From an uncultured Clostridia bacterium (lineage in GTDB: Bacteria > Bacillota > Clostridia > Christensenellales > UBA1242), in contig CALCWV010000075.1 in assembly GCA_937907645.1 (NCBI GenBank), forward strand, positions 1 through 61,063: 61,063 bases of DNA. The letters run 5' to 3'. Positions 1 to 61,063 of this stretch are shown one piece after another. Each line of letters starts with the position of its first letter. Positions within the stretch are counted from its first letter, which is position 1. The notes beneath the pieces were generated by a model, which did not search any database, was not told the origin of the DNA, and saw only the letters and a list, made by a program, of their open reading frames with translations. Made by a program: the position numbers and the translations under genes.

Positions 1-19
1 CTTTTTTGTTTTTATTGTA

Positions 20-49
20 TGAAAAAGAGATATCTACTTTGATATCTCT
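20..49 (-). terminator. Rho-independent terminator of the membrane-transporter gene
   Basis: Inverted repeat AGAGATATC (26-34) / GATATCTCT (41-49) with a 6-nt loop. On the minus strand it is followed by a T-run (complement of A-run 22-26). The stop codon (48-50) lies inside the stem. Confidence 0.55.
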
Positions 50-1400
50 ATGCTTTTAAATCTTTCTTTGAAAGAATTTCTTTTTCAATCATCTTAACTT
101 CCGAGCTCACTTCTATTGGCTTTGGCTCAACTTTCTCCTCCACATGCACTGCGTTCACATCTGGATGTGCAGCTTTCCATTTCATATCCTGAACGATAAG
201 CTGATCTTCAAGTGCGACTAAGCAAATTGAATATCCGATGTAGCCCACTAAATTAAATCCAAGCACAACATCAATCATAACTTGTGCATCTGGAATAACG
301 AGGCACAAGCACAATAGCAGATATGAGCAAGCTCTCGTGAAACCTGCAAGCATTGCATATGTAGCGTTATGTTCCAGCGAATGATTATGCATAGATAGTA
401 TTCTTATAAGTGATGTCTTTCGCATATCTGTGATTGTTGTGATGAAAAGTCTAAAGAAGTAGTAAACTCCATAGAATACAAGAACTGTAACTAAGCAAGG
501 CTTTATGAACACCGGAATTGCCGCAGCAATTATTAAACTCAGCGAGCCGAACACAAACCACCTAGCAAGCCTTTTGTGATATGTTTTCATGAAAATAAAC
601 ATTGCGATAAGCTGTGCTGCCGTGAAGATTGATTGAACAAGCCCAATCGTGAAGTCATTTCCCTCTGACTGCATAAACACAAGAATTGTGAGAACTGTTG
701 CAATAAGGTCAAACGATATTCCTCTAAATATTCCGCTAAGATAAAGAGTCCTAAGTGGCTTTGTGTCTTCCCCGCCGTTTCTGACTATTTTCCAATATTT
801 TAATAAATTAAATGTCTTTACTCCGCTATTTTTTTCTTTAATGAAAAATGAGAAAATAAATATCAAGATACAAACAACTGCAAGGATAATACACATTGCA
901 GGAAAAGATTTTGTTATAATTGACCCCAGAACTAGTGGGAAGATAGTCTTTGTTAGGAAGATAATTATATTTTTAACAGAAAAATATATTGTTTGATTTT
1001 TACTACTAACAGCATCTGCAAGTAGCGCATTGAATCCCGCATAGAATATTCCATAAGTTAGTCCGGCGAGAAAGCCCAGCAGCCAAATCCAGTTGGTCAA
1101 GCTATCTCCAAGGAAATAGACAAGTATAAATACTCCAGACAGCAAAAATGCCCCAATTGACATGAACACGCCCTTATTCATTTTCATAAGTATTGGAGCT
1201 CCAACGAGGGAAACAAGAGCAATCATGGCATAATATAAGAAATTAAAAAGTGCAACACCTGTATAATCCCCAGGCGTCATTTTCAATATTTTAGATACTA
1301 AGAATGTATCTAAGAATATCATAATAATTGAAATTAAGCCTTCAACAACAATAATCGATGAAGTACTTAATGTAAATATCCCTGCTTTCCCTTTCTTCAT
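48..1400 (-). CDS. Polytopic membrane protein, MFS-like transporter (tentative)
   Basis: 450-aa ORF with about 12 hydrophobic segments and a charged cytoplasmic C-terminal tail. I recognised no diagnostic MFS signature, so the function is tentative. Confidence 0.5.
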   Translation of the reverse strand: MKKGKAGIFTLSTSSIIVVEGLISIIMIFLDTFLVSKILKMTPGDYTGVALFNFLYYAMIALVSLVGAPILMKMNKGVFMSIGAFLLSGVFILVYFLGDSLTNWIWLLGFLAGLTYGIFYAGFNALLADAVSSKNQTIYFSVKNIIIFLTKTIFPLVLGSIITKSFPAMCIILAVVCILIFIFSFFIKEKNSGVKTFNLLKYWKIVRNGGEDTKPLRTLYLSGIFRGISFDLIATVLTILVFMQSEGNDFTIGLVQSIFTAAQLIAMFIFMKTYHKRLARWFVFGSLSLIIAAAIPVFIKPCLVTVLVFYGVYYFFRLFITTITDMRKTSLIRILSMHNHSLEHNATYAMLAGFTRACSYLLLCLCLVIPDAQVMIDVVLGFNLVGYIGYSICLVALEDQLIVQDMKWKAAHPDVNAVHVEEKVEPKPIEVSSEVKMIEKEILSKKDLKA

Positions 1401-1590
1401 TAAATCTCCAAGTTTAGTTTGCCCGATATCCGATGCAAAAATCCGACCTTTTTCTTATTTTAAGTATATATTTATATAAGAAATAAGTCAAATAAACTGC
1501 GAAATTTTATAAAAAAATAGGAATTACTCTCTTTTTTTTGTATATTGTATCCTTAAAATTCTTTTAGGTTTCTTTTTCAAAAAAAGCATC

Positions 1591-1623
1591 AAAAAAATAG
1601 AGACTTTCATCTCTATTTTTTTT
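1591..1623 (-). terminator. Bidirectional rho-independent terminator after rpoC
   Basis: ATAGAGA (1597-1603) / TCTCTAT (1610-1616) with a 6-nt loop, flanked by A7 and T10 runs. It lies immediately 3' of the rpoC stop (1625). Confidence 0.7.
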
Positions 1624-1624
1624 A

Positions 1625-4600
1625 TTAAGCTTCTTCCTCATCTTTAACAACGATTGGCATTACTTCTCTATATTTCTTCAAACCTGTTCCTGCTGGAATA
1701 AGTTTTCCGATAATAATGTTTTCTTTCAAGCCCATAAGTTTATCAACTTTTCCTTTGATAGCAGCATCTGTAAGAACTCTAGATGTTTCTTGGAATGATG
1801 CAGCTGACAAGAATGATGTTGTTGACAATGATGCCTTAGTAATTCCTAAAAGAATTCTCTTAGCTGAAGCTGGAACTCCTCCATTTTGGAATACTTCCAT
1901 GTTCTCATCTTCATAAACGCTTGCGTCTACGATTTCACCTGGGAGCAAATTTGTATCTCCAGCATTTTCGATTCTTACTTTACGAAGCATTTGTCTGATG
2001 ATAATTTCAACGTGTTTATCATTAACAATAACATCTTGGCTTCTGTAAACAGAAATAACTTGTGAAAGCAAGTAATCTTGTAATCCCTTCAATCCTTTTA
2101 ATCTAAGTAAATCAGAAGGATTGATAGCTCCGGCTGTAAGTTGTGAACCTGGTTCAACAGTTTCACCATTCTTAACGGTGAGAACAACCGGTTTTCTTAC
2201 TTCATATTCTGTATCGCCTTCGCGGTTAGTAATTGTGATTGTGTAATATTTAGCATCCTCAGTAATTTTTACTTTTCCAGATACTTCTGAAAGTTGAGCT
2301 TCTCCCTTTGGCTTTCTAGCTTCAAAAATTTCTTCTACACGAGGCAAACCTTGTGTAATATCGGCAGCAGCTGCAGATCCACCAGTGTGGAAAGTTCTCA
2401 TTGTGAGCTGTGTTCCTGGTTCACCGATTGATTGAGCGGCGATTGTTCCAACAGCTTCACCAACTTGAACCATATCCTTTCCAGAAAGGTTTCTTCCATA
2501 ACATTTTGCGCAAACGCCATGTTTACACTTACATGTGAGAAGAGATCTAATTTGAACTTTCTTAATTCCGGCTTTTGTAACTGCACTAGCTTGTGCTTTA
2601 GAGATCATCTCGTTTGCTTTTACGATAACTTCTCCTGTTGCAGGATCTACGATATCAGTAACAGCAACTCTTCCATAAATTCTCTCTTCAAGCGTTTCTT
2701 GAACGTTTCCGTCAACAACTAAGTCACTTACCCAAATTCCCTTAACGTTTTCATCAAGGTCAGCGAAGCAGTCTTCAGTTGTTACAACGATATTTTGTGA
2801 CACATCAACTAATCTTCTTGTCAAATATCCAGAATCGGCTGTTTTCATAGCTGTATCCATAAGACCTTTACGTGATCCACGAGCTGACAAGAAGTATTCG
2901 ATAGATGAAAGTCCGCCTGTGAAGTTAGACTTAATAGGTGTATCTACTTTTTGTCCTGAAGCGTTAGATTTAAGTCCAACCATTCCGCAGACAGAGTTCA
3001 ACTGAATGTTGTTACCACGGGCTCCAGATGTAATCATGATTCTGAATGGGTTAAATTCATCAAGTCCATTTACAACGGCATCACTACATTTTGCGTGAGT
3101 ATCTCCCCAGATCTTAATGTTTTCTGTAAGTTTTTCGTCTAATGTGATAAGACCTCTCTTATACATCTTTTCGTTTTCATTTACTTTTGCTTCAGCTTCA
3201 GCAACAAGGCGATCCTTTTCCTTTGGTGTGATAGCATCGTAAACGTTAACTGTGATAGCTGCAAGAGTTGAGTATTTATATCCTAAATCCTTAATCTTAT
3301 CAACTAATTTTGAACATTCGCTTGTTCCAAGAACATCGTATGCTTTTGCAATAATTTGCTTTAATTGTTTTTTCATTACAGGATAGTTAACTTGCAATTC
3401 TGCATAGTTTTCTTCCTTGCTTCTGTCTATGATTCCAAGGTCATATGGAAGAGCATCGTTGAATATTAATCTACCAACAGATGTTGTAACACGTTTAACG
3501 TATTCTTTTCCATCAACAATTTGCTTGTTTCTAACTTGGATTTCAGCCTGCATATGCAATTTTCCAGTGACGTGAGCTTCGATAGCTTCTTCTTTTGAAG
3601 CATAGATTCCGCCCTCACCAAGAGCACCTGGTTTAATAAGTGTTAAGTAGCAGCATCCCAAAACTACGTCCTGAGCTGGTGTAACAACAGGTTCACCATC
3701 AGAAAGTTTCAAAATGTTGTTTGATGCAAGCATTAAAGTTCTAGCTTCTGTTCTAGCCTCAATTGAAAGAGGAACGTGAACAGACATTTGGTCTCCGTCG
3801 AAGTCGGCGTTGAACGCTGCACAGACAGATGGGTGAAGTTTGATAGCTCTTCCATCAATCAAAACAGGTTCGAAAGCTTGAACTGAAAGTCTGTGAAGTG
3901 TTGGAGCACGGTTCAAGAATACTGGGTGGTCTTTGATAACTTCTGCTAAGATATCCCAAACTACTGGTTTTTCTCTTTCGATCATGCGCTTAGCACTCTT
4001 AATATTGTTTGATTTATTTTGTTCAATAAGTTTGTTGATAATGAAAGGTTTGAATAATTCAAGAGCCATTTCTTTTGGCAATCCGCATTGATACATTCTA
4101 AGTTCAGGTCCAACGACAATAACTGAACGTCCTGAATAGTCTACACGTTTTCCAAGCAAGTTTTGTCTGAAACGACCTTGCTTTCCTCCTAACATTGATG
4201 TTAAGGATTTAAGATCTCTTTGTTTTGAACCTTGAACAGCCTTACCTCTCTTTCCGTTATCGATAAGGTTATCAACAGCTTCTTGCAACATTCTCTTTTC
4301 GTTTCTGATAATAACTTCTGGAGCACCAAGGTCCATAAGTTTCTTCAATCTGTTATTTCTGTTAATAACACGACGATATAAGTCGTTTAAGTCTGATGTT
4401 GCATATCTTCCACCATCCAATGGAACCATAGGTCTGATTTCTGGTGGCATAACAGGGATAACATCAAGAACCATCCATGTAGGATCGTTTCCGCTCTTCA
4501 AGAATGAGTCTAAAACTTCCAACTTCTTAATAGCTTTAATGCTCTTTTGTCCCTTCATTTTTGGAAGAGCAGCTTTAAGTTCTTCTGTTTCCTTCTTAAC

Positions 4601-5152
4601 GTCTACTTGTGCAAGCAATTTCTTAATTGCACTTGCGCCCATTTCAGCTTCAAAGCTACCATAGCCATATTTTTCAATAGCATCACGATATTCTTTGTCT
4701 GTAATAATTTGTTTGTAAACAAAATCTGTTTGTTTTGGATCAATAACAACGTAATTTACATAATAAACTACTTGTTCGAGAGTTTTTGGTGTCATATCAA
4801 GAAGAGTTCCAATTCTTGAAGGAACACTTCTAAAGTACCAAAGGTGAGTTACAGGAGCAGCAAGCTCGATATGTCCCATTCTTTCACGACGAACCTTCGC
4901 TCTTGTTACTTCTACTCCACACTTGTCACAGATAACACCTTTATATCTGATTCTCTTATATTTTCCACAATGACATTCCCAATCTTTGCATGGTCCGAAA
5001 ATTTTCTCGCAAAAAAGACCGTCTTTTTCAGGCTTCTGCGTTCTGTAGTTAATTGTTTCTGGCTTAGTTACTTCACCATGAGACCACTCTCTAATCTTCT
5101 CAGGTGAAGCAAGCCCTATTCTAATTGAATCAAAGTTATTAAGTTCAAACAT
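1625..5152 (-). CDS. rpoC: DNA-directed RNA polymerase subunit beta'
   Basis: 1175-aa ORF. N-terminus is [23 protein letters not shown]. It has the Zn-finger CHCGKYK...CDKCGV and the catalytic NADFDGDQM motif. A purine-rich RBS (AAAGGGGAAAAAG) lies upstream. Confidence 0.97.
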
Positions 5153-5218
5153 AACTTTTTCCCCTTTTTGCTTTATATTTTCTCAAGTTTATCTGCGTAA
5201 ACTGAAAATTTGTGTTTA

Positions 5219-8200
5219 TTATTCGTCAAAATCCCCGAAATCATCAAATAAATCGGAATTGTCAATATTCTTTGTTTCTTCTTCAATAACTTCTTTAACT
5301 TCGTCATTAGATTCTTCCTTAACTAAGTCGTCAAAGTCTAATGATAAGTCATCAAAGTTGTGTTCAGCTTCTACAACTGGAGTTACATGATCTTGTTCGT
5401 CCATTGAAAGTTCAGAAATTGAAATTTCTTGGTCGTTATCTGTGAAGATCTTGATATCCAATGCTAAAGCTTGTAATTCTTTAACTAAAACTTTGAATGA
5501 TTCTGGAATTCCTGGTTCAGCGATAGGTTGTCCTTTAACGATAGCTTCGAAAGTCTTAACTCTTCCTACAACATCGTCAGACTTAACTGTGAGCATTTCT
5601 TGAAGAACGTGGCTTGCACCATAAGCTTCAAGAGCCCAAACTTCCATTTCACCGAATCTTTGTCCACCGAACAATGACTTTCCCCCAAGTGGTTGTTGTG
5701 TAATCAATGAGTAAGGTCCGATTGAACGAGCGTGGATCTTAGAATCAACCATGTGTTCAAGTTTAAGCATGTATTTCATACCGATTGTTGTTAAATTGTC
5801 GAATGGTTCTCCAGTTCTTCCATCGTAAAGTTGAACTTTACCATCTGCTGGGAAGTTGTTTTTGATTAACAATTCTTTAATTTCATCACCGTTTGTTCCG
5901 TCGAATACAGGTGTAGCAACCTTCCAGCCTAAGCTTCCTGCTACTAATCCTAAGTGAACCTCAAGAACCTGTCCGATATTCATACGAGATGGAATACCAA
6001 GAGGGTTAAGAACGATATCAAGTGGACGGCCGTTAGCCATAAATGGCATATCAGCCTCTGGAACTACGATAGAAACAACACCCTTGTTCCCGTGACGTCC
6101 AGCCATTTTATCTCCGACTGACAATTTTCTCTTTTGAGCAATTGTAACTCTAACAACTTGTAAAACTCCTGGGTCTAGTTCGTCTTTGTTCTTCTTTGAA
6201 AATACTTGAACATCAACGACTACACCGCCCTTTCCGTGTTTAACACGAAGAGATGTGTCTCTAACTTCTCTAGCTTTATCACCAAAGATAGCACGGAGCA
6301 ATCTCTCTTCAGGAGTGAGTTCTGTTTCTCCCTTAGGAGTAACTTTTCCTACTAGAATGTCGCCCGGTCTAACCTCAGCACCAATTCTAATAATTCCGTC
6401 TTCGTCTAAGTTTTTGAGAGCTTCTTCTCCAAGGTTAGGAATATCTCTTGTGATAGCTTCATCACCAAGCTTAGTTGTTCTGCAAGAAATTTCTTCTTCC
6501 TTCAAGATGATTGTTGTGTATACATCTTCTTTAACTAATCTTTCATTGATGATGATAGCGTCTTCGTAGTTATATCCTTCCCAGTTCATATATCCAACTA
6601 AAACGTTCTTACCTAAAGCAAGTTCTCCGTTTTGTGTTGCATATCCGTCATAAATAACGTCTCCAGCTTTAACTTTCTCACCTTTCTCTACGCAAGGTTT
6701 TTGATTGTTACATGTTTCGCCGTTTGTTCTTTCGAATTTTGTTAATTGATAAGTATCTTCGCTTCCGTCGTCACATAAGATTCTGATTTCATCTGCGCTA
6801 ACGTAGCTTACCTTACCAGAATGTCTTGCAAGACCAACATGTCCACTATCGTGAGCAACTTTGTATTCAAGTCCTGTTCCTACGATTGGGGATTCAGGTC
6901 TAAGTACAGGCACAGCCTGTCTTTGCATGTTAGCTCCCATGAGCGCTCTGTTTGTTTCGTCAGAGTTAACGAAAGGAATAAGTGATGTAGCAACTGAAAC
7001 GAATTGTCTAGGTGATACATCCATATAATCTACTTTGCTTGCTGGAACTATCACAACTGACTCTGCGTGACGGCAGATAACTTGTTTATTAACAAATCTT
7101 CCTTCTTCGTCAAGAGGTTCATTCGCTTGGCAAATAAATGATGTATCTTCAACGTCAGCCATATAATATTTGTAATCTTTTGAAACAACTCCTGTTTCCT
7201 TGTTAACTTTTCTATAAGGTGTTTCTAAGAATCCATATTCATTTACTTTTACATATGAAGCAAGAGTATCAATCAAACCAATGCTTTGTCCTTCTGGTGT
7301 TTCGATAGCACAGATTCTTCCATAGTGTGTGTAGTGAATATCACGAACACCAACGTCCGCTCTTTCCTTCTTAACACCTCCAGGTCCTACTGCAGATGTT
7401 CTTCTCTTTTGAGAAAGGCCTGACAATGGGTTGTTTTGATCCATTAATTGTGATAATTGTGATTGTGCAATAAAATCTCTCAAAGCTTTGTTTACAGACT
7501 TAGGATTGATGATTTGTGATGGTGTAACTTCAGAAAGTTCTTTTCCTTGCAAAGTTTCTTTGATGTTTGCTGTTAACTTTTGAACACCAGTTCTAAATGC
7601 TTTGTTGAATAAATCCCCAACTGTGCAAAGTTTTTTGTTTGATAAGTGGTCAACTTTATCTACTCCAGCGATTCCCTCTAAAACATCGAGATAGCAGCTG
7701 ATTGTAGCTAAAATATCATCCATTGTAAGTGTTGTAATAACTAAGTTCTTGGCATTTTCTTTAATTGCCTCTAATCTCTTTTCCTTAGACTTATTTGCCT
7801 TTAAGATTTGTTGTAATTCTGGATAGTAAACTTCTTCTGTAATTCCAAGTGCTCTTTCGTCGCATGGAATGATGTTTGAAAGTCTAACTCTTGCGTTACC
7901 TCTCATTAAGTGTTTCTTTCCGTTTACTTGTACCCAAACTTCATTAACGCCAGCGTCTTGAACTTTTCTTGCACTCTCTTCTGTGAAGATTTCGCCTGCT
8001 TTTACGATAACTTCGTCGTCTGCGATTACATTTTCAAAAGCAACTAATCCTGGCAAACGATTTGCAAGTCCAAGTTTCTTGTTGAATTTGTATCTACCGA
8101 CTCTTGAGAGGTTGTAGTATGCATCTGTGAAGAAAATCATATTGATCCAGTTTCTTGTAGATTCAACTGAAGGAACATCGGCTGGACGTGTTTTCTTTGC

Positions 8201-8905
8201 AAATTCAAGCAATGCTTCGTCTTGTGATTTTTGAGGTTCTCTTTCAAGAGCCATTCTAATATATTTGTTATCTCCAAATAACTGAGCGATTTCTGTTTCT
8301 GTAAAACCAAAGCATTTTAAGAAAATTCCAATTGAGATCTTGTATTGTCTATCGAATACAATCTTAACAGCTTCGTTAGCTCCCTGTTCAATTTCAATCC
8401 AGAATCCTCTTTCTGGGATCATTTGAGCTCTGAGAGTTGCGTTGTCATCTTTTTCTCTTGTTAAATATACGCTTGGTGCACGAACGATTTGATTCAATAC
8501 TACTCTTTCAATTCCGTTGCAAACAAATGACCCGTTGCTGGTCATTAAAGGCATGTCACCAAAAAATACTTCCTGTTCAGTTGTTTCACCTGTTTCGTCA
8601 ACTACGAAACGAGCTTTAACTTTCATTGGAACAGAATATGTAGCGTTTCTTCTCTTACATTCTTTCAATGTATATTTAGGAGCATCGCCCATTGTAAGTT
8701 CGCCAAAGTACAACTTAGACTTTCCGCTATAGTCTACAACAGGTGAAAATTCATCAAGAACTTCCCTAATGCCGTTTTCAATAAAGTTTTTATAAGAGTC
8801 CTTTTGGATTCCTAGAAGATCTGGCATTGGAGCAATATCTTCATGTTTAGCAAAATTGTATCTTTCTGCTCTTCCATATTTTTCTTTTTTAATACTAATT
8901 GCCAT
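5219..8905 (-). CDS. rpoB: DNA-directed RNA polymerase subunit beta (1228 aa, with acidic C-terminal extension)
   Basis: Conserved motifs GRHGNKGVVS and GGQRFGEMEVWALEAYGA are present. I moved the start to ATG 8905 (MAISIKKEKYGR...), which has AAGGAG 7 nt upstream (8913-8918). The ORF-track start at 8974 adds 23 residues, has no RBS and overlaps the leader hairpin. Confidence 0.96.
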   Translation of the reverse strand: MAISIKKEKYGRAERYNFAKHEDIAPMPDLLGIQKDSYKNFIENGIREVLDEFSPVVDYSGKSKLYFGELTMGDAPKYTLKECKRRNATYSVPMKVKARFVVDETGETTEQEVFFGDMPLMTSNGSFVCNGIERVVLNQIVRAPSVYLTREKDDNATLRAQMIPERGFWIEIEQGANEAVKIVFDRQYKISIGIFLKCFGFTETEIAQLFGDNKYIRMALEREPQKSQDEALLEFAKKTRPADVPSVESTRNWINMIFFTDAYYNLSRVGRYKFNKKLGLANRLPGLVAFENVIADDEVIVKAGEIFTEESARKVQDAGVNEVWVQVNGKKHLMRGNARVRLSNIIPCDERALGITEEVYYPELQQILKANKSKEKRLEAIKENAKNLVITTLTMDDILATISCYLDVLEGIAGVDKVDHLSNKKLCTVGDLFNKAFRTGVQKLTANIKETLQGKELSEVTPSQIINPKSVNKALRDFIAQSQLSQLMDQNNPLSGLSQKRRTSAVGPGGVKKERADVGVRDIHYTHYGRICAIETPEGQSIGLIDTLASYVKVNEYGFLETPYRKVNKETGVVSKDYKYYMADVEDTSFICQANEPLDEEGRFVNKQVICRHAESVVIVPASKVDYMDVSPRQFVSVATSLIPFVNSDETNRALMGANMQRQAVPVLRPESPIVGTGLEYKVAHDSGHVGLARHSGKVSYVSADEIRILCDDGSEDTYQLTKFERTNGETCNNQKPCVEKGEKVKAGDVIYDGYATQNGELALGKNVLVGYMNWEGYNYEDAIIINERLVKEDVYTTIILKEEEISCRTTKLGDEAITRDIPNLGEEALKNLDEDGIIRIGAEVRPGDILVGKVTPKGETELTPEERLLRAIFGDKAREVRDTSLRVKHGKGGVVVDVQVFSKKNKDELDPGVLQVVRVTIAQKRKLSVGDKMAGRHGNKGVVSIVVPEADMPFMANGRPLDIVLNPLGIPSRMNIGQVLEVHLGLVAGSLGWKVATPVFDGTNGDEIKELLIKNNFPADGKVQLYDGRTGEPFDNLTTIGMKYMLKLEHMVDSKIHARSIGPYSLITQQPLGGKSLFGGQRFGEMEVWALEAYGASHVLQEMLTVKSDDVVGRVKTFEAIVKGQPIAEPGIPESFKVLVKELQALALDIKIFTDNDQEISISELSMDEQDHVTPVVEAEHNFDDLSLDFDDLVKEESNDEVKEVIEEETKNIDNSDLFDDFGDFDE

Positions 8906-8946
8906 ATTTTTTCTCCTTAATTTATCGTGGAATAGTGTCTCTAGAC

Positions 8947-8992
8947 AAAAAAAAGGGCGGACGATACAAAACAAGGTATCGCCAAAACGCCC
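8947..8992 (-). terminator. Intrinsic-terminator-like attenuator hairpin in the rpoB leader
   Basis: On the minus strand: GGGCG / CGCCC outer stem (8955-8959 with 8988-8992), then an inner 8-position helix with 7 pairs and one A-C mismatch (8960-8967 with 8976-8983) and an 8-nt loop, followed by T8 (complement of 8947-8954). It sits between the predicted promoter (9049-9077) and the rpoB ATG (8905). Confidence 0.6.
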
Positions 8993-9048
8993 TAATTATT
9001 TAATTATATAGATTACACACTTCACCACAATACTTATTCAACATAAGC

Positions 9049-9077
9049 ATTTTACACTTATAAAAATGTTTTGTCAA
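9049..9077 (-). promoter_or_regulatory. Sigma-A-type promoter upstream of rpoB
   Basis: On the minus strand: TTGACA (9077-9072), a 17-nt spacer, then TAAAAT (9054-9049). The predicted +1 is near 9042. Confidence 0.45.
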
Positions 9078-9157
9078 GCGATAATTGTAACTTTTTTTAC
9101 TTTTTCCTATATTTTTTGCCGATTTTCTAGGTAAAAATATTTTTTAGGTAAAAACTA

Positions 9158-12100
9158 TTATGCCATTCTAAGTGTCTTTTCGAAAACAAGTGTTGACAAT
9201 CCATTGATATTATTGTCGTTATCGTATGGAGTTGTCCAAGGATTAAGAGAAACTTTAGACTCTTCAATTCTATAATAATCGTCGCCACTCTTTATATAGT
9301 AGTACTTATTTGCTTCGTCATAGTAGACATCTTCATATGTGCCTGCATTTAGAGAGCCTTTAACTGGTTTATCCTTTCCCTCTTCTTTCTGAGTTTGTCC
9401 AACAAATTTACCATCTACAAGTGAATATTTTTGAATATCTTTAATATCATTTTCCAATGTGACAGAACTACTTACATTTTTAGCAAAAGTATAGTAAAGG
9501 TCCTCTGAAGGGTCTATTCTTTGCTCTTGTGTAGTAGTCTTGCCCTTATTGTACCAGTTGCAAACGCTCCAGCCAAGTTCATTTTGATTTAAAGTAAGTG
9601 ATACACCACTTTCTGCTGGGTCAGCTCTAACCATAAGAAGGGTTGTTGGGCTTCCATTAGCTGGATTTAGTACATTTTCATAAGTTGTAGGAATAAAGTT
9701 CAAGACATTTGCGGTCTTCTTATCTGTTACTGAATTTCGGTCAAACAAATCACCATTTTCATTGTCGATTTTAACTCCTACGCCTTCATAGACTTTAGAA
9801 CCACTTAATCCAATTCCATTTTCTTCGTCAAATGAAGTTATCTGCGTTGTTGCTGCAGTCGTACTCTTATTTTCAATTGTAACTTCATACGTTGTAATTG
9901 TATAGATATTCTCAAGCTCTATTCTATAGGTTACTGCATTTTCTCCTTCACCTTTAGTTGAGCCTATGATAGCTCCAACGTTTACTGAAATTCCTACTGA
10001 ATATGAGAATGCATTCACGTAAACCTTAGCAAGTGAGTACGCATTAGTAATTTTTACACTGCCTGCGTTACGTCCAACAAAGCCTCCTACATACACTTCT
10101 GCAAGCATCCCTTCAACTTTAAGGTCATGTTTGTAAACTGCTATATTGCTCATTTCAACATTAGTGTTTGTGTATCCAACGATTCCTCCAAGATAATTTC
10201 TTGAAGAGATATCACCGTCCATAACAATTCTCTCTAAAGTCGTTAGTGATGTTTCTGTTGCGCTCGAGTATCCGATAATTCCTCCGACATAGTCAACAGT
10301 GTTGGTCAAGCTAACGTTTTCAATTTCAAAAGATTGTCCCATGTAAACATCTGAAAGAAACCCTTTGATCATGAATCCTACGATTCCACCAACACCTTTT
10401 GGAATATATGTTTGAACAGAGAACACATTTGATTGAGAGCCACTTCCCGTTACAACGATATCGCTGAGGTTTCCTGCGTTTTCACCTACGACAAGCCCAC
10501 CAAAGCTGTACGCTTTTATAAGCATGTTTTCGTTTACGTTAACTGTTACAGTTTTTACATCTACGCTCTTTGATAATCCGCCAAATGCAAAGCCAGCTCT
10601 ATCCGCAATTGCATAAGCACTTGTGCTGTAAACTTGAACGTCTTGAATTTTTATTTGATCAGATGTTGCGAATGCGTATCCAACTGCATTCCCTGCATAA
10701 GATACACTACTGATATTTGATCCATTGTAAATTCCTGTTGTGATAGATGCTCTTGCACTTTCTGAAGGAATAAATGTTGATTTAGCCCCAACTGTAGTTG
10801 TTATGTTCTTTACATAACCTTTATTTTTAACAAGCCCAACTACACCACCAACAATGTTCTTTCCTGAAACAATAACTGTTGATGTATCCTGTCCTGCGTT
10901 GTCTGTTAGACTGCTCTTCACAGCAACGTTTTCAATTGTTGCGTTTTCAACCGTTCCAACAAGTGACCCAACAATAGGAACATTTGGGAAGTTAACAATC
11001 TCTGGAACAAGCGTTAAATTCATGATTCCAGCGTGTTGAGGTCTATTTGCACTTGGAGATGTTGAAGTCTTGATACTTCCAATAAGTCCAGCGCTGCTTG
11101 CCGCCTTTCCTGATGTGATATCTGCACTTGTAAGACTCATTCCATTTCCTTCAATAATTCCATAGAAGTCTGTCTTGTATGATGTGATATCTACGTCATT
11201 AAGGTCAATATCTTTTATTATTCTGAAGTATCCATCTCTGCCTAAACTCATATAATTTAGGAATGTGTCGGCTGATGTAACAAGATATGGATTCAACATT
11301 GTTCCCGGTTGTGGAACGTCTTCTTCATATCTATATTTGTATGTTGTTTTTCCGTTCTCTTCTTCTTTGCCATCTTCGACTCTGATTGAACTTGCGATTA
11401 TATTTGCTGTTACAAGCTCCAATCTTCCTTCAGCAAGAGTGACATCGTTGAATGGATATTGAATATTTTGTACCCACATCCAAACGTTATTGTAATTGTC
11501 GCCATATGCATAGCTTTCAAAGTTTGCTCTGTTGCCAAATTCATCTATTTTTAACTGATTAACACCTTTGACAACTAATGGGTGCAATGATTGGTTAATG
11601 CCATCATCTTTCAAATAGTAGCAATTCTTGAAAGTTCCCGTTCCTTGCCCTTCAATGCTTGTTTCTGCAACGAAGTAGTAGTTTGTCTGCTTGTTGCTGT
11701 CCAAGATTGATGTGGAGAAACAGTTTGTTACTGTTCCTGAGTTCTTGTAAATAAATCCTGAGCTACTTGACTTAGTTGAGATAGGAATATTTGAGTATGA
11801 GTCGCGAACCACACCTCTGTTTGTATGAACAGCTCCAGCTACTTGAACGTTGGAAATAAGCTCGCTTCCGTCAGCTGCGTCAGAGTAAATTCTTGTGTTT
11901 ACGACTACCCCTGAGCAATATGATGTCATGATAACACCGTTTTCGCTGTTCATGTTTACGAGCCCAGCTGTGTTAAAGTTTGTGTTTTGCTCAGTTATAT
12001 TCTCCAGTTTTCCATCTTTGAAATATGAGCTTGCAATTAGCTTAGTGTTTTGTCCAACAAGTCCTGCAAGTGACGCTCCGTTTGTTCTAATAGAAGCTGT

Positions 12101-15100
12101 TACCTGTGAATTTGTAATTGTTCCTGCGTTTGACCCCACAATTCCAGCTACATATGAGCTAGCATTTGTGTTTGAGTTAACAAATGTGAGATTTCCGGAA
12201 ACATTAGCGTTTGTGATTGTTCCTGAGTTTCTTGAGGCAACACCACCGAATATAACTGCGTCTGTTGACGAAGACACAATGTTTACTGGTTGCTCATCAC
12301 TTCCAAATACCACTTTTAAGTTCTTGATAATTGAATCTTGGCTTACTTCCGAGAAGATTCCAAGTTCGCTGTCAGCGAGATTGTATGTTCCCCCACTAAA
12401 TATGATGTTCTTTCCATTTCCGTCAAGTGAAGCAAATATTCCGTTGATTGCTCTGTAATCTTCTGGAGTGATAGTAATATCATTGATGAGGATGTAGTGA
12501 GCGTTTGCCCCCATTGACTTCAAGTTGTCGTAGTTAGTGATTGGGTTTGGAGTATCCTCTGCTCCCATGATGTATGTTGCGAAAGTAAACTCTGAAAGAA
12601 GATTCTGCTTTTTTCCTTCTTGATAATCAATTATAGAATAAGTTCCGTCTTCTTCATCTCTTTGATACCCAGCTTTATATGTAAATGAGTAAATCTTGTT
12701 CACATTTGGATCATGCTCAATCTTAACGCTGTATTCTAAATCTCTGAAGTCAAAATATTTGTTTGATATTCTTCCATTCTTTATTTCAATCTTAGTAAAC
12801 TTTGTGTTATCTGAATCCTTTTGATTCCAGTCAACGACTTCGTTTTCATCGTTTTTGAAGTAAACTGTCCATTTCCCGTCCGATGTAGCATTCTGCATGA
12901 ATTCTTTGATCTTATTTAAAACATCTCCATTTGATGAATCGTATTCCAAATATTTTTCAAGGTCAATTGAAAGTTCATTATTTCCACTGATCGCAACCGG
13001 AATTATTCCATCTTGATAATTCTTAACAATGTCTGCTGGAATAAATTCATTCCCATAAGCATCCTTTGTGTTGAAGATATATTCCATAATCTTGACGTTC
13101 GAACTTGATGAAGCTGAAATAACTTTTCCGTCAACATCTGTTCTTGATCCGCTAACGATAAGTTGGAATGTTCCTTCGTTGGCATAATCAATTTCTCTGC
13201 TGATAACCTTGAGATAGTATTTTCCGTTTTCGACTTCAATCTGAGCTAAGCTTGGATTGCTTGTCGTAACTTGAACAGAGCTTTCCTCAAAGCCATTGTT
13301 CACTACTGTAAGGCCATATCTTAATCCTTTAGCGATATAATACTTCTGATCTTCAAGAGTTTTGTCATCGATTGACACATAAATTGTATATTGTGTGTTA
13401 ATTTTATATGTCAAACTCTCAGCATATATCTCGTTTTCGTTGTTTCCAATGAGTCTTACGTTGAGTCTAATATTAGATCCGTCTTTTAAGAATCTTGTGT
13501 ATCCGAACATATATCTAATAAAGAATTGTCCGTCAAAGTTCGAGTTCACTGTAACTAGTTTTTCTTTGCTAATTGAAATGCCTTTTGATGTGTAAATTGC
13601 ACCTGGAACGTTTTTAAAAGCTGCACCATCTTGATACAATATTTCGAATGAACCTGACGTTGAATCATATGCATAATTGCCGTCGGCGTTCTCAATTATA
13701 AATGTCTTAAAGTCTACATCGGCTGGAGCTAATGTCACAGAAATCATTCCATATTGAGAAGGTACAATTTTTTGAGAAGCAATTCTCTCGTTTTGATCTG
13801 CATAGTTTTCAAAGATAACCCCGTCCAGCGACTGATCATCGAGGATTAAAGTAATTTCTTTGTATGCAACATCTGAGTTGCTGCCAGCATAGAATCTAAT
13901 CTTATAAGTTCCGAAAATGTTCTTGGAATATCTGTTTTTATATTCATCCGAACTCTTGTTAATCTTGATTTCCACATTTTTAACAAGAGAATTGCTTATA
14001 GGTGTTATTGTCACAGTGAATAGTTTTTCTGCATTTTCCTGAATATAATCTTCACCTGTAATTGTGTAAAGCAAATTTTCACTCTCGTCATCTGACTCTA
14101 TCGTGATTGTGTCACTTTGAGTTGATCCGCTGTTGATAATGTATGTGTCATACAATGATTTAACTGATTTTGCTCCCTCATAATATTTAAGAGTTAGCTC
14201 GCATGAGTTCGTGTAATTATAACTATATTCCACGCCATCAACTTTTACCAAAAGACTAGATGAAAGTGTTAATTTGTCGGAAGTATCCTTTTTAATTACG
14301 GTCCCAGTTTTACTGATTGTAATTAAATTGCTTGAAATGTCATAAGCTGCATGCTGTGCAAACGTAGTGTCATTTGCTGGAACTATGCTTGTCTTTATTT
14401 CCTCATTTGGAGCAAGCTGGATAGTCATGTTATCAACATAGATTTCGCCGTCCTTTGTGATATCAAAATTGCTTGTCGTATTTAATTCTGTTGATTTTGT
14501 TCTATAGCTTGGTGAAACATTGATAATTAAGTTGTTGTCCGCAACTAAATTTGCAGATGCCACACTTCCCCATCTCACATCACCATATGAGAAGAATGAT
14601 GTGTTTTCCATTACATTATGATTGTAGAAATTCATTATGTAAAGGTAGATGTCCTGTGATTCTCTAGCATTAAGAGAATTATATATTTTTAATTTTGCCA
14701 CGCCTGTTCCACGGATAATAAGATTGTTCATATTGTCCACTGAAACAAGACTGCTTTCTGATTTAATTGTTATATCATTGCTTGTGATTTTGAAAGGTCT
14801 AAGTTTGCTGTCAACGCTAATTGTGTTGAACTTTGCATCCAAAATCTTTTGTGCATTTTGAAGGTTTGCTGAGGTATATTGTCCATTCTCATCCAAATAT
14901 TTCTCAGCTTTGAAGTAGTAAGCTGTAAACATCTTTGGTGCGGTTTCCCCTTCTCCCACTTTCAACTCAACAGACATATCTCCTGTTTTGATTTCAACGA
15001 CTGATGTTGTGTTTCCATCAAACCAATATTGTGCATATTTAAGTTTTAAGGTTGGACTAAATTCTAAGTAGCTTCCATAATGGTCGTCTAATAATCCAGA

Positions 15101-18100
15101 GAACATAAACTCTTCTCCCGATTCAACTTCTACATGCTTTCTTGTTGAATATGATTTGAAAGTAATTCCGTCGCTTACTAATGATTCACTTTTTGCTGTG
15201 TTATTAAATGCGATGAAACTTAATTTTTTATCATTGTCGCTTTCAAAGGTAAAATCTTTTGACTCTGTATATCTTACAACCATTGAAGCTTCGTCGTTCA
15301 AGCTCTCGCCGTCGTCAATTTCTTCGATATCGAGATAAGCTACTTTTTGAAGTTTATCAGCATACGCTAAAACTGCTCCAACCTTATAACCTGAAGCGAA
15401 AGTCCTAACTTTAAAGTTCTGTAAACTACACTCTTCTCCGTCGGTTGAGGATTTCAAAGCCCCAACAATTCCTCCCACATAAGAAGATGAAATGTTAGAA
15501 TGAACTCTTCCACTAACAATTGTTTTTGAAGTTCCGTCGGCTGTGCCAAGGATGTTATTTGTAGACATTCCGACAACAGCTCCTGCATAAACAGTTTTAT
15601 TATAATTTTCTATTGATGAAATTAGTGAAATGTTAGCATATACTAAGTTTCCAAGTAGTCCACTAAGCTGGATTTTCTCACTTTGATCCTCAATCACGCC
15701 TTCATTTTTTCCTGCAAGGCCACCGACATAAATAGCTGTGTTGATCTCTGAAGTTATAAGGAGTTGTCCTTCCATAACAACAGGAATATTTGTCTTCTTT
15801 GTTATATTTGCTTTGTTTAATCCGGCAATTGCTCCGATATATACATCCCCAGTTGTTTTTACTGTAACTCTTGATTGTTGCAAACAAACTGATATGTTAT
15901 TGAGCTCCGCATAGTTTTCACCCGCTAAAAGTCCAATGTATGTTTCGTTTGTGTCCCCCGTTTGGGCCTCGATTGAGCCCTCGAAGATGATATTTTCAAT
16001 TTTAGCTGTTTCACCTAGAATTGCGAATAAACCGTAATAAGCACGTTGTTCAATTACTGTCCCGCTCGTAATCTTAATTCCAGAAATTTTTGCATCTCCT
16101 TCACCTACGATTGAGCCTTCAAACTTACCACCATTTGCTGTGAATGGGAAACGCCCTGCATATGCGGACATATCAATAAGGCTTGTGATCCTATAGTGTG
16201 ACTTCATTGCGGAATCTGAATTTCCAATTGCAAGCACATCTTCTGGTGTTTCCAATTGATATGGATTTTTTTCTGTTCCGCTTTGATATGTAACTTTAAA
16301 ACTCTTAAATCTTGCGCCATCCTTGATTTTCCCATTTGAAACCCATTCTTTTGCGCAGATATATATTGTGCTCTCTGAACTATAATCGTCCTCGCTATCC
16401 AAAACGCCTGAATCAAGTCTAATAGTTACAAGCCATGTCCCGTCTTTAATTTTTTCCTTTACAGGAGTCAAAATTAATGCTCGTTTAGATCCGTCTTTAT
16501 TTTCAATTACAAAGTCGATATCCAAAACAGTGGCACTAAGTGGTGCAGCATTAACTACAAAGCTCTTTTCCATATTATTCTTTGTAAATGAGAACTCTGT
16601 TCCTGACAAAGAAACGTTTACTTGATCTACTGATGTAAATGATTTAATTTCGACGTTAACTGCAAATGCTTTTGTGAGTCCATATTGTCTAATCGTTGCA
16701 TATAGTGTGAAATTGGAATTTGACGCAGTTGGAAGTGCTGCTATTGTCAATGTTCTTGTGTTGAATTGTACAAGTCTATCTATTGTATAAGTTTCACCAT
16801 AAACCATTGTCGAAACTTTTCTGTTCCTGCTGTCATAGATATCTTTGTCTGCTGTCCAATAAACATAAGCATCATTGAATGTTGTTTCATAATATGTTTG
16901 ATTTTCATAAGAGTAGAAATTGAATGCATTTGAGCTTTTAACTTCATAATTGAAAGTCTTTGTTGAAAGGTCTGTGGAAACATCATCTCCTGTGAAAAGA
17001 GTAATTGAGTTTGCAAGTCTTCTGTCAGAGTAAACACTGAACTCCTCAGCAAGCTTGTAGGATTCAATTGTAAGTCTTACTTCCTTTGTTAAATCTTTTA
17101 AAGTAAAGTCTTCAACCTTATATCCGATAATACTGAAATTCACAATCGTTTTTCCATTTGAATTTGTTGTGATTTCATATACTCCTCTGTCGTCTGTTTC
17201 TTTGATAGTTGAAATTGTTCCGTTGGCTGAGAAGCTTATTTCTTTTATAACATCTATTCCATTGTTTGAAGATATCTTAATTCCTGCCTTTTCTCCAAAA
17301 GCATTTTCTTCATATGGATTTCTTATTATGATTGTTGCGTTCTCATCATCGCCTACTGCATTTTGCGTTTTTGTGAAGCTATAAACACTTGTGTTTGCCC
17401 CTTCTCTATTGATATATAAATTATCAAAAGTTTCAACGACTCTTATTGTTGCATTAATTGTTCTTCCGTTGTCTAAACGGATTTCGAATGTGTCGTTCCC
17501 AACTGCGACTGGAGAAATCTTTAATTGCAAGTAACTCTTTTCTCCATCGACCCTCTGTCCAACATATTGAACGCGGGCAACACCTGTGTTTTGCAGAGAT
17601 GTAACTGTTGCTCTTTCAAACACGTGGTCAGCATAAATTCCTTCAAACATAGCATCTCCACCTGTGGTTGAAACGTAAATTCCATAGGACTGATTTGTAG
17701 AGCTATAATTATATTCTTCTTGAGTGAAATTGAGCTCTGTAGCACCTGGCTCAATTGTATATCTGATGCTATATGTTATTTTATCGCTATCATCTCTATC
17801 AAAAGGACTGTTTAATATGAGTGCAATTGTTCCATCGTCTGCAGCTGCTCCCGACTTTCCTCTAACCTGAATAGGCTTTGTTAAATCTGTGATTGAGTTA
17901 CCAGATGATAAAATTGAATTTCCCTGTCTAACATCAATATTTTCTGGGAATGTCAAAGTGCAGTCTGTGTAAGATGAATCCTCAGCATATACTGAGATTT
18001 TTAAATTTTTCCATCCATAATCCCCAACATTGTAGTTGTAGAATTTATAGTTGTTTCCTGAGTCTGTTTCTTCAAGCTCGTTGACTTTGATTGTTTTTGG

Positions 18101-19303
18101 CTTTACATAAATTTCAACGTTGAAATCTTTAGTAGCTGATACAGATTCGTCATCAGTTCCAAAGAAGTTGTTATAATATAAATTAAATTTTACTTTTGCA
18201 GAACCCCTCTTTGCGATCTTGCTTCTAATCGTATAAAAATACTCTTTATAATCTTTTCCACTTTCATTCCTAACATCGTCTAATGCAATTGAAATTTTGG
18301 AAATGTCTTCCGTGCTAATTTCATAGTCAAAGCAGTATTGTGTATCTTCAGATTTTGGAACTTTCACAATAATTTGTGAATAAGTTCTATCCTCTGTTGA
18401 ATATGTAACAAGACTTGCGCCTGTGATTTGTCCTCCTGCGAGAGTTGTAAACTCAAAAGCGTCGTTATCTAAACCTTTAAAGGCATAGAATTTAACTGGC
18501 GAATAAAGTTTATTTGTTGTTCCATTGTCATATTCTGCAATAAAGTAGAATGACTGTGTGTCATAAACACTTTTTGAAAATGTTTTATATTCTCCGTTTT
18601 CCTTTATTTCGCTTTGTGTGAATATCAAAGAGCCTTTGTCTTCAGAAAGCCTGCAGTTTGTAAACTCTAGACATTCAAGTAGAGATTCTGCTCCGTCTTG
18701 CCCAATGAGTTTTGCTCCGTCAGCGTTATATCCCTGATCACTTAAGATACTTGATTCATTTACTGTCCCATTATTTACAAAATAGAATACCATATCTCGT
18801 TCTGTGCTGTTATTTGAGAAATTGAACATAGCAGCGCTTGGAACAAGATCTGTGTTCGGCGAAACAAATACATGTTCATCTTTTAGTGTTATTGAAGAGC
18901 TATACTCTCTAACATTTATTTTTATTTGGGCTGCCTTATTTCCGCCCTCTTTCGTTTTCGCAATAAGAGTTGCCGTTCCGCCGCTCACGCCTTCAACAAC
19001 GACCTCGGTCACACCGCTTCCCTTATATTCTGCTTGAAATTTGATTTTTGCTGTTTCTGATTCTCCAGATGAATATCCAGAATCATCAGTTGATGAGAGG
19101 AAAACCTCGCCGTCGTTTATGTAGTCTTCAACTTTGAAGCTTACTGTAACCTCCTCACCCACCTTGATATTTACTTCTTCATTTGTGCTTGGGACTATTG
19201 AAATATTGTTTGTAGTTTCTCCGCAAGATGTGACAAACACTGCCGCGGTACCTAGTAACACGGACATTGCGCTCATTAAAAGAATCTTGTTTATTTTCTT
19301 CAT
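9158..19303 (-). CDS. Giant surface lipoprotein (3381 aa) with Ig-like domains and three GLUG-repeat beta-helix modules
   Basis: Uninterrupted 10.1-kb ORF with RBS AAAGGGGAAG upstream. Signal peptide MKKINKILLMSAMSVLLGTAAVFVTSC carries the lipobox VTSC. An N-terminal Big_2-like Ig domain ends ...GTATLIAKTKEGGNKAAQIKINV. Three modules each open with NPY/NPI...(Y)xLxNDIdl...F.G.fdGnG and are followed by repeats such as YIGLLAGEN, YIGAIAGLN, YVGGLAGKNEGVI and YVGGIVGAL. Module positions are nt about 16270-15350, 12552-11300 and 11296-9900. Confidence 0.9.
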   Translation of the reverse strand: MKKINKILLMSAMSVLLGTAAVFVTSCGETTNNISIVPSTNEEVNIKVGEEVTVSFKVEDYINDGEVFLSSTDDSGYSSGESETAKIKFQAEYKGSGVTEVVVEGVSGGTATLIAKTKEGGNKAAQIKINVREYSSSITLKDEHVFVSPNTDLVPSAAMFNFSNNSTERDMVFYFVNNGTVNESSILSDQGYNADGAKLIGQDGAESLLECLEFTNCRLSEDKGSLIFTQSEIKENGEYKTFSKSVYDTQSFYFIAEYDNGTTNKLYSPVKFYAFKGLDNDAFEFTTLAGGQITGASLVTYSTEDRTYSQIIVKVPKSEDTQYCFDYEISTEDISKISIALDDVRNESGKDYKEYFYTIRSKIAKRGSAKVKFNLYYNNFFGTDDESVSATKDFNVEIYVKPKTIKVNELEETDSGNNYKFYNYNVGDYGWKNLKISVYAEDSSYTDCTLTFPENIDVRQGNSILSSGNSITDLTKPIQVRGKSGAAADDGTIALILNSPFDRDDSDKITYSIRYTIEPGATELNFTQEEYNYSSTNQSYGIYVSTTGGDAMFEGIYADHVFERATVTSLQNTGVARVQYVGQRVDGEKSYLQLKISPVAVGNDTFEIRLDNGRTINATIRVVETFDNLYINREGANTSVYSFTKTQNAVGDDENATIIIRNPYEENAFGEKAGIKISSNNGIDVIKEISFSANGTISTIKETDDRGVYEITTNSNGKTIVNFSIIGYKVEDFTLKDLTKEVRLTIESYKLAEEFSVYSDRRLANSITLFTGDDVSTDLSTKTFNYEVKSSNAFNFYSYENQTYYETTFNDAYVYWTADKDIYDSRNRKVSTMVYGETYTIDRLVQFNTRTLTIAALPTASNSNFTLYATIRQYGLTKAFAVNVEIKSFTSVDQVNVSLSGTEFSFTKNNMEKSFVVNAAPLSATVLDIDFVIENKDGSKRALILTPVKEKIKDGTWLVTIRLDSGVLDSEDDYSSESTIYICAKEWVSNGKIKDGARFKSFKVTYQSGTEKNPYQLETPEDVLAIGNSDSAMKSHYRITSLIDMSAYAGRFPFTANGGKFEGSIVGEGDAKISGIKITSGTVIEQRAYYGLFAILGETAKIENIIFEGSIEAQTGDTNETYIGLLAGENYAELNNISVCLQQSRVTVKTTGDVYIGAIAGLNKANITKKTNIPVVMEGQLLITSEINTAIYVGGLAGKNEGVIEDQSEKIQLSGLLGNLVYANISLISSIENYNKTVYAGAVVGMSTNNILGTADGTSKTIVSGRVHSNISSSYVGGIVGALKSSTDGEECSLQNFKVRTFASGYKVGAVLAYADKLQKVAYLDIEEIDDGESLNDEASMVVRYTESKDFTFESDNDKKLSFIAFNNTAKSESLVSDGITFKSYSTRKHVEVESGEEFMFSGLLDDHYGSYLEFSPTLKLKYAQYWFDGNTTSVVEIKTGDMSVELKVGEGETAPKMFTAYYFKAEKYLDENGQYTSANLQNAQKILDAKFNTISVDSKLRPFKITSNDITIKSESSLVSVDNMNNLIIRGTGVAKLKIYNSLNARESQDIYLYIMNFYNHNVMENTSFFSYGDVRWGSVASANLVADNNLIINVSPSYRTKSTELNTTSNFDITKDGEIYVDNMTIQLAPNEEIKTSIVPANDTTFAQHAAYDISSNLITISKTGTVIKKDTSDKLTLSSSLLVKVDGVEYSYNYTNSCELTLKYYEGAKSVKSLYDTYIINSGSTQSDTITIESDDESENLLYTITGEDYIQENAEKLFTVTITPISNSLVKNVEIKINKSSDEYKNRYSKNIFGTYKIRFYAGSNSDVAYKEITLILDDQSLDGVIFENYADQNERIASQKIVPSQYGMISVTLAPADVDFKTFIIENADGNYAYDSTSGSFEILYQDGAAFKNVPGAIYTSKGISISKEKLVTVNSNFDGQFFIRYMFGYTRFLKDGSNIRLNVRLIGNNENEIYAESLTYKINTQYTIYVSIDDKTLEDQKYYIAKGLRYGLTVVNNGFEESSVQVTTSNPSLAQIEVENGKYYLKVISREIDYANEGTFQLIVSGSRTDVDGKVISASSSSNVKIMEYIFNTKDAYGNEFIPADIVKNYQDGIIPVAISGNNELSIDLEKYLEYDSSNGDVLNKIKEFMQNATSDGKWTVYFKNDENEVVDWNQKDSDNTKFTKIEIKNGRISNKYFDFRDLEYSVKIEHDPNVNKIYSFTYKAGYQRDEEDGTYSIIDYQEGKKQNLLSEFTFATYIMGAEDTPNPITNYDNLKSMGANAHYILINDITITPEDYRAINGIFASLDGNGKNIIFSGGTYNLADSELGIFSEVSQDSIIKNLKVVFGSDEQPVNIVSSSTDAVIFGGVASRNSGTITNANVSGNLTFVNSNTNASSYVAGIVGSNAGTITNSQVTASIRTNGASLAGLVGQNTKLIASSYFKDGKLENITEQNTNFNTAGLVNMNSENGVIMTSYCSGVVVNTRIYSDAADGSELISNVQVAGAVHTNRGVVRDSYSNIPISTKSSSSGFIYKNSGTVTNCFSTSILDSNKQTNYYFVAETSIEGQGTGTFKNCYYLKDDGINQSLHPLVVKGVNQLKIDEFGNRANFESYAYGDNYNNVWMWVQNIQYPFNDVTLAEGRLELVTANIIASSIRVEDGKEEENGKTTYKYRYEEDVPQPGTMLNPYLVTSADTFLNYMSLGRDGYFRIIKDIDLNDVDITSYKTDFYGIIEGNGMSLTSADITSGKAASSAGLIGSIKTSTSPSANRPQHAGIMNLTLVPEIVNFPNVPIVGSLVGTVENATIENVAVKSSLTDNAGQDTSTVIVSGKNIVGGVVGLVKNKGYVKNITTTVGAKSTFIPSESARASITTGIYNGSNISSVSYAGNAVGYAFATSDQIKIQDVQVYSTSAYAIADRAGFAFGGLSKSVDVKTVTVNVNENMLIKAYSFGGLVVGENAGNLSDIVVTGSGSQSNVFSVQTYIPKGVGGIVGFMIKGFLSDVYMGQSFEIENVSLTNTVDYVGGIIGYSSATETSLTTLERIVMDGDISSRNYLGGIVGYTNTNVEMSNIAVYKHDLKVEGMLAEVYVGGFVGRNAGSVKITNAYSLAKVYVNAFSYSVGISVNVGAIIGSTKGEGENAVTYRIELENIYTITTYEVTIENKSTTAATTQITSFDEENGIGLSGSKVYEGVGVKIDNENGDLFDRNSVTDKKTANVLNFIPTTYENVLNPANGSPTTLLMVRADPAESGVSLTLNQNELGWSVCNWYNKGKTTTQEQRIDPSEDLYYTFAKNVSSSVTLENDIKDIQKYSLVDGKFVGQTQKEEGKDKPVKGSLNAGTYEDVYYDEANKYYYIKSGDDYYRIEESKVSLNPWTTPYDNDNNINGLSTLVFEKTLRMA

Positions 19304-19410
19304 ATTTCTTCCCCTTTACATCATCAAAAGTCTTGTCTGAATGCACCGAAGTTTATTCAATCAAAACAGCTGTTTTTTTTCAAACGGTGACGCCTCAATA
19401 AATACTATGT

Positions 19411-19459
19411 ATGTTATATTAAGCAACTTAAATTCTAGGCAAAATGCACAATATAACAT
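19411..19459 (-). repeat. 10-bp perfect inverted repeat between the ATPase gene and the giant gene
   Basis: ATGTTATATT (19411-19420) and AATATAACAT (19450-19459) are separated by 29 nt. The repeat is AU-rich and has no T-run after it. Confidence 0.4.
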
Positions 19460-19474
19460 CACATAGTTTCTATC

Positions 19475-22183
19475 TTAGCCACCGTGAATAGTCTTAATAT
19501 AATCTAGAGCTGTAATTTGAACCATTGTTCTGCTTGAAGGGCCAGTAATGAAGAATGCTTGCCCTCTTCCCGCCGTAACAATAGCATTTTGTTCTTCTTC
19601 GTTAATTCCACCAGATTTTTTGTAAAGCTCAACCAAGTCGTTGATATCATTTGGAGCGAGGGCGAAAATCAAGGAATATTGACAAGCGTTAATAACCGCT
19701 GTCGACTGTTTCTTAATTTCGTCTGATCCAACGAAGTCGGCAAGGTTCTGAGTAATAACTACCTGCATACCTGCATACTTTCTGATACGTTTTGCCATCT
19801 GTGCCATGAATTCCAAGGCAATAGGATATTTCGAGTTGATGAAAATGTGTGCCTCATCGACTACTACGATAATCTTTCTTGTATTCTTGCCATCTGGGTG
19901 ATATTTAGCGTTAAAGTCTTTGTTGTTAATAATTTCGTTGTTCAAATATCTGAACACCAATAACATTTGTGCGTTTGTGAGCAATCCGTTATTGTTTGCA
20001 ATCAATGATTGGAAGTTGAAGCAAACCAAGTTTTCGTTTGTAACGATAGATGTCGGCCCGTTCCAAAGTTTACTGTTTCTTCCGCCCGTTGCGAACTTTT
20101 TGATGTATGTTTCAACAGTCATAAGATTCTTCAAAAGGAAGTCATCCTTTGCTGTCTTAATTCTCTCAAGAATCAAATTGTACAAATCGTCGAAGATAGG
20201 ATAGTCTTCTGGCTTCTTATCTCCAAGATATGTGTTTTCATCAATTCCCTTGAGCTTGTATGTATCAACGATAAGTGAGTTCAATACTTCGAAAGCATCA
20301 CTGCTGATTCCCTCCAAGATTGATCTGAAGAATTGTTCCAAGAACTGCAAATGTTGTGAGAATGAGTCATCGACTTTTCTTTCAACAGCTTTTTTAACTT
20401 TTTCCACGATCTCGAACTCATCAAGCTCTTCATCACTCTTCTTTTCTTCCTCTGTTTCGTCCAAAGATGTGATAACGTGGAAAGGATTCAAAATGCCTTG
20501 TTGTGATGAACCTACATCGATGTACTTTCCTCCAAGATTTTGTGTCATTGTAAAATATTCTTTTTCAGGGTCGCAGATGAAAATCTTACTATTGTCTGCT
20601 GCGAGGTTTGTAAGTAACGTTTTAACAGCAAAACTCTTTCCTGATCCAGACTTTCCGATAACCATCATGTTTGAGTTAACACGAACAGCGTCTCTTTGGA
20701 AGAAATCGACGAACACTGGATATTCGTTATCCCCGATATATATTCCGTTTTCATCCTGCAATGCACTTGAGATGAATGGGAACACAGCGGCGAGCGTTGA
20801 AGTTGGAATACCTCTTCTTGTGTTTGCGATATTATCTCTTCTTGAGATGTTTGCACTGATGAAAGCATCAACTTGTCTAGCGAACATTTCACTGAACTTG
20901 AATCCGCTTTGCTTAAGCATAGCTTTAACATCTCTTCGAGCTGCGTCTTCGCAAGTTACATATGTATTTACATCAAACAATTGTTGATTGTTGTTTTTTA
21001 ACTGAACGAGCAAATCTCTAAGTGTGTCAATGTGTGTTTGCAATTCGATCTGACTACTGCTTCTTCCTGAACGATAGAGCTTTGACTCCATATCCATGAT
21101 AGCTTTATCGATGCTTCTTTCAGAGTTTGACTTTGGAAGCAAGCTGAACTTCATAACCACTCTTGTTCTGTCGAGAAGGAAGATCTCTGATCCCCAAGCA
21201 TTTCCAACATTCAAAGGATAGTCAGTTATAAGAAAAGTTCTAAAAGCTTTGTCCCCATCCAAAATGTACTTGGCTGATTTAAATTGCAATTTCTTTGGCT
21301 TTGCCCATTCAACATATTTATTGATTGGAAGAGATTCAACTTCTCTCTCATCAAATTCTTTTCCATAGTTTGCCTTAAGGAAAACAGCGAGGTCTTGTCC
21401 ATAAAGTTTCTTCGCAGTCATTGGAGCAAGTGAACTTGCAAGCGCTGAGATCATTCCGTTTGTTGTTCCCTCAAGAGTTGATTTGTCTTTATCATATACA
21501 ATGAGATAGAAGTGATCTTGATAAACTTTTTCACGTCTGTTAAGGTTTTCCATGAAGGAAACTCTTTCTTCGAAAACAGGTGCTCTTGAATCAACTTCGG
21601 CGTCTGTTACTTGTCCTTCATATTGCATTTCCAAAAGAAGTTCATACTTTTTGTTTTCGTTGTAAATGTAATTATCTAAAAGCATAGCTCTGTTGAGTTT
21701 AATAATTGAACATGTTTGGTCAGGTGTCAATCTTCTAAGAGCGTTCGCGAAACTTTCAATAACGTTATCCTGTGTATATTCATTTAACAATCCAAAAAGC
21801 ACAGGTTTAATTTCTAAAACTTGAGCATAGTATCCGCCAAAGTCTATGTATGAGTTTGCATCAATCTTTGTAAAAGGAATCATTTCGTTGATGTCTGACT
21901 TCTTTGATTTCCCGTCTGAAACAGAAAACTTTTTCTTCTGTGCCAAGAATCTAAACAAGTGAGATATTGTCACATAGAATCTTTCATCATCAGCGACCTT
22001 GATAAATAGTGAGAGCCCAACAATGAGCCACACTAAAGCGATCCAAATATGATTTGCAAAGTTAGATGCAAAAAGAACAACTGCGACAGCTACAACTATG
22101 ACAGCAAGTATAAGGTCGAAAGCAGTTACTCCTTTAACAAACTCTAATTTTACTTTTGTTTTTCTGGGGATAATTCTTTGCAT
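19475..22183 (-). CDS. VirB4/TrsE/PrgJ-family type IV secretion ATPase with an N-terminal VirB3/PrgI-like two-TM domain
   Basis: 902 aa. The N-terminus has two hydrophobic helices (FDLILAVIVVAVAVVLFASNF; IWIALVWLIVGLSLFIKV). The Walker A motif is MMVIGKSGSGKSFAVKTLL and the Walker B motif is KIIVVVDEAHIF. The C-terminal part (VITQNLADF...INACQYSLIFALAPNDINDL...GRGQAFF) is typical of VirB4-like ATPases. The central part (YAQVLEIKPVLFGLLNEYTQDNVIESFANALRRL) resembles the VirB4 N-domain. Confidence 0.75.
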   Translation of the reverse strand: MQRIIPRKTKVKLEFVKGVTAFDLILAVIVVAVAVVLFASNFANHIWIALVWLIVGLSLFIKVADDERFYVTISHLFRFLAQKKKFSVSDGKSKKSDINEMIPFTKIDANSYIDFGGYYAQVLEIKPVLFGLLNEYTQDNVIESFANALRRLTPDQTCSIIKLNRAMLLDNYIYNENKKYELLLEMQYEGQVTDAEVDSRAPVFEERVSFMENLNRREKVYQDHFYLIVYDKDKSTLEGTTNGMISALASSLAPMTAKKLYGQDLAVFLKANYGKEFDEREVESLPINKYVEWAKPKKLQFKSAKYILDGDKAFRTFLITDYPLNVGNAWGSEIFLLDRTRVVMKFSLLPKSNSERSIDKAIMDMESKLYRSGRSSSQIELQTHIDTLRDLLVQLKNNNQQLFDVNTYVTCEDAARRDVKAMLKQSGFKFSEMFARQVDAFISANISRRDNIANTRRGIPTSTLAAVFPFISSALQDENGIYIGDNEYPVFVDFFQRDAVRVNSNMMVIGKSGSGKSFAVKTLLTNLAADNSKIFICDPEKEYFTMTQNLGGKYIDVGSSQQGILNPFHVITSLDETEEEKKSDEELDEFEIVEKVKKAVERKVDDSFSQHLQFLEQFFRSILEGISSDAFEVLNSLIVDTYKLKGIDENTYLGDKKPEDYPIFDDLYNLILERIKTAKDDFLLKNLMTVETYIKKFATGGRNSKLWNGPTSIVTNENLVCFNFQSLIANNNGLLTNAQMLLVFRYLNNEIINNKDFNAKYHPDGKNTRKIIVVVDEAHIFINSKYPIALEFMAQMAKRIRKYAGMQVVITQNLADFVGSDEIKKQSTAVINACQYSLIFALAPNDINDLVELYKKSGGINEEEQNAIVTAGRGQAFFITGPSSRTMVQITALDYIKTIHGG

Positions 22184-22291
22184 TATTTTTTTCCTCTCTT
22201 TTCCAGTATTTAATCTATTAATATAATACTACGAAACCTCTTAAAAATACAAACGATTGAAAAGGGTTTTAACAAAATAAATAAAATTATT

Positions 22292-22999
22292 TTATTTACA
22301 GTTTACAAGTAAGTGGTTTAATTTATTATGCTTCTTTGCAACTGTAATTATCCTATCTGTTATTACCTCATTTTTTTTAACAATTAATTCGTTATTAAAT
22401 CCCAAAATATCGCATATTGCTATTTTTCCAAGTAATTTTTGTGAATAAATATTAGTTTTATATGGCAATTGCACGGAAATATTCTTTATTTCCTTATTTT
22501 CAGCGTATTTATTATTTTGAATTTCCACTTTTTGCATAATATTTTTATCAATTCTTTGGAATTTATTTATTTTTTTTCTTTTAATTCTTTTTTCACTGAA
22601 AATTAAATATTCTCCGTCCCATATAGAAATATTTTGCGGGCATATTTCGCATTTTTCAGTAATTAATTTCTGAATTTTTTTATTATTTAAATAAATTTCT
22701 TTTACTCTCCCTAAATTAATTCCATCCGCTGAAATAACCTGCTTCCCAATAGGTGAATTATTCTGCATATTTTCACCAAAAGTTAGCATATTGCTGTTTT
22801 TTATCATAACAAATTCTTGGACTGATAAAATACTTTTACAGTCTAGATATTTTATTTTCTCTTCGGTTTCATCACATACCAAAAATGCATATACGCTCAT
22901 AGTTTGAAAATCTATCAGTGGACAAAGGACGTATCCAACGCAAGCTCCCTCTTCTTGGGAGATAATCTTTTTTGAAATTATTTCTGTTAATCTTTCCAT
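22292..22999 (-). CDS. Hypothetical protein with PRC-barrel-like (YlmC/YmxH-type) segments
   Basis: 235-aa ORF. Segments IISQEEGACVGYVL and IGKQVISADGINLGRVKEIYLNNKKIQKLI resemble PRC-barrel motifs. This is weak by-eye evidence. Confidence 0.35.
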   Translation of the reverse strand: MERLTEIISKKIISQEEGACVGYVLCPLIDFQTMSVYAFLVCDETEEKIKYLDCKSILSVQEFVMIKNSNMLTFGENMQNNSPIGKQVISADGINLGRVKEIYLNNKKIQKLITEKCEICPQNISIWDGEYLIFSEKRIKRKKINKFQRIDKNIMQKVEIQNNKYAENKEIKNISVQLPYKTNIYSQKLLGKIAICDILGFNNELIVKKNEVITDRIITVAKKHNKLNHLLVNCK

Positions 23000-23116
23000 G
23001 CCATATATTATTTTCCTAAGTATTGTGATATGACATTGTGATATAAATCGACAAAATTTTAGTTGACATTTTAAGAGCTTTGATATAAGATTAGTAAGTA
23101 AATAGGAGAAAGAAAA

Positions 23117-23377
23117 ATGAAGAAAATAACAAAGGACATGACAATTGCCGAAGTTTTAGATATAGATCCATCCCTTGGCGAAATCCTTCTTGGATTTGAT
23201 ATGCACTGCATCTACTGTCCAATGGGAAGAATGGAAACGCTTGAAGAGGCTTGTGAGGCTCATGGGACTGACCTTGAATTCTTACTCAAAAAGCTCAATG
23301 AAGCTGAATGTTTTTCAGTAGAAGGAACTGTTAAGAAAAAGGCCAAAGTTAAAAAAGCAAACGTCGACAAGATATAA
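23117..23377 (+). CDS. DUF1858-type small redox/disulfide protein (hybrid-cluster-protein-associated family)
   Basis: 86 aa. MTIAEVLDIDPSLGEILLGFDMHCIYCPMGRMETLEEACEAHG matches the DUF1858 pattern with a CxxC motif. An RBS AGGAG lies upstream. Confidence 0.65.
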   Translation: MKKITKDMTIAEVLDIDPSLGEILLGFDMHCIYCPMGRMETLEEACEAHGTDLEFLLKKLNEAECFSVEGTVKKKAKVKKANVDKI

Positions 23378-23390
23378 TTAGTATACATTA

Positions 23391-23432
23391 AAAAAGGATA
23401 AGATTTGATTTACTTCAATCTTATCTTTTTTT
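23391..23432. terminator. Bidirectional terminator between the convergent DUF1858 gene and hflX
   Basis: GATAAGATT (23397-23405) / AATCTTATC (23417-23425) with an 11-nt loop, an A5 run 5' and a T7 run 3'. Confidence 0.7.
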
Positions 23433-23443
23433 ATAAAATATTT

Positions 23444-24556
23444 TTATTCATTATACAACTTTTCTCTAATCAAATTTTTAAGCTCATCTAAGCCAATATT
23501 TTTCTTAGCAGAAACAAGCATTCCTCTTTCTCTTAAATTCCCTTCGTCCTTAAGCATATCACATTTATTGAAAATTAATATTCTTTCGCATTTGCTTCCA
23601 ATGTCATCAAGGACTTTGTTTGTTACTTCAATATTTTTTTCAAAGTAACTTGATCCGTCCTTCCCTACTTGTGTTGGGTCAACAACGTGCAAAATAAGGT
23701 CAGCATCTTTTGCTTCTTCCAAAGTTGAAGCGAACGCATCGACCAGCTCATGAGGAAGATCTGTAATAAATCCAACTGTATCAGTTATAACAACATTTTT
23801 CCCCTGTCCAAGATAGAGCTTTCTGCTCGTTGTGTCAAGGGTTGCAAAATACTTGTCTTCCGCATAAATGTTATCTTTCGTCAGTGCGTTAATAAGAGTG
23901 CTTTTGCCCGCGTTTGTGTATCCAACAATTGCAATTCTCTTTGCTCCTGACTTTTCTCTTTCTCTTCTGTTAATTCCTCTCTTATTTCTAACTTGCGCGA
24001 TTTCTTTTCTAAGAAGATCCATTTCTTTTTCAAGTTTTCGTCTATCTAATTCAAGTTTTGTTTCTCCAGGTCCTCTCATTCCCACGCCAGATCCGCCATA
24101 TCTTCCGCTTGATCCCTTGACCTCGGCAAGTCTTGGCATAAGATATCTATCTTGCGCATATTTAACTTGTAATCTCGCTTCAGAGGTTTGCGCTCTTAGT
24201 GCAAAAATATCAATAATAAGTCCTACTCTGTCAATTACTCTTACACCTAAAACATCCGAGATATTCCTTGTTTGAGAAGCTGTCAGCGGATAGTCCACAA
24301 CGACGAGAGTAATCTCTTCTTCGCATTCCTCGATATATGCCCTTATTTCCTCAAGCTTGCCCTTTCCAAGCACAGTTGCCTTGTTAAAATCCCTAATATT
24401 TTGCGCGAAAGAATTGACCACTTCTAAATCAGTGGACTCAGCCAGTTTAGTTATTTCGTCAAGCTTTCTTTCCCTGTCATCGTTTTTATTAATGCACACT
24501 GCAACAACGATGCACTTATTTTTTTCTTTTTGCGTTGTTTCGTATATTTTCTTCAT
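23444..24556 (-). CDS. hflX: GTPase HflX
   Basis: Has the HflX N-terminal domain plus a GTPase domain, with G1 motif VGYTNAGKSTL and DTVGF. I set the start to ATG 24556 (MKKIYETTQ...). The ORF-track GTG at 24574 lies inside the predicted promoter. Confidence 0.9.
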   Translation of the reverse strand: MKKIYETTQKEKNKCIVVAVCINKNDDRERKLDEITKLAESTDLEVVNSFAQNIRDFNKATVLGKGKLEEIRAYIEECEEEITLVVVDYPLTASQTRNISDVLGVRVIDRVGLIIDIFALRAQTSEARLQVKYAQDRYLMPRLAEVKGSSGRYGGSGVGMRGPGETKLELDRRKLEKEMDLLRKEIAQVRNKRGINRREREKSGAKRIAIVGYTNAGKSTLINALTKDNIYAEDKYFATLDTTSRKLYLGQGKNVVITDTVGFITDLPHELVDAFASTLEEAKDADLILHVVDPTQVGKDGSSYFEKNIEVTNKVLDDIGSKCERILIFNKCDMLKDEGNLRERGMLVSAKKNIGLDELKNLIREKLYNE

Positions 24557-24562
24557 GATTTT

Positions 24563-24590
24563 ATTATAGCACACTTTTTCATTTTTTCAA
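24563..24590 (-). promoter_or_regulatory. Extended -10 sigma-A promoter abutting the hflX start codon
   Basis: On the minus strand: TTGAAA (24590-24585), a 16-nt spacer, then TGC-TATAAT (24571-24563). Counting 7 nt from the -10 puts +1 on the A of ATG 24556, and there is no SD sequence. Confidence 0.5.
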
Positions 24591-24754
24591 ACACATAAAT
24601 AGATTTTAGGCAATGTGCTATTTTAATAAACTTTTTGTGGATGAATTTTTATTAATATATCTCCACAACACAAAAAGCATAATACTTAGTTTACTCTCTT
24701 TCAATGTAATATGACAGCAGAAATCAAGAGATTTTTCTTGGATTTTGGCATTTT

Positions 24755-25066
24755 AAGGCTCTCAATAGAGGTTCCTCATTGAGGTTCTTGAAAGGGCAAA
24801 AGGCTGAAAAATAATTGATTTGTGCGGTGACAAACTAGGCAAGCCCCATAAGGGCGCGCCAGTTTTTAAGCTCGAGGCTCACCCGAGGTGGGCGCATAGT
24901 GACCTATGTAACCGTTAAAAATTATCTCGAAGTAATCAATCTTAGACAAAAAAGCGAGCAGAACAAGGCTCGCCGGTCATTGCTGGCAGGAGTTTACAAC
25001 CCCGTAAATGACTGTCAGAAATGGACGGCAGTAAACGCAGTTCTGCGACGCTTTTTTTGTCTAAGA
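24755..25066 (+). ncRNA. Candidate structured non-coding RNA, unclassified (GC-rich ORF-free island)
   Basis: No ORF of 60 aa or more, and markedly higher G+C than the surroundings. A 126-nt rod hairpin spans 24940-25065. Its closing helix is CTTAGACAAAAAAGCG / CGCTTTTTTTGTCTAAG, and its inner helices include CTGGCAG/CTGTCAG and GTTTAC/GTAAAT with hexaloop AACCCC. Upstream helices are ATTGATT (24813-19)/AATCAAT (24933-39), GCGCC (24855-59)/GGCGC (24890-94), CTCG/CGAG and CTCAAT (24760-65)/ATTGAG (24777-82). Four G-U pairs and a tandem G-A in the rod exist only on the plus strand. The 3' side ends in T7 (25052-25058). I found no convincing plus-strand promoter. Confidence 0.5.
24947..24973 (-). 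terminator. Possible minus-strand terminator of the lipoprotein gene, embedded in the rod hairpin
   Basis: On the minus strand: GCGAGC (24973-24968), a 9-nt loop, GCTCGC (24958-24953), then T6 (24952-24947). This is an alternative to the long-range pairing of the plus-strand rod. Confidence 0.45.
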
Positions 25067-25717
25067 TTTAGTTAGGATGTTGCCATCCTCAATATTTATA
25101 ACACAATAATGCGATGTTCCATTCTCTGCATAAATGTAAAAGTACCAGAATAACCTGTTAAATTTATCGTTTGGATTGTCGATGATTCTTAGATAACATT
25201 CTGCGCTGAGTTTTCTCTTACTAACTAAATTTTCTAGTTCGTCTGAAAAAGCCTCTGTTCCAATTTCAAGCGCATCACTGCTTTTTATATTGAAGTTTTG
25301 TGACCTACATTCAAGATCAACAACGCTGCCTTTATATTTGATTGAAATTTTGTCGTCTTCACTAACTTTATATCCAAGGTCAACAACGTAGGATGAGCTG
25401 AGCAAATCTTGCTCTAAGATTATGGTAGCTTTTTTATCATTGACGGATATTTCCGCTTGAATACATTTTTGATTGTCTGAAACAAGCATAGTCACTACTG
25501 AAAAGTCTTTGAGCTCACCAGTTTTTCCGTTATACTCATAAGGCTCTTCTCGTTGGCCGGAACTTATATTTGCACTAAAGTCACCTGCGCCAGAAAAGTA
25601 AACTTCCACCATTTCAGATATACTTTGCTTCGCAAGGTCTTGTATATTTATTGAGCAGCCTGTTAGCACTACGCAAAATAAAAAAGATATAAGTAAAAGC
25701 ATTTTTTTGTTAAACAT
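25061..25717 (-). CDS. Hypothetical lipoprotein
   Basis: 218 aa. Signal peptide MFNKKMLLLISFLFCVVLTGC carries the lipobox LTGC. I recognised no domain. Confidence 0.7.
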   Translation of the reverse strand: MFNKKMLLLISFLFCVVLTGCSINIQDLAKQSISEMVEVYFSGAGDFSANISSGQREEPYEYNGKTGELKDFSVVTMLVSDNQKCIQAEISVNDKKATIILEQDLLSSSYVVDLGYKVSEDDKISIKYKGSVVDLECRSQNFNIKSSDALEIGTEAFSDELENLVSKRKLSAECYLRIIDNPNDKFNRLFWYFYIYAENGTSHYCVINIEDGNILTKS

Positions 25718-25794
25718 TTTACACCTCTCTTATATCTTACATCTATTGAGTTTGCGAAAAATATATACTATTGTATTTTTAGAAAGAATTTTGT

Positions 25795-26814
25795 TTATTG
25801 CTTTTGAAGTTTGATTTCAACCTGACCTTCGGAGTTATCTCTAAAATATGTTAATTTTATCGTATCTCCAACGTCGTGTTTATATAATTCAATTCTAAAA
25901 TCGAGCATATTCTGTATTTTTTGATCATCAACGGCAATTATGACATCCCCTTTTCTAAGCCCAGCTTCCTTTGCTCTATCTTTAACTGAGACGACATAAA
26001 CACCTTGAGTATTAAGCTGCTGTCCATAAACTTCGGCAAGTGATGAATCAAATCCAAAGATTCCAAGATAAGGCGAGCTGTAATTGTTGTTAGCTTTTAT
26101 TTTGTCAACTATGATCTTGCCAAGCTCAATTGGAATGGCGAAACCTATTCCCTCTCCCTCTGTCGCTTTAAGTGTGTTGATTCCAACAACTCGTCCTTGA
26201 GAATCGATCAGAGGTCCGCCACTATTCCCTGGATTTATGCTCGCGTCGTGCTGAATTAAACTTTGTAAAAAGCTTGTTCCATAAGAGCTTTCACTTTCCA
26301 AAACTCTATCCATTGCGCTGACAATCCCTTTAGTCACTGTATGTTTAAACTGAAGAGTTAGCGGGGTCCCAATAGCATACACCTCATCTCCGACAAGAAT
26401 ATCATCTAAATTTCTCGTTGATAAATATGGGATCTCCCTTGAAGACTTTAATATTGCCATATCCATACTTGGATTTCCCCATAGGACTTGAGCAGATCCT
26501 GTTGTCTTGTCAGCATAATATAAAGTTATCTTGTTGCACCCTTCGACAACGTGGAAATTTGTTAGGATATATCCCCCTTCGCTTATGGCAATACCCGTCC
26601 CTATTGCGTAACCGTCATTTAAGTCAGCCGCAATTCCAACAACGGCGCTACGCGCTTCACTCAGCATTTGACTCACATCATTACTTGCAGAATTTATTTC
26701 CCTAACCTGCATGTTAACATTTGGCTCAGAGTAGCCGCTATACGATAACGTGTTAGAACAGCCGGTCAGCAGCATCCCAGACAACATAAAAAAAGCTAAA
26801 AGATTTTTCTTCAT
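25795..26814 (-). CDS. htrA: HtrA/DegP-family serine protease (lipoprotein-anchored, trypsin-like domain plus PDZ)
   Basis: 339 aa with lipobox LLTGC. It has the catalytic-serine motif GNSGGPL, His context LTNFHVV and a C-terminal PDZ-like segment (GLRKGDVIIAVDDQKI). Confidence 0.85.
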   Translation of the reverse strand: MKKNLLAFFMLSGMLLTGCSNTLSYSGYSEPNVNMQVREINSASNDVSQMLSEARSAVVGIAADLNDGYAIGTGIAISEGGYILTNFHVVEGCNKITLYYADKTTGSAQVLWGNPSMDMAILKSSREIPYLSTRNLDDILVGDEVYAIGTPLTLQFKHTVTKGIVSAMDRVLESESSYGTSFLQSLIQHDASINPGNSGGPLIDSQGRVVGINTLKATEGEGIGFAIPIELGKIIVDKIKANNNYSSPYLGIFGFDSSLAEVYGQQLNTQGVYVVSVKDRAKEAGLRKGDVIIAVDDQKIQNMLDFRIELYKHDVGDTIKLTYFRDNSEGQVEIKLQKQ

Positions 26815-26844
26815 ATTCCTCCTTATGAAGTCAAAAAGTTTTAG

Positions 26845-27669
26845 CTATTTTAATTTAAACAAAACTCCTGGTCTTTGCGAAGCGACGTCAATCATGACAT
26901 GTTGTCCTTCAATGATACCATATCTCGAAATAAACTGGGCGATTGAGTTATATGCGAGGTCTGGCGTGTTGTTATCCTTGCTTAAGTGAGAAAGAATAAT
27001 CTGTCTTGTCCCACCAATGACAAGCCTTACAATAAAGTCAGCAGCATCTTCATTAGATAAATGCCCGTTTGGCCCAGCGATTCTACGCTTAAGACTCAAT
27101 GGATATTTCTCATTTTGACTGAGCATCTTTTTGTCGTAATTGGCCTCTATGTAAACAATTTGACTTCCTAGAACACTCGAAAGTATTCTATCTGTAGTAT
27201 GTCCCAAATCCGTCAAAATACTTATTTTATTTGAATTTTCTATAAACGAAAATCCATAGCAAGGTACATCGTGTGGTACTGCAAAAGGTCTGATGATAAG
27301 ATCCTTTACTTCAAACTGCTCTTCATCAAAAAGACGTCTATTCTCAATTTTTACTCTCGTGAGCTTCGCATTGAGCCCTTGCCAAACATCTCTGTGTGCA
27401 TAGATTGGCTTATTAAACTTCCCACAAAAAACGTCCACACCTTTCATGTGATCTCCATGCTCGTGTGAGATGAGAATTGCATCTATTTGCTCTGGCGAAA
27501 TATTTAGTAGTGCCAATCTCTTAACAACTTCTGTACATGACAAACCCATGTCAAGGATGACCTTGGCATTTTCACTCTCGATATATGTAACATTCCCGTC
27601 TGACCCTGACGCTAGATTTATTACTTTCATATCCAAGAGAATTTTATCATTTTTTATCGAAAAAGTCAA
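26845..27669 (-). CDS. MBL-fold metallo-hydrolase, YycJ/WalJ-like
   Basis: Contains the HxHxDH motif (ILISHEHGDHMKG), and MKVINLASGSDGNVTYIE resembles YycJ N-termini. The true start may be the internal ATG at 27630. The gene order MBL then HtrA mirrors B. subtilis walJ-htrC. Confidence 0.75.
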   Translation of the reverse strand: MTFSIKNDKILLDMKVINLASGSDGNVTYIESENAKVILDMGLSCTEVVKRLALLNISPEQIDAILISHEHGDHMKGVDVFCGKFNKPIYAHRDVWQGLNAKLTRVKIENRRLFDEEQFEVKDLIIRPFAVPHDVPCYGFSFIENSNKISILTDLGHTTDRILSSVLGSQIVYIEANYDKKMLSQNEKYPLSLKRRIAGPNGHLSNEDAADFIVRLVIGGTRQIILSHLSKDNNTPDLAYNSIAQFISRYGIIEGQHVMIDVASQRPGVLFKLK

Positions 27670-27675
27670 TTTAAG

Positions 27676-28065
27676 TTAAGTAAAAATTGCCTTTAAAATT
27701 AGGCCAAAAACAAAACTTATCACAGCTAAAAAAATTGTGCGAAGAATAAGCATCCCAAAATTACGTTTTTGATTTTTCAAATCAAGCTCAAATGACTGCC
27801 CTTTCTTGCGAAGTGTCACGCAATACATATAATCATTCTTCGTTTCGGAAACAACAAAGTCGATATAGTTTTCCTTGGACAAGTTTGTCATTATTTCATC
27901 AATCTCGGAGACCGACAAAACAAAGTTTTTTGAAAGGTTGCTGGCAATTTGGTGCGGAGAAATAAGATATGTCCTCTTCTGCGAACATACCCTGCAAAGA
28001 TATAATAACACCAATTTCTCCTTTCGACTCAAAGCAGACCTCTTTATGTTTATTGACTTTATCAC
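27676..28065 (-). CDS. Membrane-anchored winged-helix-like protein (paralog A)
   Basis: 129 aa. The N-terminal 80 aa have a wHTH-like pattern (LVLLYLCRVC...ISPHQIASNL...EIDEIMTNLSKENYIDF...YCVTL). The C-terminal TM helix is LILRTIFLAVISFVFGLILKAIF. It aligns by eye with the ORF at 28651..29007. Confidence 0.5.
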   Translation of the reverse strand: MIKSINIKRSALSRKEKLVLLYLCRVCSQKRTYLISPHQIASNLSKNFVLSVSEIDEIMTNLSKENYIDFVVSETKNDYMYCVTLRKKGQSFELDLKNQKRNFGMLILRTIFLAVISFVFGLILKAIFT

Positions 28066-28133
28066 ATATAACTAAACATAGAGGTCACTCAGGCAACAAA
28101 AAAGACTGAAAATTTCAGTCTTTAATTTTTATA

Positions 28134-28547
28134 CTATCTTTGCCACCATTCTAATTCATATTTTTCCTCAATCTCGCTACGATATCTTTCTTCTTCGCTT
28201 GGTTCTTGAGATTCTTTCTTAACTTCAACAGCTTCTTTGTTTTCCTCTTTTTGAGGTTCTTCTTTCTTTTCTTCGACCGTGTTCTGTTCTTCTGTATCGA
28301 ATGGCAGTTCATCGTATGGAACTTCAGTCATCCCTTCAGCGATTAATCTTTTAAAAAGGTCAGTGTCCTCAATTGATTTTCCCTCTAGAGCAGATTCTAT
28401 CTCGTCAAGCTCCCTATTCTGTCTATCAATTTCTTCCTGTGTACTTGCCTTTGGCATATTGTTTACATAAATCTCGAAAGTCTTTGGTTTTACAAGATGT
28501 TCAAACCCCTCAAGTACTGGTTGTTCAACTTTAACTTTTTCTGCCAT
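28134..28547 (-). CDS. Highly acidic hypothetical protein
   Basis: 137 aa, very Glu/Asp-rich, ending EKYELEWWQR. An RBS AGGAGGG lies upstream. I recognised no family. Confidence 0.55.
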   Translation of the reverse strand: MAEKVKVEQPVLEGFEHLVKPKTFEIYVNNMPKASTQEEIDRQNRELDEIESALEGKSIEDTDLFKRLIAEGMTEVPYDELPFDTEEQNTVEEKKEEPQKEENKEAVEVKKESQEPSEEERYRSEIEEKYELEWWQR

Positions 28548-28650
28548 TTTTCCCTCCTGTATATAACCCTATTATACCTATAAATCACTAAAAAATCAAT
28601 ACTTTTGTCGAAAAAAGATTAAAATAAATTTTAATGCTAAAAATATAGTT

Positions 28651-29007
28651 ATGTTAGACACAAAAAGTACATTGATACTTAAAATTTTGCAGAAAGAATG
28701 CAAGAATGGGAGCTATAAAATTCTGGATAAGAACGATATTATCTCCGCACTTCCGGCAAGATATCGATGCGACACGGACGAGCTGGACCATATAATATCC
28801 TATCTCGAACGCCAGGACTATGTTTCTGTGAAATATGACGACGACAATATCTATTGCTTGTGCATTCTGCCAGCTATCAATGAAATTACAACCCCAAAAA
28901 AGAAGAAAAAAGAGAAGAAATTCCTTCTTCCCTTAGTTGTTTTTATTCTCGCATTCATAGGCGCTTTCGGTGGAGCGTTGATAGCAAGGCTAATTAAAAT
29001 CCCTTAA
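28651..29007 (+). CDS. Membrane-anchored winged-helix-like protein (paralog B)
   Basis: 118 aa with the pattern LILKILQKEC...ILDKNDIISAL...ELDHIISYLERQDYVSV...YCLCIL, a poly-Lys linker and C-terminal TM helix LLPLVVFILAFIGAFGGALIARLI. Confidence 0.5.
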   Translation: MLDTKSTLILKILQKECKNGSYKILDKNDIISALPARYRCDTDELDHIISYLERQDYVSVKYDDDNIYCLCILPAINEITTPKKKKKEKKFLLPLVVFILAFIGAFGGALIARLIKIP

Positions 29008-29760
29008 TCTGCCCTTGCTTTTTACACTGTAAATTCCGTCAGTGCCGATTACAAAGTGATCGATAAATTTAATTCCAAGACAAACAAGAAGTTTCTCAAG
29101 TCTGTCCGTTGCCTCAATATCTTGAGTAGATGCGGTAGACTTGCCACCAGGATGATTATGTGCGAAAATTACTGCTGCGGGATTGCATGATGAAACAAAG
29201 TTTGTAATGGCTGTTGGTGTTATCCCAACATTCTTAACGCTACCAATGGCAACGACTTTCTTTTGTATCAGTCTATAGCTTGGGTCAAGACCAATAATAA
29301 TGAATTTCTCTTTAGGTTCAAATCTAAGTAGCTCTTCAAAGTAGTCCGTTATTTGAGCAAGACTGGAAAGAACAACTTTCTCAGATAACTTGTTCGATGT
29401 GTAGTAGAAGAATAGATCACCGAGTAGCTTCAAACTCTTTGCAGAACGCTCACCCATTCCTCTGATTTCTTTGAGTGAATTTATGTCAGCATCAAGAACA
29501 TTGGCAACTGTCCCAAATTCATGAAGCAGACGATGTGCGAGCGGATTAACATCCCCTCTTGGAAATATGTAGAAAAGGATAAATTCCATTGCTTGGACGT
29601 CGCTAACATTTTCTATTCCAACATTGTATAAGGTTTCAAGGAGTCTCGCTCTGTGACCATTATGCATATGCTCTTCATCAAAAGGTTTCTTGTTTTTCTC
29701 TATAACAATATCACTATCTCTGTTAATTTTTAGCTTTTTACTGACAGAAATTTCCGTCAT
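28990..29760 (-). CDS. radC: RadC-family JAB/MPN domain protein
   Basis: 256 aa with JAB motif FAHNHPGGKSTASTQD and an N-terminal HhH-like region (LKEIRGMGERSAKSL). Its 3' end overlaps the convergent ORF 28651..29007 by 18 nt. Confidence 0.85.
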   Translation of the reverse strand: MTEISVSKKLKINRDSDIVIEKNKKPFDEEHMHNGHRARLLETLYNVGIENVSDVQAMEFILFYIFPRGDVNPLAHRLLHEFGTVANVLDADINSLKEIRGMGERSAKSLKLLGDLFFYYTSNKLSEKVVLSSLAQITDYFEELLRFEPKEKFIIIGLDPSYRLIQKKVVAIGSVKNVGITPTAITNFVSSCNPAAVIFAHNHPGGKSTASTQDIEATDRLEKLLVCLGIKFIDHFVIGTDGIYSVKSKGRLRDFN

Positions 29761-29794
29761 AATTTTCTCCTATTCTTTAAAATTTTCTAATGAA

Positions 29795-29823
29795 ATTTTA
29801 TCACAAAATCCCCCTCTAATCAA
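29795..29823 (-). promoter_or_regulatory. Extended -10 promoter of radC
   Basis: On the minus strand: TTGATT (29823-29818), a 17-nt spacer, then TGA-TAAAAT (29803-29795). The predicted +1 is near 29788. The leader carries AGGAG before ATG 29760. Confidence 0.5.
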
Positions 29824-29959
29824 ATAAAATACGGCATTTTCCAGCATTTTTTCAAAAAAAATTTTAAATTCGCATCCCATTCCCTCAATTCTCCACTCTC
29901 TTAGCCCCTAAATCTCGCAAAAATCACATAAAAATCATCAAAATTAATAAAAACAGAAA

Positions 29960-30157
29960 AAAATAAAAAGGTTAAAAAATTTAAAATCTCCATGAAAAGA
30001 TATTAAAAAGAACTATTAAGGAGAACAATAAAAAGCAGCAATAGAATTAGTATTAAAAAGTAGTTTAGAAAAAGTGTAAAAAAGTAGAATTAAAAAGAAG
30101 TTAAAAAGTATTTAAGAAGAAGTTAAAAAAAAGAAGTTAAAAAGAAGGATTTAAAAA
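29960..30157. repeat. Array of about 12 degenerate TTAAAAAG / GAAGTTAAAAAG A-tract repeats
   Basis: AAAAAG-type tracts occur near 29965, 30005, 30030, 30055, 30069, 30079, 30092, 30103, 30124, 30138 and 30152. The 3' two-thirds are spaced about 10-14 bp apart. The array is non-coding and lies between the giant-gene terminator and the radC promoter. Confidence 0.6.
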
Positions 30158-30184
30158 GAACACGACTCCCGTCGTGTTCTTTTT
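30153..30184 (-). terminator. Strong bidirectional terminator after the 19.4-kb gene
   Basis: AGAACACGAC (30157-30166) / GTCGTGTTCT (30171-30180) with tetraloop TCCC, flanked by A5 and T5 runs. Confidence 0.8.
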
Positions 30185-30269
30185 GCTAGAAAAATTGCTT
30201 TATTTCTAAAATACAGCTAATTAGTAAAAAGTGAACATAGTAATTTTGTTAACATCAAATTGCTATATT

Positions 30270-33200
30270 TTAAATATTATCGCCTCCAACTGATGCATTA
30301 ATTTTGCTTACATCGTTTACCTTTCTAAAATATGTAGCTTCAATTGTATATGTATGCACACTAAAGTCATTATACAAATAAATATTATAAAAATTAACGA
30401 TTCCATCTCTATCTAGTTGGTTACTACTATTATACAAAAATGCATTATACGCAACTCTTGAAGGCAGACAATAAAAGGTGTTTGCAGCTATTCTTCCATT
30501 TCTTCCAAAAATGTAAGTTTCATGACTTCTTCCACGTATATAAGTTCGATTATCGTTGATAAGAGCTGGATCCCAATACAGCTTTAATGATTTATCCGCA
30601 TATTCTTTAGTTTCATCATTTTGAGAATTATAATCAAATGTAGAAACTTTAACAGAAATTTCTTCAACGCCGATGACCTCTACTCCTTTATATTCATCCA
30701 CCCCAAATTTAAAATTGCTTCCACTGAGGTCTACTCCACCATGCCCATTATTTCCATTCCATCCGTTTCTTCCTGATTTTAGGGTTACTATAGCTCCAGA
30801 TGATGATTTTGCACTGACTTCACCTGGTGCTCCTTTTAATCCTCCTGCTTGTCCTTTACCGCCACATTTAGGTTGGTCTGAACTTGTATGATCCTTGCCA
30901 AGTTCTCCATCCATTCCATGACCACCATTCCCTTCAAGGCCGGCTTTTAAAACGCCTTTGTTTTCTAACTCGGCGTTACCTATACTTTGACCGTTTCTGC
31001 CATTGTTAGTCTCTCCAGATTCACCATCTTCTCCATCTTTGCCATCAAAACCAACAATTAATCCGTAGTTCACGCTAATTCCATCAAACTTGATCAGATT
31101 GTTAATTTGAGTCCCATCATAATCATCTTTGAATCGACTGTAATTTACGAAGCTTGATGCTCCAGACCCTGTATTGCCAAACAAGTAAACATCCCTTGTT
31201 ATATCGTTTAATGATGTTATTGAACCAAAAGTTTTTGCTCCTGAAATTTTAGTAGCGCCCATATTAATTAGGGATAAATCACTAGTACCATCATTAACCA
31301 CTGCTCCAGCGAAATTTAAATCGTTTATCTCGCCTTCACTTGTATCAATTCCGTTAATTAAGTAGTTTTCATTAGTTGCAAAATTTAGGAAATATTTATT
31401 CCCAATAATCTTACTCTTTATGATTGACTTAACATTATCATTAATATTAATATCTGATTTAAAAATTATTATTTCATAAGAATTAGAAGTATTCTGATAT
31501 GAAGCCTTTCCACTTATATTAGACATATAAGGAGATTCTCCTGTGTTTTCACTGAAATATTCATTATGTGTCTTATATTTAAAAGTTATCTCAACTTCTT
31601 GATCTTCATCGCTATTTGGAATTAATGATAATTTTTTCCCGTCTTCTGAAAATTCATAAGATGTTTCTGGTCGTGTCTGTACTTCCTTTATATAGTCACC
31701 ATATGGTACATCCACTTCACTTTCTACATATGAAATTGTAAAATCGCTTGATTTTGACAAATTGTCTACTTTTACTTCAATTGAATAATTATTTACAGAA
31801 TATTTTTCAAATGATACTTCAAATTTAATGGTAGAAAGTGTTAATTTATATTGTTTCATTCCATCTTGATTAACTTCTTCAATTAGATAGTAATAAGGGA
31901 TAGATTTAATTAAAACAGTATTTGCATTATTATTATCAAATTTTACATTAGAATTTGTGCCAACTTTGGCTAATTTTCCGTCAATATAAGTAAACTCGTA
32001 TTTAACTTCATCAATTTCAACAGCTAAAGGATCTTCTTTAGTACCCGCAGCCGCTTCCTTAGAAGAAATGCTAATTTTTTCTGTTTTGAGTTTACTATTA
32101 ACATTTTCGTTGACTGAACCACAAACATACTTATCATTACCAATCGTAATAACAACTCTGTTAGATGTATACTTATCTCCATCTTCTTCAATTTCATATG
32201 CTTCAGTGTTAGAATTAATTATTTCTCCTGTTGATTGATTAATTAAAATATACTTATCGCCATTTATAAAGTACGCATAATCTTGATTTGAAATAGTAAT
32301 TTTGCCATTGCTACCTTTAATTTCATTATTGTCATTATCTATTAAAACTAAATTACTTTGCGATACATTTGCTGTAAAGCTTGTTCTCTCATTAATCATT
32401 TCAGGATCAACTGAAAGATAGTATGTATAGTTAGCTGTTTCAGTATATAATTTATACGACCTTGTTGTGAATTTTAATTGCACGTTAGTGACAGGATTTG
32501 AGTATGAGAAGCTATAGTCTAAAGTATATGATGTATTATTTGAGTTGTCAAAATATGTCTTCTTGTTTCCATAATTGTCAGAAATTTCATAGACTGCAAT
32601 TGAATCTTTTGCTTTTGTGAACGTGTATGAATTTTCAATTTTTGTCAATGTCCTATTAATTGAAGATTCATAATGCCATGTCTGATAGGAAAAACCACCA
32701 ATTGATATATTTTCATCATAAATACATTGATCCACTTGAGTTCCTGTATAAGTCGCACCTTTTTCGGTTGTTATTGTTGTTTTAAATGTTGGATATTTAA
32801 AATTTCCTTCTCCATCTCCGAGTTTACCATAATTGTCATCTCTTTGGAATTTAACATAAACTGGGATACTCGATCTGAGCCAAGCCCCTACAAGAGTATC
32901 ATAACTAATTTTAAATACAACTTGCCCATCACAGTCCTTTAATATGAAAGTGCCTTCACCTGTTGATACAAATTTTTTATTTATATAACACGTTATATCC
33001 ATTTCATATTTTGTGTCACCATTTTCAATAATTCCTGTTATTGTTAAACTTCCGTCAAGATTTTTTTGATAGGTCTTTTGAGTCCAGAGCTCTGAATTAG
33101 GAAGGTCTATTGATTCAATTTTATTATTCTCATCTCCATATGTTCCCGTCTCATATAAATACTTATTTATCAAACTATCATTGAAATTTCCATTTGAGTA

Positions 33201-36200
33201 AGCTATATATTTATTATTCACGTTAGACAATGTTTTATACTGTCCACCCGTAGTAAATGATGTCTTTTCAAACTCAGATTTTGTATTTTCTATTTCAGCA
33301 TAATCGCTCTTTGACGAAAGAGTATAATTATCTTCAAATGATAAAGATTTTTCAATACCTGATCCATAGTAAGAAATATTATAGGTATCGCTAATCTCTT
33401 TCGCTGTTACGTTTTTACCTAATTCCCCTTCTTTTATTGCTCCAATAACATGTAGTATCCCATCTTCATATTTGCTATCAAAAGATTTCTTTACATCTGG
33501 GTTTAGTTTTTCGGTAAAAGTAACTAAGTAACTACCATTCTCATATAATTGCGATCTTTGCAGTTCACTCAGATATAACTTAATATTTTCTCCATCTACA
33601 ACAATATTTGTTGCACTTAAATTAATAGTTACGCTTTCATCAGCTTTTACAAATGTTAGATTATAGATTATATTAACATTAACGTCTTGTGAGTCTTCTT
33701 TTTTATTTAAAAGGCCTATTCTTAGGTAGTATTTATTTTCCTTTTTTACAATTTTGTTATCAATAATTTCATAATCTTGCGAATTCTTATTTTCAATAGA
33801 GATCGTTGGCGTATAATTTGCCTCCTCTATAGCCTTCTTAATATCGTTTTGATAACTTTCATCAATTTCAATATCTACTACTTTATATTGGTTATTAATA
33901 GTTTTTTCCAGACCTTTTGAATCCTTAATAATTGCAGTAAATTTTCCTCCAACACTAGTTTCCTTTAAATCCTCTGTTTTATCTACATTTAACTTTAATA
34001 ACTTCTCACATTCTTCTTTAGTGAGTGTCCCCTCGTTTGTTATCTTACTCTTTTCATAATAAGATTCTGTACCTTTTAAGTAACGAGTTTCTGAAATAAT
34101 CGTCTGATTAGATACCATTATATTGGCATCTTTTGAAACCCCTGTGTTGAATACGTGAGTTGTATCTACTTGCCCATAGGTAATCGTTCTATTACCAGTT
34201 ACACAGAATGAAGAAGGATAACCTAGTTCATCATATCCAGTAATATTCACATCAGATGCATTAAACGAAATCGACATACCTTTATAATCTTTTAATTTAG
34301 TCCCGGATCCCCAATCATAGAAATAAGTAGTTCCTTTTTCTAATATTTCGTAAATTCCATTTCTTAATACCAATCCATCGCTTTTGTATGATGAACATCT
34401 GTTATAGTTATTTGCAATTATTCCTCCTGCATAAACGTTTATTTTAGCATCGATGATCTTTATCGTAACATCTCCAGACAATTTATTTTTATCAACCTGA
34501 CCTCGAACTTTCTCAATTTGCTCCTCTTCTATATTCTTTCCCAAAGCTTCAATTACGCCAGCATTGTAGAGGTTAGAGAATGTTCCGTCGTCTGCTTTTC
34601 CGACAATTCCTCCAGCATAGGATTCCTTTGTGCTTTTTTTGTTACCAGCTTTAATCATTGCGGTGTTGTAACAATTCTTTACACTTCCACTCGCAACATA
34701 TCCTACAATTCCGCCGGCAACATATCCGCCGTCTTTATCAGTATCTATAACATATCCCGCGATAACCGAGTTAGTGTTCCCGCAGTATGAAATATTTATA
34801 CCAGCTGCCTTTCCAATAATACCACCAGTGTAACAGTCTCTAATACCATCATAATAGGTACTATCATTTTGAATCGGTGCATAGTTTATACAGTTAGATA
34901 GAGTTAAAGCTCCGTTTGCATTCCCAATGATTCCACCAACTCTAGATTTAAGTGCTTCAGATTTAACCTTTACATAATTTTTACAGTATTCAATAGAGGA
35001 ATTACCTCTTGAGTAACCAACTATTCCTCCCACATCGTGAGCACCACCATTTTGGTTCGAAGGTATGTTGATAAATCCACTAGCAACAACATTGTAAATT
35101 TTGCTGTCGCTAGATGTTAGTTTCTCTGCAAGTGATCCAATGTTGACCCCATCAGAGCTTGTATTGATGTTTACATTCATCAAACGTAAGTTTCGAACTG
35201 AACCTGAAAGAGTTGTAAACAAAGGTTTATTAGTTGTTGAGTTAGCATCATCACTAAGCTCGTAATCAATTGTGTATTCTTGGCCATCCAGTGTGCCTGA
35301 GAAACTGCCAAGTTCAATACCTTGCAAATTAGCTTTCTCAAGCTCTAAGTCGTTTGTGAGAACATATCTTCCGTTAGTCAATTTAGATATCTGTGCTAGT
35401 TTTCCTGCATTTGGAACGATCATGAAGTCATTGTCACCATAAGTAAATTCATCCCAAGATTTTGGAGTGTAAGTATACTTTGTTTGAGCATATCTGTCAG
35501 CGCCTGCTGTCTCAGTCTTCGTTGCGTATGATGATTGCTTCAAGAATCCAAAGTTTCGAGTTTGATATCCAAAATTATAGTCTTCTGATGCAGTCCAACC
35601 AGTGCCAGGTGTTGAGCTTTGAACCCCTGCAAAATCGACGGTAACAGCACTTGTTGTTTTTTCTGTTACTCCGGTCTCTGTTTTACTATACTCCGTTGCA
35701 TTAACGTCGTACCAGCAGTTAGTGTATGCCGCCGTGCCGAAGTTGAATGCAGCTGGTTCTGTTTGACCATTTACATAATCATGCCAGTCAATCTGTGAAA
35801 TTGTATAACAATTTGAAACGTTTACATTTCCATTGCTTGATCCATCAATGAATCCATATGTTGTGGCATTGATATATGTTGATACTCTGCCAGTTGAATA
35901 TGAATTTCTAATTGTGATTGGCTCGCCATTATGGTCTGAAAGTGTTGCAAAACCAGCTACTTCTCCGCCTCCTGCTGAGGTGTTTGTTTTATCGTTTCCG
36001 CTCTCATCTTTTCCAACTCCTGCACGATAAAGGACGTTCGCTCCTGCCACTGACTCGTCGATAAGTCCGCTCTTGAGATTTCCTACGATTGGGGCAAGGT
36101 TGATTGCACCGGTTCCTCCAACAGAGATGTTTCCATAAACCGCAACGGCATATAGCGTTCCACCTGTCATCACATTCAAAAGTCCACCGTTTACGCCACT

Positions 36201-39200
36201 ATCTGTCTCGATGTTTGCTGTCAATCTGATTGATGAAATAAATTCGTTTTGAGCTAACTCATGAGCGATGTAAGTTGTGGTTGCAGCTGATTGCTCTGTT
36301 CCAAAAGCAACAGTTCTTGCATCTCCGACAATCGCGAGCTTGCAATCATTTTTAGGACTAACCTGAATTTGATTTGCACTTGTCAAATCCTCTTTTAATA
36401 CGTAATATGTAACACCGTTTAAAGTTGATTTTTCTAATGTTGAATTATTATCAACTTCAACTGTGGTTGAATTATAATCTGCACCAGTCGTGTCAGCACC
36501 AGTAGATCCAATTGTAATTGGGTTAAGCTTATGACCCTTGTTGAATGTTATTCCTAGATTAAGGCCACTACCATCATTGATTTTATCTGTGATTAGAGAA
36601 ATTAGTGAGTGATTATTAATCAATTCGCTTATATTAACTCCATCAATTTCGTAATCTCCCTCGTATTTTGATCCATAGCCACGATATGTGCCACTTGGAG
36701 CATAAGTATTGTTGTATCCAACATCAGTTCCAATCATCACGTCATTATTATCGTTATCCTTGTAGCTTTTGTCGTCAGTTGTAAGTGTAACTGCATGTGA
36801 ATAAAGATTTGATGCATCCCAAGTAGTTGTGCCTTCTCCCAAAGCTCCTAAGATTGCATGTCTTCTATCATTTGCTTCAGTTTCTGCAATTCTATCATTT
36901 GCTTCAGTTTTCGCAATTCTATCATTGTTACATGTTGTAAGTGATAGGTTGCCTTGAATTGATAAGTTTTTGCTATATCCAACAATTCCGCCAAATGTAA
37001 AGGTTGAAAGTTTTTGGGCATTTCCGCTATAAGTGATGATGTAATCACCATAAGATGCGTTGTTTGTGACGTTAATTGTTGATGAACCTTCGTCTTTACC
37101 AACAATTCCTCCAAAGGTGTGTGTGCCGCTAGTTAAATTTGCTCCATAAACTTTGAATGCACCGCCAAAGACTGAATTTGTGATTCCTTCTCCTCTTGCG
37201 CTTGAAATATGTCCAACAATCCCGCCGGCTGTGAGATTCTCTGCGTTTACAAAGAAGTTTGCATCTACAAATGCATTTGAAATGCCGATTGTAGCAGATG
37301 TTGCAGCTTCTCCGACAACTCCACCAACGTAGTCGCTACTTGCGGAACTTGTCAATGCTAACATTCCTCTGTTTTGGAAATTTGTAACTGATACATTTCC
37401 ACCTTCGGTTGTTCCAATAAGTCCACCAAAATATGTGTTGTCTGTTGCTGAGAGGGCGATCTTTGAGTTTCCTGTGAACTCTGCACCACCAACTGTTACG
37501 CTTGCACTATTTTGTCCGATTAATCCACCAGCGTAGATTGTTCCAGCTGATAATGGAGCAATCTCATTTTCTGTATATGAGTTCTTAATCGAATCCTTTG
37601 TCAAGTTGATTGGGTTGGCTGTTTTACCAACTGTAAAATTGTCGATAGTTAAGTTATTTCCAATATTGACAGCTCCCGTAGCCGATCCCGTAGCCGATCC
37701 AGCTAAAGCACCAATATGAGCAAACTTAATTGTTGCATCTGAAACAATATTTCCAGAAATTGTGAGATCTGAAGAATTAGCGATTTCTTCACATGCTGTA
37801 GCAGTTAATGATCCAAATACGCTTCCTGCGTATAAATCCTTAATTTGTCCTTTCAGTGTAACGTTTCCGTTTATTCCTTTAATTGAATCAGAAGTCATTT
37901 CAAGTTTATCTGTAGATAAAGAGCCTACTAAACCTGCTACGCGTGCGTCTTCGTTATTAGACATATTAAGCGCAATGTTAGACTCTATAGTGTATTTGTC
38001 ATCTGCGTTTGATGACTCTGTATTCAATTTAAACTGTCCTGCTAGGTTAATATCTCCACCTAATGCGCCCGCAAAAGTTGATTTATTTGCTGAAATATTT
38101 TCATTGTGGCTAATTGTTCCCTTTTCAATAGTTAAATTCTTTGCAAAAACCTTTCCGAACATTCCTCCTGTGTAGACGTTACCTGACGATAATATTTCGA
38201 TAGGATTGTTATCTGTGTCTTTATAAATATTTGAGTTAAATGATGCAAGAGTGATCGTAATATTTAGATTTGAATTTTCATCTGCTTCGTACTGTTTTTC
38301 AGTTGCATTTGAGCCATTTCCTTGACTAGCTTTTACAACTGTATGTTGGATATTTCCTATTCCACCTGAGATGAAAGTTTTTTCGCCTGAGCTGATTAGT
38401 CCAAAATTATATCTATCGTTGTTATTTAGATGTCCTAATGAAGAATTAATATTCTCTGCTTCAAAGTTAAATTCACTAGAGACATTGGCGTTTCCGATTA
38501 AGCCTGCAATATATATTTCTTCAGCAGTAATGTGTCCATCCTTTGAATTAGCGCTTGCAACAGCGAAAGACAAATCGCCCAATACCTCAATATTAAATCT
38601 GTTAATTGCCTCATCAGGTGTACCTAGCTCACCAACTAATCCACCAAAAGCAACTTTATTGGAATTTTTACTATCATTGTTTATAGCATTATATCTAATA
38701 GAAGTTGAGATTCCTGCTCTTGTACCACTAATTGTGTTAGCTGTTAATGATCCAAACATTCCACCTAAATAAATAGTTGTATCGACTGTTTCTTTTTGAG
38801 GAGTAATAATATCTAAGTTTAGTGGGTGGTCTTCCTTTTCTTCTTTCTTTAGAACTAAGGTCTGAATATCGGCTTTCCCAACATATCCTCCTAGATATAG
38901 TTTTGATCCCTTAGTAACAATATTAAATTCAATACTTGTTGCATTAGTCCCATCGTTGTCGCTCCAAATATCCTTCGTAGTAAGATTAACTGAAGCAGGT
39001 GTAACCTGTGTTGCATTCGTGTCACCAATTTCACCTGCATAAATGCCGGCAAATATTTCATTAGGCGATACTGTATAGCCGTCACTAGCTCCAGACAACG
39101 AAATAGTTGTTTTCCCTTGTGCATGGACATCAATTTCAGTAATTTCCATTGTTCTGTATTGATTAGCTTGCAAAATTGATCCAGCGAGAAGGCCAAATTT

Positions 39201-42200
39201 AGTGCTTTTAATTTTTGATTCTACAGGCAAACCACCAGTTGTATTAGAAGATGCAGGATACTCGACATTAATATAATTACCCTCACCACCATTATTCCCA
39301 AGTTCAAACTTCACTTTGATGAAGCTTGTGCTCTTTGCGGATGGGCAGATTAAGCCTGCTGTGTAGTTATTGTCTGTTCCGGCATATGTTAAACTGATTT
39401 GTCCAACTTTTGAATAGTCAAAAGTAACGTTTTCAAATCTACATTCATTGACTTCTTGTTCAATAAATGTCGAACCTGTTTGTTTAATTTCGTCAAGATC
39501 TTCAAAAGTTATTCCGTCCGCCTTTACGCCCGATGCATAGACAATCTTTAAATTTTTGAAGACTGTTCCTGCGCCAAGTCTCTTGAACATTAAGTTTTTG
39601 CCATCAAGTACAATTGGCACTGTGTCAATCATACTTAAATCAGACTCGCCGTCAGCGTCCCATCCTCCGATCAATCTTCCTGCGAAGTTATCGATGCCAA
39701 GAAGAGCTTGATATTGATCTTCTGTCAAGTTGATTGGACCTTGAGTAGTCTTGCTTTTATCTAATCCACGAACACGGATTTCTTTTGCAGATGATCTCAT
39801 CAAAATCAGAGTTTCATCAATATTGTACTGATCAAGATAAACTACATCTAAGATTTCAACAAACTTAATCTTTGGATAGAGGTCTGTGAGGTCTTGACGC
39901 CAGTTATCTGTTGACCAGTTTCCTGAGTTCAAGAAGTATCCATTCATTTCGATGTAACCTGTCTTTCTTGATGTTATCTTTGAAAGTGGGCTAATTTCAA
40001 TAAGGTTTTTGGAAAGTGGTTGTTTGTCATTTTTACCCTCTGCCTTTGCCTTGACTTTATCAAAGCCTGGATAAGGAAGAATATCTACAGTTATTCCTTT
40101 GTAATTCATTGATGAAACGTAGCCAATATGCTTTTCTGATGCTTCAGATTGATTTGCCTGTTGAGCGAGTGCTTGGCTTAATGTCAAGATTGAGTTAAGC
40201 TCTGCACCTTTTCCCTCTTTATCCGTTTCTCTTTCACCAACAAGAGCATAGATTTCAAGTTTTGCAAGGCTGTATGTTGAATTATCACCTTGATAATCTA
40301 CTTGATTATACTCACTAATTCCAAAGAAGTTAACTGAGTTAACTGCTGTGAGTGATAATTTAGCGTTTCCTGCGATAGAACCAACGATTCCACCTGCTGT
40401 GAATTTTGATCCAACAACACCGCGAACATCTCCAGAAGAGTAAACTTCGTTGAGTAAAACTGTTGTTGATGTTCCTGATACACCGTCGTTGTTAATTGGG
40501 TTTTCGTTCCAAGCTGATTGTGGTGTTGGATTTCCTACTCTACCAACAACACCACCAGCAACACATCCATCTGTGCCTGCGATAACGTTAATCTTTGAAT
40601 ATGAAGCGATTAACTTACCATATTTTTGATATCCGATAAGTCCACCGATATACTCTGGCTTATTTTCGATATAGTCGCCTGCACCAACATTCCATGATGA
40701 AGTGTCGATGAAGATTTCTGAGTATCCTCTCTCAACTGATGTGCTTCCACCATAGTAGTTTGCAAGGTTGTCTTCGATTGCATCTTGAGTTTCAGAATCA
40801 TATTCAGCATAAATCTGTTTGATGATGCTTACTGTGTATCCAAAGACACCACCGGCTGCGCCGTTGTATGAAATAATATTAGTTGTTTCGTCGGAACTTG
40901 TAAAGATGAATCCTGCATCTTTTACATTTGATGTAATTCCCGCGAATCCAACAAGTCCGCCGACGATTTCACCTCTGATATTTGCTGTGTTATAGCCTTT
41001 GAGGTTCGTGATGCTATATCCATTGTCTGAAACAGTTTCCATGTTGAAGCTGTCTCTAAGTGAAGGCTTGAATGCGTCGATATATCCAAACAATCCACCT
41101 GCAAATGAAAGTTTTGAGATTGAATCTTGGAAATTTCTTTCAGAGTTATATAACTCTTGTCTTACTTTTCTGTAACTAAAGGCTTCTTTTGTTATAGTCT
41201 GGCTATCGTATATAGTCTGGCTATCGTAGAAACCGTCAGTCTTAATTGAGTGTTTTTCATCGTAGTAAGCAGATTGAACAATTGGGTCTGTGATAGATAC
41301 GTTTGTTATCTTTGCTTCCCCGAAAACAGCTCCGACAAGTCCGCCGACTAAGTTATCACCTTTAACACCGAATGTGTTTGCACTTACACCTGTTCCTGTT
41401 GGAACTACTTGTGTTACTGCGATGTTGATAAGTCTGCTGTTTCCTGTCATTGTTCCAGCAAGTCCACCAACAAGAGCGGAGTTAGTTGCTGTTACGTTTT
41501 GGATTTCAAGTTTCAAGTTGTAGATTGATCCATTTTCGATCTTAGAGAATAGTCCAACTGATTCAAGAACATTTTCTGTTCTCTTAGCACTGATTGCGAT
41601 GTTCTTAATAGTAAATCCGTTTCCGTCAAGTACTCCTCTGAACGTCTTGTTCGTTGAGCTTAGATTTATTTCCTCTTCTCCAACTTTGAGGTCAGAAAGA
41701 TCTACTGTTGAAACTAATCTGTATACACCATTTACATATGAACCTGTTACTAAGTTCTTAAGGTTTGTTCCAGCTTCTGGATTTCCCATTGCAAGGTCAA
41801 ACTCTTCTGCACTTCTGATGATAACTGGGTTCTTCTTTCCTCCATACTTGAATGCGTCATCACCATTGATTGAAACATATGGATATTTTGAAGAACCGTT
41901 GATTGTTGTTGCGATTCTCTCTCTGTGTGAGAATGTAATTTGATTTGGCTCTGTGAGTGTTAGAAGTCCGTCATTTCCGATGTACCAAATTCCGTCGTTT
42001 GAATCTAATTCTGTTGCGAATGAGAATCCATAGAATTGTGTTTCAGATGATGGATTTCTTGCAAGTGTTGCACCTGTTTGCATTGCATTTTCAACATCTT
42101 CTGTGAGGTTGCTGTCTTTTGCGTTATAATAACACTTTTCGATTGTTCCTGTGTTTAATGATTCTCCCTTAACTCCAACACCTGAGAAATTAGATTGTGA

Positions 42201-45200
42201 AATGTTTGCACCTTCCATTCTGCATGATGCGTAGCTAAGTTCGATTCTTCCAGAGTTTTGATATACAAAACCTGCTGCATAATAACTTAATTTTTCATCT
42301 GCATTCAATCCTTTGATTGCAATGTTTGAATATGAGTTGTCAATTGATCCTGTGTTGTTTGAAACAAATCCTGCAACATATCCGTTTGAAGATATTGATG
42401 TTCCGTTTAAGCAAAGTGATTTGTCTGTTCTGTCATCGCCCGTTGTTGTTTCAGTTCCCTGTACAAAGGACGTAGAAATTCTTCCAGAGTTGCTGCTTGC
42501 AAATCCAGATGTAAAGAAGTTAATATTTTGTGCTTTGTTTGTAATTTGAACACGGTTTGCACTTGAACTTGTGATTACACCTGAGTTCTGTGAAACAAAT
42601 CCAGAAACTCTGCCCTGTGCAATAATATTGAATGTTCCAAGGTCTTCGCTTGAAGCGTTTTGCCCGTCGTTGTTGAGTACTAATACGCTATCGCCACCCA
42701 CTCTTGAGTTTGTGATTACACCTGTATTGTTGATAACAAAACCAGCAACCTCGCTATTAATATCTGTCCCGTTTGGCAAGATATATTCTGCTTTCAAACG
42801 GATAAGACTTACATTCAATCCCAGTTTATTTACGTCAGTATATGAAAGTGTGCTTGAGTAATATGGAAGACATACAACTTCGCAGTTGTAGATAATTCCA
42901 GCGTTGTCAATTGCGAAACCAGCAACTTGGATTTCACTAAATCCGTCCCTGCTGCTTACGTCAATATCAATTTGTCCACCATAGTAATAATTTACTCTGA
43001 TGTTCTTTAATGTTGTGTTACTTGTTACGCTTGAGAACAAAGCTCTTGCGATTGAAGTTGAACCTTTTTCTAGGTTGAAACTTGTGATATTGATTGTGTA
43101 TCCGTTACCATCGAGCATTTCAATCTTAGATGTATCGATTGGTGTGTAGTTAACTAATTCAATATCGTTTGTTAAAATGTAGTTTTCTGCTGTTGCATTG
43201 TTAGGAATATTTAAGAAGTCTTCAGCACTTGAGATTGATAATAAGTTATCTTCTTCATCAGTATATACTGTTACACTAATATTATAATAACAGCTAATCT
43301 CGTTGTAACTTGAAGAAAGTTTGTTTGTGTAAATTCTGTTTACAAGTTTTAATCTTACAGGTTCGTCTGTTGTTGCAACGCCTGTGATTGTCATTTTCTT
43401 GGTTGTCTCATCATAAGTGAGCTTGAATTTTCCGCAATCTGCAACTCCATCAACAAATCTAACCCTTGTTGAATTGTTGCCTTCTTCGATGTACATTCTT
43501 TCTGTTACGGCTATTCCCTGAATATCTCCATCTTGTCCCTTTTCCGTGTTGATGCTGAATGCTTCATCATTATTTAAATAGTAACCTTTGCTTGCAAATT
43601 CTTCTCTTGCTAAATTTAATTTTTTTACTATATCAGAATCTTCATTGTCAGCGTATTCAATTGGATCGAATGTATATGTCAATTCAAAGTCATGAATAGC
43701 GTCTTTGTAGATCTCAATTTCAGTTGTTGAGCTTGACAAACTGAAATCAACTAAAGTCAAAGTGCTTCTTGTCTCTTCAATTTCTTTTACACCATTTACA
43801 AAACGTGAAACTCGTGCATATACTTGGAAATTGCCGAGTCCTTGTGTTCCGCCGTTGATAGCTGCAGTTAGGTTTGCTCTAACTGATGTTGTGTAATATT
43901 TTGAGCCGTCAGCGTTGTAGAAAGGTCCAAGAATTTCACCAATTGTAATGCCACTCTTTACTCCTGAAAGACCAATATCTTCTCTGCTTAATGTTTGATC
44001 TTTCCCAAGTGAGATTTTTACTGGAATACTGCTTCCCTTGGCAAGAACTGGTGAGCCATTTTGCTCTGGATTAACCTCGATCTCAGCAGGTTTTTGATAT
44101 GTAATATTGTATGCATAACTTGCTGTGTCAAGCTGCTCTCCATTCTTTCCATAGAAAGTGATTGTGAGAGGAATAATGCAGTCTTGTGTAATTGATTTCG
44201 AAGCATATACCCTGAAAATGTATTGTTCAGGTCTTCCATTTATTTTGTTTGGATTAACTTGAATACTGTTTCCTAAATATGAAAACTCGTTTGAATTGTC
44301 AATCGTGTAAGCATCTAAAGTTCCTCCCCAAGGAACCATCTTTGTAAGGTTCAAATAGTATCCTTCTGATGACTCTGCGCCAATTGTGAAATATTCATAG
44401 TAAGAATATGTTGGGTCAACGCCAATAACCATATATGAGAAGTTCCCCGGTGACAACATACTTGAGATTTGATTCTTTCTGTGATATACAGTTGTATTCC
44501 CTTCTACTGTTGGGTTGCTGTGTAAGTAGCTTGTCATATCAATATGATTAATGTCTTGTGGTTCAAGTTTGATTGTTACAACAAAGTTTTCGTTGTCTGC
44601 TGTTCCGCTCTGTGAAGATATAATCATATAGAAAGTTTCTTCTTCAGATATTTTGTTCTTGTAGTTTTCATCAATTGAAACAGTGAGAACATATTCTTGT
44701 TTGCTATTCCCTTTGTTTGCCTTCAAAACTTTGATCTTATTTACATCAGCATCCATGAAAGTGGTGAATTCATTTATTGATTTTTCACTAACTGCTAAAG
44801 TTGTTCCATCAACGTTTTCTAAATCTTTGACGATCTTGAAAAGAATAGCGTCTCCGTCCACGTTGTCAGTTGTGAGAGTAACATTCACTGAGCTTGTTGT
44901 TGAAGGATAGATAACAATCTGGCTGTTTGAAACACCAATGTGTCTTGCACCTTTGAATGTTTTTAATGTGAATGTATCCTCAAATGATTCTTTAATTTTA
45001 TCATTGTATGCATTAGCTAATCCCTTAACAGAAAGTGTTGCTTTGAGGCTGTAACTTCCAACTTCTTCTTTGTTTGTTGCAGCGACTGTTCCTGTGAAGC
45101 CTGTGATTGTGAAATCAATGTTGTTATTATCTGGAGTGAAATCTGCACCTTCTTCTGTTTTTTCTGTAATTCCATTGTGATCTGCTGTAATCTCATAATT

Positions 45201-48200
45201 ATCTTGAACGAGGTCATAAACTTTTGATGTTCCAAGATAGATTGAGCTCTTGATTGTGTAGTTGATTGAAGCTGTGTTTCCAACTTGAAGATTTAAGACA
45301 TTTCCTGTCACATCATTCTTAAAGTTCGAGATTGTGTTTATTACTACAAACTTAAATTCTTGAGATTTTGAGTAGTCTTTCTTTGAATAAACAGTGAGAG
45401 TAATCTCTTCTGTAGTTGTTCCTTTGATAACGATTGAGTTTGATGTTACATCTACAACATCTGTATCTGAGCTTGTTACTGTAATGTCGTTTGAATCCTC
45501 ACATCCAAATAAATCACTAAATGATATTTTGTTTGCATCTTCGAGTCTGTTCTTCTCTCCATTTGATAGAGATACTAAAGCCGCTGTGATGTTTGTTCTC
45601 ATCAAAATTCCACTGTAATCGTCAACAGACAAAACTTTTCCATCAATGCTTTGAACACTGAGGTCTGCTACGTTAATAATATTTGATTGATAGAATTTAA
45701 GGTGTGCAAATCCCTTGTTTACATATTCCTGAAAGTTTGTCTCTCCCTTGAAAATCCAGTTTTCGCTTGTATCATTATTCCTTGAAGTTGGAGCTGTTGA
45801 TGTGTACTTAGTTTCTTCGTAATATGATATATAGGAATCTGTAATTGAAGCTGTTAATTCTTCGTTAGTCTTATTTCCTGCATATACGTTGAGGTTAGCA
45901 ACAGCGAATGAGTTTTTGATTGTGCTGCCTTCGTCTTGTCCAATCATTGCTCCAACGCGGGCATTCTCGCCATTTGCTGTAATCTTGCTTAAACCTGTTG
46001 TTGACAAGTCATAATCATAAACATAAGAGTTTTCGATTGTTCCAGTGCCTCTTCCGACGAATCCACCAGCAAAGCCGTCAGTCTCACCAGTAATTTTTGA
46101 AGTTACTGAGTCTCCAAAATTATAAAGTTCAACAAAAGAGTTTGAAATTGTTCCGCTATTTGCACCTGCAATTCCACCTGCTGATGCTCCTAATATAGCT
46201 GGTCCATATACGTAGGCTTTATTGATTGTTCCACTGTTTTGACTTGCGATCGCTCCTGCGTCACCTTTTACAGTATCTTCTGCTGTTACTGTACTTGGAG
46301 CAACTCTTGTGTTTCCTTCCTTATCTTTAACTAAGCGAACATCAATCTTAACGTTTTCGATTGTTCCCTTGTTTAATTTTGCCACAAAAGCGTCTTGAAC
46401 GTCACCTTTGAATGTTAAGTTTTTAACGCTTCCCTTGTTTGAAATTTCAGCAAACAAAGGATTGCTTGTTCCTGCAAAAGTAATTGTTACATCAGATGAA
46501 TTTCCAGTTAATCTGTCGCTTTCTTTTACATATCCACTGAGTGACCCACGGAACTCTCCGAGGCTTGCCCAGTTTTCAAGAGTAATATCATTCATTAAGA
46601 TATAGTGCTTTGAAAGGCTGATATTCTTGAGCTGATCTTCGCTGTAAATTCTATAAGCTGTTTCTTCGCTCTGACCGTCGGCTATTATAACTCTAATTTT
46701 CTTGATTACTTTGTTTAAATTTACATAGTTCTTGCTTCCGTCTGCATTGAGTCCTGCAAGGAATACAGAGTTGTTGCTTGCAAGAGCTGAATATTGATTT
46801 CCGATATCGCTTAAAGCTACGTAACTAAGCACATATTGTCCACTTTCGTTTGAAAAATATGGAATGCTTTCAATTCCTTGAATGTTCTTAATTGCATCCT
46901 TAGGGAGCATGTAGACATATCCTGTTCCACCTGTCACTAAGTTTGAACTTATTGAAACGATATTGTCTTTGATTGAAAGAACACTAGCTGATGTTCCGTT
47001 GTCTGGAACGAATTTGTATGCGATTTCTTTGTTGTAAGCATCGTCTGGCTTTGATGTTGTGATGAATACAAAATTTCTATCGTTGATATCTGTTGCAGAT
47101 GTATCTAAGTAGATAGAATCAACTTCATTTTCCCAAACTAGTTCGCTAATTCTCGTTGCGTTCTTAACATTTAATGTTAGTGCAAGTCTGAATGTTAAAT
47201 TGAATTTTGTGTACTCCACGTTAAGAGTGTTTCTTGTAATTCCATATCCATTTGTTGACTTTGCATGAACGTCAAATGACAATTGATTGTTTTCAACTTT
47301 AACGTTGTCAACTGTGTATGAATATGAGTCACCTGAGAAGGCATATTCAGATTCTGAGCCTAATGTGAATGAATCTCCGCCAAGCGAAATCTTGAATAAA
47401 CCTAGATCTGTGTAAGTAACCTTGTTGTTATCCGTTCTAAGATTTACAATTACATGTTGAACTGATTTTGCGCTATCTTCAACTGACAATGAGTCTTCTG
47501 AAACCATGTCAACTGTAGTAGCGTTTGCTTTCATAGTTGTAACTGGAACATAGACCTCATAAGTAAATGAGCAAATTTTGCTCACTTCTTCGTGATCCAT
47601 GTCATATCCCTTGAATGTGAATGTTATTGTTTTTGCCTCAGCTGTTTCCTGCTTTGCAAATAATACATTTGATGTTCTGTTGAACCAAGTGTTGTCAAGA
47701 GCCCCCATTTCGTCTTCAATAGTTAAATCGGTGTATACGCCTTTAATATTGAAATTTAATTTTACGCTCGAGCCGAGTGTTGCGACTAAAGCTGATAGAG
47801 ACCCGCTTGAAAGAGTGTAACTTGATACACCTGTTAATGTTGTTGGGTCAACAGTGATTTTTGCCTCTTCTAGTGGAACGAATGTATTCAAGATAATGTC
47901 TCTGTCTGCCCTCATCCCGTTCTTGTGACAAAGGGTAATTTTAATTTCGCTCTTTTCAAATCTGAGTGCTGTGTTTGTGATTGAGAATTTGATTTTTCCA
48001 TTCTCATATGTGATTCCAGATTCTTCGATAGGGAGTGTTCTGTCAAAGTCGAGATACAAGCCTTGAGCTGTAGAAATTCCACCAACACTTACTTCAAATG
48101 CACGTGAGTTATAGACATTCGTTGCCAAATATCCAACAGCGTCCTCTTGAACTGTAATTGATGAAGGAGCTTTTACACATTCAAAGTTTACTTCCTTTCT

Positions 48201-49688
48201 GATATTCTCTTCTGCTCTCTCTGAGATAAATCTAACTTTGATATTTCCAGTTGCAGCCGAGCCAGCCATGATAAATAATTCTGAGTTGTTGCTGATTGGA
48301 TTACTCTTCCAAATATTTCCATTCTTTGTGAACTCTACACTTACTCCATTGAGTGTAACTTTGATGTATCCTGATAGGTTATTTTGAGTTGCTGCTTCTG
48401 AACAATCAATTTCCATGAAGAAGTTTGACTCGCTTGGAAGAACTGTGTCTGGCTTCAACTGAACGTTGAACCATCTTCCCTTCCCATTTGCATAAGCTTG
48501 ATATAACTCATAAGTTGCCCCGTCTGGAACTAATCCTTCGTCTGATGTAACAACGATATTGTCAACAACATCGCTGACAGCAAATCTAACAGCATCGCTT
48601 TCAATCACTTTGTCGAAATATACATATTCCATTTCGAATCTAACTTCAGCTACTGAAGGATCGAAGTCCTTCTTTCCGCTAACTCTGTAGATATATTCAT
48701 TTCCATTCTTTGTTTCTAGTGGAACAGCAAGACAATCGTCTGTTAGAACTCCGTTAACATAGACATATGGTGTTATTTTGAAGTCATAGCTTGTATTAAC
48801 TGTAAATCTAATGTATGCTTCCTTCTCTTCAACGGCGTCGTTATTTCTAACGATAGAAATTGTATTTGTAATTGCCTGAGCAACTGATGTGCTATTTCTT
48901 CCAAAGTAGAAGTTGCCAAATCCGTCATTTACTGTATTTAAAACTTCGAGGTTTACTTCAGCTGTTAGGAATCTTGAATTTGCGATCAAAGCAATTTCGC
49001 TTCCAACATAGTTTTGTGAAACAAGCAAAGTTTTGTTATCTTTAATTGTTGCAACTACTTCAGCTGTTGCATTGAGTAAATCAATTCTTCCTTCTGCTGC
49101 GTTTTCTAGTTTTATGTATGATCCATCAGCAGTGTTAAAATCCCATGTGATTTCTTTTCTGTTGCTTTCTCCTCCGTTACGTGATTGCATTTCCAAGAAT
49201 CTGTCACTTCTAAGTTCTAATTCTTTTCCAATTTCAACAAACTGTGTTTTCTTTTGTCCTTCAAGGTTTTCTTTTTGTGTGAGTGAAACTAAATCGCTGT
49301 AAACATAGACATTGATTGTTACAGGATCGGCTGAGCCAGACCAACTGTTCAAAATTAATTGAGCTTGTCCTTCGCTTTGAGCTGTGAGAGTTATTACAGA
49401 TTGATCTTCGCTTGCACTGTAGTTAGTGTTTACTTGAACAATGCTTTCATAGTTGTTTGAGACTTTTACTCTTCCGTCATTGGCATTTAAAACTTTAGCG
49501 TTAACGGTCGCGGTGTGCACATCGCCTTCGTTAAGACTTAGTTCAATGTAATTTTCCTTATCTTCGGATGTAACGAAATAATCAGAGGAAACTTGAATCT
49601 CCCCTTTTAACTCTTCGCCACACGCTACAAAAACAAAGCTGCCTAATAATAAAAACGCACCAAATAATGAGAAAATAAATCTTTTCAT
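30270..49688 (-). CDS. Giant surface lipoprotein (about 6472 aa) with Ig-like domains, at least 4-5 GLUG-repeat beta-helix modules, and a Gly-rich collagen-like segment near the C-terminus
   Basis: Single uninterrupted 19.4-kb ORF. I set the start to ATG 49688 (MKRFIFSLFGAFLLLGSFVFVAC, lipobox FVAC), with AGGAG 6 nt upstream. The ORF-track GTG at 49742 adds 18 residues. Module openers (...Y.L.NDI.L...F.G.LdGnGyTI) lie near nt 46668, 43246, 41835 and 35430. Dense repeats include AGGIAGANSGTI, VGGLVGAVFG, IGGLIGYQKYG, AGGLIGQNS, VGGVVGEAA, AGGIVGHIS, FGGIVGKDEG and VGGIVGYSRGN. Confidence 0.9.
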   Translation of the reverse strand: MKRFIFSLFGAFLLLGSFVFVACGEELKGEIQVSSDYFVTSEDKENYIELSLNEGDVHTATVNAKVLNANDGRVKVSNNYESIVQVNTNYSASEDQSVITLTAQSEGQAQLILNSWSGSADPVTINVYVYSDLVSLTQKENLEGQKKTQFVEIGKELELRSDRFLEMQSRNGGESNRKEITWDFNTADGSYIKLENAAEGRIDLLNATAEVVATIKDNKTLLVSQNYVGSEIALIANSRFLTAEVNLEVLNTVNDGFGNFYFGRNSTSVAQAITNTISIVRNNDAVEEKEAYIRFTVNTSYDFKITPYVYVNGVLTDDCLAVPLETKNGNEYIYRVSGKKDFDPSVAEVRFEMEYVYFDKVIESDAVRFAVSDVVDNIVVTSDEGLVPDGATYELYQAYANGKGRWFNVQLKPDTVLPSESNFFMEIDCSEAATQNNLSGYIKVTLNGVSVEFTKNGNIWKSNPISNNSELFIMAGSAATGNIKVRFISERAEENIRKEVNFECVKAPSSITVQEDAVGYLATNVYNSRAFEVSVGGISTAQGLYLDFDRTLPIEESGITYENGKIKFSITNTALRFEKSEIKITLCHKNGMRADRDIILNTFVPLEEAKITVDPTTLTGVSSYTLSSGSLSALVATLGSSVKLNFNIKGVYTDLTIEDEMGALDNTWFNRTSNVLFAKQETAEAKTITFTFKGYDMDHEEVSKICSFTYEVYVPVTTMKANATTVDMVSEDSLSVEDSAKSVQHVIVNLRTDNNKVTYTDLGLFKISLGGDSFTLGSESEYAFSGDSYSYTVDNVKVENNQLSFDVHAKSTNGYGITRNTLNVEYTKFNLTFRLALTLNVKNATRISELVWENEVDSIYLDTSATDINDRNFVFITTSKPDDAYNKEIAYKFVPDNGTSASVLSIKDNIVSISSNLVTGGTGYVYMLPKDAIKNIQGIESIPYFSNESGQYVLSYVALSDIGNQYSALASNNSVFLAGLNADGSKNYVNLNKVIKKIRVIIADGQSEETAYRIYSEDQLKNISLSKHYILMNDITLENWASLGEFRGSLSGYVKESDRLTGNSSDVTITFAGTSNPLFAEISNKGSVKNLTFKGDVQDAFVAKLNKGTIENVKIDVRLVKDKEGNTRVAPSTVTAEDTVKGDAGAIASQNSGTINKAYVYGPAILGASAGGIAGANSGTISNSFVELYNFGDSVTSKITGETDGFAGGFVGRGTGTIENSYVYDYDLSTTGLSKITANGENARVGAMIGQDEGSTIKNSFAVANLNVYAGNKTNEELTASITDSYISYYEETKYTSTAPTSRNNDTSENWIFKGETNFQEYVNKGFAHLKFYQSNIINVADLSVQSIDGKVLSVDDYSGILMRTNITAALVSLSNGEKNRLEDANKISFSDLFGCEDSNDITVTSSDTDVVDVTSNSIVIKGTTTEEITLTVYSKKDYSKSQEFKFVVINTISNFKNDVTGNVLNLQVGNTASINYTIKSSIYLGTSKVYDLVQDNYEITADHNGITEKTEEGADFTPDNNNIDFTITGFTGTVAATNKEEVGSYSLKATLSVKGLANAYNDKIKESFEDTFTLKTFKGARHIGVSNSQIVIYPSTTSSVNVTLTTDNVDGDAILFKIVKDLENVDGTTLAVSEKSINEFTTFMDADVNKIKVLKANKGNSKQEYVLTVSIDENYKNKISEEETFYMIISSQSGTADNENFVVTIKLEPQDINHIDMTSYLHSNPTVEGNTTVYHRKNQISSMLSPGNFSYMVIGVDPTYSYYEYFTIGAESSEGYYLNLTKMVPWGGTLDAYTIDNSNEFSYLGNSIQVNPNKINGRPEQYIFRVYASKSITQDCIIPLTITFYGKNGEQLDTASYAYNITYQKPAEIEVNPEQNGSPVLAKGSSIPVKISLGKDQTLSREDIGLSGVKSGITIGEILGPFYNADGSKYYTTSVRANLTAAINGGTQGLGNFQVYARVSRFVNGVKEIEETRSTLTLVDFSLSSSTTEIEIYKDAIHDFELTYTFDPIEYADNEDSDIVKKLNLAREEFASKGYYLNNDEAFSINTEKGQDGDIQGIAVTERMYIEEGNNSTRVRFVDGVADCGKFKLTYDETTKKMTITGVATTDEPVRLKLVNRIYTNKLSSSYNEISCYYNISVTVYTDEEDNLLSISSAEDFLNIPNNATAENYILTNDIELVNYTPIDTSKIEMLDGNGYTINITSFNLEKGSTSIARALFSSVTSNTTLKNIRVNYYYGGQIDIDVSSRDGFSEIQVAGFAIDNAGIIYNCEVVCLPYYSSTLSYTDVNKLGLNVSLIRLKAEYILPNGTDINSEVAGFVINNTGVITNSRVGGDSVLVLNNDGQNASSEDLGTFNIIAQGRVSGFVSQNSGVITSSSANRVQITNKAQNINFFTSGFASSNSGRISTSFVQGTETTTGDDRTDKSLCLNGTSISSNGYVAGFVSNNTGSIDNSYSNIAIKGLNADEKLSYYAAGFVYQNSGRIELSYASCRMEGANISQSNFSGVGVKGESLNTGTIEKCYYNAKDSNLTEDVENAMQTGATLARNPSSETQFYGFSFATELDSNDGIWYIGNDGLLTLTEPNQITFSHRERIATTINGSSKYPYVSINGDDAFKYGGKKNPVIIRSAEEFDLAMGNPEAGTNLKNLVTGSYVNGVYRLVSTVDLSDLKVGEEEINLSSTNKTFRGVLDGNGFTIKNIAISAKRTENVLESVGLFSKIENGSIYNLKLEIQNVTATNSALVGGLAGTMTGNSRLINIAVTQVVPTGTGVSANTFGVKGDNLVGGLVGAVFGEAKITNVSITDPIVQSAYYDEKHSIKTDGFYDSQTIYDSQTITKEAFSYRKVRQELYNSERNFQDSISKLSFAGGLFGYIDAFKPSLRDSFNMETVSDNGYSITNLKGYNTANIRGEIVGGLVGFAGITSNVKDAGFIFTSSDETTNIISYNGAAGGVFGYTVSIIKQIYAEYDSETQDAIEDNLANYYGGSTSVERGYSEIFIDTSSWNVGAGDYIENKPEYIGGLIGYQKYGKLIASYSKINVIAGTDGCVAGGVVGRVGNPTPQSAWNENPINNDGVSGTSTTVLLNEVYSSGDVRGVVGSKFTAGGIVGSIAGNAKLSLTAVNSVNFFGISEYNQVDYQGDNSTYSLAKLEIYALVGERETDKEGKGAELNSILTLSQALAQQANQSEASEKHIGYVSSMNYKGITVDILPYPGFDKVKAKAEGKNDKQPLSKNLIEISPLSKITSRKTGYIEMNGYFLNSGNWSTDNWRQDLTDLYPKIKFVEILDVVYLDQYNIDETLILMRSSAKEIRVRGLDKSKTTQGPINLTEDQYQALLGIDNFAGRLIGGWDADGESDLSMIDTVPIVLDGKNLMFKRLGAGTVFKNLKIVYASGVKADGITFEDLDEIKQTGSTFIEQEVNECRFENVTFDYSKVGQISLTYAGTDNNYTAGLICPSAKSTSFIKVKFELGNNGGEGNYINVEYPASSNTTGGLPVESKIKSTKFGLLAGSILQANQYRTMEITEIDVHAQGKTTISLSGASDGYTVSPNEIFAGIYAGEIGDTNATQVTPASVNLTTKDIWSDNDGTNATSIEFNIVTKGSKLYLGGYVGKADIQTLVLKKEEKEDHPLNLDIITPQKETVDTTIYLGGMFGSLTANTISGTRAGISTSIRYNAINNDSKNSNKVAFGGLVGELGTPDEAINRFNIEVLGDLSFAVASANSKDGHITAEEIYIAGLIGNANVSSEFNFEAENINSSLGHLNNNDRYNFGLISSGEKTFISGGIGNIQHTVVKASQGNGSNATEKQYEADENSNLNITITLASFNSNIYKDTDNNPIEILSSGNVYTGGMFGKVFAKNLTIEKGTISHNENISANKSTFAGALGGDINLAGQFKLNTESSNADDKYTIESNIALNMSNNEDARVAGLVGSLSTDKLEMTSDSIKGINGNVTLKGQIKDLYAGSVFGSLTATACEEIANSSDLTISGNIVSDATIKFAHIGALAGSATGSATGAVNIGNNLTIDNFTVGKTANPINLTKDSIKNSYTENEIAPLSAGTIYAGGLIGQNSASVTVGGAEFTGNSKIALSATDNTYFGGLIGTTEGGNVSVTNFQNRGMLALTSSASSDYVGGVVGEAATSATIGISNAFVDANFFVNAENLTAGGIVGHISSARGEGITNSVFGGAFKVYGANLTSGTHTFGGIVGKDEGSSTINVTNNASYGDYIITYSGNAQKLSTFTFGGIVGYSKNLSIQGNLSLTTCNNDRIAKTEANDRIAETEANDRRHAILGALGEGTTTWDASNLYSHAVTLTTDDKSYKDNDNNDVMIGTDVGYNNTYAPSGTYRGYGSKYEGDYEIDGVNISELINNHSLISLITDKINDGSGLNLGITFNKGHKLNPITIGSTGADTTGADYNSTTVEVDNNSTLEKSTLNGVTYYVLKEDLTSANQIQVSPKNDCKLAIVGDARTVAFGTEQSAATTTYIAHELAQNEFISSIRLTANIETDSGVNGGLLNVMTGGTLYAVAVYGNISVGGTGAINLAPIVGNLKSGLIDESVAGANVLYRAGVGKDESGNDKTNTSAGGGEVAGFATLSDHNGEPITIRNSYSTGRVSTYINATTYGFIDGSSNGNVNVSNCYTISQIDWHDYVNGQTEPAAFNFGTAAYTNCWYDVNATEYSKTETGVTEKTTSAVTVDFAGVQSSTPGTGWTASEDYNFGYQTRNFGFLKQSSYATKTETAGADRYAQTKYTYTPKSWDEFTYGDNDFMIVPNAGKLAQISKLTNGRYVLTNDLELEKANLQGIELGSFSGTLDGQEYTIDYELSDDANSTTNKPLFTTLSGSVRNLRLMNVNINTSSDGVNIGSLAEKLTSSDSKIYNVVASGFINIPSNQNGGAHDVGGIVGYSRGNSSIEYCKNYVKVKSEALKSRVGGIIGNANGALTLSNCINYAPIQNDSTYYDGIRDCYTGGIIGKAAGINISYCGNTNSVIAGYVIDTDKDGGYVAGGIVGYVASGSVKNCYNTAMIKAGNKKSTKESYAGGIVGKADDGTFSNLYNAGVIEALGKNIEEEQIEKVRGQVDKNKLSGDVTIKIIDAKINVYAGGIIANNYNRCSSYKSDGLVLRNGIYEILEKGTTYFYDWGSGTKLKDYKGMSISFNASDVNITGYDELGYPSSFCVTGNRTITYGQVDTTHVFNTGVSKDANIMVSNQTIISETRYLKGTESYYEKSKITNEGTLTKEECEKLLKLNVDKTEDLKETSVGGKFTAIIKDSKGLEKTINNQYKVVDIEIDESYQNDIKKAIEEANYTPTISIENKNSQDYEIIDNKIVKKENKYYLRIGLLNKKEDSQDVNVNIIYNLTFVKADESVTINLSATNIVVDGENIKLYLSELQRSQLYENGSYLVTFTEKLNPDVKKSFDSKYEDGILHVIGAIKEGELGKNVTAKEISDTYNISYYGSGIEKSLSFEDNYTLSSKSDYAEIENTKSEFEKTSFTTGGQYKTLSNVNNKYIAYSNGNFNDSLINKYLYETGTYGDENNKIESIDLPNSELWTQKTYQKNLDGSLTITGIIENGDTKYEMDITCYINKKFVSTGEGTFILKDCDGQVVFKISYDTLVGAWLRSSIPVYVKFQRDDNYGKLGDGEGNFKYPTFKTTITTEKGATYTGTQVDQCIYDENISIGGFSYQTWHYESSINRTLTKIENSYTFTKAKDSIAVYEISDNYGNKKTYFDNSNNTSYTLDYSFSYSNPVTNVQLKFTTRSYKLYTETANYTYYLSVDPEMINERTSFTANVSQSNLVLIDNDNNEIKGSNGKITISNQDYAYFINGDKYILINQSTGEIINSNTEAYEIEEDGDKYTSNRVVITIGNDKYVCGSVNENVNSKLKTEKISISSKEAAAGTKEDPLAVEIDEVKYEFTYIDGKLAKVGTNSNVKFDNNNANTVLIKSIPYYYLIEEVNQDGMKQYKLTLSTIKFEVSFEKYSVNNYSIEVKVDNLSKSSDFTISYVESEVDVPYGDYIKEVQTRPETSYEFSEDGKKLSLIPNSDEDQEVEITFKYKTHNEYFSENTGESPYMSNISGKASYQNTSNSYEIIIFKSDININDNVKSIIKSKIIGNKYFLNFATNENYLINGIDTSEGEINDLNFAGAVVNDGTSDLSLINMGATKISGAKTFGSITSLNDITRDVYLFGNTGSGASSFVNYSRFKDDYDGTQINNLIKFDGISVNYGLIVGFDGKDGEDGESGETNNGRNGQSIGNAELENKGVLKAGLEGNGGHGMDGELGKDHTSSDQPKCGGKGQAGGLKGAPGEVSAKSSSGAIVTLKSGRNGWNGNNGHGGVDLSGSNFKFGVDEYKGVEVIGVEEISVKVSTFDYNSQNDETKEYADKSLKLYWDPALINDNRTYIRGRSHETYIFGRNGRIAANTFYCLPSRVAYNAFLYNSSNQLDRDGIVNFYNIYLYNDFSVHTYTIEATYFRKVNDVSKINASVGGDNI
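36864..36926 (-). repeat. 27-nt in-frame tandem repeat (2.3 copies) inside the giant gene
   Basis: Units at 36864-36890 and 36891-36917 differ at 2 positions, followed by a 9-nt partial copy. The repeat encodes NDRIAKTEA-NDRIAETEA-NDR. Confidence 0.9.
37675..37700 (-). repeat. 12-nt perfect in-frame tandem duplication inside the giant gene
   Basis: cccgtagccgat occurs twice (37675-37686 and 37687-37698) and encodes GSAT-GSAT. Confidence 0.9.
41193..41228 (-). repeat. 18-nt perfect in-frame tandem duplication inside the giant gene
   Basis: tatagtctggctatcgta occurs twice (41193-41210 and 41211-41228) and encodes YDSQTI-YDSQTI. Confidence 0.95.
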
Positions 49689-49769
49689 TTTCGCTCCTAT
49701 TTTATTATTTTTATTTTGAAAAATATTAGTCATAACTCTCACCTTTTTTCAACCTTTTTTTACAGAATA

Positions 49770-49809
49770 ATTTTACAATATTTTGTCATTAAATGTCAAA
49801 TGAATGACA
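49770..49809 (-). promoter_or_regulatory. Predicted promoter of the 19.4-kb gene, overlapped by an inverted repeat
   Basis: On the minus strand: TTGACA (49799-49794), an 18-nt spacer, then TAAAAT (49775-49770). The inverted repeat TGTCATT (49784-49790) / AATGACA (49803-49809) spans the -35 region, with a third TGTCA half-site between the arms. Confidence 0.4.
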
Positions 49810-49890
49810 AAAAAATAAATAATATATATAAAAATAAAATATCAATTTTTTTCGGCAATAAATCTTCCTGATTTTTTTGTCGAATTTTTA

Positions 49891-49919
49891 TTGATTTTTC
49901 CACGAAAATATATTAAAAT
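49891..49919 (+). promoter_or_regulatory. Predicted promoter of the TtcA-like gene
   Basis: TTGATT (49891-49896), a 17-nt spacer, then TAAAAT (49914-49919). The predicted +1 near 49926 leaves only about a 9-nt 5'UTR before ATG 49935. Confidence 0.4.
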
Positions 49920-49934
49920 AACCTTGGTGTTTTT

Positions 49935-50654
49935 ATGAGAAAAATTTTAAGTTTAATAAGAAAACTATGTAGCGAACAAAAGTTAATAGAGGATGGAGAC
50001 AAAATTGCTGTCGGACTTTCGGGCGGAAAGGACAGTCTTCTTTTGCTGACAGCTTTGAAAAGACTTCAATCGTTTTATGATAAGAAATTTGACCTTATTG
50101 CTGTGTCAATAGACCTTTCAAATGGCGAAATGGACTTCTCAAAAATCAAAGAATATTGCAAGAAAATAGATGTTCCTTTTTACAAGAAAATTACGAATGT
50201 TTTTGAGATAATTTTTGATATAAGAAAGGAGAAAAATCCCTGTAGTTTATGTGCAAATCTAAGACGCGGGCTTGTTAACTCTTACGCTAAAGAATTGGGT
50301 TGCAATAAAGTAGCTTTAGGACACCATATGGACGACCTAATTGAAACTTTTGTTATGTCACTATTCTTTGAGGGAAGATTATCAACTTTCCAGCCTTCAA
50401 CATATCTTTCAAGAACGGATATAACTGTAATTAGGCCAATGCTATTTATAACTGAAAATGAGATAATTGAAAATTCTAAAGATCTCCCAGTTGTGAAGAA
50501 TGTTTGCCCTGCCGACAAGCACACTCAGAGAGAAAAAGTGAAGGAATTGCTAAAACTCCTAGACGAAAATTATGATGACGCAAAGAAAAAAATATTCACT
50601 GCAATAACTCATCCAGAAAGATTTAATTTATGGCAAGAAATAAATAAAAAATAA
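49935..50654 (+). CDS. ttcA: PP-loop ATPase, tRNA 2-thiocytidine synthase TtcA-like
   Basis: 239 aa with PP-loop GLSGGKDS, a CSLCANLRRG cysteine motif and ALGHHMDD. The overall pattern is TtcA-like. Confidence 0.7.
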   Translation: MRKILSLIRKLCSEQKLIEDGDKIAVGLSGGKDSLLLLTALKRLQSFYDKKFDLIAVSIDLSNGEMDFSKIKEYCKKIDVPFYKKITNVFEIIFDIRKEKNPCSLCANLRRGLVNSYAKELGCNKVALGHHMDDLIETFVMSLFFEGRLSTFQPSTYLSRTDITVIRPMLFITENEIIENSKDLPVVKNVCPADKHTQREKVKELLKLLDENYDDAKKKIFTAITHPERFNLWQEINKK

Positions 50655-50678
50655 TACACAAAAAGTATTATTTTTTTA
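50650..50678. terminator. AU-rich bidirectional terminator between the TtcA-like gene and spoIIID
   Basis: AATAATAC (50650-50657) / GTATTATT (50665-50672) with a 7-nt loop and T/A runs on both sides. The stem is weak, with a single G-C pair. Confidence 0.45.
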
Positions 50679-50811
50679 TAAAATAATGCATATTCTACGT
50701 TTTTAATTTTTAATTAAATAATTATGAATTAATTTGATATTTTTTTTACATTAAATTAATCATTTTTTAATAATTAATTAAAATCGCGATATATGCTTGT
50801 TTTTTATTTAT

Positions 50812-51066
50812 TTAATCATTTTCTTGCAAATATTTTTGCCTTGTTGCCTCCCCTCCTCTGAGGTGTTTTTCATTAAAATTCATTACCAAGATTTTGCTTA
50901 CTTCCTTCCAAAGCTTTGGGCTAATTTTCTTTAATCTCTTTGATACATCGAGGTGAGCTGTGCTCTTACTCACACCAAATATCTTTGCTGTTTCTCTAAT
51001 TGTTTGTCCGGTCTCTCTTATATAGCTTCCAATAAGCAAAGCTCTTTCTTTTATAGTCTTATTCAC
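50812..51066 (-). CDS. spoIIID: Stage III sporulation protein D (mother-cell transcription factor)
   Basis: 84 aa. IKERALLIGSYIRETGQTIRETAKIFGVSKSTAHLDVSKRL...HLRGGEATRQKY closely parallels B. subtilis SpoIIID (IKERTIKIGKYIVETKKTVRVIAKEFGVSKSTVHKDLTERL...HLRGGEATKLKY). It has a GTG start with GGAGG 5 nt upstream. Confidence 0.9.
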   Translation of the reverse strand: MNKTIKERALLIGSYIRETGQTIRETAKIFGVSKSTAHLDVSKRLKKISPKLWKEVSKILVMNFNEKHLRGGEATRQKYLQEND

Positions 51067-51134
51067 GACAACCTCCGTTGTATTAATCTATTCAAACGGA
51101 TGTCAAATTATGTCGTTTTTTGATTTTTTGACAA

Positions 51135-51160
51135 GAAAAAAGGCACTCGAGAGAGTACCC
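51135..51160 (-). terminator. Terminator after acpP
   Basis: On the minus strand: GGTACTC / GAGTGCC with tetraloop TCTC, followed by T6. One pair is G-U on the minus strand but a C-A mismatch on the plus strand, which supports the orientation. Confidence 0.7.
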
Positions 51161-51175
51161 GTCCTTTTTACTTAA

Positions 51176-51406
51176 TTATTTGTTTTCATCAATAAATTTA
51201 ACGATATCAGCGATTGTTTTCATTCCGCTAATTTTTTCGTCAGGAATTGAAATTCCAAACTCGTCTTCCAAGGTCATAACCATTTCAACTAAATCTATTG
51301 AGTCTGCATTTAAATCTTTAACTATATCTGCATTATCTGAAATGCTATCTACTGGTATACATAAATGATCAGCCACTAAACCTTTAACTTTTTCTAACGT
51401 TGTCAT
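51176..51406 (-). CDS. acpP: Acyl carrier protein
   Basis: 76 aa. It has the phosphopantetheine-attachment context LNADSIDLVEMVMTLEDEFG. No fab genes are adjacent. Confidence 0.9.
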   Translation of the reverse strand: MTTLEKVKGLVADHLCIPVDSISDNADIVKDLNADSIDLVEMVMTLEDEFGISIPDEKISGMKTIADIVKFIDENK

Positions 51407-51464
51407 TTTTTCCTCCTAGATGAATATATCTTATCACAATCAAAGGCAAAAATCAACTTATTAT

Positions 51465-51494
51465 AAAAAAAAGTTGAAATGAATTCAACTTTTA
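51465..51494 (-). terminator. Terminator after the SpoIIQ-like gene
   Basis: AGTTGAA (51472-51478) / TTCAACT (51484-51490) with a 5-nt loop, extendable by flanking A-T pairs. A T8 run follows on the minus strand. Confidence 0.6.
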
Positions 51495-51497
51495 TAT

Positions 51498-52166
51498 CTA
51501 TTTGTTTTGTAAATCTAAATAATTATTTGGGTCAACTTTCTTGTTATCCTTCAAGAGAGTAAATTCTAAGTGGTTGCCGTATTTGCTTGAAGCACTAGCC
51601 ATGCTTGAAGCAACGCCAAGCTTATCCCCTTTCTTAACTGTATCCCCTGCCTTAACTAGAACTTTGTCGTTTAGTGAAGCGTAGCAACTAACAAAGCCGT
51701 CATCATGTTGAACTTTGACAACATATCCTGTTAAATAATCATAGTCAACAGATAAAACTTTTCCGTCCAAAACTGAATATACATTTAAATCACTAGATGT
51801 CATATCGATATAGAAATGAGCTTCCCATCTATCTAAAGTCGCGTTATATTCCAGCTTTTTATCTGTAAAGTCTTTTATAATTGTTGCGTTTTGCATTGGG
51901 AGACCAAACGTTAATGGGTCAGTATCAACTGGCTCATCTGTCTTCCCTGGGTCGCTATCATCCGGCTCCTTATCTGGCTCTTGATTCTCTTTGTCATTGT
52001 CCTTGTTCTTGTCGTCATTTGAAACATCCACAACACTTTGATTTGAGTTATGTGAATAAACAACTCCAAGAGAAACCCCTATTACTACAATTAAGATTCC
52101 TGCAAAGATATACGCTCCATATCTTCTCATAAAATCCATAAATTTATTACTTTTTTTCGCTTCCAT
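51498..52166 (-). CDS. spoIIQ: Membrane-anchored degenerate M23/LytM-domain protein, SpoIIQ-like
   Basis: I set the start to ATG 52166 (MEAKKSNKF...), with GGAGG upstream. It has an N-terminal TM helix (YIFAGILIVVIGVSLGVVY), an acidic linker and a LytM domain. HFYID (HxxxD) is retained, but the Y.HL position reads YASL and HLHFE reads HLEFT. Confidence 0.55.
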   Translation of the reverse strand: MEAKKSNKFMDFMRRYGAYIFAGILIVVIGVSLGVVYSHNSNQSVVDVSNDDKNKDNDKENQEPDKEPDDSDPGKTDEPVDTDPLTFGLPMQNATIIKDFTDKKLEYNATLDRWEAHFYIDMTSSDLNVYSVLDGKVLSVDYDYLTGYVVKVQHDDGFVSCYASLNDKVLVKAGDTVKKGDKLGVASSMASASSKYGNHLEFTLLKDNKKVDPNNYLDLQNK

Positions 52167-52217
52167 TATTACCTCCAAAAACTTTATTGACACATTTTGT
52201 TTTTCTATACATAATTT

Positions 52218-52652
52218 TTAAAAACCCGTAAGTATCATGGGAAATCCAGCTATTATTCTATCTCCTTGCACCACAATTTGTGTGTTTATTCTCTTGTTAT
52301 TTGATAACACAAAGCCGTCATATTGCGTAGTAAAGCCATAAATTATCTCCTTATCATTGATTTTCTCTGTTCTATCAACAATGAGGTTCAACTGATCTTT
52401 TAATCTATCTAATTCACTGTTTAAGTAAAGGACAATTCCCTTCGGTTTTACTTTGTTTGCTTCTTCGCTTGAATTAAATAAAACGTAATTGTAGCTCGCT
52501 GTTTTGAGCGAATCAAACTCTTCCACTTCCTCGTCCGTTACTATACATATTTTTTCAATGCCGTCCAATGATAAAACCCTGCTTGGTTCGTTTTTTATAA
52601 ACCACCCTATGGCCAGCGGGACTATTAAAAAAAGTAGCAATAATTTTTTCAT
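52218..52652 (-). CDS. Hypothetical secreted or membrane-anchored protein
   Basis: 144 aa with an N-terminal hydrophobic segment (MKKLLLLFLIVPLAIGWF). I cannot assign a family with confidence. Confidence 0.5.
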   Translation of the reverse strand: MKKLLLLFLIVPLAIGWFIKNEPSRVLSLDGIEKICIVTDEEVEEFDSLKTASYNYVLFNSSEEANKVKPKGIVLYLNSELDRLKDQLNLIVDRTEKINDKEIIYGFTTQYDGFVLSNNKRINTQIVVQGDRIIAGFPMILTGF

Positions 52653-52723
52653 ATCATAAATATTGCCACTTTAAAGTTTTATATACACGATCTTACAAGC
52701 AAAAAATAATTAAAAAACGCAGC

Positions 52724-54073
52724 TTATTCTGCGTTTTTGATTTCTCTTCTCCTTCGTTTAGCTCTTTCTTTTCTAAACTTCTGGATTTGGATTTGTCTGA
52801 ATGTATCCGTCTCAACTTGTAACTCTTGCTGTTTTTTCATCCATCTATATTTTCTATTTCCATAAGAGATATCATAGGTTAAAACAATAACTCCAAGGAA
52901 GATATACAAATAGTATGTCATAAGTCTCCACAAGATAAGAGCCCAGAACAGACGTCCTCCTGAGAAATATGAACTAAACAATGCTGTAAACGTAATTTCA
53001 TTCATCCCTGTTCCGCCCGGCAATGGGAAGAAGCTTGCGGCAAGGTCTGTCAAAATCCCACAAACAAAGAACTTGAAGTATAAGTCAAATGTTCCGTCTG
53101 TAAAGAAACACATGTAGATTATAAATGGAATTGAATACAGAATTACAAGTCTTACAAAAGCGAGCAAGAAGTTGATAATAAAATCTTTGAAAGTTCTCAT
53201 ATATCTTTTACAAGCAGTTTGAACTTCTTCTACATACTTTGTAACTCTCAAATATTGTTTTTCATAATTTTTTATTATCTTCATTTTTTGAAGAAGTTTT
53301 AAAGTTCTGACAACAATTTTTTTCCCGACATTTTTACTTATTGATAGAAAAACTACTAAGAAAAGCACGAAGAATGAGCAAATAAATCCTATGATAGACA
53401 TCACTGATGCAAATGCGTTAAACCCTGAGTTTGTCCCCGAAACAATTAAAGCGGTTATGCTTAAAATTAAGAAAGCAAGCTGATAAAATATATGTGATCT
53501 CGTAATAGGAATTGAAAGAGATGATGAAGCTGGCACGTCATATTTTCTTAAATATGCGATTTGAAATGGTTCTCCTCCGATGGAAAGAGGTGTTATTGAA
53601 TCATAATATCTTCCAAGGGCAGATGCCTTAAAACTTACGCCCAATCTCCACTTCCCTGTGTCCATTTTAATGAGATATCCTATTTGGAATGTATCAAATA
53701 CAAGCATAACTCCAAATATAGCAAACAAAAGAACGAGCATCCAAGGATTAACACCTAATCCTCTTATTGATACAAAAGGTTCTTTTATAAGTTGATATGT
53801 CAATAATCCTGCAACTACTAAGATATTAGCGACAAAACATAGGATATTGATTATTTTTTTCTTCTTTTGACTGTTTTTTGACACCTTTTTCTCGGAGTCA
53901 TTAAGTCCTTCTTCTAGCTCTCTCTTTTTCTTTTCTTCCTCTAATTCAACCTTTTCTTCGTCAGAGAGAGTATTTATATCAATCGAGGAAAGATCTTCAA
54001 TCAAAGAAAAACGGGAAGACTTTTCTTCCTTCTTCTCCTTTTCTTCAATTTGAACTTTCTTCTTCTTACACAT
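52724..54073 (-). CDS. UPF0104 / lysylphosphatidylglycerol-synthase-TM-region (flippase-like) membrane protein
   Basis: 449 aa with a charged N-terminal region, then about 8 TM segments. The characteristic PLPGGTGMNE motif sits near the C-terminal TMs. Confidence 0.65.
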   Translation of the reverse strand: MCKKKKVQIEEKEKKEEKSSRFSLIEDLSSIDINTLSDEEKVELEEEKKKRELEEGLNDSEKKVSKNSQKKKKIINILCFVANILVVAGLLTYQLIKEPFVSIRGLGVNPWMLVLLFAIFGVMLVFDTFQIGYLIKMDTGKWRLGVSFKASALGRYYDSITPLSIGGEPFQIAYLRKYDVPASSSLSIPITRSHIFYQLAFLILSITALIVSGTNSGFNAFASVMSIIGFICSFFVLFLVVFLSISKNVGKKIVVRTLKLLQKMKIIKNYEKQYLRVTKYVEEVQTACKRYMRTFKDFIINFLLAFVRLVILYSIPFIIYMCFFTDGTFDLYFKFFVCGILTDLAASFFPLPGGTGMNEITFTALFSSYFSGGRLFWALILWRLMTYYLYIFLGVIVLTYDISYGNRKYRWMKKQQELQVETDTFRQIQIQKFRKERAKRRRREIKNAE

Positions 54074-54096
54074 TGCAAAGCTAGTATAACAGAAAA

Positions 54097-54127
54097 ATAA
54101 AACCTTGTCAATTTATAACAAGGTTTT
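54097..54127 (-). terminator. Terminator after the PrsA-like gene
   Basis: AAAACCTTGT (54098-54107) / ACAAGGTTTT (54117-54126) with a 9-nt loop, then a T-rich tract on the minus strand. Confidence 0.65.
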
Positions 54128-54138
54128 TAGATGATTAA

Positions 54139-55962
54139 TTAGAATGATTTAGGGAAATATGTTATATTTTGTGTTTCACTTTTTAATCTATTTAAATCTA
54201 TAGATTGTGCGATTGAGGACTCTTCTGGAACACATTCTTCATATAGTAAATCAAAATATGTCTTATCTGTTGAAGCCTTTAATCTTGTGTCATACAAAAC
54301 TTGAATATCTTTTTCTTGAGCTTCAAAGTTTTCATCAATGCCGTTGAAAAGATTTTTGGCTTCGCCAGAATACATCATAATGTGAACACCATAGCTTGTT
54401 CTAATCAGCCCTTTATAACTATTTGTGTCTTGGTCAATTTCTAATGTGTAATTAGATCCGTCTGTTGAAACGCCATAGATATCTCCAACTTGACCAGCAC
54501 CGTGATTATATAACTCAATAGCTGCTGTGTTAAATTCGTCAACCCATTTTGAATAAACTGTATAAGGAAGCACTTTGTCATCCTTTGTTGAAGGAGTTGT
54601 GTAATCAACCCCAACAATATAGTTATATGTTGTGTTCATAATTCCTGGGTCTTCGTTGTAAACATAAATGAGATCGTCAAACTTTTCAATCTTTTCTGTG
54701 TTTGTCTTTTGATCTGCTACAGCTTTTGCAATTTCTTCAAATACAACACTTGAGTTGCCAGCTTTAACGCCCTCTTTTTCCTCAAAAACATTGGGGCTTG
54801 TTTCAACTCTCTTGATTCCTGCTAAGTTTTTATATAGATTATCAATCTTTGTCTCGTAGTCTTCAATCAACTCACCATTTGTTTCTTCATTCTTCTTTAA
54901 TTTTTCAATCTGATCAGTGTATTCATTGTAAAGAGCTTGTTCTGTCTCGTCAAACTTGATAAGAATTTGAGTCACATAGAACCAATTAATTCCGTCGTTA
55001 AAATAATAGATATCTCCTGATTTGTCCTTCACATCTGAAGTTTGGTCAACTCCATTGTATGTTGTGTAAGCATTTCTAACCTTTGAAGAATAGAGTTCTA
55101 ACATTTGTGAAATTACAACATTGTTGCTTTCTTTGCTGCAAATATAGTCTTCATATTTTCCAACCATGTATGAATCATACATAATCCCATAAACACGGTC
55201 AATTTCTCTATAGAAAACGCTCTTAGCATCAGTTGAAAGTTTGAGAACTTTCTCGCTGTTTCTTACGTCTTGAAGATATTGTTGATAAGCATCCTTGTTT
55301 TCGGCGCTATCCTTTATATAATCCAACATTCCTTCGAAAATAGCTTGTTTTCCGGCTTCTGTTTCTGTGTCCATGTCGCCAATGCTCCAATATTTGTGAC
55401 TTTCAAAGTCTGATTGTTCACCTTTTGGAAGCTCTAAGCTATACTTTCCTGTTGTAGGGTTGTAAACAAGCTCACATTTTCTATCAAAAGTCTCGCGTGT
55501 GATAGCATCTTCGTTTTTGCTTTCGTCTTCACTATCTTCCTTGCTCAAATAGCTGTCAATGTTGCTCATCATAGCTTCATAAGTCTTTTCCCAAAGATAT
55601 TTTTTCTCTAATTTAGTGAGAATCGCATCGTCTGGATTAACTTCCCTTGCTCTAATTTCAGCATCTCTAATTGATAACTCTTTTGAAACAAGATAGTCTA
55701 AAGCTTTTGTGTATGCTTCTTCTTGTGAGAGTCCGTTTTGAACATATTGACTAAATCCATATTGAGAATATGCTGTTCTCAATTCTTTTCTTGTAATTTC
55801 AATTTTTGATCCATCCTTAAAATCAACCCTAGCTGCAACAGCATTGTAATATGCATTGTAATCCAACGTAACAAGAGAACACCCTGTAATAACCGAGCCC
55901 CCTAAAACCAATCCCATACATAAAACAGCAATAGATTTTTTCATTGATTTATTATCTTTCAT
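54139..55962 (-). CDS. prsA: PrsA/SurA-like peptidyl-prolyl isomerase foldase lipoprotein
   Basis: I set the start to ATG 55962 (MKDNKSMKKSIAVLCMGLVLGGSVITGC, lipobox ITGC), with AAAGGAG upstream. It has a long SurA-N-like helical region and a parvulin-like segment (GLIRTSYGVHIMMYSG). Confidence 0.65.
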   Translation of the reverse strand: MKDNKSMKKSIAVLCMGLVLGGSVITGCSLVTLDYNAYYNAVAARVDFKDGSKIEITRKELRTAYSQYGFSQYVQNGLSQEEAYTKALDYLVSKELSIRDAEIRAREVNPDDAILTKLEKKYLWEKTYEAMMSNIDSYLSKEDSEDESKNEDAITRETFDRKCELVYNPTTGKYSLELPKGEQSDFESHKYWSIGDMDTETEAGKQAIFEGMLDYIKDSAENKDAYQQYLQDVRNSEKVLKLSTDAKSVFYREIDRVYGIMYDSYMVGKYEDYICSKESNNVVISQMLELYSSKVRNAYTTYNGVDQTSDVKDKSGDIYYFNDGINWFYVTQILIKFDETEQALYNEYTDQIEKLKKNEETNGELIEDYETKIDNLYKNLAGIKRVETSPNVFEEKEGVKAGNSSVVFEEIAKAVADQKTNTEKIEKFDDLIYVYNEDPGIMNTTYNYIVGVDYTTPSTKDDKVLPYTVYSKWVDEFNTAAIELYNHGAGQVGDIYGVSTDGSNYTLEIDQDTNSYKGLIRTSYGVHIMMYSGEAKNLFNGIDENFEAQEKDIQVLYDTRLKASTDKTYFDLLYEECVPEESSIAQSIDLNRLKSETQNITYFPKSF

Positions 55963-56053
55963 CAGTTCTCCTTTATAGCCTTTAATACGTCGATTATACA
56001 ACAAAACACAACTTTTATCAAGCAATTTGTTTGTTTTTTTGCCTTTGTATAAT

Positions 56054-56566
56054 TTATATTTTATTATCTTTTACCCTTTGCTGAACAATTTCAACCATTT
56101 TATCCATACTTTCCTCTACAAAAGATGGATCTATCTTTGATAGGACATAGTTTGCGAGGTCACCTTCTTCTCTTCCGATTCCAATCTTAACTCTTTCAAA
56201 TTCCTGTCCAATATATGAAACGATGCTTCTAAGACCATTGTGAGTTCCTGCGCTTCCTCTTTCTCTATATCTCACAGTTCCTCTTGGGAGATCAATGTCG
56301 TCAACTAACACTAAAATATCGGCATCTTTGAACTTATTTTTCCAAAGAACAACAGACTCTCCGCTGTTATTCATGTAAGTCTGCGGCTTAACAAGAATGA
56401 TCTTCTGCCCAGCAAAATTTCCCTCTCCATATTTTGACTTTAAGCCCGTCTTTGAAATTTTAATATCAAAAAATTTTGACAATCTATCTATTGCCAGAAA
56501 GCCCATATTGTGATAGGTATTTTCATATTCCTTTCCAGGATTTCCAAGTCCAACAATTATTATCAT
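56054..56566 (-). CDS. pth: Peptidyl-tRNA hydrolase
   Basis: 170 aa. N-terminus is MIIIVGLGNPGKEYENTYHNMGF and it contains GTHNGLRS. The start overlaps the stop of the upstream gene (TAATG). Confidence 0.93.
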   Translation of the reverse strand: MIIIVGLGNPGKEYENTYHNMGFLAIDRLSKFFDIKISKTGLKSKYGEGNFAGQKIILVKPQTYMNNSGESVVLWKNKFKDADILVLVDDIDLPRGTVRYRERGSAGTHNGLRSIVSYIGQEFERVKIGIGREEGDLANYVLSKIDPSFVEESMDKMVEIVQQRVKDNKI

Positions 56567-57390
56567 TACACACTCTCGTTTTCTATTAATGAAAAAGGTC
56601 TTATCGACTTATTTTCAGTGATTTTGCTTTTTATAATCATGCTTTTTTCAAGGATACAGTTATTTGAGATAATGCTGTCATTTATAACATTCCCGCTCTC
56701 TAAAACAACATTTTTCCCAATATACGATTGTCCTTTCAAAATGTTGTTTGGATAGATTATTACTCCGCTTTCAATCTCCACATCAGCGTCAATAAAGATT
56801 GTGTTTTCTCCAAAAAGCACCACATTGTTGTTTTTGTGATACTTTCTTATTCTTTCCTGCAAACAGTTAAATGCCATAGAAAGGTCGCTTGCTTCACGAA
56901 CAACTAAGAAATCTTTTCCACCAAAGTTTTTTCTAACTGCCGGCTCCAAGCTGCTTACTTCCCTCAAAAACTCAGTTTTGTAAACAAAGCCATGGTCAAA
57001 TTTCATTGCATTTAAGTTGTTCGATGAGAAGTAGTCCATAATCTTGTAAAAAGAGTTTCTTTCAAGTAGTGGGATGTCCGAATATGTCACAAATATATAC
57101 TTTTTATCTGTGTTTAAATCCTTTAAGTATTGAAGCAATTTCTCGCTATATGCTTCGTTTACAACTTTTTCTTCGCACACAGAAAGAGCAAGCAAAACCC
57201 AATCTAGCATTGATTTTCCGCAAAGGTCCATTGTCGAAAAATTGTCACAAATTTCGCTTTTGTCCACTCTTACAACAACTGCTAAAGTTTCGTCTTTTAT
57301 CCACTGATAATTTTTTGGAGATACTAAAATTTGAGACAATGAACTTGTCTCTTCTTCAATCTCTTTTTCGTAAAAAATCTCTGTTTCCAT
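56566..57390 (-). CDS. Short, degenerate GlmU-like protein (nucleotidyltransferase-like N-domain plus a few hexapeptide repeats)
   Basis: 274 aa. It has CGKSMLDWVL (compare GlmU l.GkpMl.hV) but no LAAGxGTRM loop. The C-terminus has left-handed beta-helix-type repeats (IDADVEIESGVIIYPNNILKGQSYIGKNVVLESGNVINDSII). Its position upstream of pth matches the Firmicute glmU-(prs)-pth order. Confidence 0.4.
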   Translation of the reverse strand: METEIFYEKEIEEETSSLSQILVSPKNYQWIKDETLAVVVRVDKSEICDNFSTMDLCGKSMLDWVLLALSVCEEKVVNEAYSEKLLQYLKDLNTDKKYIFVTYSDIPLLERNSFYKIMDYFSSNNLNAMKFDHGFVYKTEFLREVSSLEPAVRKNFGGKDFLVVREASDLSMAFNCLQERIRKYHKNNNVVLFGENTIFIDADVEIESGVIIYPNNILKGQSYIGKNVVLESGNVINDSIISNNCILEKSMIIKSKITENKSIRPFSLIENESV

Positions 57391-57545
57391 GACTTAATTA
57401 TAATTTTTGCCCATTTTTTTGTCAAGTTATTTGCTTAATAGTTAATAAATATATTAAATTTTCTTTTTTTGTTCGTTTTTTGTTTTTAATTTTCGATTTT
57501 TTGTGCTATCATTTTATGTAAGATAAATTGAAGGAGAAACAAGAT

Positions 57546-58646
57546 ATGAAAAAATCATCTAAATTATTTTGTGGATTACTTGGTGCTTCTCTAGCACTAT
57601 CAATGGGGTTAACTCTTGCCACAGCAAGCCCAATTACTTCTTCTGCCGAAGGGATAATGTTTGCGTCTGAGCCCGCAAGTCTTTCTGTAAAACTTTTCGA
57701 CAAGGAAAACAGAGAAATAACAACATCAAGAAAAACAGTTATAGTCGGAGCTGACACATATGGGCTATATCAAGCAGATTGGAAAGACGTGGCATATGTT
57801 TCAGTGAGTCTTCCAAGTTCTATGACAATCGTTTCATCAAACGAATTTGAACTATCGCTCAAATGGATTCCAGAGGAAACATCTGGCTCAACAGTTGACT
57901 TTGAAGTTGATAGACTTTGCTCAGGATCAGTTTTAAAGAAAACTTTCTCCACTGCAGAGGAGCTAGATAATAGTTACAAAGTATATATCGATATGCTTGG
58001 TGGCGACAACGACTACAAAGCTGGAAACATCATAAAAGATAAAGACAACTCAACAAAAACATATCTTGACAATGGTGGCTGGGGAATTTATCAATTTGAA
58101 CTTGTTGTTAACACAATCAAGTACAACTCTGATCTTGTTGAAATAAAGCCAACAGATCTTTCAACAATCGCTAGTGAACAGTCAATCCAAATTGAAAAAA
58201 CTGCTGTCAGAAGTCAATATTTAATTGATAACGCATATCAAATTTCATTCAAAGATAAATCAAATCCTTTCAATTATGTAAAAAGAAATTTAATTCAATG
58301 GCACGTTGAAGGAGAAGGATCTGACGGACAAAAATATGTTCTACTCCCTTCACACAGACCTGATGACAAAACAAAATCATTACTCACTGATGAATCTGTG
58401 GATTACACTGGAACATCTATGAAGTTTGACTTCAATCTAACTGGAACATGGAAAGTTTACTGTGTTGTAACAGATAATAGCGGAGACGAAGAAGTAAGAT
58501 GGGTATCTAATGCAGTTGATTTCTCAACAGTAAAAGTTATCTCAAGTTCATACATTATTTGGATTATAGTTGCTGCTGTAGTAGTTGCTGCTGTGATTCT
58601 CACAGTAATCATTGTTGTTTCTAAAAAGAAAGAAAAAACTTGGTAA
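57546..58646 (+). CDS. Hypothetical surface protein with a signal peptide and a C-terminal TM anchor
   Basis: I set the start to ATG 57546 (MKKSSKLFCGLLGASLALSMGLTLATASP), with GAAGGAG 8 nt upstream. The C-terminal TM is IIWIIVAAVVVAAVILTVIIVV, followed by SKKKEKTW. There is no LPXTG. Confidence 0.7.
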   Translation: MKKSSKLFCGLLGASLALSMGLTLATASPITSSAEGIMFASEPASLSVKLFDKENREITTSRKTVIVGADTYGLYQADWKDVAYVSVSLPSSMTIVSSNEFELSLKWIPEETSGSTVDFEVDRLCSGSVLKKTFSTAEELDNSYKVYIDMLGGDNDYKAGNIIKDKDNSTKTYLDNGGWGIYQFELVVNTIKYNSDLVEIKPTDLSTIASEQSIQIEKTAVRSQYLIDNAYQISFKDKSNPFNYVKRNLIQWHVEGEGSDGQKYVLLPSHRPDDKTKSLLTDESVDYTGTSMKFDFNLTGTWKVYCVVTDNSGDEEVRWVSNAVDFSTVKVISSSYIIWIIVAAVVVAAVILTVIIVVSKKKEKTW

Positions 58647-58654
58647 AAAAAAAT

Positions 58655-58692
58655 AAAGATATATGCAAAAACGAAGCATATATCTTTTTTTT
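58655..58692. terminator. Strong bidirectional terminator between convergent genes
   Basis: 12-bp stem AAAGATATATGC (58655-58666) / GCATATATCTTT (58676-58687) with a 9-nt loop, flanked by A and T runs. Confidence 0.8.
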
Positions 58693-58696
58693 ATTC

Positions 58697-59092
58697 TTAT
58701 AACACATTATGAAGGTTTGCTCCCATAAAGTGCAGATAACTGTCTGCATAGTATTTTATTGCCTCCAAACTTGCCTTAAATTCCTTTATATCGTTCTCTC
58801 CTAAATAGTTTTTCATCCTAGCAAGTTCCATCCCTATTTCTTGAATGCTCTTGTGATTTACTAAATAGCAAAGGTTACTTTCATCTTTAAGCCAATCATA
58901 TTCCATATTGTCGACAAGGTTGACAAGCTGCGACGTTCTGATATCATCCAATCCTTCGATTGTTTGTTCAATAATAAAGCAATCATCGTTGATAGACCTT
59001 ATTGCGTTGCTTGTTACAATCTCCTCTGCAACGCATATTCCAATAAGTGAGAGAAAGATCACTACAAGCATAATCTTTGACATAACTCTCAT
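58697..59092 (-). CDS. DUF4363-like small membrane-anchored protein
   Basis: 131 aa with an N-terminal TM/signal and a helical remainder. An ATGA start/stop overlap couples it to the upstream DUF421 gene, a pairing I recall as common in Clostridia. Confidence 0.5.
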   Translation of the reverse strand: MRVMSKIMLVVIFLSLIGICVAEEIVTSNAIRSINDDCFIIEQTIEGLDDIRTSQLVNLVDNMEYDWLKDESNLCYLVNHKSIQEIGMELARMKNYLGENDIKEFKASLEAIKYYADSYLHFMGANLHNVL

Positions 59093-59802
59093 GCACTCAT
59101 CTCCACATTCTCAAAAGTCATGCACTGTCCGTTCATCATCTGAAGGACAACCTTTCCATTTCTATCAAGAGTAAAGACCAACACTTTTTTAACCTTTCCT
59201 CCTTTGATTTTTTCTTGCACAAACTTTGATATGCTTTCTTCCGAAACTTTTGCCAGTTTCAAGTTATCCTTCAAGATTTTTCCTTCGCTCACAAGGTTGA
59301 CTGGGAGCTCTGTTTCTTCAACCTGTTTTTTTAGAGTTTCATTCGTCACAGGAGAGTTCGCAGCTTTTGTCAGTACGCTAATTTTCCCATTTGTTTCCAT
59401 AATTGCATAGTACACTTCGTCGATACTAAAACATCCCTGTCCTCTTATTGCCTCAAAGAGGTCGTCAATTGATAAATTCAGAGTTTTAAGCGCCTTATAG
59501 TCCACCCCGTTCGGATTTATTATGATAACGGGCTTCCCGCTAATAAACGCACCAAATTTATTACTCATTTTTGACAGCGTAGTAAGCAAAAAGTGTATTA
59601 AAACAAGTGTAAAAAGAGGCACTATCCCATGCAGAACAGGCACAGAAACCTCCGCCATAGGAATTGTTGCAAGATCGGCAATTATGAGTGTCAAGACAAG
59701 CTCGAATGGCTGCATTTGCCCGAGCTGTCTCTTGCCCATAAGTCTAAAGAGCATGAGTACGATGACATATACAATTATACTTCTTATTACTATCGTTAAC
59801 AT
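59089..59802 (-). CDS. DUF421 (YetF/YdfS-like) membrane protein
   Basis: 237 aa. The N-terminus IIVYVIVLMLFRLMGKRQLGQMQPFELVLTLIIADLA matches the DUF421 signature region. It ends in a TGA stop. Confidence 0.8.
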   Translation of the reverse strand: MLTIVIRSIIVYVIVLMLFRLMGKRQLGQMQPFELVLTLIIADLATIPMAEVSVPVLHGIVPLFTLVLIHFLLTTLSKMSNKFGAFISGKPVIIINPNGVDYKALKTLNLSIDDLFEAIRGQGCFSIDEVYYAIMETNGKISVLTKAANSPVTNETLKKQVEETELPVNLVSEGKILKDNLKLAKVSEESISKFVQEKIKGGKVKKVLVFTLDRNGKVVLQMMNGQCMTFENVEMSA

Positions 59803-59829
59803 GTCCTTAGTATGCTTATTTTTTGATTT

Positions 59830-61063
59830 TTATACTCTCTTTTCCTTCGATTTTCTAATTTTAAGCTTCTGTAGAAGCGATTTCACATATTCCATGTCTA
59901 CAATCTTAAAGATAATTGAAAGAAGTATGAAGAATGCACCTCCGACAATACAAGAAATTGCAATTATAAAGAAATTCGGCATAAGCCCACCTAAAAGAGA
60001 TGCTAGGAAGGATGTTATCGCTGCACTAGGAAGAGTGATTAATAGCATAATTAGTAGAGGTTTTAAAATCTTTATCTTTACTTTTGTTTTTCTGCTTAAC
60101 ATTAATATATTTAGAGCGGATGTGACAATCGTACTTAGTCCCATTCCAACTGCAAAAGCATTTATTCCGATAACGGCTGGAAGGAACCAAATTGCTAAAA
60201 ATAGCACTATTGCTCCAAAGAAATAATTTATACAGGACTTTATCTCCATTCCTAGTGAGTTTAGAAGCGAAGATGTTATATTATTGATGCTAATTGGGAG
60301 CATCACCCATGCGGAAAATTGTAGCAACGACCCACTCATTACATTGTCATAGAAAAATACACCTATCTGCTCGCCGCAACCTATGAAAAGTGGAATAAAG
60401 AATGCAGAAATAAACATTGTTATCTTGATAGAACTGTCAATTCTTTCTTCAATATATTTATTATTCCCTTTCGCTAAAGCTGCTGAAATATTTGGAACAA
60501 GAGCTGTTGAAAGTGACCCTATAAGCATTCCCGGAATAAACAGCAAAGGGAATGTCATCCCAAGAGCAATTCCAAATAGCGACATAGCCTGTGCATTTGT
60601 GTAACCAGCAGCAATGAGTCTAGCTGGAATGATTAAAGCAATAAGAGGCTGAATGAGGCTTCCTCCGATTCTAACCCCTGTAATAGGAGTTGACTCCTTT
60701 AAGACTTTCCTATAAACTTTTCCCGGTCGGGATAAACTTCCACCATAATAGAAGTATAAAAGCGTAACAAAAATAGCCGAGAACACGCATGCTATGGAAA
60801 GTGACCATGCAACTGACAATGCGCTGTCAAGAATTGACATCGTTCCACCTAATATCAGCACGCAGATAAACATTCTTACAACCTGCTCATAAAACTCGGA
60901 CACGCAGAGTGCGAAGTAGTTGTTATCGCCCCACATAGCGCCTCTAAACACGCAGTAAACTGAAGAAAAGACGATTGCTGGAAGTAGTGCAATTAGAATT
61001 TCAATGCAATTTCTGTCCGTGAAAACATTCGCGAATAGATTTTTAAATATTAAAATAATTACA
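59830..61063 (-). CDS. MOP-superfamily flippase (SpoVB / MurJ / polysaccharide-biosynthesis type), 5'-truncated by the window edge
   Basis: Multi-TM protein. The reading frame stays open upstream of the ORF-track GTG (60951) to the window end (...FANVFTDRNCIEILIALLPAIVFSSVYCVFRGAMWG...). The RGxxxG and overall TM pattern resemble SpoVB/YabM. Confidence 0.65.
   Translation of the reverse strand, partial: VIILIFKNLFANVFTDRNCIEILIALLPAIVFSSVYCVFRGAMWGDNNYFALCVSEFYEQVVRMFICVLILGGTMSILDSALSVAWSLSIACVFSAIFVTLLYFYYGGSLSRPGKVYRKVLKESTPITGVRIGGSLIQPLIALIIPARLIAAGYTNAQAMSLFGIALGMTFPLLFIPGMLIGSLSTALVPNISAALAKGNNKYIEERIDSSIKITMFISAFFIPLFIGCGEQIGVFFYDNVMSGSLLQFSAWVMLPISINNITSSLLNSLGMEIKSCINYFFGAIVLFLAIWFLPAVIGINAFAVGMGLSTIVTSALNILMLSRKTKVKIKILKPLLIMLLITLPSAAITSFLASLLGGLMPNFFIIAISCIVGGAFFILLSIIFKIVDMEYVKSLLQKLKIRKSKEKRV

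Follow-up and report, generated by a model that had tools for sequence, protein, structure and literature searches.

In Escherichia coli the rplJL-rpoBC operon carries an attenuator between rplL and rpoB. The locus described here, in a 61,063-nt stretch of DNA (the window), recalls this arrangement in that a co-oriented upstream gene without a full transcription stop is followed by a terminator-like element before rpoB, but the upstream gene encodes a giant lipoprotein rather than RplL, and a strong promoter precedes the attenuator. The giant gene is itself preceded by a gene for a VirB4-like ATPase, a pairing for which there are two described points of comparison. Mycoplasma ICEs encode the VirB4 protein CDS17/TraE together with an essential surface lipoprotein, CDS14, which has been proposed to start cell-cell contact (PMC6030558). 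Here too a VirB4 motor, matching family NF045975 end to end, is encoded with a surface lipoprotein, the likeness to CDS14 being one of gene pairing; however no mobile element, relaxase, coupling protein or DDE transposase was found within 61 kb, the block appears to be vertically inherited beside rpoBC, and the lipoprotein is far larger. Patescibacteria possess a chromosomal, relaxase-less T4SS with VirB3-, VirB6-, VirB8- and VirB2-like genes near virB4 (PMC12102498), and the likeness to our locus lies in a chromosome-fixed, monoderm-type VirB4 of apparently non-conjugative use in genome-reduced, probably partner-dependent bacteria. The phylum is a different one, however, and here only the genes for a PRC-barrel-like protein and the giant lipoprotein adjoin VirB4.

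The giant protein also resembles the GLUG regions of M26 IgA1 metalloprotease-like proteins (PF07581; 3n6z), with which it has in common an NPY-type cap followed by repeated G-G-[LIV]-[VIA]-G coils; its predicted structure is all-beta and perhaps solenoid-like. In contrast to these it has neither a peptidase domain nor HExxH, the three modules lie at intervals in a 3,381-aa fibre of Ig-like domains, and its predicted anchor is a lipid instead of LPXTG or secretion.

The genome paper on UBA1242 mentions only 'hypothetical membrane-bound proteins' that possibly mediate interactions with other cells (PMC12306168); our literature searches found no paper joining VirB4 or type IV secretion with this candidate lineage, and nothing relevant on GLUG lipoproteins. 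We consider it rather probable that the giant protein is a contact fibre held to the membrane by lipid, expressed together with a domesticated VirB4 and without functional link to rpoBC. Giant surface proteins are common, but it is uncommon for a 10-kb lipoprotein gene to form an operon-like pair with one for a VirB4 motor. The VirB4 protein evolves here as slowly as RNA polymerase and the pairing is present in every relative examined, which together suggest that type IV secretion hardware has a so far undescribed use in Gram-positive bacteria. The adjacency of the giant gene to rpoB is by itself of little consequence.

Architecture of the giant protein

The giant gene is open over 3,381 codons, with a predicted product of 372 kDa, and in its N-terminus (MKKINKILLMSAMSVLLGTAAVFVTSC) a basic n-region leads into a hydrophobic core, after which comes the lipobox V-T-S-C; this is a signal peptide ending in a lipobox of the form [LVI][ASTVI][GAS]C. 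None of the 16 full-length homologues deviates at Cys27, and each displays the lipobox pattern [FIL][TAV][SG]C. The giant adhesin-like lipoprotein proposed from the sequence alone is borne out. LPxTG is absent from the entire protein and its C-terminus lacks a hydrophobic stretch; a sortase-anchored (MSCRAMM-like LPXTG) adhesin was rejected since there is no LPxTG. Independent assemblies of at least nine other samples contain the junction of the giant gene with rpoB, and the possibility of misassembly, raised earlier as a potential objection, is excluded. Searches for DNA repeats within the giant gene revealed no recent internal duplication, invertible segment or phase-variation tract, after which a shufflon-type or slipped-strand switch was dropped. 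The gene is real and selectively maintained, and it codes for a membrane-anchored surface fibre whose exposure and adhesive role we infer.

Table 1. Coordinates of the features at the rpoBC, giant-gene and VirB4-like locus, numbered from the first letter of the window
Feature	Position	Strand	Evidence
rpoC	1625..5152	(-)	Pfam Rpb1 domains
rpoB	5219..8905	(-)	Pfam RNA_pol_Rpb2
Terminator-like hairpin and U8, rpoB leader	8947..8992	(-)	Terminator scan and folding
rpoB promoter TTGACA-17-TAAAAT	9049..9077	(-)	11/12 match
Spacer after giant-gene stop, without terminator	9078..9157	(-)	Terminator scan and folding
Giant gene	9158..19303	(-)	ORF translation
Hypervariable C-terminal tail, residues 3136-3381, predicted membrane-distal	9161..9898	(-)	Identity, dN/dS, strain comparison
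GLUG module 3, residues 2666-3135	9899..11308	(-)	Pfam Glug 21.3 bits
GLUG module 2, residues 2248-2600	11504..12562	(-)	Pfam Glug 17.5 bits; paralogue alignment
Middle region, residues 1321-2247 (low-confidence linker, about six predicted beta-sandwich domains, small helix/beta unit)	12563..15343	(-)	AF2, Foldseek
GLUG-type module 1, residues 1009-1320, predicted beta-solenoid	15344..16279	(-)	AF2, hhalign
N-terminal stalk, residues 28-1008, about nine to ten predicted tandem Ig-like beta-sandwich domains, the first Big_2-like	16280..19222	(-)	AF2, Foldseek, family profile
Cys27 codon of giant gene	19223-19225	(-)	Translation
Lipoprotein signal peptide, residues 1-27, lipobox VTSC	19223..19303	(-)	Translation and 16/16 homologues
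VirB4-giant spacer, 171 nt, without sigma-70-like promoter on this strand	19304..19474	(-)	Promoter scan
VirB4-like ATPase, N-terminal membrane anchor	19475..22183	(-)	NCBIfam NF045975, Pfam TraG P-loop
PRC-barrel-like 235-aa protein, third block member	22292..22999	(-)	Pfam PRC, E 1.1e-6

The predicted order of parts (Table 1) begins with some nine to ten Ig-like domains, after which GLUG module 1 and about six beta-sandwich domains lead to GLUG modules 2 and 3; a hypervariable tail of about 250 aa ends the protein. The AF2 model of the stalk is all-beta with a mean pLDDT of 85.3, and its Foldseek matches in the PDB are Ig-like arrays (gp210, hydin-like, S-layer proteins Sap, SbsB and EA1, and MG domains, with E down to 2e-24). 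The Big_2-like Ig domain that had been claimed at the N-terminus stands as regards fold and family profile: it forms a beta-sandwich in the AF2 model, and a profile of the family over residues ~71-170 matches multi-repeat Big_2 proteins (E 1e-16 to 1e-6), four of which were scanned and contain 3-17 Big_2 domains each. The Pfam assignment does not stand, as Big_2 (PF02368) has no match on residues 28-500 even at E <= 1; weak PDB profile matches of this domain were 7quz and the LigB-like 2mh4 (E ~0.07). The model of residues 1009-2208 is likewise all-beta (pLDDT 73; 70-85 over segment residues 440-1065, in the middle region), and the middle region, which has no Pfam match, resembles cadherin, S-layer and Ig arrays in Foldseek comparisons (E down to 1e-12). 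The tail shares an identity of only 0.17-0.21 with distant homologues, with ~30% gaps, and a related strain has dissimilar sequence in place of two of its patches (9323-9419 and 9648-9851). A Pfam scan of the giant protein in eight pieces returned only Glug plus noise, NCBIfam had no match for it or for the PRC-like protein, and neither the N-terminal stalk nor module 1 nor modules 2-3 had a significant match when used for PDB sequence-profile searches.

Each GLUG module opens with an NP[YI] cap motif followed by G-G-[LIV]-[VIA]-G repeats, and by profile alignment the three are homologous (hhalign: module 1 against module 2 98.0%, E 2.7e-13; module 1 against module 3 98.6%, E 8e-16); the earlier claim of three such modules, and of their places, holds. 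Pfam agrees in part: Glug (PF07581) passes its cut-off of 20.5 bits on the whole protein (23.3 bits) and on module 3 by itself, whereas modules 2 and 1 (10.8 bits for the latter) fall below it. The Pfam signal is thin across the family, E <= 0.01 being reached in only four of ten members. Module 2 is the best-conserved part of the protein, and module 3 has many invariant GG..G columns. For module 1 a beta-solenoid is predicted by an AF2 model built from 10 sequences (pLDDT 85-95, ~30 short strands, no long helices); the top PDB structure matches of the model that contains this module fall on Ig arrays and not on the solenoid.

Gene order and transcription around rpoB

Directly upstream of the giant gene lies the VirB4-like gene in all 10 relatives (RpoB 94-69% identical), and the earlier impression that this pairing is real and unusual is upheld. 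Downstream lies rpoB in 9/9 relatives whose contig reaches past the giant gene, once with two genes between. The order VirB4-like gene, giant gene, rpoB, rpoC holds even where identity has fallen to 69% in RpoB and 26% in the giant protein; in relatives L081, L082, L083, L084 and L085 the identities to the window are respectively 94, 87, 71, 70 and 69% for RpoB, 90, 84, 67, 68 and 65% for the VirB4-like protein, and 52, 36, 27, 30 and 29% for the giant protein. About 95 representatives (50% clustering) match the giant protein at E <= 1e-30, of which ~75 are 3.2-3.9 kaa long with the N-terminal stalk aligned end to end. Purifying selection is evident throughout: over its whole length the giant gene has a dN/dS of 0.12, with lower values in modules 2 and 3 (0.04-0.09) and higher ones in the tail (0.21-0.37), and the VirB4-like gene has 0.017 compared to 0.034 for rpoB. 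The giant gene beside rpoB is an old arrangement, fixed throughout a lineage of uncultured gut Clostridia with low GC.

It had been suggested that the giant gene occupies the place of rplJ-rplL and might be an insertion relative to rplL-rpoB. No tblastn homologue of RplJ or RplL was found in the 61-kb window or in the loci of relatives L081-L085. As a synteny control we used outgroup Bacillota loci, taken from the listed RpoB matches in genome contigs with <=54% identity over the whole of RpoB. Among the matches listed with at least 3 kb upstream, rplL precedes rpoB in 33/68 and is absent from 35/68, including 20 of the 28 closest, which weakens the premise drawn from model organisms; a recent insertion was rejected, gene order being retained in every relative examined. 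Neither the VirB4-like nor the giant gene occurs at any of 80 outgroup rpoB loci among the matches listed.

The giant gene ends 253 nt before the rpoB start codon (ATG at 8905) and is co-oriented with it, as the sequence-only reading had it. That reading also saw no terminator ahead of the rpoB promoter and considered read-through into the leader possible, and indeed the stretch from stop codon to promoter contains no terminator-like site and folds no better than its shuffles (z = -0.33). The same stretch contains a 17-nt tandem repeat of 2.2 copies. All relatives have an equivalent rpoB promoter, with 11-12 of 12 matches where scanned, and all retain the leader hairpin and T-run, with differing sequence in the distant ones; in the window the leader folds at -37.3 kcal/mol (z -4.07), and an Rfam search of 8700-9400 gave nothing meaningful. 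The hairpin is the first terminator signal for a transcript reading through from the giant gene. Since rpoB has its own promoter and leader hairpin, any such read-through would meet that attenuator.

Assembled metatranscriptome contigs of a related strain from the bovine gut cover the whole giant gene and span its junction with the VirB4-like gene, although DNA may also be present in these runs. The depth of the contigs, which reflects expression poorly, is 12.7-14.7 for the giant gene, 13-14 for VirB4 and 23-30 for rpoB. In one run (X9) the rpoB contig begins at 9016, just 3' of the rpoB promoter, at 2.4-fold higher depth, and another contig (X8, 4,140 nt) extends from within the giant gene through the spacer into rpoB, although contigs may join overlapping transcripts or DNA. 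This last contig, the preservation of gene order in all relatives, and the lack of a terminator before the rpoB promoter in the window and in closer relatives L082, L086 and L088 would fit a coupling in which read-through supplies a regulated share of rpoBC transcription and so explains the conserved order. However, in every relative a strong promoter lies between the two genes, and the higher rpoB contig starts just beyond it. A hairpin and U-run terminator follows directly 3' of the giant gene in L084 and L085, and in L083 two TMEM164-family genes separate it from rpoB. Because of the promoter and hairpin of rpoB, the terminators in distant relatives and the intervening genes in one of them, functional coupling between the giant gene and rpoB is unlikely.

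The VirB4-like gene and the role of the giant protein

The spacer between the VirB4-like and giant genes is 11-61 nt long in nine of ten relatives and 170 nt in the closest, L090. All seven relatives with enough contig sequence beyond the VirB4-like gene have a homologue of the PRC-like protein upstream of it (detected by tblastn in five, and by position, length and PRC match in L088 and L090). By Pfam scans of the ORFs only housekeeping genes neighbour this block in the window, and the context is likewise one of housekeeping genes in relatives with long flanks. Conserved adjacency to VirB4 is no proof that the two proteins act together, and their cooperation is put forward here as a proposal.

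We propose that the giant lipoprotein would be exported by Sec and anchored through Cys27 to the outer face of the membrane, with a stalk of about ten Ig-like domains, perhaps 35-40 nm long at roughly 4 nm per domain, carrying the remainder through and past the cell wall. Three homologous GLUG-type beta-solenoids would follow along the fibre with further beta-sandwich domains between them, the conserved modules 2 and 3 forming the core of a surface contact or adhesion fibre, and the fast-evolving tail of ~250 aa at the far end may be what faces the diversity of partners or hosts. The giant gene would share one transcription unit with the preceding gene for the VirB4-like membrane ATPase, and both, with the PRC-barrel-like gene, would constitute a vertically inherited chromosomal block. 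Its adjacency to rpoBC would be simply the order fixed in the lineage, with rpoBC transcription starting at its own promoter and passing the leader attenuator; the giant gene's own terminator may have been lost in this sub-lineage, its transcripts running into that attenuator. Going further, and only tentatively, since we think it more likely wrong than right, the PRC-like protein, membrane-anchored VirB4 and 372-kDa fibre could form a minimal, relaxase-less, chromosomally fixed VirB4-driven contact machine, with the fibre as its extracellular working part, by which a radiation of genome-reduced gut Clostridia would attach to partner cells and exchange material with them. If true, this would give the Firmicutes a counterpart to the Patescibacteria T4SS. 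If the bacteria are partner-dependent, the giant fibre would be the prime candidate for holding on.

Three other roles compete with a contact fibre. That the VirB4-like and giant genes are a decaying ICE remnant between hflX and rpoB, passively carried and now functionless, might be supposed from the full-length match of the ATPase to the Mollicutes ICE VirB4 family NF045975 (Mbov_0397 ICE ATPase; 567 bits, against a cut-off of 590), from the essential surface lipoprotein CDS14 that mycoplasma ICEs also encode (PMC6030558), and from the absence of both genes at the 80 listed outgroup loci. Yet no integrase, relaxase, coupling protein or flanking repeat was found around the block in the 61-kb window (Pfam ORF scan and repeat search), and the block is unbroken in all relatives, as far as the one with an RpoB identity of 69%, with GC content like its surroundings. 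Purifying selection on both genes, stronger on VirB4 than on rpoB, refutes a lack of present function, and we regard a functionless remnant as very unlikely; the block may have an ancient ICE origin. It is more conceivable, though still doubtful, that the protein is an S-layer-like or other envelope scaffold, a structural coat independent of VirB4. The Foldseek matches of its Ig-like arrays do include Sap, EA1, SbsB and SbsC, and the window encodes a second giant lipoprotein with a common double GLUG module, but the models match gp210, protocadherins and contactins equally well or better. S-layer genes are also usually among the most strongly expressed, whereas the RNA-contig depth of the giant gene, rough as that measure is, is about half that of rpoB, and a structural coat leaves the operon-like pairing with VirB4 without explanation.

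The most improbable of these is that the protein is an enzyme, secreted or at the surface, such as a peptidase akin to IgA1 proteases or an enzyme that breaks down glycans, as other GLUG-bearing proteins are. This is suggested by the GLUG motif, by the match of the giant-protein family profile, in module 3, to PDB 3n6z, a 'putative immunoglobulin A1 protease' (E 1.3e-3), and by that of the module 1 model to a BFVD model of a 'putative IgA1 protease' (TMt 0.43), but every modelled part is predicted as beta-sandwich or solenoid, no segment matches a catalytic Pfam or NCBIfam family, and neither HExxH nor HxxEH is present; of the protein's 14 His residues none is invariant. A protease role was rejected for want of HExxH.

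The second giant lipoprotein of the window (6,490 aa, 30270..49742) shares with the first its lipoprotein start and a tandem double GLUG module, residues 2201-3044 of the smaller protein aligning with 2134-3038 of the larger at 25% identity (E 7e-33). It differs in that the 3,381-aa protein is half as big and its gene is fixed in place, with the VirB4-like gene on one side and rpoB on the other, and the N-terminal stalks and tails of the two cannot be aligned. Sporulation genes were seen in the loci of relatives, and the sequencing runs with matches came from the gut of farm animals.

Gene order around the giant gene

The sequence-only reading had the giant gene in the slot of rplJ-rplL upstream of rpoB. 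We read synteny in ten relatives represented by independent assemblies and found the VirB4-like gene directly upstream of the giant gene in all ten, with rpoB and then rpoC downstream in all nine whose contig continues that way. The wider common block comprises hflX, DUF1858 (opposite strand), the PRC-like gene, the VirB4-like gene, the giant gene, rpoB and rpoC. As near relatives share this order, the giant gene is no insertion in comparison with them, and its recurrence in independent assemblies means that the junctions are not assembly artefacts. The sole interruption of giant gene-rpoB adjacency seen among the ten is in relative L083, where two TMEM164-family membrane protein genes and a 39-aa ORF (20743-22539) intervene. 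Between the VirB4-like and giant genes the spacer spans 170 nt in the closest relative, L090, and 11-61 nt in the other nine; in the window it is 171 nt. The region of the giant gene shows uniform GC content.

Neither the giant gene nor the VirB4-like gene has a homologue at any of the 80 outgroup rpoB loci listed (RpoB ≤54% identical overall). In tblastn with B. subtilis-group RplL, RplJ, RplK, RplA and NusG taken from locus L035, rplL was found upstream of rpoB in only 33 of the 68 listed loci whose readable flank extends to 3 kb or more; for the 28 closest the count is 8. Separation of rpoBC from rplKAJL is therefore common in Clostridia. The giant gene does not fill a position set aside for rplJL among the relatives of its neighbours, and insertion in place of rplJL is not supported. 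The interest of the feature lies in its fixed partnership with VirB4.

Several flanking genes were also recorded. The small DUF1858 gene is present in all relatives with readable flanks and is co-oriented with the block in L084. An ORF of 218 aa is kept beside hflX in relatives (33-69% identity). After rpoC, an MFS transporter is found in the window and in L081 and L082, whereas L090 carries a BspA-type LRR_5 protein of at least 1,004 aa (23618-25863), and so the neighbour downstream of rpoC varies between strains. Sporulation genes in L084 (SpoIIGA-type peptidase U4 and a sigma factor, 4197-5801) and L085 (SpoIIID, 2592-2852) place the lineage among spore-forming Clostridia or their descendants.

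Positions of features in the window
Feature	Position	Strand	Remarks
Two-tier GC hairpin, then U8, in rpoB leader	8992..8947	(-)	~45 nt before ATG
Block GTTGAATAAGTATTGTGGTGAAGTGTG, ~30 nt	within 8906-9077	(-)	between rpoB promoter and leader hairpin
rpoB promoter TTGACA-17-TAAAAT	9077..9049	(-)	
17-nt unit x2.2, ATTTTCTAGGTAAAAACT	9122-9159	(+)	overlaps giant-gene stop codon region
Tail patches of giant gene	9323-9419; 9648-9851		
Giant gene	9158..19303	(-)	3,381 codons
VirB4/TraG-type ATPase gene, 902 aa	19475..22183	(-)	upstream of giant gene
PRC-barrel-like gene, 235 aa	22292..22999	(-)	upstream of giant gene
DUF1858 gene	~23110-23370	(+)	between hflX and PRC-like gene
218-aa ORF	25061-25717	(-)	no Pfam family
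144-aa ORF	52218-52652	(-)	no Pfam family
628-aa ORF	54139-56025	(-)	no Pfam family

Architecture and evolution of the giant protein

The giant gene was confirmed as first described, all coordinates being correct, and its reading frame is uninterrupted. A typical lipoprotein signal peptide, MKKINKILLMSAMSVLLGTAAVFVTSC, forms the N-terminus of the protein, and the lipobox and Cys27 are present in all 16 homologues. The public gene call P0005 (3,372 aa) starts at Met10; we prefer the longer form because the upstream ATG at 19303 (region 19277-19303) has a GGGGAAG ribosome-binding site and encodes a basic n-region, MKKINK, common to homologues.

Residues 28-1008 were modelled (AF2, 10-sequence alignment) as an all-beta row of some nine to ten sandwich domains (mean pLDDT 85.3), matched in Foldseek by Ig-like arrays (gp210, hydin-like ciliary proteins, S-layer proteins Sap/SbsB/EA1, macroglobulin domains and contactins; E down to 2e-24). 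The first domain lies below the reach of the Pfam Big_2 model; its family profile matches proteins with 3-17 genuine Big_2 domains, and the domain is classed as Big_2-like. Module 1 (residues 1009-1320) is predicted to form about 30 short strands (AF2, pLDDT 85-95), and residues ~1450-2075 about six further sandwich domains (pLDDT 70-85) matching cadherin, S-layer and Ig arrays. Comparison in hhalign shows homology of module 1 with both module 2 (2248-2600; 98.0%, E 2.7e-13) and module 3 (2666-3135; 98.6%, E 8e-16). As a pair, modules 2 and 3 align with a paralogue encoded in another part of the window, a lipoprotein of 6,490 aa (E 7e-33). Pfam Glug scores above cut-off for the whole protein (23.3 bits) and module 3 (21.3 bits) and below it for modules 2 (17.5 bits) and 1 (10.8 bits), and reaches E ≤ 0.01 in 4/10 family members. 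The proposed reading as an adhesin-like GLUG lipoprotein is supported. Matches to a solved and a predicted GLUG structure, each a 'putative IgA1 protease', were obtained with the family profile (PDB 3n6z, E 1.3e-3) and the module-1 model (a BFVD prediction, TMt 0.43); the giant protein contains no HExxH or LPxTG motif, and no His is invariant among homologues.

A word-indexed search identified 16 full-length homologues of 3,315-3,827 aa (100% to 26% identity), and a profile built on 981 N-terminal residues recovered 95 proteins at E ≤ 1e-30 from 1.84 billion representatives; some 75 have lengths of 3.2-3.9 kaa and match the entire stalk from about residue 28, the remainder being fragments. Identity to the window in L081, L082, L083, L084 and L085 is 94, 87, 71, 70 and 69% for RpoB, 90, 84, 67, 68 and 65% for the VirB4-like protein, and 52, 36, 27, 30 and 29% for the giant protein. 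Measured against L090, whose giant protein is 89% identical, dN/dS is 0.12 for the giant gene, which is therefore functional and under purifying selection, compared to 0.034 for rpoB, 0.032 for rpoC, 0.040 for hflX and 0.017 for the VirB4-like gene. The last value is below those of rpoB and rpoC, although dS of the VirB4-like gene is ~3x higher in the same comparison. The fast evolution of the giant gene resembles that expected of surface proteins.

Conservation peaks at residues 2200-3000, while the last 250 residues show identity of 0.17-0.21, gaps of ~30% and dN/dS of 0.21-0.37. A related strain, found in bovine-gut RNA and DNA runs, has a gene that is otherwise 90-97% identical but carries unrelated-looking stretches of about the same length (74 and 187 nt) in place of two tail patches; these are localised hypervariable cassettes. 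Neither a recent repeat nor an invertible segment was found in the giant-gene DNA.

The rpoB leader and possible read-through

The real start of rpoB, on the same strand, is the ATG at 8905 (GGAG ribosome-binding site), 253 nt past the giant-gene stop. Between that stop (9158) and the promoter we found no terminator-like site, nor structure beyond chance (9158 to 9077, z -0.33). The leader downstream of the promoter folds strongly (-37.3 kcal/mol, z -4.07). All relatives retain the promoter, the leader and a hairpin followed by a T-run, near-identical in close ones and with other sequence but the same layout in distant ones. Directly 3' of the giant gene, relatives L084 and L085 have an additional hairpin and U-run (-13.8 and -13.5 kcal/mol, z ~-4.5), which is lacking in L082, L086, L088 and the window. 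The leader hairpin is thus a feature of rpoBC, and in the sub-lineage of the window it would be the first terminator met by giant-gene transcripts. Read-through, suggested earlier, is possible, but its path leads into a conserved attenuator. The GTTGAATAAGTATTGTGGTGAAGTGTG block is near-invariant down to 87% RpoB identity (intergenic regions of L081, L082 and L086-L088) and may be a regulatory leader RNA for rpoBC.

Two bovine-gut metatranscriptome runs (X8, X9) contain a strain 90-97% identical to the window; as assembled contigs, possibly including DNA, they are indicative only. Run X9 gave a 10-kb contig over the giant gene (depth 12.7) and a separate rpoB contig (depth 30.5) starting at 9016, a short way past the predicted start site. 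Run X8 gave a single 4.1-kb contig that leads from the 3' part of the giant gene through the spacer into rpoB, and each run has a contig bridging the VirB4-giant junction (depth 13-14). These indications fit co-transcription of the giant gene with the VirB4-like gene, an rpoB-specific start and some read-through.

Possible role of the giant protein

The best-supported interpretation is a lipid-anchored surface fibre, whose Ig-domain stalk would be long enough to traverse the Gram-positive wall, with a solenoid core that is conserved and a distal tip that varies, and which would be produced together with a membrane-anchored VirB4-type ATPase. Among named families, the Mollicutes ICE ATPase NF045975 is nearest to the VirB4-like protein (567 bits over the full length). 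Conjugation of mycoplasma ICEs requires the surface lipoprotein CDS14, which has been proposed to initiate cell contact (PMC6030558), and the chromosomal T4SS of Patescibacteria, which lacks a relaxase, is presumed to support an epibiotic lifestyle (PMC12102498). We would liken the giant protein/VirB4-like pair to these systems as functional analogies, not as demonstrated memberships. Member genomes of family UBA1242 are <1 Mb (PMC12306168).

Follow-up and report, generated by a model that had tools for sequence, protein, structure and literature searches.

Is the G+C-rich island at 24755-25066 a gene for one structured RNA of about 310 nt, as the initial annotation proposed, or something else that has come to lie between a lipoprotein gene and hflX? 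The gap between the two genes is 486 nt when counted to a GTG of hflX and 504 nt when counted to its likely ATG at 24556. The window, i.e., the whole stretch of DNA analysed, is 61,063 nt long. The G+C content of the island is 46%, the window mean is 0.356, and the other intergenic regions have 0.15-0.35. Only 0.3% of 300-nt windows match the island in this respect, and its description as much more G+C-rich than the rest holds in that sense, but it is somewhat overstated, as 150-nt windows in some coding stretches reach 0.43-0.46. The description as free of ORFs was nearly right: a 58-aa ORF with GTG start (24899-25075, plus strand) is present, but shows no conservation. The locus is composed as follows.

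23444-24556, minus strand: hflX (GTPase), the downstream neighbour, with likely ATG at 24556
24557-24737, no strand assigned: AT-rich rest of the inserted spacer, running up to the hflX promoter
24563-24590, minus strand: hflX promoter (TTGAAA, 16 nt, TGCTATAAT), with 11 of 12 matches and a TG motif
24738-24800, no strand assigned: further hairpins, including CTCAAT...ATTGAG at 24761-24783, part of the inserted block
24788-24815, plus strand: promoter-like site (TTGAAA, 16 nt, AATAAT), with 10 of 12 matches
24813-24940, no strand assigned: module M3, the multi-helix domain of the initial annotation, bracketed by ATTGATT/AATCAAT
24870-24913, no strand assigned: 44-nt segment of M3, 100% identical in sequence to one arm of rod M1 of allele L072
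24940-25066, no strand assigned: palindromic rod element of type A (126 nt), a long imperfect hairpin with inverted-repeat ends carrying an A-run and a T-run
24940-24956, no strand assigned: left inverted-repeat arm TCTTAGACAAAAAAGCG, pairing with the right arm
24947-24974, minus strand: compact intrinsic terminator GGCGAGC CTTGTTCT GCTCGCT followed by T6, from the terminator scan of the gene-sense strand
25049-25066, no strand assigned: right inverted-repeat arm CGCTTTTTTTGTCTAAGA, which includes the last sense codon and the stop of the lipoprotein gene
25061-25063, minus strand: TAG stop of the lipoprotein gene, derived from the element (AAT TGA in empty-site relatives)
25061-25717, minus strand: lipoprotein gene, the upstream neighbour, with lipobox LTGC; the rod overlaps its 3' end

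The helices initially proposed for the rod were all recovered at their positions. The closing helix is formed by TCTTAGACAAAAAAGCG and CGCTTTTTTTGTCTAAGA with one T bulged, the second by GCAGAAC (24958) and GTTCTGC (25040), the third by CCGGTCATT (24973) and AATGGACGG (25020), and the fourth by CTGGCAG (24983) and CTGTCAG (25012). The tip consists of GTTTAC (24992) and GTAAAT (25004), with AACCCC as the cap. Two details needed correction: in the second helix the pairing with GTTCTGC is right, but the strand at 24958 had been written as GCAGGAAC, a typing error for GCAGAAC, and the T7 said to follow the rod is present, but as part of the closing helix, where it pairs with the A-run. The ends read TCTTAGAC and an A-run on one side, and a T-run and GTCTAAGA on the other. 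GTCTAAGA resembles the beginning of Cas12a repeats, which we take to be a coincidence. With inverted-repeat arms of 17/18 nt, a size far below the ~400 bp usual as upper limit for MITEs, and no conserved ORF, the rod has the dimensions and terminal inverted repeats (TIRs) of a MITE. Its folding energy is -65.4 kcal/mol (z -11.5) on the plus strand and -55.3 kcal/mol (z -6.85) on the minus strand, and no 130-nt fold in the window is more stable. With DNA folding parameters, z is -9.6 and -6.7, respectively. The fold of the whole 316 nt gave z of -6.7 on the plus and -4.85 on the minus strand.

The island was correctly described as non-coding and without a known family. With Rfam 15 at the gathering score, 0 matches were found on either strand of the whole window, and at E<=10 the segment 24560-25120 yielded three chance-level matches to eukaryotic miRNAs and snoRNAs (E 0.4-2), none of them covering the rod. 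ARAGORN predicted no tRNA and no tmRNA, Tandem Repeats Finder reported nothing, and blastn against phage and plasmid collections gave no match. Exact look-ups of the 218-aa lipoprotein and the 376-aa GTG-start HflX of the window returned no record, and close homologues of both are on record. Genes for transposase, integrase, RAYT (REP-associated tyrosine transposase), Y1 transposase, and reverse transcriptase (RT) are absent from the window. Retron, DGR, and omega-RNA readings were rejected, as no RT, TnpB, or IscB is coded there. A small ORF or type I toxin was rejected too, none of the ORFs being retained across alleles or loci; when the 58-aa plus-strand ORF was compared by phmmer with 1.84 billion representatives, only chance matches appeared (BNR-like repeat proteins and one tandem-repeat ORF).

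The lipoprotein gene and hflX are syntenic in relatives. In L001, L066, L067, and L068, only 31-32 nt separate the lipoprotein stop from the hflX ATG, and the 504-nt spacer of the window is therefore a lineage-specific insertion. The short-spacer relatives comprise some with 68-72% lipoprotein identity and L001, with 88% HflX identity. Empty-site relatives carry an equivalent hflX promoter, TTGATT-17-TGATATAAT. Strains with 94-98% identical HflX revealed three mosaic spacer alleles. That of the window is the sole carrier of the full type A rod at the hflX locus among the alleles seen. The commonest allele (L072, L073, L074, L075, L077, L079, and L080) has 577 nt, identical in seven samples, and a different rod, M1, with the same ends; it is bounded by TCTTAGA and A7, the same kind of end as in the left arm. 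A perfect 21-bp inverted repeat extends there 13 nt into the lipoprotein ORF, and one arm was therefore copied from the flank. The third allele (L061 and L062, with L060 and L082) has 434 nt. In the segment 24557-24737, the window and L072 are of one type, unlike the L061 type except in the last ~70 nt, and the hairpin region 24738-24800 is present also in L072 and partly in L082. Assemblies frequently break within this spacer. By blastn and nhmmer, no homologue of the island was found among 57 hflX loci from GTDB genomes, so the island is not conserved together with hflX.

Module M3 occurs in the window and L072 types and is missing from the L061/L060 type. Its inner helices are surrounded by ATTGATT (24814-24820) paired with AATCAAT (24934-24940), as originally described. 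Folded alone (24810-24942), it is marginal (z -2.6 on the plus and -2.9 on the minus strand) and has identical energy on both strands. As the M3 pairs of the window and L072 are identical in 67 cases, compensatory in 0, and broken in 1, the comparison is uninformative on structure. In L072, an inverted copy of the segment 24870-24913 makes an 18-bp stem; M3 is in this allele partly duplicated and inverted, and the M1 core consists of M3 duplicated in inverse orientation.

A copy of the rod, 93.6% identical over 125 nt, was found in L071, a separate contig possibly belonging to another genome than the window; it sits exactly at the stop of a gene for a CBS-domain protein. The CBS-domain gene adjoins Tex and McsB-like genes, and beyond the rod this locus has nothing in common with the hflX locus. 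In L084, the same site is empty and the spacer is 61 nt. The known rod loci are these two, unrelated and each empty in a relative. At both, the last one or two sense codons and the stop are replaced, with TAG supplied by the element (AAT TGA to TCT TAG at the hflX locus and GAG CAA TAA to GAT TTT TAG at the CBS locus), and the orientation of the rod relative to the ORF is the same. When filled and empty sites were compared at the two loci, no direct target-site duplication was recognized, with boundaries uncertain by ~2 nt. The flanks at filled sites continue the inverted repeat, and the outermost paired bases differ complementarily between the loci, TCTTAGAC/GTCTAAGA vs TTTTAGAC/GTCTAAAA.

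A diverged rod, type B (L061/L082), is 73% identical to type A. In the comparison of the two types, 94.9% of cells are paired, seven pairs are changed on both sides, and the covariation score exceeds 500 out of 500 shuffles, which agrees with the proposal that the rod is an evolutionarily maintained hairpin. One covariance model scores types A, B, and the L072 rod M1 at 147-75 bits, although the core of M1 is different, and every rod type is terminated by inverted repeats with an A-run and a T-run. The rod seems to be rare: a covariance-model scan and repeat search of the window gave no second copy, the model gave no additional copy in 348 kb of related loci, a search for the TIR motif gave no other occurrence, and the T-run with GTCTA tail motif was matched in other loci by chance only. 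A metagenome pattern scan returned two chance matches in GC-rich DNA and one real locus, L071, and three pattern scans of viral contigs returned 0 matches.

A single RNA of about 310 nt, made of the rod and the multi-helix domain, is not supported by these data. The block is absent in relatives that keep the flanking genes adjacent, strains with nearly the same HflX arrange it in three mosaic ways, one of them without M3, and the rod is found by itself at a second, unrelated locus. A single conserved structured ncRNA of this length would be expected to keep one architecture in related genomes, with covariation along its whole length, and this pattern was not seen in the loci compared. The island is best read as a lineage-specific cluster of non-coding palindromic modules inserted in the original ~31-nt spacer between the lipoprotein gene and hflX. 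It is recent and strain-variable, and the rod has more the look of a small, mobile repeat resembling a terminator than of a conserved gene for a structured RNA. The rod is present or absent at two unrelated loci, varies in mosaic fashion among strains, shares its ends with rods of different cores, and retains its hairpin; its distribution across loci is therefore the behaviour of an interspersed palindromic repeat and not of a conserved ncRNA. More probably (at a probability of about 0.6), the rod is a low-copy MITE- or SPRITE-like palindromic terminator element within a mosaic of such modules. We infer its mobility from distribution only, because no direct target-site duplication is visible and the window has no transposase, integrase, RAYT, or RT.

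Both strands have, by sequence, a GC-rich stem directly followed by a U-tract, as in Rho-independent terminators. The one of the plus strand is the rod stem GCG...CGC with T7 behind it. On the minus strand, the compact terminator with T6 that had been noticed initially was recovered by the terminator scan; with -15.1 kcal/mol, it is among the two strongest minus-strand terminators of the window. Bidirectional intrinsic terminators likewise consist of a GC-rich stem between an A-tract and a T-tract, and the rod is predicted to stop transcription from either side, but its stem is ~10x longer than in ordinary terminators of this kind and it is repeated elsewhere. As the rod sits between co-directional genes, there is no obvious plus-strand transcript to terminate. 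For the rod family, the strand antisense to the upstream genes gives clearly the better consensus fold, which speaks against a pure sense-strand terminator.

Among the alternatives, a small RNA gene on the plus strand, antisense to both flanks, is possible, but we consider it unlikely. It would start at ~24822, about 7 nt past AATAAT of the promoter-like site, extend across M3 into the rod, and end with the latter and its T7; the rods would in that case serve a variable family of sRNAs as modules at the RNA level. The promoter-like site (24788-24815) falls in the 54-nt segment 24791-24844, the sole segment common to all three alleles (90.7% identity with L061), and L061 has promoter-like TTTCCA-16-TATTAT on the plus strand just 5' of rod B. 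However, the -35 box of the first site is lost in L061 (TAAAAA) and its -10 box is weakened in L072 (AAGAAT), no promoter-like site lies ahead of the L071 rod on the equivalent strand, and such matches are frequent in this AT-rich DNA (6-7 observed vs 2.4-2.5 expected). The G-U pairs from which transcription of the plus strand was initially deduced are suggestive. In each of the five rods examined, folding is more stable on this strand (plus/minus -65/-55, -57/-41, -47/-23, -46/-23, and -69/-57 kcal/mol), four G-U pairs are kept in 4/4 A/B sequences, and the A/B consensus fold has -28.1 kcal/mol with 34 pairs antisense to the upstream genes vs -11.6 kcal/mol with 19 pairs on the other strand. 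The asymmetry of type B, 24 kcal/mol, was reached in only 3-6% of simulated decaying palindromes. On the other hand, the strand-neutral fold-back count (23 G-T vs 15 A-C) is not significant, an asymmetry of 10 kcal/mol arose in 30-40% of simulated palindromes and is common across the window, and M3 has no strand preference. Moreover, the predicted transcripts would be ~245, ~320, and ~125 nt long, with unlike cores, in strains whose HflX is 94-98% identical. Strand-specific folding would reflect DNA and not RNA if the rod were a hairpin for ssDNA recombination or transposition (REPIN/RAYT, IS200/IS605-derived, or attC-like), recognized by a tyrosine enzyme or an HUH enzyme (which nicks single-stranded DNA) with its gene elsewhere in the genome. 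This is very unlikely. An imperfect hairpin whose stem has bulges, whose ends are conserved, and whose core can be exchanged, located directly 3' of ORFs in one orientation at both loci and folding strongly also with DNA parameters, would suit such a mechanism, and direct target-site duplications are not expected from it. Yet the ends match neither the attC core GTTRRRY nor the REP heads GTAG/CGTC (definitions from PMC3733652 and general knowledge), the flanks are conserved chromosomal genes and not cassettes, the window codes for no integrase, RAYT, or TnpA, and the copy density is far under that of REP families. The genes appear co-oriented with replication, judging by gene orientation and GC skew; if so, the lagging-strand template would expose the gene-sense strand, which folds more poorly. 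Like REP/BIME mosaics and REPINs of proteobacteria, to which roles in termination and mRNA stabilisation are attributed, the island is a strain-variable cluster of GC-rich palindromic units that alternate in orientation and separate genes of the same operon. REP units are 20-40 nt long with GTAG/CGTC heads, very abundant, and tied to RAYT genes (PMC3733652); the rod has none of this size, heads, abundance, or RAYT link, and a REP/REPIN was rejected because the ends read TCTTAGAC, one copy is present in 61 kb, and the window has no Y1 transposase. Integron attC sites (57-141 nt) are, like the rod, imperfect hairpins right after an ORF, with conserved ends, variable core, and strand-specific folding. 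The rod lacks the core sites GTTRRRY/RYYYAAC, its ends being TCTTAGAC...GTCTAAGA, as well as cassettes and an integrase in the window, and its neighbours are conserved, syntenic housekeeping genes, so attC was rejected as well.

By analogy with Listeria, where an antibiotic-responsive attenuator upstream of hflXr regulates this gene (PMC6310831), the element could be a leader or attenuator that controls hflX in cis on the gene-sense strand. The island is indeed upstream of hflX, contains terminator hairpins, and may pair alternatively as the rod or the compact hairpin. Nevertheless, this reading is largely refuted by the distribution of the element and has hardly any probability left: the element is missing in close relatives with hflX 31 nt behind the lipoprotein gene, and the L071 rod lies behind an unrelated gene with no adjacent hflX. 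In addition, no conserved leader ORF is present, and the strongest promoter (11/12 matches and TG), with the -10 box ending 6 nt upstream of the ATG, is downstream of the whole island, which is therefore outside the hflX 5' UTR made from that promoter. Palindromes could also have grown locally without mobility, as terminators enlarged by quasipalindrome template switching and copied by recombination or gene conversion. The perfect inverted repeat of L072 reaching into the lipoprotein ORF, the M1 core made of inverted M3, and the complementary differences of the outer bases between loci would all be explained in this way. But 125 nt with 93.6% identity at two unrelated loci with empty sites require some transfer between loci, and local growth as the whole explanation is improbable; it overlaps the reading as a MITE- or SPRITE-like element and does not exclude it.

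The element preferred here has described counterparts. SPRITE is a non-coding interspersed repeat of ~105 nt in a low-GC Firmicute, with ~30 copies per genome and 28% GC, AAAA/TTTT terminal repeats, a long duplex with a U-rich tract, enrichment at CDS 3' ends, and neither target-site duplication nor matching IS ends established (PMC3049150). The rod is likewise small, non-coding, and of low copy number, with A-run/T-run terminal inverted repeats, a duplex far longer than a normal terminator stem, a U-rich tract after it, and a position near a CDS 3' end, and target-site duplication and matching IS ends are not established for it either. It has the properties of a SPRITE-like terminator repeat by description, and sequence homology is not expected. 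Unlike SPRITE, which is AT-rich, the rod is GC-rich (46%) relative to its own genome, forms an almost complete palindrome of 126 nt interrupted by several internal loops, takes the place of the stop codon that it overlaps, and is known so far from two loci. Bacterial MITEs folding as long hairpins include Correia/nemis, ERIC/IRU, RUP, and bcr1 of the Bacillus cereus group (Delihas 2011, PMC3184786), and repeats extending the 3' ends of ORFs are known (PMC3184786). The rod resembles these elements in size (within 100-170 nt), terminal inverted repeats, a long stem-loop if transcribed, presence/absence polymorphism in close strains, and the ability to fuse to ORF 3' ends, and it resembles bcr1 in a structure kept by compensatory changes. 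Unlike the rod as known here, these families are flanked by direct target-site duplications (TA, or 5 bp in bcr1), several have an identifiable parent IS, and they reach tens to hundreds of copies per genome. That the rods form an undescribed hairpin family of uncultured gut Clostridia, which inserts at ORF 3' ends, replaces the stop, and is maintained on the strand antisense to the host gene, is a doubtful extension; such rods would be either mobile stop-codon-targeting bidirectional terminators or a core-swapping antisense sRNA family.

As a MITE- or SPRITE-like element, the rod would spread, or would once have spread, as such a unit and land on the last codons of an ORF, supplying its TAG stop. 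The gene would thereby be followed at once by a long GC-rich stem with an A-tract on one side and a T-tract on the other, a layout that may act as a bidirectional Rho-independent terminator and a 3'-UTR hairpin. Its arms were perhaps homogenised and extended via intrastrand template switching. At the hflX locus, the element would end transcription of the lipoprotein gene and uncouple hflX, which retains its own promoter at 24563-24590. M3 would be a neighbouring module of the same mosaic and not a partner domain in one RNA.

If this reading is right, the locus calls for caution when AT-rich genomes are screened for new RNAs, as a young palindromic repeat can yield high G+C content, an extreme z-score, some covariation, and no Rfam match. 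For the organism, it would mean that a terminator-like element was inserted between formerly adjacent and probably co-transcribed genes, with the stop of the upstream gene rewritten and hflX left on its own promoter, and that after the insertion the spacer diversifies quickly among strains of this lineage of gut Clostridia.

The lipoprotein gene and hflX are separated by a spacer of 504 nt in the window (486 nt if counted to the upstream GTG).

23444-24556, minus strand: hflX, with Pfam GTP-bdg_N/M and MMR_HSR1
24563-24590, minus strand: hflX promoter, TTGAAA-16-TGCTATAAT, 11/12 + TG
24563-24570, 24810-24816 and 24934-24940: borders with apparent pieces of an ancestral spacer
25061-25717, minus strand: lipoprotein gene

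The right-hand 310 nt of the spacer has a G+C content of 46%, compared with 35.6% for the window average and 15-35% for its other intergenic regions, and only 0.3% of 300-nt windows are equally G+C-rich; these figures confirm the island described in the initial annotation. The rod, a 126-nt hairpin at 24940-25066, folds with -65.4 kcal/mol on the plus strand (z -11.5) and -55.3 kcal/mol on the minus strand (z -6.9), and is the most stable among 130-nt folds in 61 kb. All of its previously listed helices were found, with one typing error (GCAGAAC, not GCAGGAAC). The "multi-helix domain" (24810-24942) shows only marginal structure: its z is -2.6 and -2.9, and its energy is equal on both strands. 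No known RNA family was recognized: Rfam gave no match at gathering score across the window, its spacer matches at E<=10 were all noise, and ARAGORN gave no match. Hairpins left of the island (24706-24835) have -41.1 kcal/mol on the plus and -25.1 kcal/mol on the minus strand; this further strand asymmetry lies inside the inserted block and recurs in the allele of contig L072.

No similarity to the island was found in 57 hflX loci of GTDB species. The closest GTDB genome, L001 (HflX 88% identical), has 32 nt between the lipoprotein stop and the hflX ATG, and metagenomic contigs L066, L067, and L068 (lipoproteins 68-72% identical) have 31-nt spacers. In these empty sites, the promoter TTGATT-17-TGATATAAT overlaps the lipoprotein TGA stop codon, and the lipoprotein ends in ...K N, versus ...K S (TCT TAG) in the window. 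The short spacers and the different lipoprotein end identify the extra ~470 nt as an insertion specific to a narrow clade, which rewrote the last sense codon and stop of the lipoprotein gene. Judged by eye only, remnants of the ancestral spacer of 31 nt (ATTGATT, AATTATT, G.TATAAT) seemingly lie at the module borders, and they suggest that a single short spacer took up three adjacent insertions: the rod, the module M3 at 24813-24940, and a left block.

Three alleles were recovered at this spacer, the window allele of 504 nt being one. A 577-nt spacer was identical in seven independent samples (L072-75, L077, L079, L080; HflX 98% identical), with L058 and L059 as partial contigs, and a 434-nt spacer was found in L061/L062, with L060 and L082 as partial contigs of a closely related form. 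The alleles are mosaics with a common start, ...ACT AAA TCT TAG. The 577-nt allele lacks most of the window rod and keeps only its 3' terminator part, CCGGCGAGCCTTGTTCTGCTCG + T8 + GTCTAAGA, preceded by a different rod, M1. M1 has a perfect 21-bp inverted repeat, AACTAAATCTTAGAAAAAAAC / GTTTTTTTCTAAGATTTAGTT (arms at 8423-8443 and 8536-8556 of L072), whose left arm includes the final 13 nt of the lipoprotein ORF. The inner stem of M1 (18 bp) duplicates part of M3 in inverted form, with 44 nt of M1 matching window 24870-24913 at 100% identity. The 434-nt allele has half a rod only (window 24992-25057, 94% identical) and a second, full, diverged rod (type B, with 73% identity to type A, the rod of the window), while M3 is wholly missing. 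Since strains whose HflX proteins are 94-98% identical differ by gain, loss, inversion, and duplication of parts, rod and multi-helix domain do not form a conserved structured RNA, and the single novel RNA of ~310 nt proposed initially is not supported as stated.

Many independent assemblies are broken in this spacer, with contig ends in L058, L059, L060, and L063-L065 and starts in L076, L078, and L081-L083, at 55-331 nt past the lipoprotein stop or 169-393 nt ahead of hflX, consistent with repeated sequence or strain heterogeneity. L061-type strains carry a 176-aa acetyltransferase gene between hflX and a DUF1858 gene (L061/L062 5207-5737); it is missing in the window (compared stretch 23378-23443) and in L072-type strains.

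A single metagenome scan with a motif shared by rod types A and B gave two chance matches and one real one, on contig L071, where a rod 93.6% identical over 125 nt starts on the stop codon that closes a CBS-domain gene. It is followed by ~270 nt of other non-coding DNA and then by a 324-aa gene, Tex, and a McsB-like kinase; the rod is the only sequence shared by the window and L071 spacers. In L084 (CBS protein 87% identical), from the same sample as the empty-site locus L067, only 61 nt separate the CBS gene from the next gene. The last two sense codons and stop are replaced at the CBS locus (GAG CAA TAA to GAT TTT TAG). Both rods have the same orientation with respect to the gene upstream of them, and their outermost paired bases differ between the loci by complementary changes (TCTTAGAC/GTCTAAGA versus TTTTAGAC/GTCTAAAA). 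No direct target duplication is visible at either locus. A covariance model based on rods of types A and B recovered all rods, including M1 at 75 bits, and no further copies in the window or 348 kb of related loci, indicating low copy number. The rod appears as a dispersed element, known at two unrelated loci. No transposase, integrase, RAYT, or reverse transcriptase was identified in the window, which is a core region (rpoB, rpoC, pth, htrA, hflX).

Types A and B both retain the hairpin: 94.9% of cells are paired, and in 7/34 pairs both partners have changed. The covariation score is higher than in any of 500 shuffles, and slid controls are far worse in structure. The rod is a truly maintained hairpin. 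In every rod the better fold is that of the plus strand, antisense to the genes (consensus -28.1 kcal/mol with 34 pairs, versus -11.6 kcal/mol with 19 pairs), and all four A/B sequences retain four G-U pairs. This evidence is weakened by simulated decaying palindromes, which reached 10 kcal/mol asymmetry in 30-40% and 20 kcal/mol in 3-6% of cases, and by a strand-neutral fold-back alignment with 23 apposed G-T versus 15 A-C. Since asymmetries of 10-18 kcal/mol are also common across the window and independent rod types number only three, the plus-strand preference, driven mainly by type B, is suggestive and not established. An RNA-level role of the rod on this strand is considered possible but rather unlikely. 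A plus-strand sRNA may start after a TTGAAA-16-AATAAT site (24788-24815), but this site is degraded in other alleles and has no counterpart in L071. The extension of the L072 inverted repeat into coding sequence shows that an arm can be copied from its partner or from flanking DNA; template switching at quasipalindromes is the probable mechanism, and such copying can mimic compensatory evolution without selection on RNA. In the perfect L072 repeat one arm must be a copy of the flank, which points to palindrome growth by such switching rather than to transposon ends.

A terminator more probably represents the function of the rod. On the gene-sense strand it begins at the stop codon and ends in a compact hairpin, GGCGAGC/GCTCGCT + T6; the terminator scan detected this hairpin, already suspected on the minus strand, among the two strongest minus-strand terminators in the window. 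The full rod, too, places a U-tract behind its stem whichever strand is read, the A-tract giving bidirectionality. The element would terminate and stabilise the lipoprotein transcript and separate hflX from upstream genes, and hflX would be expressed from a promoter of its own, which lies downstream of the island as a whole. A leader or attenuator role, as known for Listeria hflXr (PMC6310831), is disfavoured by this promoter position, by the empty sites, and by the L071 copy. In the window (24554-24590, minus strand), L001 (71-108), and L066-L068, the hflX -10 box TGnTATAAT stops 6 nt short of the ATG. No Shine-Dalgarno sequence precedes hflX in the window and the empty-site relatives, and a leaderless mRNA is suggested.

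The other strong intrinsic terminator (8941-8995, minus strand, -17.7 kcal/mol) lies between a 3381-aa ORF and rpoB. It may be a module related to the compact terminator of the rod, with which it has in common the frame GGCGA..CCTTGTTYTG..TCG..C, T6-8, GTCTA(A/G); the local alignment scores 25, close to the top non-self value among 3210 windows, yet weak. The 3381-aa ORF (9158-19303), without a Pfam match, and a 6490-aa ORF (30270-49742) are both on the minus strand and have internal degenerate repeats; a 902-aa TraG/FtsK-like P-loop ATPase gene (19475-22183) adjoins the former.

Among known repeats, SPRITE of S. pneumoniae comes closest to the rod by analogy. This interspersed repeat of ~105 nt has AAAA/TTTT terminal repeats and forms a duplex of unusual length with a U-rich tract behind it; it is enriched beside 3' ends of CDS and has ~30 copies per genome, and neither target duplication nor a parent IS is established for it (PMC3049150). 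Hairpin-forming MITEs (Correia, ERIC, RUP, bcr1) and REP/BIME mosaics are similar in size, inverted repeats, and strain polymorphism, and further in compensatory changes or fusion to ORF 3' ends (PMC3184786, PMC3733652). Of the features that define these groups, target duplication and head motifs were not seen, copy number is low, and no partner transposase lies in the window; the rod is therefore placed outside all named families, with small interspersed palindromic or terminator-like repeats. An attC-like site was rejected on core motifs and context.

Specialists would be surprised only if stop-codon targeting or antisense expression were later shown. The island can serve to illustrate a false-positive signature in ncRNA discovery, and it is also useful as a small study of terminator insertion.

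Follow-up and report, generated by a model that had tools for sequence, protein, structure and literature searches.

Beta-solenoid adhesins of Gram-positive bacteria such as SRRP and PfbA are sortase-anchored and far smaller than the giant protein described here. In the Mollicutes, the Vsa proteins of M. pulmonis are lipid-anchored surface proteins whose exposed part is varied by site-specific DNA inversion, which places one whole body or another behind an expression site made up of promoter and lipobox. The M26 IgA1 metalloproteases of S. pneumoniae (IgA1P, 6xja) and G. haemolysans (7uvk), whose solved constructs comprise 1286-1295 residues, carry GLUG repeats and a single beta-helix. Shufflon-type, or 'partial intergenic', invertons form a class of switches that swap C-terminal specificity domains (PMC9881135, 10.1101/2023.03.11.532203), and include R64 PilV and the tail fibre of phage Mu (G segment/Gin). 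A literature search on GLUG together with beta-helix found no paper, and the term 'GLUG motif' gave incidental mentions only.

The window analysed here is a stretch of 61,063 nucleotides from the source sample ENA ERZ27300227, and its host is an uncultured, low-GC, spore-former-type Clostridia bacterium of animal guts. Positions 30270..49688 of the minus strand formed one ORF of 19.4 kb, reading from an ATG through 6472 codons to the stop without a single internal stop and occupying about one third of the window. Since 6472 codons remain open at 35.6% GC, a chance origin of the frame can be ruled out. The frame also stayed open upstream to an ATG at 49733 (6487 aa), which public gene calls take as the start, and to a GTG at 49742 (6490 aa). 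With a Shine-Dalgarno sequence and a promoter-like site placed upstream of the ATG at 49688 (Table 1), the uninterrupted gene described by an earlier reading made from the sequence alone (the sequence-only reading) was upheld. We take it to be a real gene, whose mature product (~700 kDa, pI 4.7) would probably be a surface lipoprotein. Rfam and tRNA scans of the window were empty.

Table 1. Positions of features of the giant gene and its surroundings; residue numbers refer to the giant protein.
Feature	Residues (aa)	Position (nt)	Strand	Basis
Promoter-like TTGACA-18 nt-TAAAAT		49770..49799	-	Consensus scan, 11/12 matches; pattern match only
Shine-Dalgarno AGGAG		49694..49698	-	5 nt upstream of ATG 49688, read from sequence
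Predicted lipoprotein signal peptide and lipobox (MKRF...FVFVAC)	1-23	49620..49688	-	Lipobox regex
Membrane-proximal region	24-1004	46677..49619	-	No recognised family; 91% identical to P0006
Beta-helix module 1	1005-1330	45699..46676	-	Opener 1029; Glug 21.2 bits; 3 GLUG-like repeats at aa 1169, 1206, 1244
Spacer region	1331-2139	43272..45698	-	No significant family match; 90% identical to P0006
Beta-helix module 2	2140-2620	41829..43271	-	Opener 2170; AGFVxxNxGxI variant repeats; AlphaFold2 model
Beta-helix module 3	2621-3160	40209..41828	-	Opener 2656; 8 GLUG-like repeats; Glug 28.8 bits
Degenerate beta-helix-like region	3291-4740	35469..39818	-	9 GLUG-like repeats at aa 3639-4231 (repeat HMM); no Pfam match
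Beta-helix module	4741-5100	34389..35468	-	Opener 4775; Glug 43.1 bits over 4 stretches
Fast-evolving distal region	5101-6100	31389..34388	-	Orphan sequence; 49% identical to P0006
Conserved pre-tip and glycine-rich neck	6101-6330	30699..31388	-	Alignments with relatives
Strain-specific C-terminal tip	6331-6472	30273..30698	-	Nominal 35% identity to P0006 (108 aligned residues, 87 gap columns)
Spacer between giant gene and radC		29761..30269	.	AT-rich, cassette-free; degenerate 11/24-nt tandem repeats at 30042-30160
GLUG-module lipoprotein of 3381 aa, paralogue		9158..19303	-	25% identity over 981 aa, E 4e-33; Glug match; lipobox

The N-terminal sequence MKRFIFSLFGAFLLLGSFVFVAC matched the Gram-positive lipobox pattern, with Cys23 as the predicted lipidated residue; such a lipobox with its invariant Cys, closing an N-terminal signal peptide, is the hallmark by which a bacterial lipoprotein signal is predicted. 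In a Kyte-Doolittle scan, 19-aa windows scored >=1.6 at residues 1-9 alone, which makes the N-terminus the sole hydrophobic stretch; no second hydrophobic or membrane-anchor segment was found across the 6472 aa. The lipobox was kept in two orthologues (P0006 and L003, see below) and in the 3381-aa paralogue, and the lipoprotein signal noted in the sequence-only reading is well supported. No lgt or lsp gene was found in the window. Motif scans of the whole protein detected neither an LPxTG or LPxT[GASN] sortase signal, on which ground a sortase-anchored adhesin was rejected, nor HExxH.

Four clear openers of beta-helix modules were found, at aa 1029 (YILMNDITL), 2170 (YILTNDIEL...LDGNGYTIN), 2656 (YRLVSTVDL...LDGNGFTIKN) and 4775 (YVLTNDLEL...LDGQEYTI), against a chance expectation of 0.02 for the strict opener pattern; the sequence-only reading had counted four or five. 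Strict GG[LIV][VIA]G occurred 19 times (0.2 expected) and its relaxed form 27 times, and an HMM built from the protein's own GLUG-like repeats gave 25 matches, with none in reversed and shuffled sequence. When some 6-7 additional AGF[VA]xxNxGxI variants, read from the sequence at aa 2200-2500, were added to the HMM repeats, the total came to about 30. The 'dozens' of GG[LIV][VIA]G-x-N-x-G-x-I repeats reported earlier were thus reduced to about 30 GLUG-like ones, with the full GGxxG-x-N-x-G-x-I pattern occurring only once. Five strong repeats lay at aa 4885-5023, within the module at aa 4741-5100, and BLAST detected internal repeats in the degenerate region (3498-3732/3681-3922 and 3828-4030/4041-4228). 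Repeat pairs throughout the protein were mostly 22-35% identical, the best reaching 41% over 85 aa.

A Pfam scan of the uncut protein gave no family at E<=0.01, and matches emerged only after it was divided into segments. Glug (PF07581) then scored 21.2 bits at aa 990-1340, 28.8 at 2600-3300 and 43.1 at 4740-5250, all above the curated gathering cut-off of 20.5 bits, which places the protein among the GLUG-motif proteins. An AlphaFold2 model of aa 2140-2620 (pTM 0.82) showed residues 10-380 as a stack of short strands. Foldseek ranked the IgA1 proteases 7uvk and 6xja best in the PDB (prob 1.00 and 0.98; E 0.025-0.04), with pectate-lyase-type beta-helices next in rank, and the viral library agreed. 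These E-values are weak; the ranking is coherent. All top PDB and viral matches share one fold, and the module, the single one modelled, is predicted to be a right-handed beta-helix. The same fold is found in the binding region of L. reuteri SRRP (5nxk) and in S. pneumoniae PfbA (4mr0), at Foldseek ranks 16 and 19, a likeness at the level of fold only (E 0.3-0.4). GLUG and beta-helix content was therefore found by the profile and fold searches that the sequence-only reading had proposed as its check. Its statement that the protein is built from GLUG modules goes too far, since three segments pass the Pfam cut-off and only ~45% of the length is beta-helix-like.

The link to IgA1 proteases was supported, through the Pfam segments and the fold search, for their non-catalytic part. 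Apart from the GLUG repeats and the beta-helix, the likeness consists of a weak alignment of the opener with the end of M26_N: module 3 (aa 2621-3160) matched the C-terminal end of Peptidase_M26_N at E 1.4e-3, below the cut-off of that family. Unlike the M26 enzymes, the giant protein lacks the M26 catalytic domain, HExxH and LPXTG, would be attached to the membrane through a lipid at its N-terminus, exceeds the solved constructs several-fold in length and has several beta-helix modules instead of one. With no HExxH, no match to Peptidase_M26_C and only a sub-threshold M26_N end, an M26 IgA1 metalloprotease of the ZmpA/B/C type was rejected.

More than half of the protein matches no known family and shows no recognisable fold, and for ~3400 aa (24-1004, 1331-2139, 5101-6100 and the tip) there was no Pfam, NCBIfam or PDB family. 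The membrane-proximal region (aa 24-1004) gave nothing in Pfam/NCBIfam at E<=0.01 and nothing in a PDB sequence search at E<=1. NCBIfam returned nothing meaningful on 10 protein segments, and PDB sequence searches, both single-sequence and profile, gave no match. Big_2 and other Ig-like models, which the sequence-only reading had suggested for the Pfam search, found no match at E<=10 across 10 protein segments. Self-BLAST detected no internal repeats in aa 24-1000 and 1330-2140, and the marks of an adhesin of tandem Ig-like repeats are thus missing from the spacers.

Orthologues in related genomes had been proposed as a further check, and intact reading frames of 6531, 6161 and 5918 aa were found in other assemblies at the same tilS-radC locus. 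Together with the GLUG and beta-helix content, they decide in favour of the sequence-only reading the tests that it had set for its own refutation. The closest, P0006 (6531 aa, 78% identical), lies on a separate ENA contig of 46.7 kb and is colinear from end to end. L003 is syntenic and has the lipobox; it aligns colinearly over >3700 aa with 30-36% identity, against 56% for its TilS. L006 and L007 encode 5918 and 6161 aa, colinear with aa 2676-6289 of the window protein. In L002 and L008 the assemblies show the homologue broken up into several ORFs. Only one other contig, L001, carries the exact window sequence, and because it is 100% identical it is not independent. Identity to P0006 was 84-95% over aa 24-3290, 74-75% over 3291-5100, 49% over 5101-6100 and 35% in the tip; divergence thus climbed from ~5-10% near the anchor to ~50% across the distal 1400 aa, and the terminal 140 aa, the tip, bear practically no relation to P0006. 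About half of the protein, all of its distal 1400 aa included, is nearly without relatives, with 4 matches among 1.84 billion representative proteins; an exhaustive search of these gave one real relative for aa 5101-6100, and a word-index search with aa 5200-6472 gave no match.

Within the last 1200 aa, the pre-tip and neck (aa 6101-6330) were the only part conserved across the family. By alignment, aa 6233-6264 of this part (nt 30897-30992) correspond as homologues to the site at which the inverted repeats of related loci cross over. A scan of JGI metagenomes with a neck profile found no relative, and an AlphaFold2 model of neck and tip (aa 6080-6472, 7-row alignment) was unusable (pLDDT 33). 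Pfam and PHROGs assigned no family to ten tips or cassettes, that of the window included; the glycine-rich part of some relatives matched 'collagen like minor tail' weakly (E 0.003-0.02), probably through composition. The sequence-only reading had missed both the divergence gradient and the polymorphic C-terminal tip, which we regard as the most informative feature.

Six related loci carry, immediately downstream of the giant gene and in inverted orientation, an alternative tip that lacks a promoter and is flanked by inverted repeats of 103-131 nt. The repeats measured 108, 131, 111, 103 and 106 nt, and L004, L006, L007, L011 and L013 each have one arm in the 3' part of the gene and the other at the silent cassette. 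L012, like the window, has no cassette. Within a genome the two arms agree at every position over ~97-115 nt, but between genomes they differ; the repeats begin exactly at the codons ISSQNV, and only ~30 nt separate the stop of the giant gene from that of the cassette. When inversion was simulated, the giant ORF stayed open at all three loci tested; inversion in the relatives replaces its last 190-280 codons in frame. Two assemblies of one UBA11517-like species, L006 and L011, agree at 96-99% in the flanks while a 1394-bp segment points in opposite directions; the tip that is silent in either one is 98-99% identical to the tip expressed in its counterpart. The C-terminal tip is polymorphic across the family and is exchanged by DNA inversion in sister species. 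Neighbouring genes in the window, L011 and L004 included no recombinase family, and a trans-acting recombinase, or RecA, could possibly drive the inversion. A diversity-generating retroelement target was rejected, with no RT family among the ORFs scanned (all those >=150 aa and three smaller ones) and no long repeat at the 3' end.

The relatives share the inverted promoterless 3' cassette and the repeat with shufflon-type invertons. They differ in their target, a giant lipoprotein of ~6000 aa encoded on the chromosome of Clostridia, and in that the 103-131-nt repeats lie within coding sequence, no recombinase gene is adjacent, each locus has only two tips, and the switch is missing from the window. 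A likeness in design to the phase-variable Vsa lipoproteins can be drawn, with the difference that in the relatives inversion touches the distal tip alone and leaves the body unchanged.

The spacer between the giant gene and radC occupies the position at which relatives carry the silent cassette. Its 510 nt held no ORF >36 aa and, by tblastn, no cassette-like coding potential. No inverted repeat >34 nt was found at 28000-33000 and no second tip cassette in the 61 kb, so that neither the pairing of a repeat arm in the 3' part of the gene with one at a silent cassette nor a segment that could lie in both orientations is present in the window. Since both cassette and repeat are missing, the tip appears to be fixed in the window copy. 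A polymorphic binding tip for this copy would be an extrapolation, because the evidence for inversion comes from relatives at ~30% identity and the window has no switch.

On balance, we consider the giant protein to be probably an adhesive fibre, anchored by a lipid and ending in a polymorphic binding tip. The sequence-only reading, upheld in part, had also proposed a fibre or adhesin, a function that is still inferred. Following Sec export, lipidation of Cys23 would tether the protein by its N-terminus. Rigid beta-helix modules and the unclassified spacer domains would form a stalk, ~150 nm long by a rough geometric estimate, bearing the fast-evolving distal third, the conserved glycine-rich neck and a tip of ~140 aa beyond the cell wall. 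The tip may be the ligand-binding end, recognising mucus, another cell, or a glycan of host or diet. In relatives, recombination between the 103-131-nt inverted repeats would swap tips in frame, drawing on the inverted cassette between the stop codon and radC.

A gradient toward the exposed end and a switchable tip would fit antigenic or phage-receptor variation equally well, and Pfam recognised no binding domain. The protein could then be a non-adhesive coat, a layer of long acidic fibres that shields or acts as a decoy and varies distally only to evade antibodies or phages using it as a receptor. We think this unlikely: the shorter paralogue in the same window lacks the glycine-rich C-terminal part with neck and tip, which makes the tip a specialised addition, and a discrete tip of folded size on a conserved neck more closely resembles the receptor-binding ends of tail fibres and PilV (PMC9881135). 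The paralogy itself, asserted by the sequence-only reading, was confirmed by alignment (Table 1).

Somewhat less probable still is a giant cell-surface enzyme, with beta-helix modules acting as pectate-lyase-like lyases or hydrolases, or as a scaffold for IgA1-protease-like proteolysis. The Foldseek matches besides the IgA1 proteases were mainly pectate lyases, pectin methylesterases, alginate and fucoidan lyases and phage depolymerase tailspikes, and the beta-helix also scaffolds many glycan-degrading enzymes, which counts against the adhesive fibre. The earlier statement that HExxH, LPXTG and any recognisable enzymatic domain are absent agrees with the motif scans and with Pfam and NCBIfam, in which no CAZyme, lyase or peptidase family was matched. 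Moreover, the IgA1 protease match is confined to the non-catalytic beta-helix, at E-values that fit a shared fold, not homology.

The conserved body and pre-tip motif, the unrelated C-terminal domains and the spare promoterless cassettes downstream in relatives recall contact-dependent polymorphic toxins, in which a variable C-terminal toxin domain is delivered to neighbouring cells, as in CdiA, Rhs or LXG with their orphan cassettes. We regard this as very improbable and disfavour it: no immunity-like ORF was found beside the tips in the window or in relatives, where the short gaps described above leave none of immunity size, Pfam and PHROGs matched no toxin family, the cassettes are exchanged by inversion and not by displacement, and an N-terminal lipid anchor is ill-suited to delivery. 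An assembly chimera, or a decaying pseudogene that stays open, is scarcely credible: repetitive genes are prone to misassembly, two relatives are split and L001 is not independent, but the stop-free frame, the colinear P0006 orthologue on its separate contig and the intact 5918- and 6161-aa orthologues speak against it, as do internal repeats too divergent at the protein level to collapse.

Beyond the adhesive fibre, we suggest more tentatively, and with less confidence than in the fibre itself, that the giant lipoproteins at tilS-radC in this uncultured gut Clostridia lineage might form a kind of cellular 'tail-fibre-like' organelle that has not been described before. A single lipid-anchored polypeptide of ~6000 aa would make up each fibre, its receptor-binding tip seated on the conserved glycine-rich neck. 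The neck would double as a recombination site for programmed tip exchange, and window-type lineages would have lost the spare tip and become locked to one specificity. At ~700 kDa, the protein would to our knowledge rank with the largest lipoproteins predicted in bacteria, and the gut organism that encodes it has never been grown in culture. Its family adds a Gram-positive giant surface protein to the targets of gene-altering inversion, so far mostly restriction specificity subunits, tail fibres, PilV and SusC/D. A consequence for annotation is that small 'genes' adjoining such giants are silent 3' cassettes and not separate proteins. Within the family the gene is found with a tip that can be switched, with a switch in decay or without any switch, a natural experiment in which one may ask what the tip binds, and why its variation is kept or lost.

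The giant lipoprotein gene (window 30270-49688, minus strand) was confirmed as a single uninterrupted frame, as the sequence-only reading had proposed. The listed ORF spans 30270..49742 in one frame (6490 aa counted from a GTG), and translation from the ATG at 49688 gives 6472 aa and a stop codon, with no internal stop. Since the G+C content of the window is only 35.6%, an open frame of 6472 codons is not a chance occurrence. A Shine-Dalgarno-type AGGAG lies 5 nt upstream of this ATG, and a promoter-like TTGACA-18-TAAAAT site was found at 49799-49770 by pattern match. In public gene calls the start lies 15 codons upstream of this ATG, giving 6487 aa; the lipobox is retained under either start. 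The predicted lipoprotein signal was upheld, with MKRFIFSLFGAFLLLGSFVFVAC matching the Gram-positive lipobox pattern in the sole hydrophobic segment of the protein, and a motif scan of the full sequence again found neither HExxH nor LPxTG. At the short in-frame tandem duplications (see table), the closest orthologue, P0006, has one NDRIAxTE unit, one GSAT unit and no YDSQTI repeat, and this sequence comparison suggests slippage-type length variation.

The strict GG[LIV][VIA]G motif occurs 19 times in the protein against 0.2 expected, and its relaxed form 27 times. An HMM built from these copies found 25 repeats in the giant protein and 5 in the 3381-aa paralogue, and none in reversed or shuffled giant protein. 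Clear module openers were seen at aa 1029, 2170, 2656 and 4775, and the repeats of module 2 instead read as an AGFVxxNxGxI variant. Internal repeats have diverged strongly (most BLAST pairs 22-35% identical, the top pair 41% over 85 aa), which argues against assembly collapse. A whole-protein Pfam scan detected no family; searched by segment, the protein gave three Glug (PF07581) matches above cut-off (21.2, 28.8 and 43.1 bits), a weak match of the module 3 opener to the end of Peptidase_M26_N, and none to Ig-like models. NCBIfam and PDB sequence searches were empty. An AlphaFold2 model of aa 2140-2620 alone, using an alignment of five homologues and the paralogue, had a pTM of 0.82, with short strands regularly stacked across model residues 10-380. 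The top Foldseek matches were the IgA1 proteases 7uvk (prob 1.00) and 6xja (0.98), followed by pectate-lyase-type enzymes, tailspikes, autotransporter passengers and the adhesins PfbA and SRRP; matches in a viral structure library were to 'putative immunoglobulin A1 protease' and 'right handed beta helix' proteins. The proposed GLUG beta-helix build therefore holds for ~45% of the length (Glug matches and model), but ~3400 aa (24-1004, 1331-2139, 5101-6100 and the tip) matched no family.

The gene is also intact in relatives. Locus L001 matches the window at 100% identity, so it does not count as an independent assembly. P0006 (6531 aa), encoded on a separate ENA contig, is colinear over its full length with 78% overall identity. 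In L003 the orthologue is syntenic, its locus running LPG synthase, M23, ACP, SpoIIID and TilS before the giant gene; TilS there is 56% identical to that of the window, and the giant protein has a lipobox and 30-36% identity across >3700 aa, broken solely by a scaffold gap. The giant genes of L006 (5918 aa) and L007 (6161 aa) are colinear with aa 2676-6289. Refutation by frameshifts in independent assemblies, as proposed in the sequence-only reading, therefore does not hold for this lineage. In two assemblies of the XIAO16 project (L002:118-21030 and L008:1-10816), giant homologues are split into consecutive same-strand ORFs of, for example, 2022, 2105, 565, 218 and 271 aa, which may reflect assembly quality or sequencing frameshifts, or real decay (pseudogenisation). 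Searching exhaustively with the C-terminal 1200 aa recovered only four proteins among 1.84 billion, P0006 included. Identity to P0006 drops with distance from the lipid-anchor end, and across the family the glycine-rich neck is the sole conserved part of the last 1200 aa.

Features of the giant gene and protein, the window and related loci
Feature	Position	Strand	Remark
Tandem duplication	36863-36926		27 nt x2.4 (NDRIAxTEA)
Tandem duplication	37674-37700		12 nt x2.2 (GSAT)
Tandem duplication	41193-41228		18 nt x2 (YDSQTI)
Protein segment	aa 24-3290		84-95% identity to P0006
Protein segment	aa 3291-5100		74-75%
Protein segment	aa 5101-6100		49%
Glycine-rich neck	aa 6101-6330		59%
Tip	aa 6331-6472		~35% nominal, many gaps
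TraG/VirB4-type P-loop protein, 902 aa	19475-22183	-	PF19044, AAA_10, DUF87
PRC-barrel protein	22292-22999		next after the 902-aa gene
ORF, 218 aa	25061-25717	-	no Pfam family at E<=0.001
Small protein, 129 aa	27676-28065	-	no family match; hydrophobic C-terminal tail
Small protein, 118 aa	28651-29007	+	no family match; hydrophobic C-terminal tail
SpoIIID	50827-51066	-	59% identical to L003 copy
Acyl carrier protein	51182-51394	-	
ORF, 628 aa	54139-56025	-	no Pfam family at E<=0.001
ORF, 372 aa	57528-58646	+	no Pfam family at E<=0.001
ORF, 373 aa	59830-60951	-	no Pfam family at E<=0.001
Inverted promoterless tip cassette, radC/giant gene interval	L006:10001-11460		
Same	L007:6969-8479		
Same	L004:3402-5079		
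Same	L011:10496-11991		
Same	L013:10524-11977		

A neck profile search retrieved small 'proteins' of 248-297 aa, each lying between radC and the giant gene 3' end on the opposite strand; public gene calls list them as separate proteins. Their residues N-terminal to ISSQNV resemble non-coding read-through. These cassettes share inverted repeats with the giant gene of 108 nt (96%), 131 nt (97%), 111 nt (91%), 103 nt (98%) and 106 nt (87%), with the arms 1.1-1.4 kb apart. Simulated inversion in L006, L007 and L004 left the giant ORF open and installed the alternative tip. The arms are perfectly identical over ~97-115 nt within a genome and differ between genomes, a sequence pattern that indicates ongoing exchange between them. 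L006 (Hadza) and L011 (the GTDB representative 'Clostridiales bacterium UBA11517') belong to the same species; their flanks are 96-99% identical, and a 1394-bp segment lies in opposite orientation. The expressed tip of L006 is 97.9% identical to the silent tip of L011, and the reverse pairing 99.5%. L007 carries the two tip types of L006 in reciprocal configuration, L004 and L009 have additional cassette types, and in L013 the repeat has decayed and the cassette is truncated. No recombinase gene adjoins the locus in the window, L011 or L004. Shufflon-type 'partial intergenic' invertons are a known class (PMC9881135; 10.1101/2023.03.11.532203) with the same arrangement; the target here is a giant Clostridia lipoprotein.

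In the window, the stop-to-radC spacer (~510 nt) has no ORF >36 aa, no inverted repeat >34 nt occurs around the giant gene 3' end (28000-33000), and tblastn of all cassettes matched only the gene's own neck. L012 (CAVCJG010000003.1) is a second locus without a cassette, with the crossover motif conserved; it is labelled 'Eggerthellaceae bacterium' but is probably mis-binned, because it has 39% G+C and the giant-gene/radC/uvrB synteny of Clostridia loci. The window is therefore in a locked state, and presence of the switch is polymorphic within the family. At window 30042-30160, in the spacer that contains the cassette in relatives, the sequence is AT-rich and carries degenerate tandem repeats with 11-, 24- and 48-nt units (e.g. 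TTAAAAAGAAG), in which no similarity to the cassettes was found.

The window is chromosomal. Its gene order runs rpoC, rpoB, the paralogue, a VirB4/TraG-like ATPase gene, hflX, htrA, an MBL-fold gene and radC, followed by the giant gene, tilS (divergent), spoIIID, acyl carrier protein, M23 peptidase, LPG-synthase-like and pth genes. Paralogy with the 3381-aa gene was borne out (25% identity over 981 aligned aa, E 4e-33); this protein has its own lipobox and lacks the glycine-rich C-terminus. The 902-aa TraG/VirB4-type gene lies between both giant lipoprotein genes, within housekeeping genes; its N-terminal 480 aa have no family assignment, and no further conjugation genes are in view. As to the two small proteins without a family match (129 and 118 aa), all related loci have a 120-aa gene at the same radC-adjoining position. 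The SpoIIID and acyl carrier protein genes fall under the 90-aa cut-off of the ORF list; of the two, SpoIIID suggests an endospore-forming organism. Those homologues that carry a name stem from MAGs labelled 'Clostridia' or 'Christensenellales'; the related contigs are of gut-metagenome origin, e.g. Hadza.

The earlier interpretation was largely right but incomplete; a lipid-anchored fibre or adhesin is the putative function. We infer that the protein would be exported by Sec and lipidated at Cys23, with beta-helix rods and unclassified domains forming a stalk, ~150 nm long by rough geometric estimate, that would present the fast-evolving distal part and a ligand-binding tip. Less probably, the protein would be a purely protective coat undergoing antigenic variation. 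A giant surface enzyme lacks any catalytic family (Pfam, NCBIfam) or catalytic motif. Against a polymorphic toxin with a variable C-terminal domain, a reading that fails here, neither the window locus nor related loci contain an immunity gene. The giant gene, for which we favour the stalk-and-tip role, joins two known kinds: its product is a surface protein of the GLUG beta-helix type, and tip exchange of the shufflon type occurs in its family.
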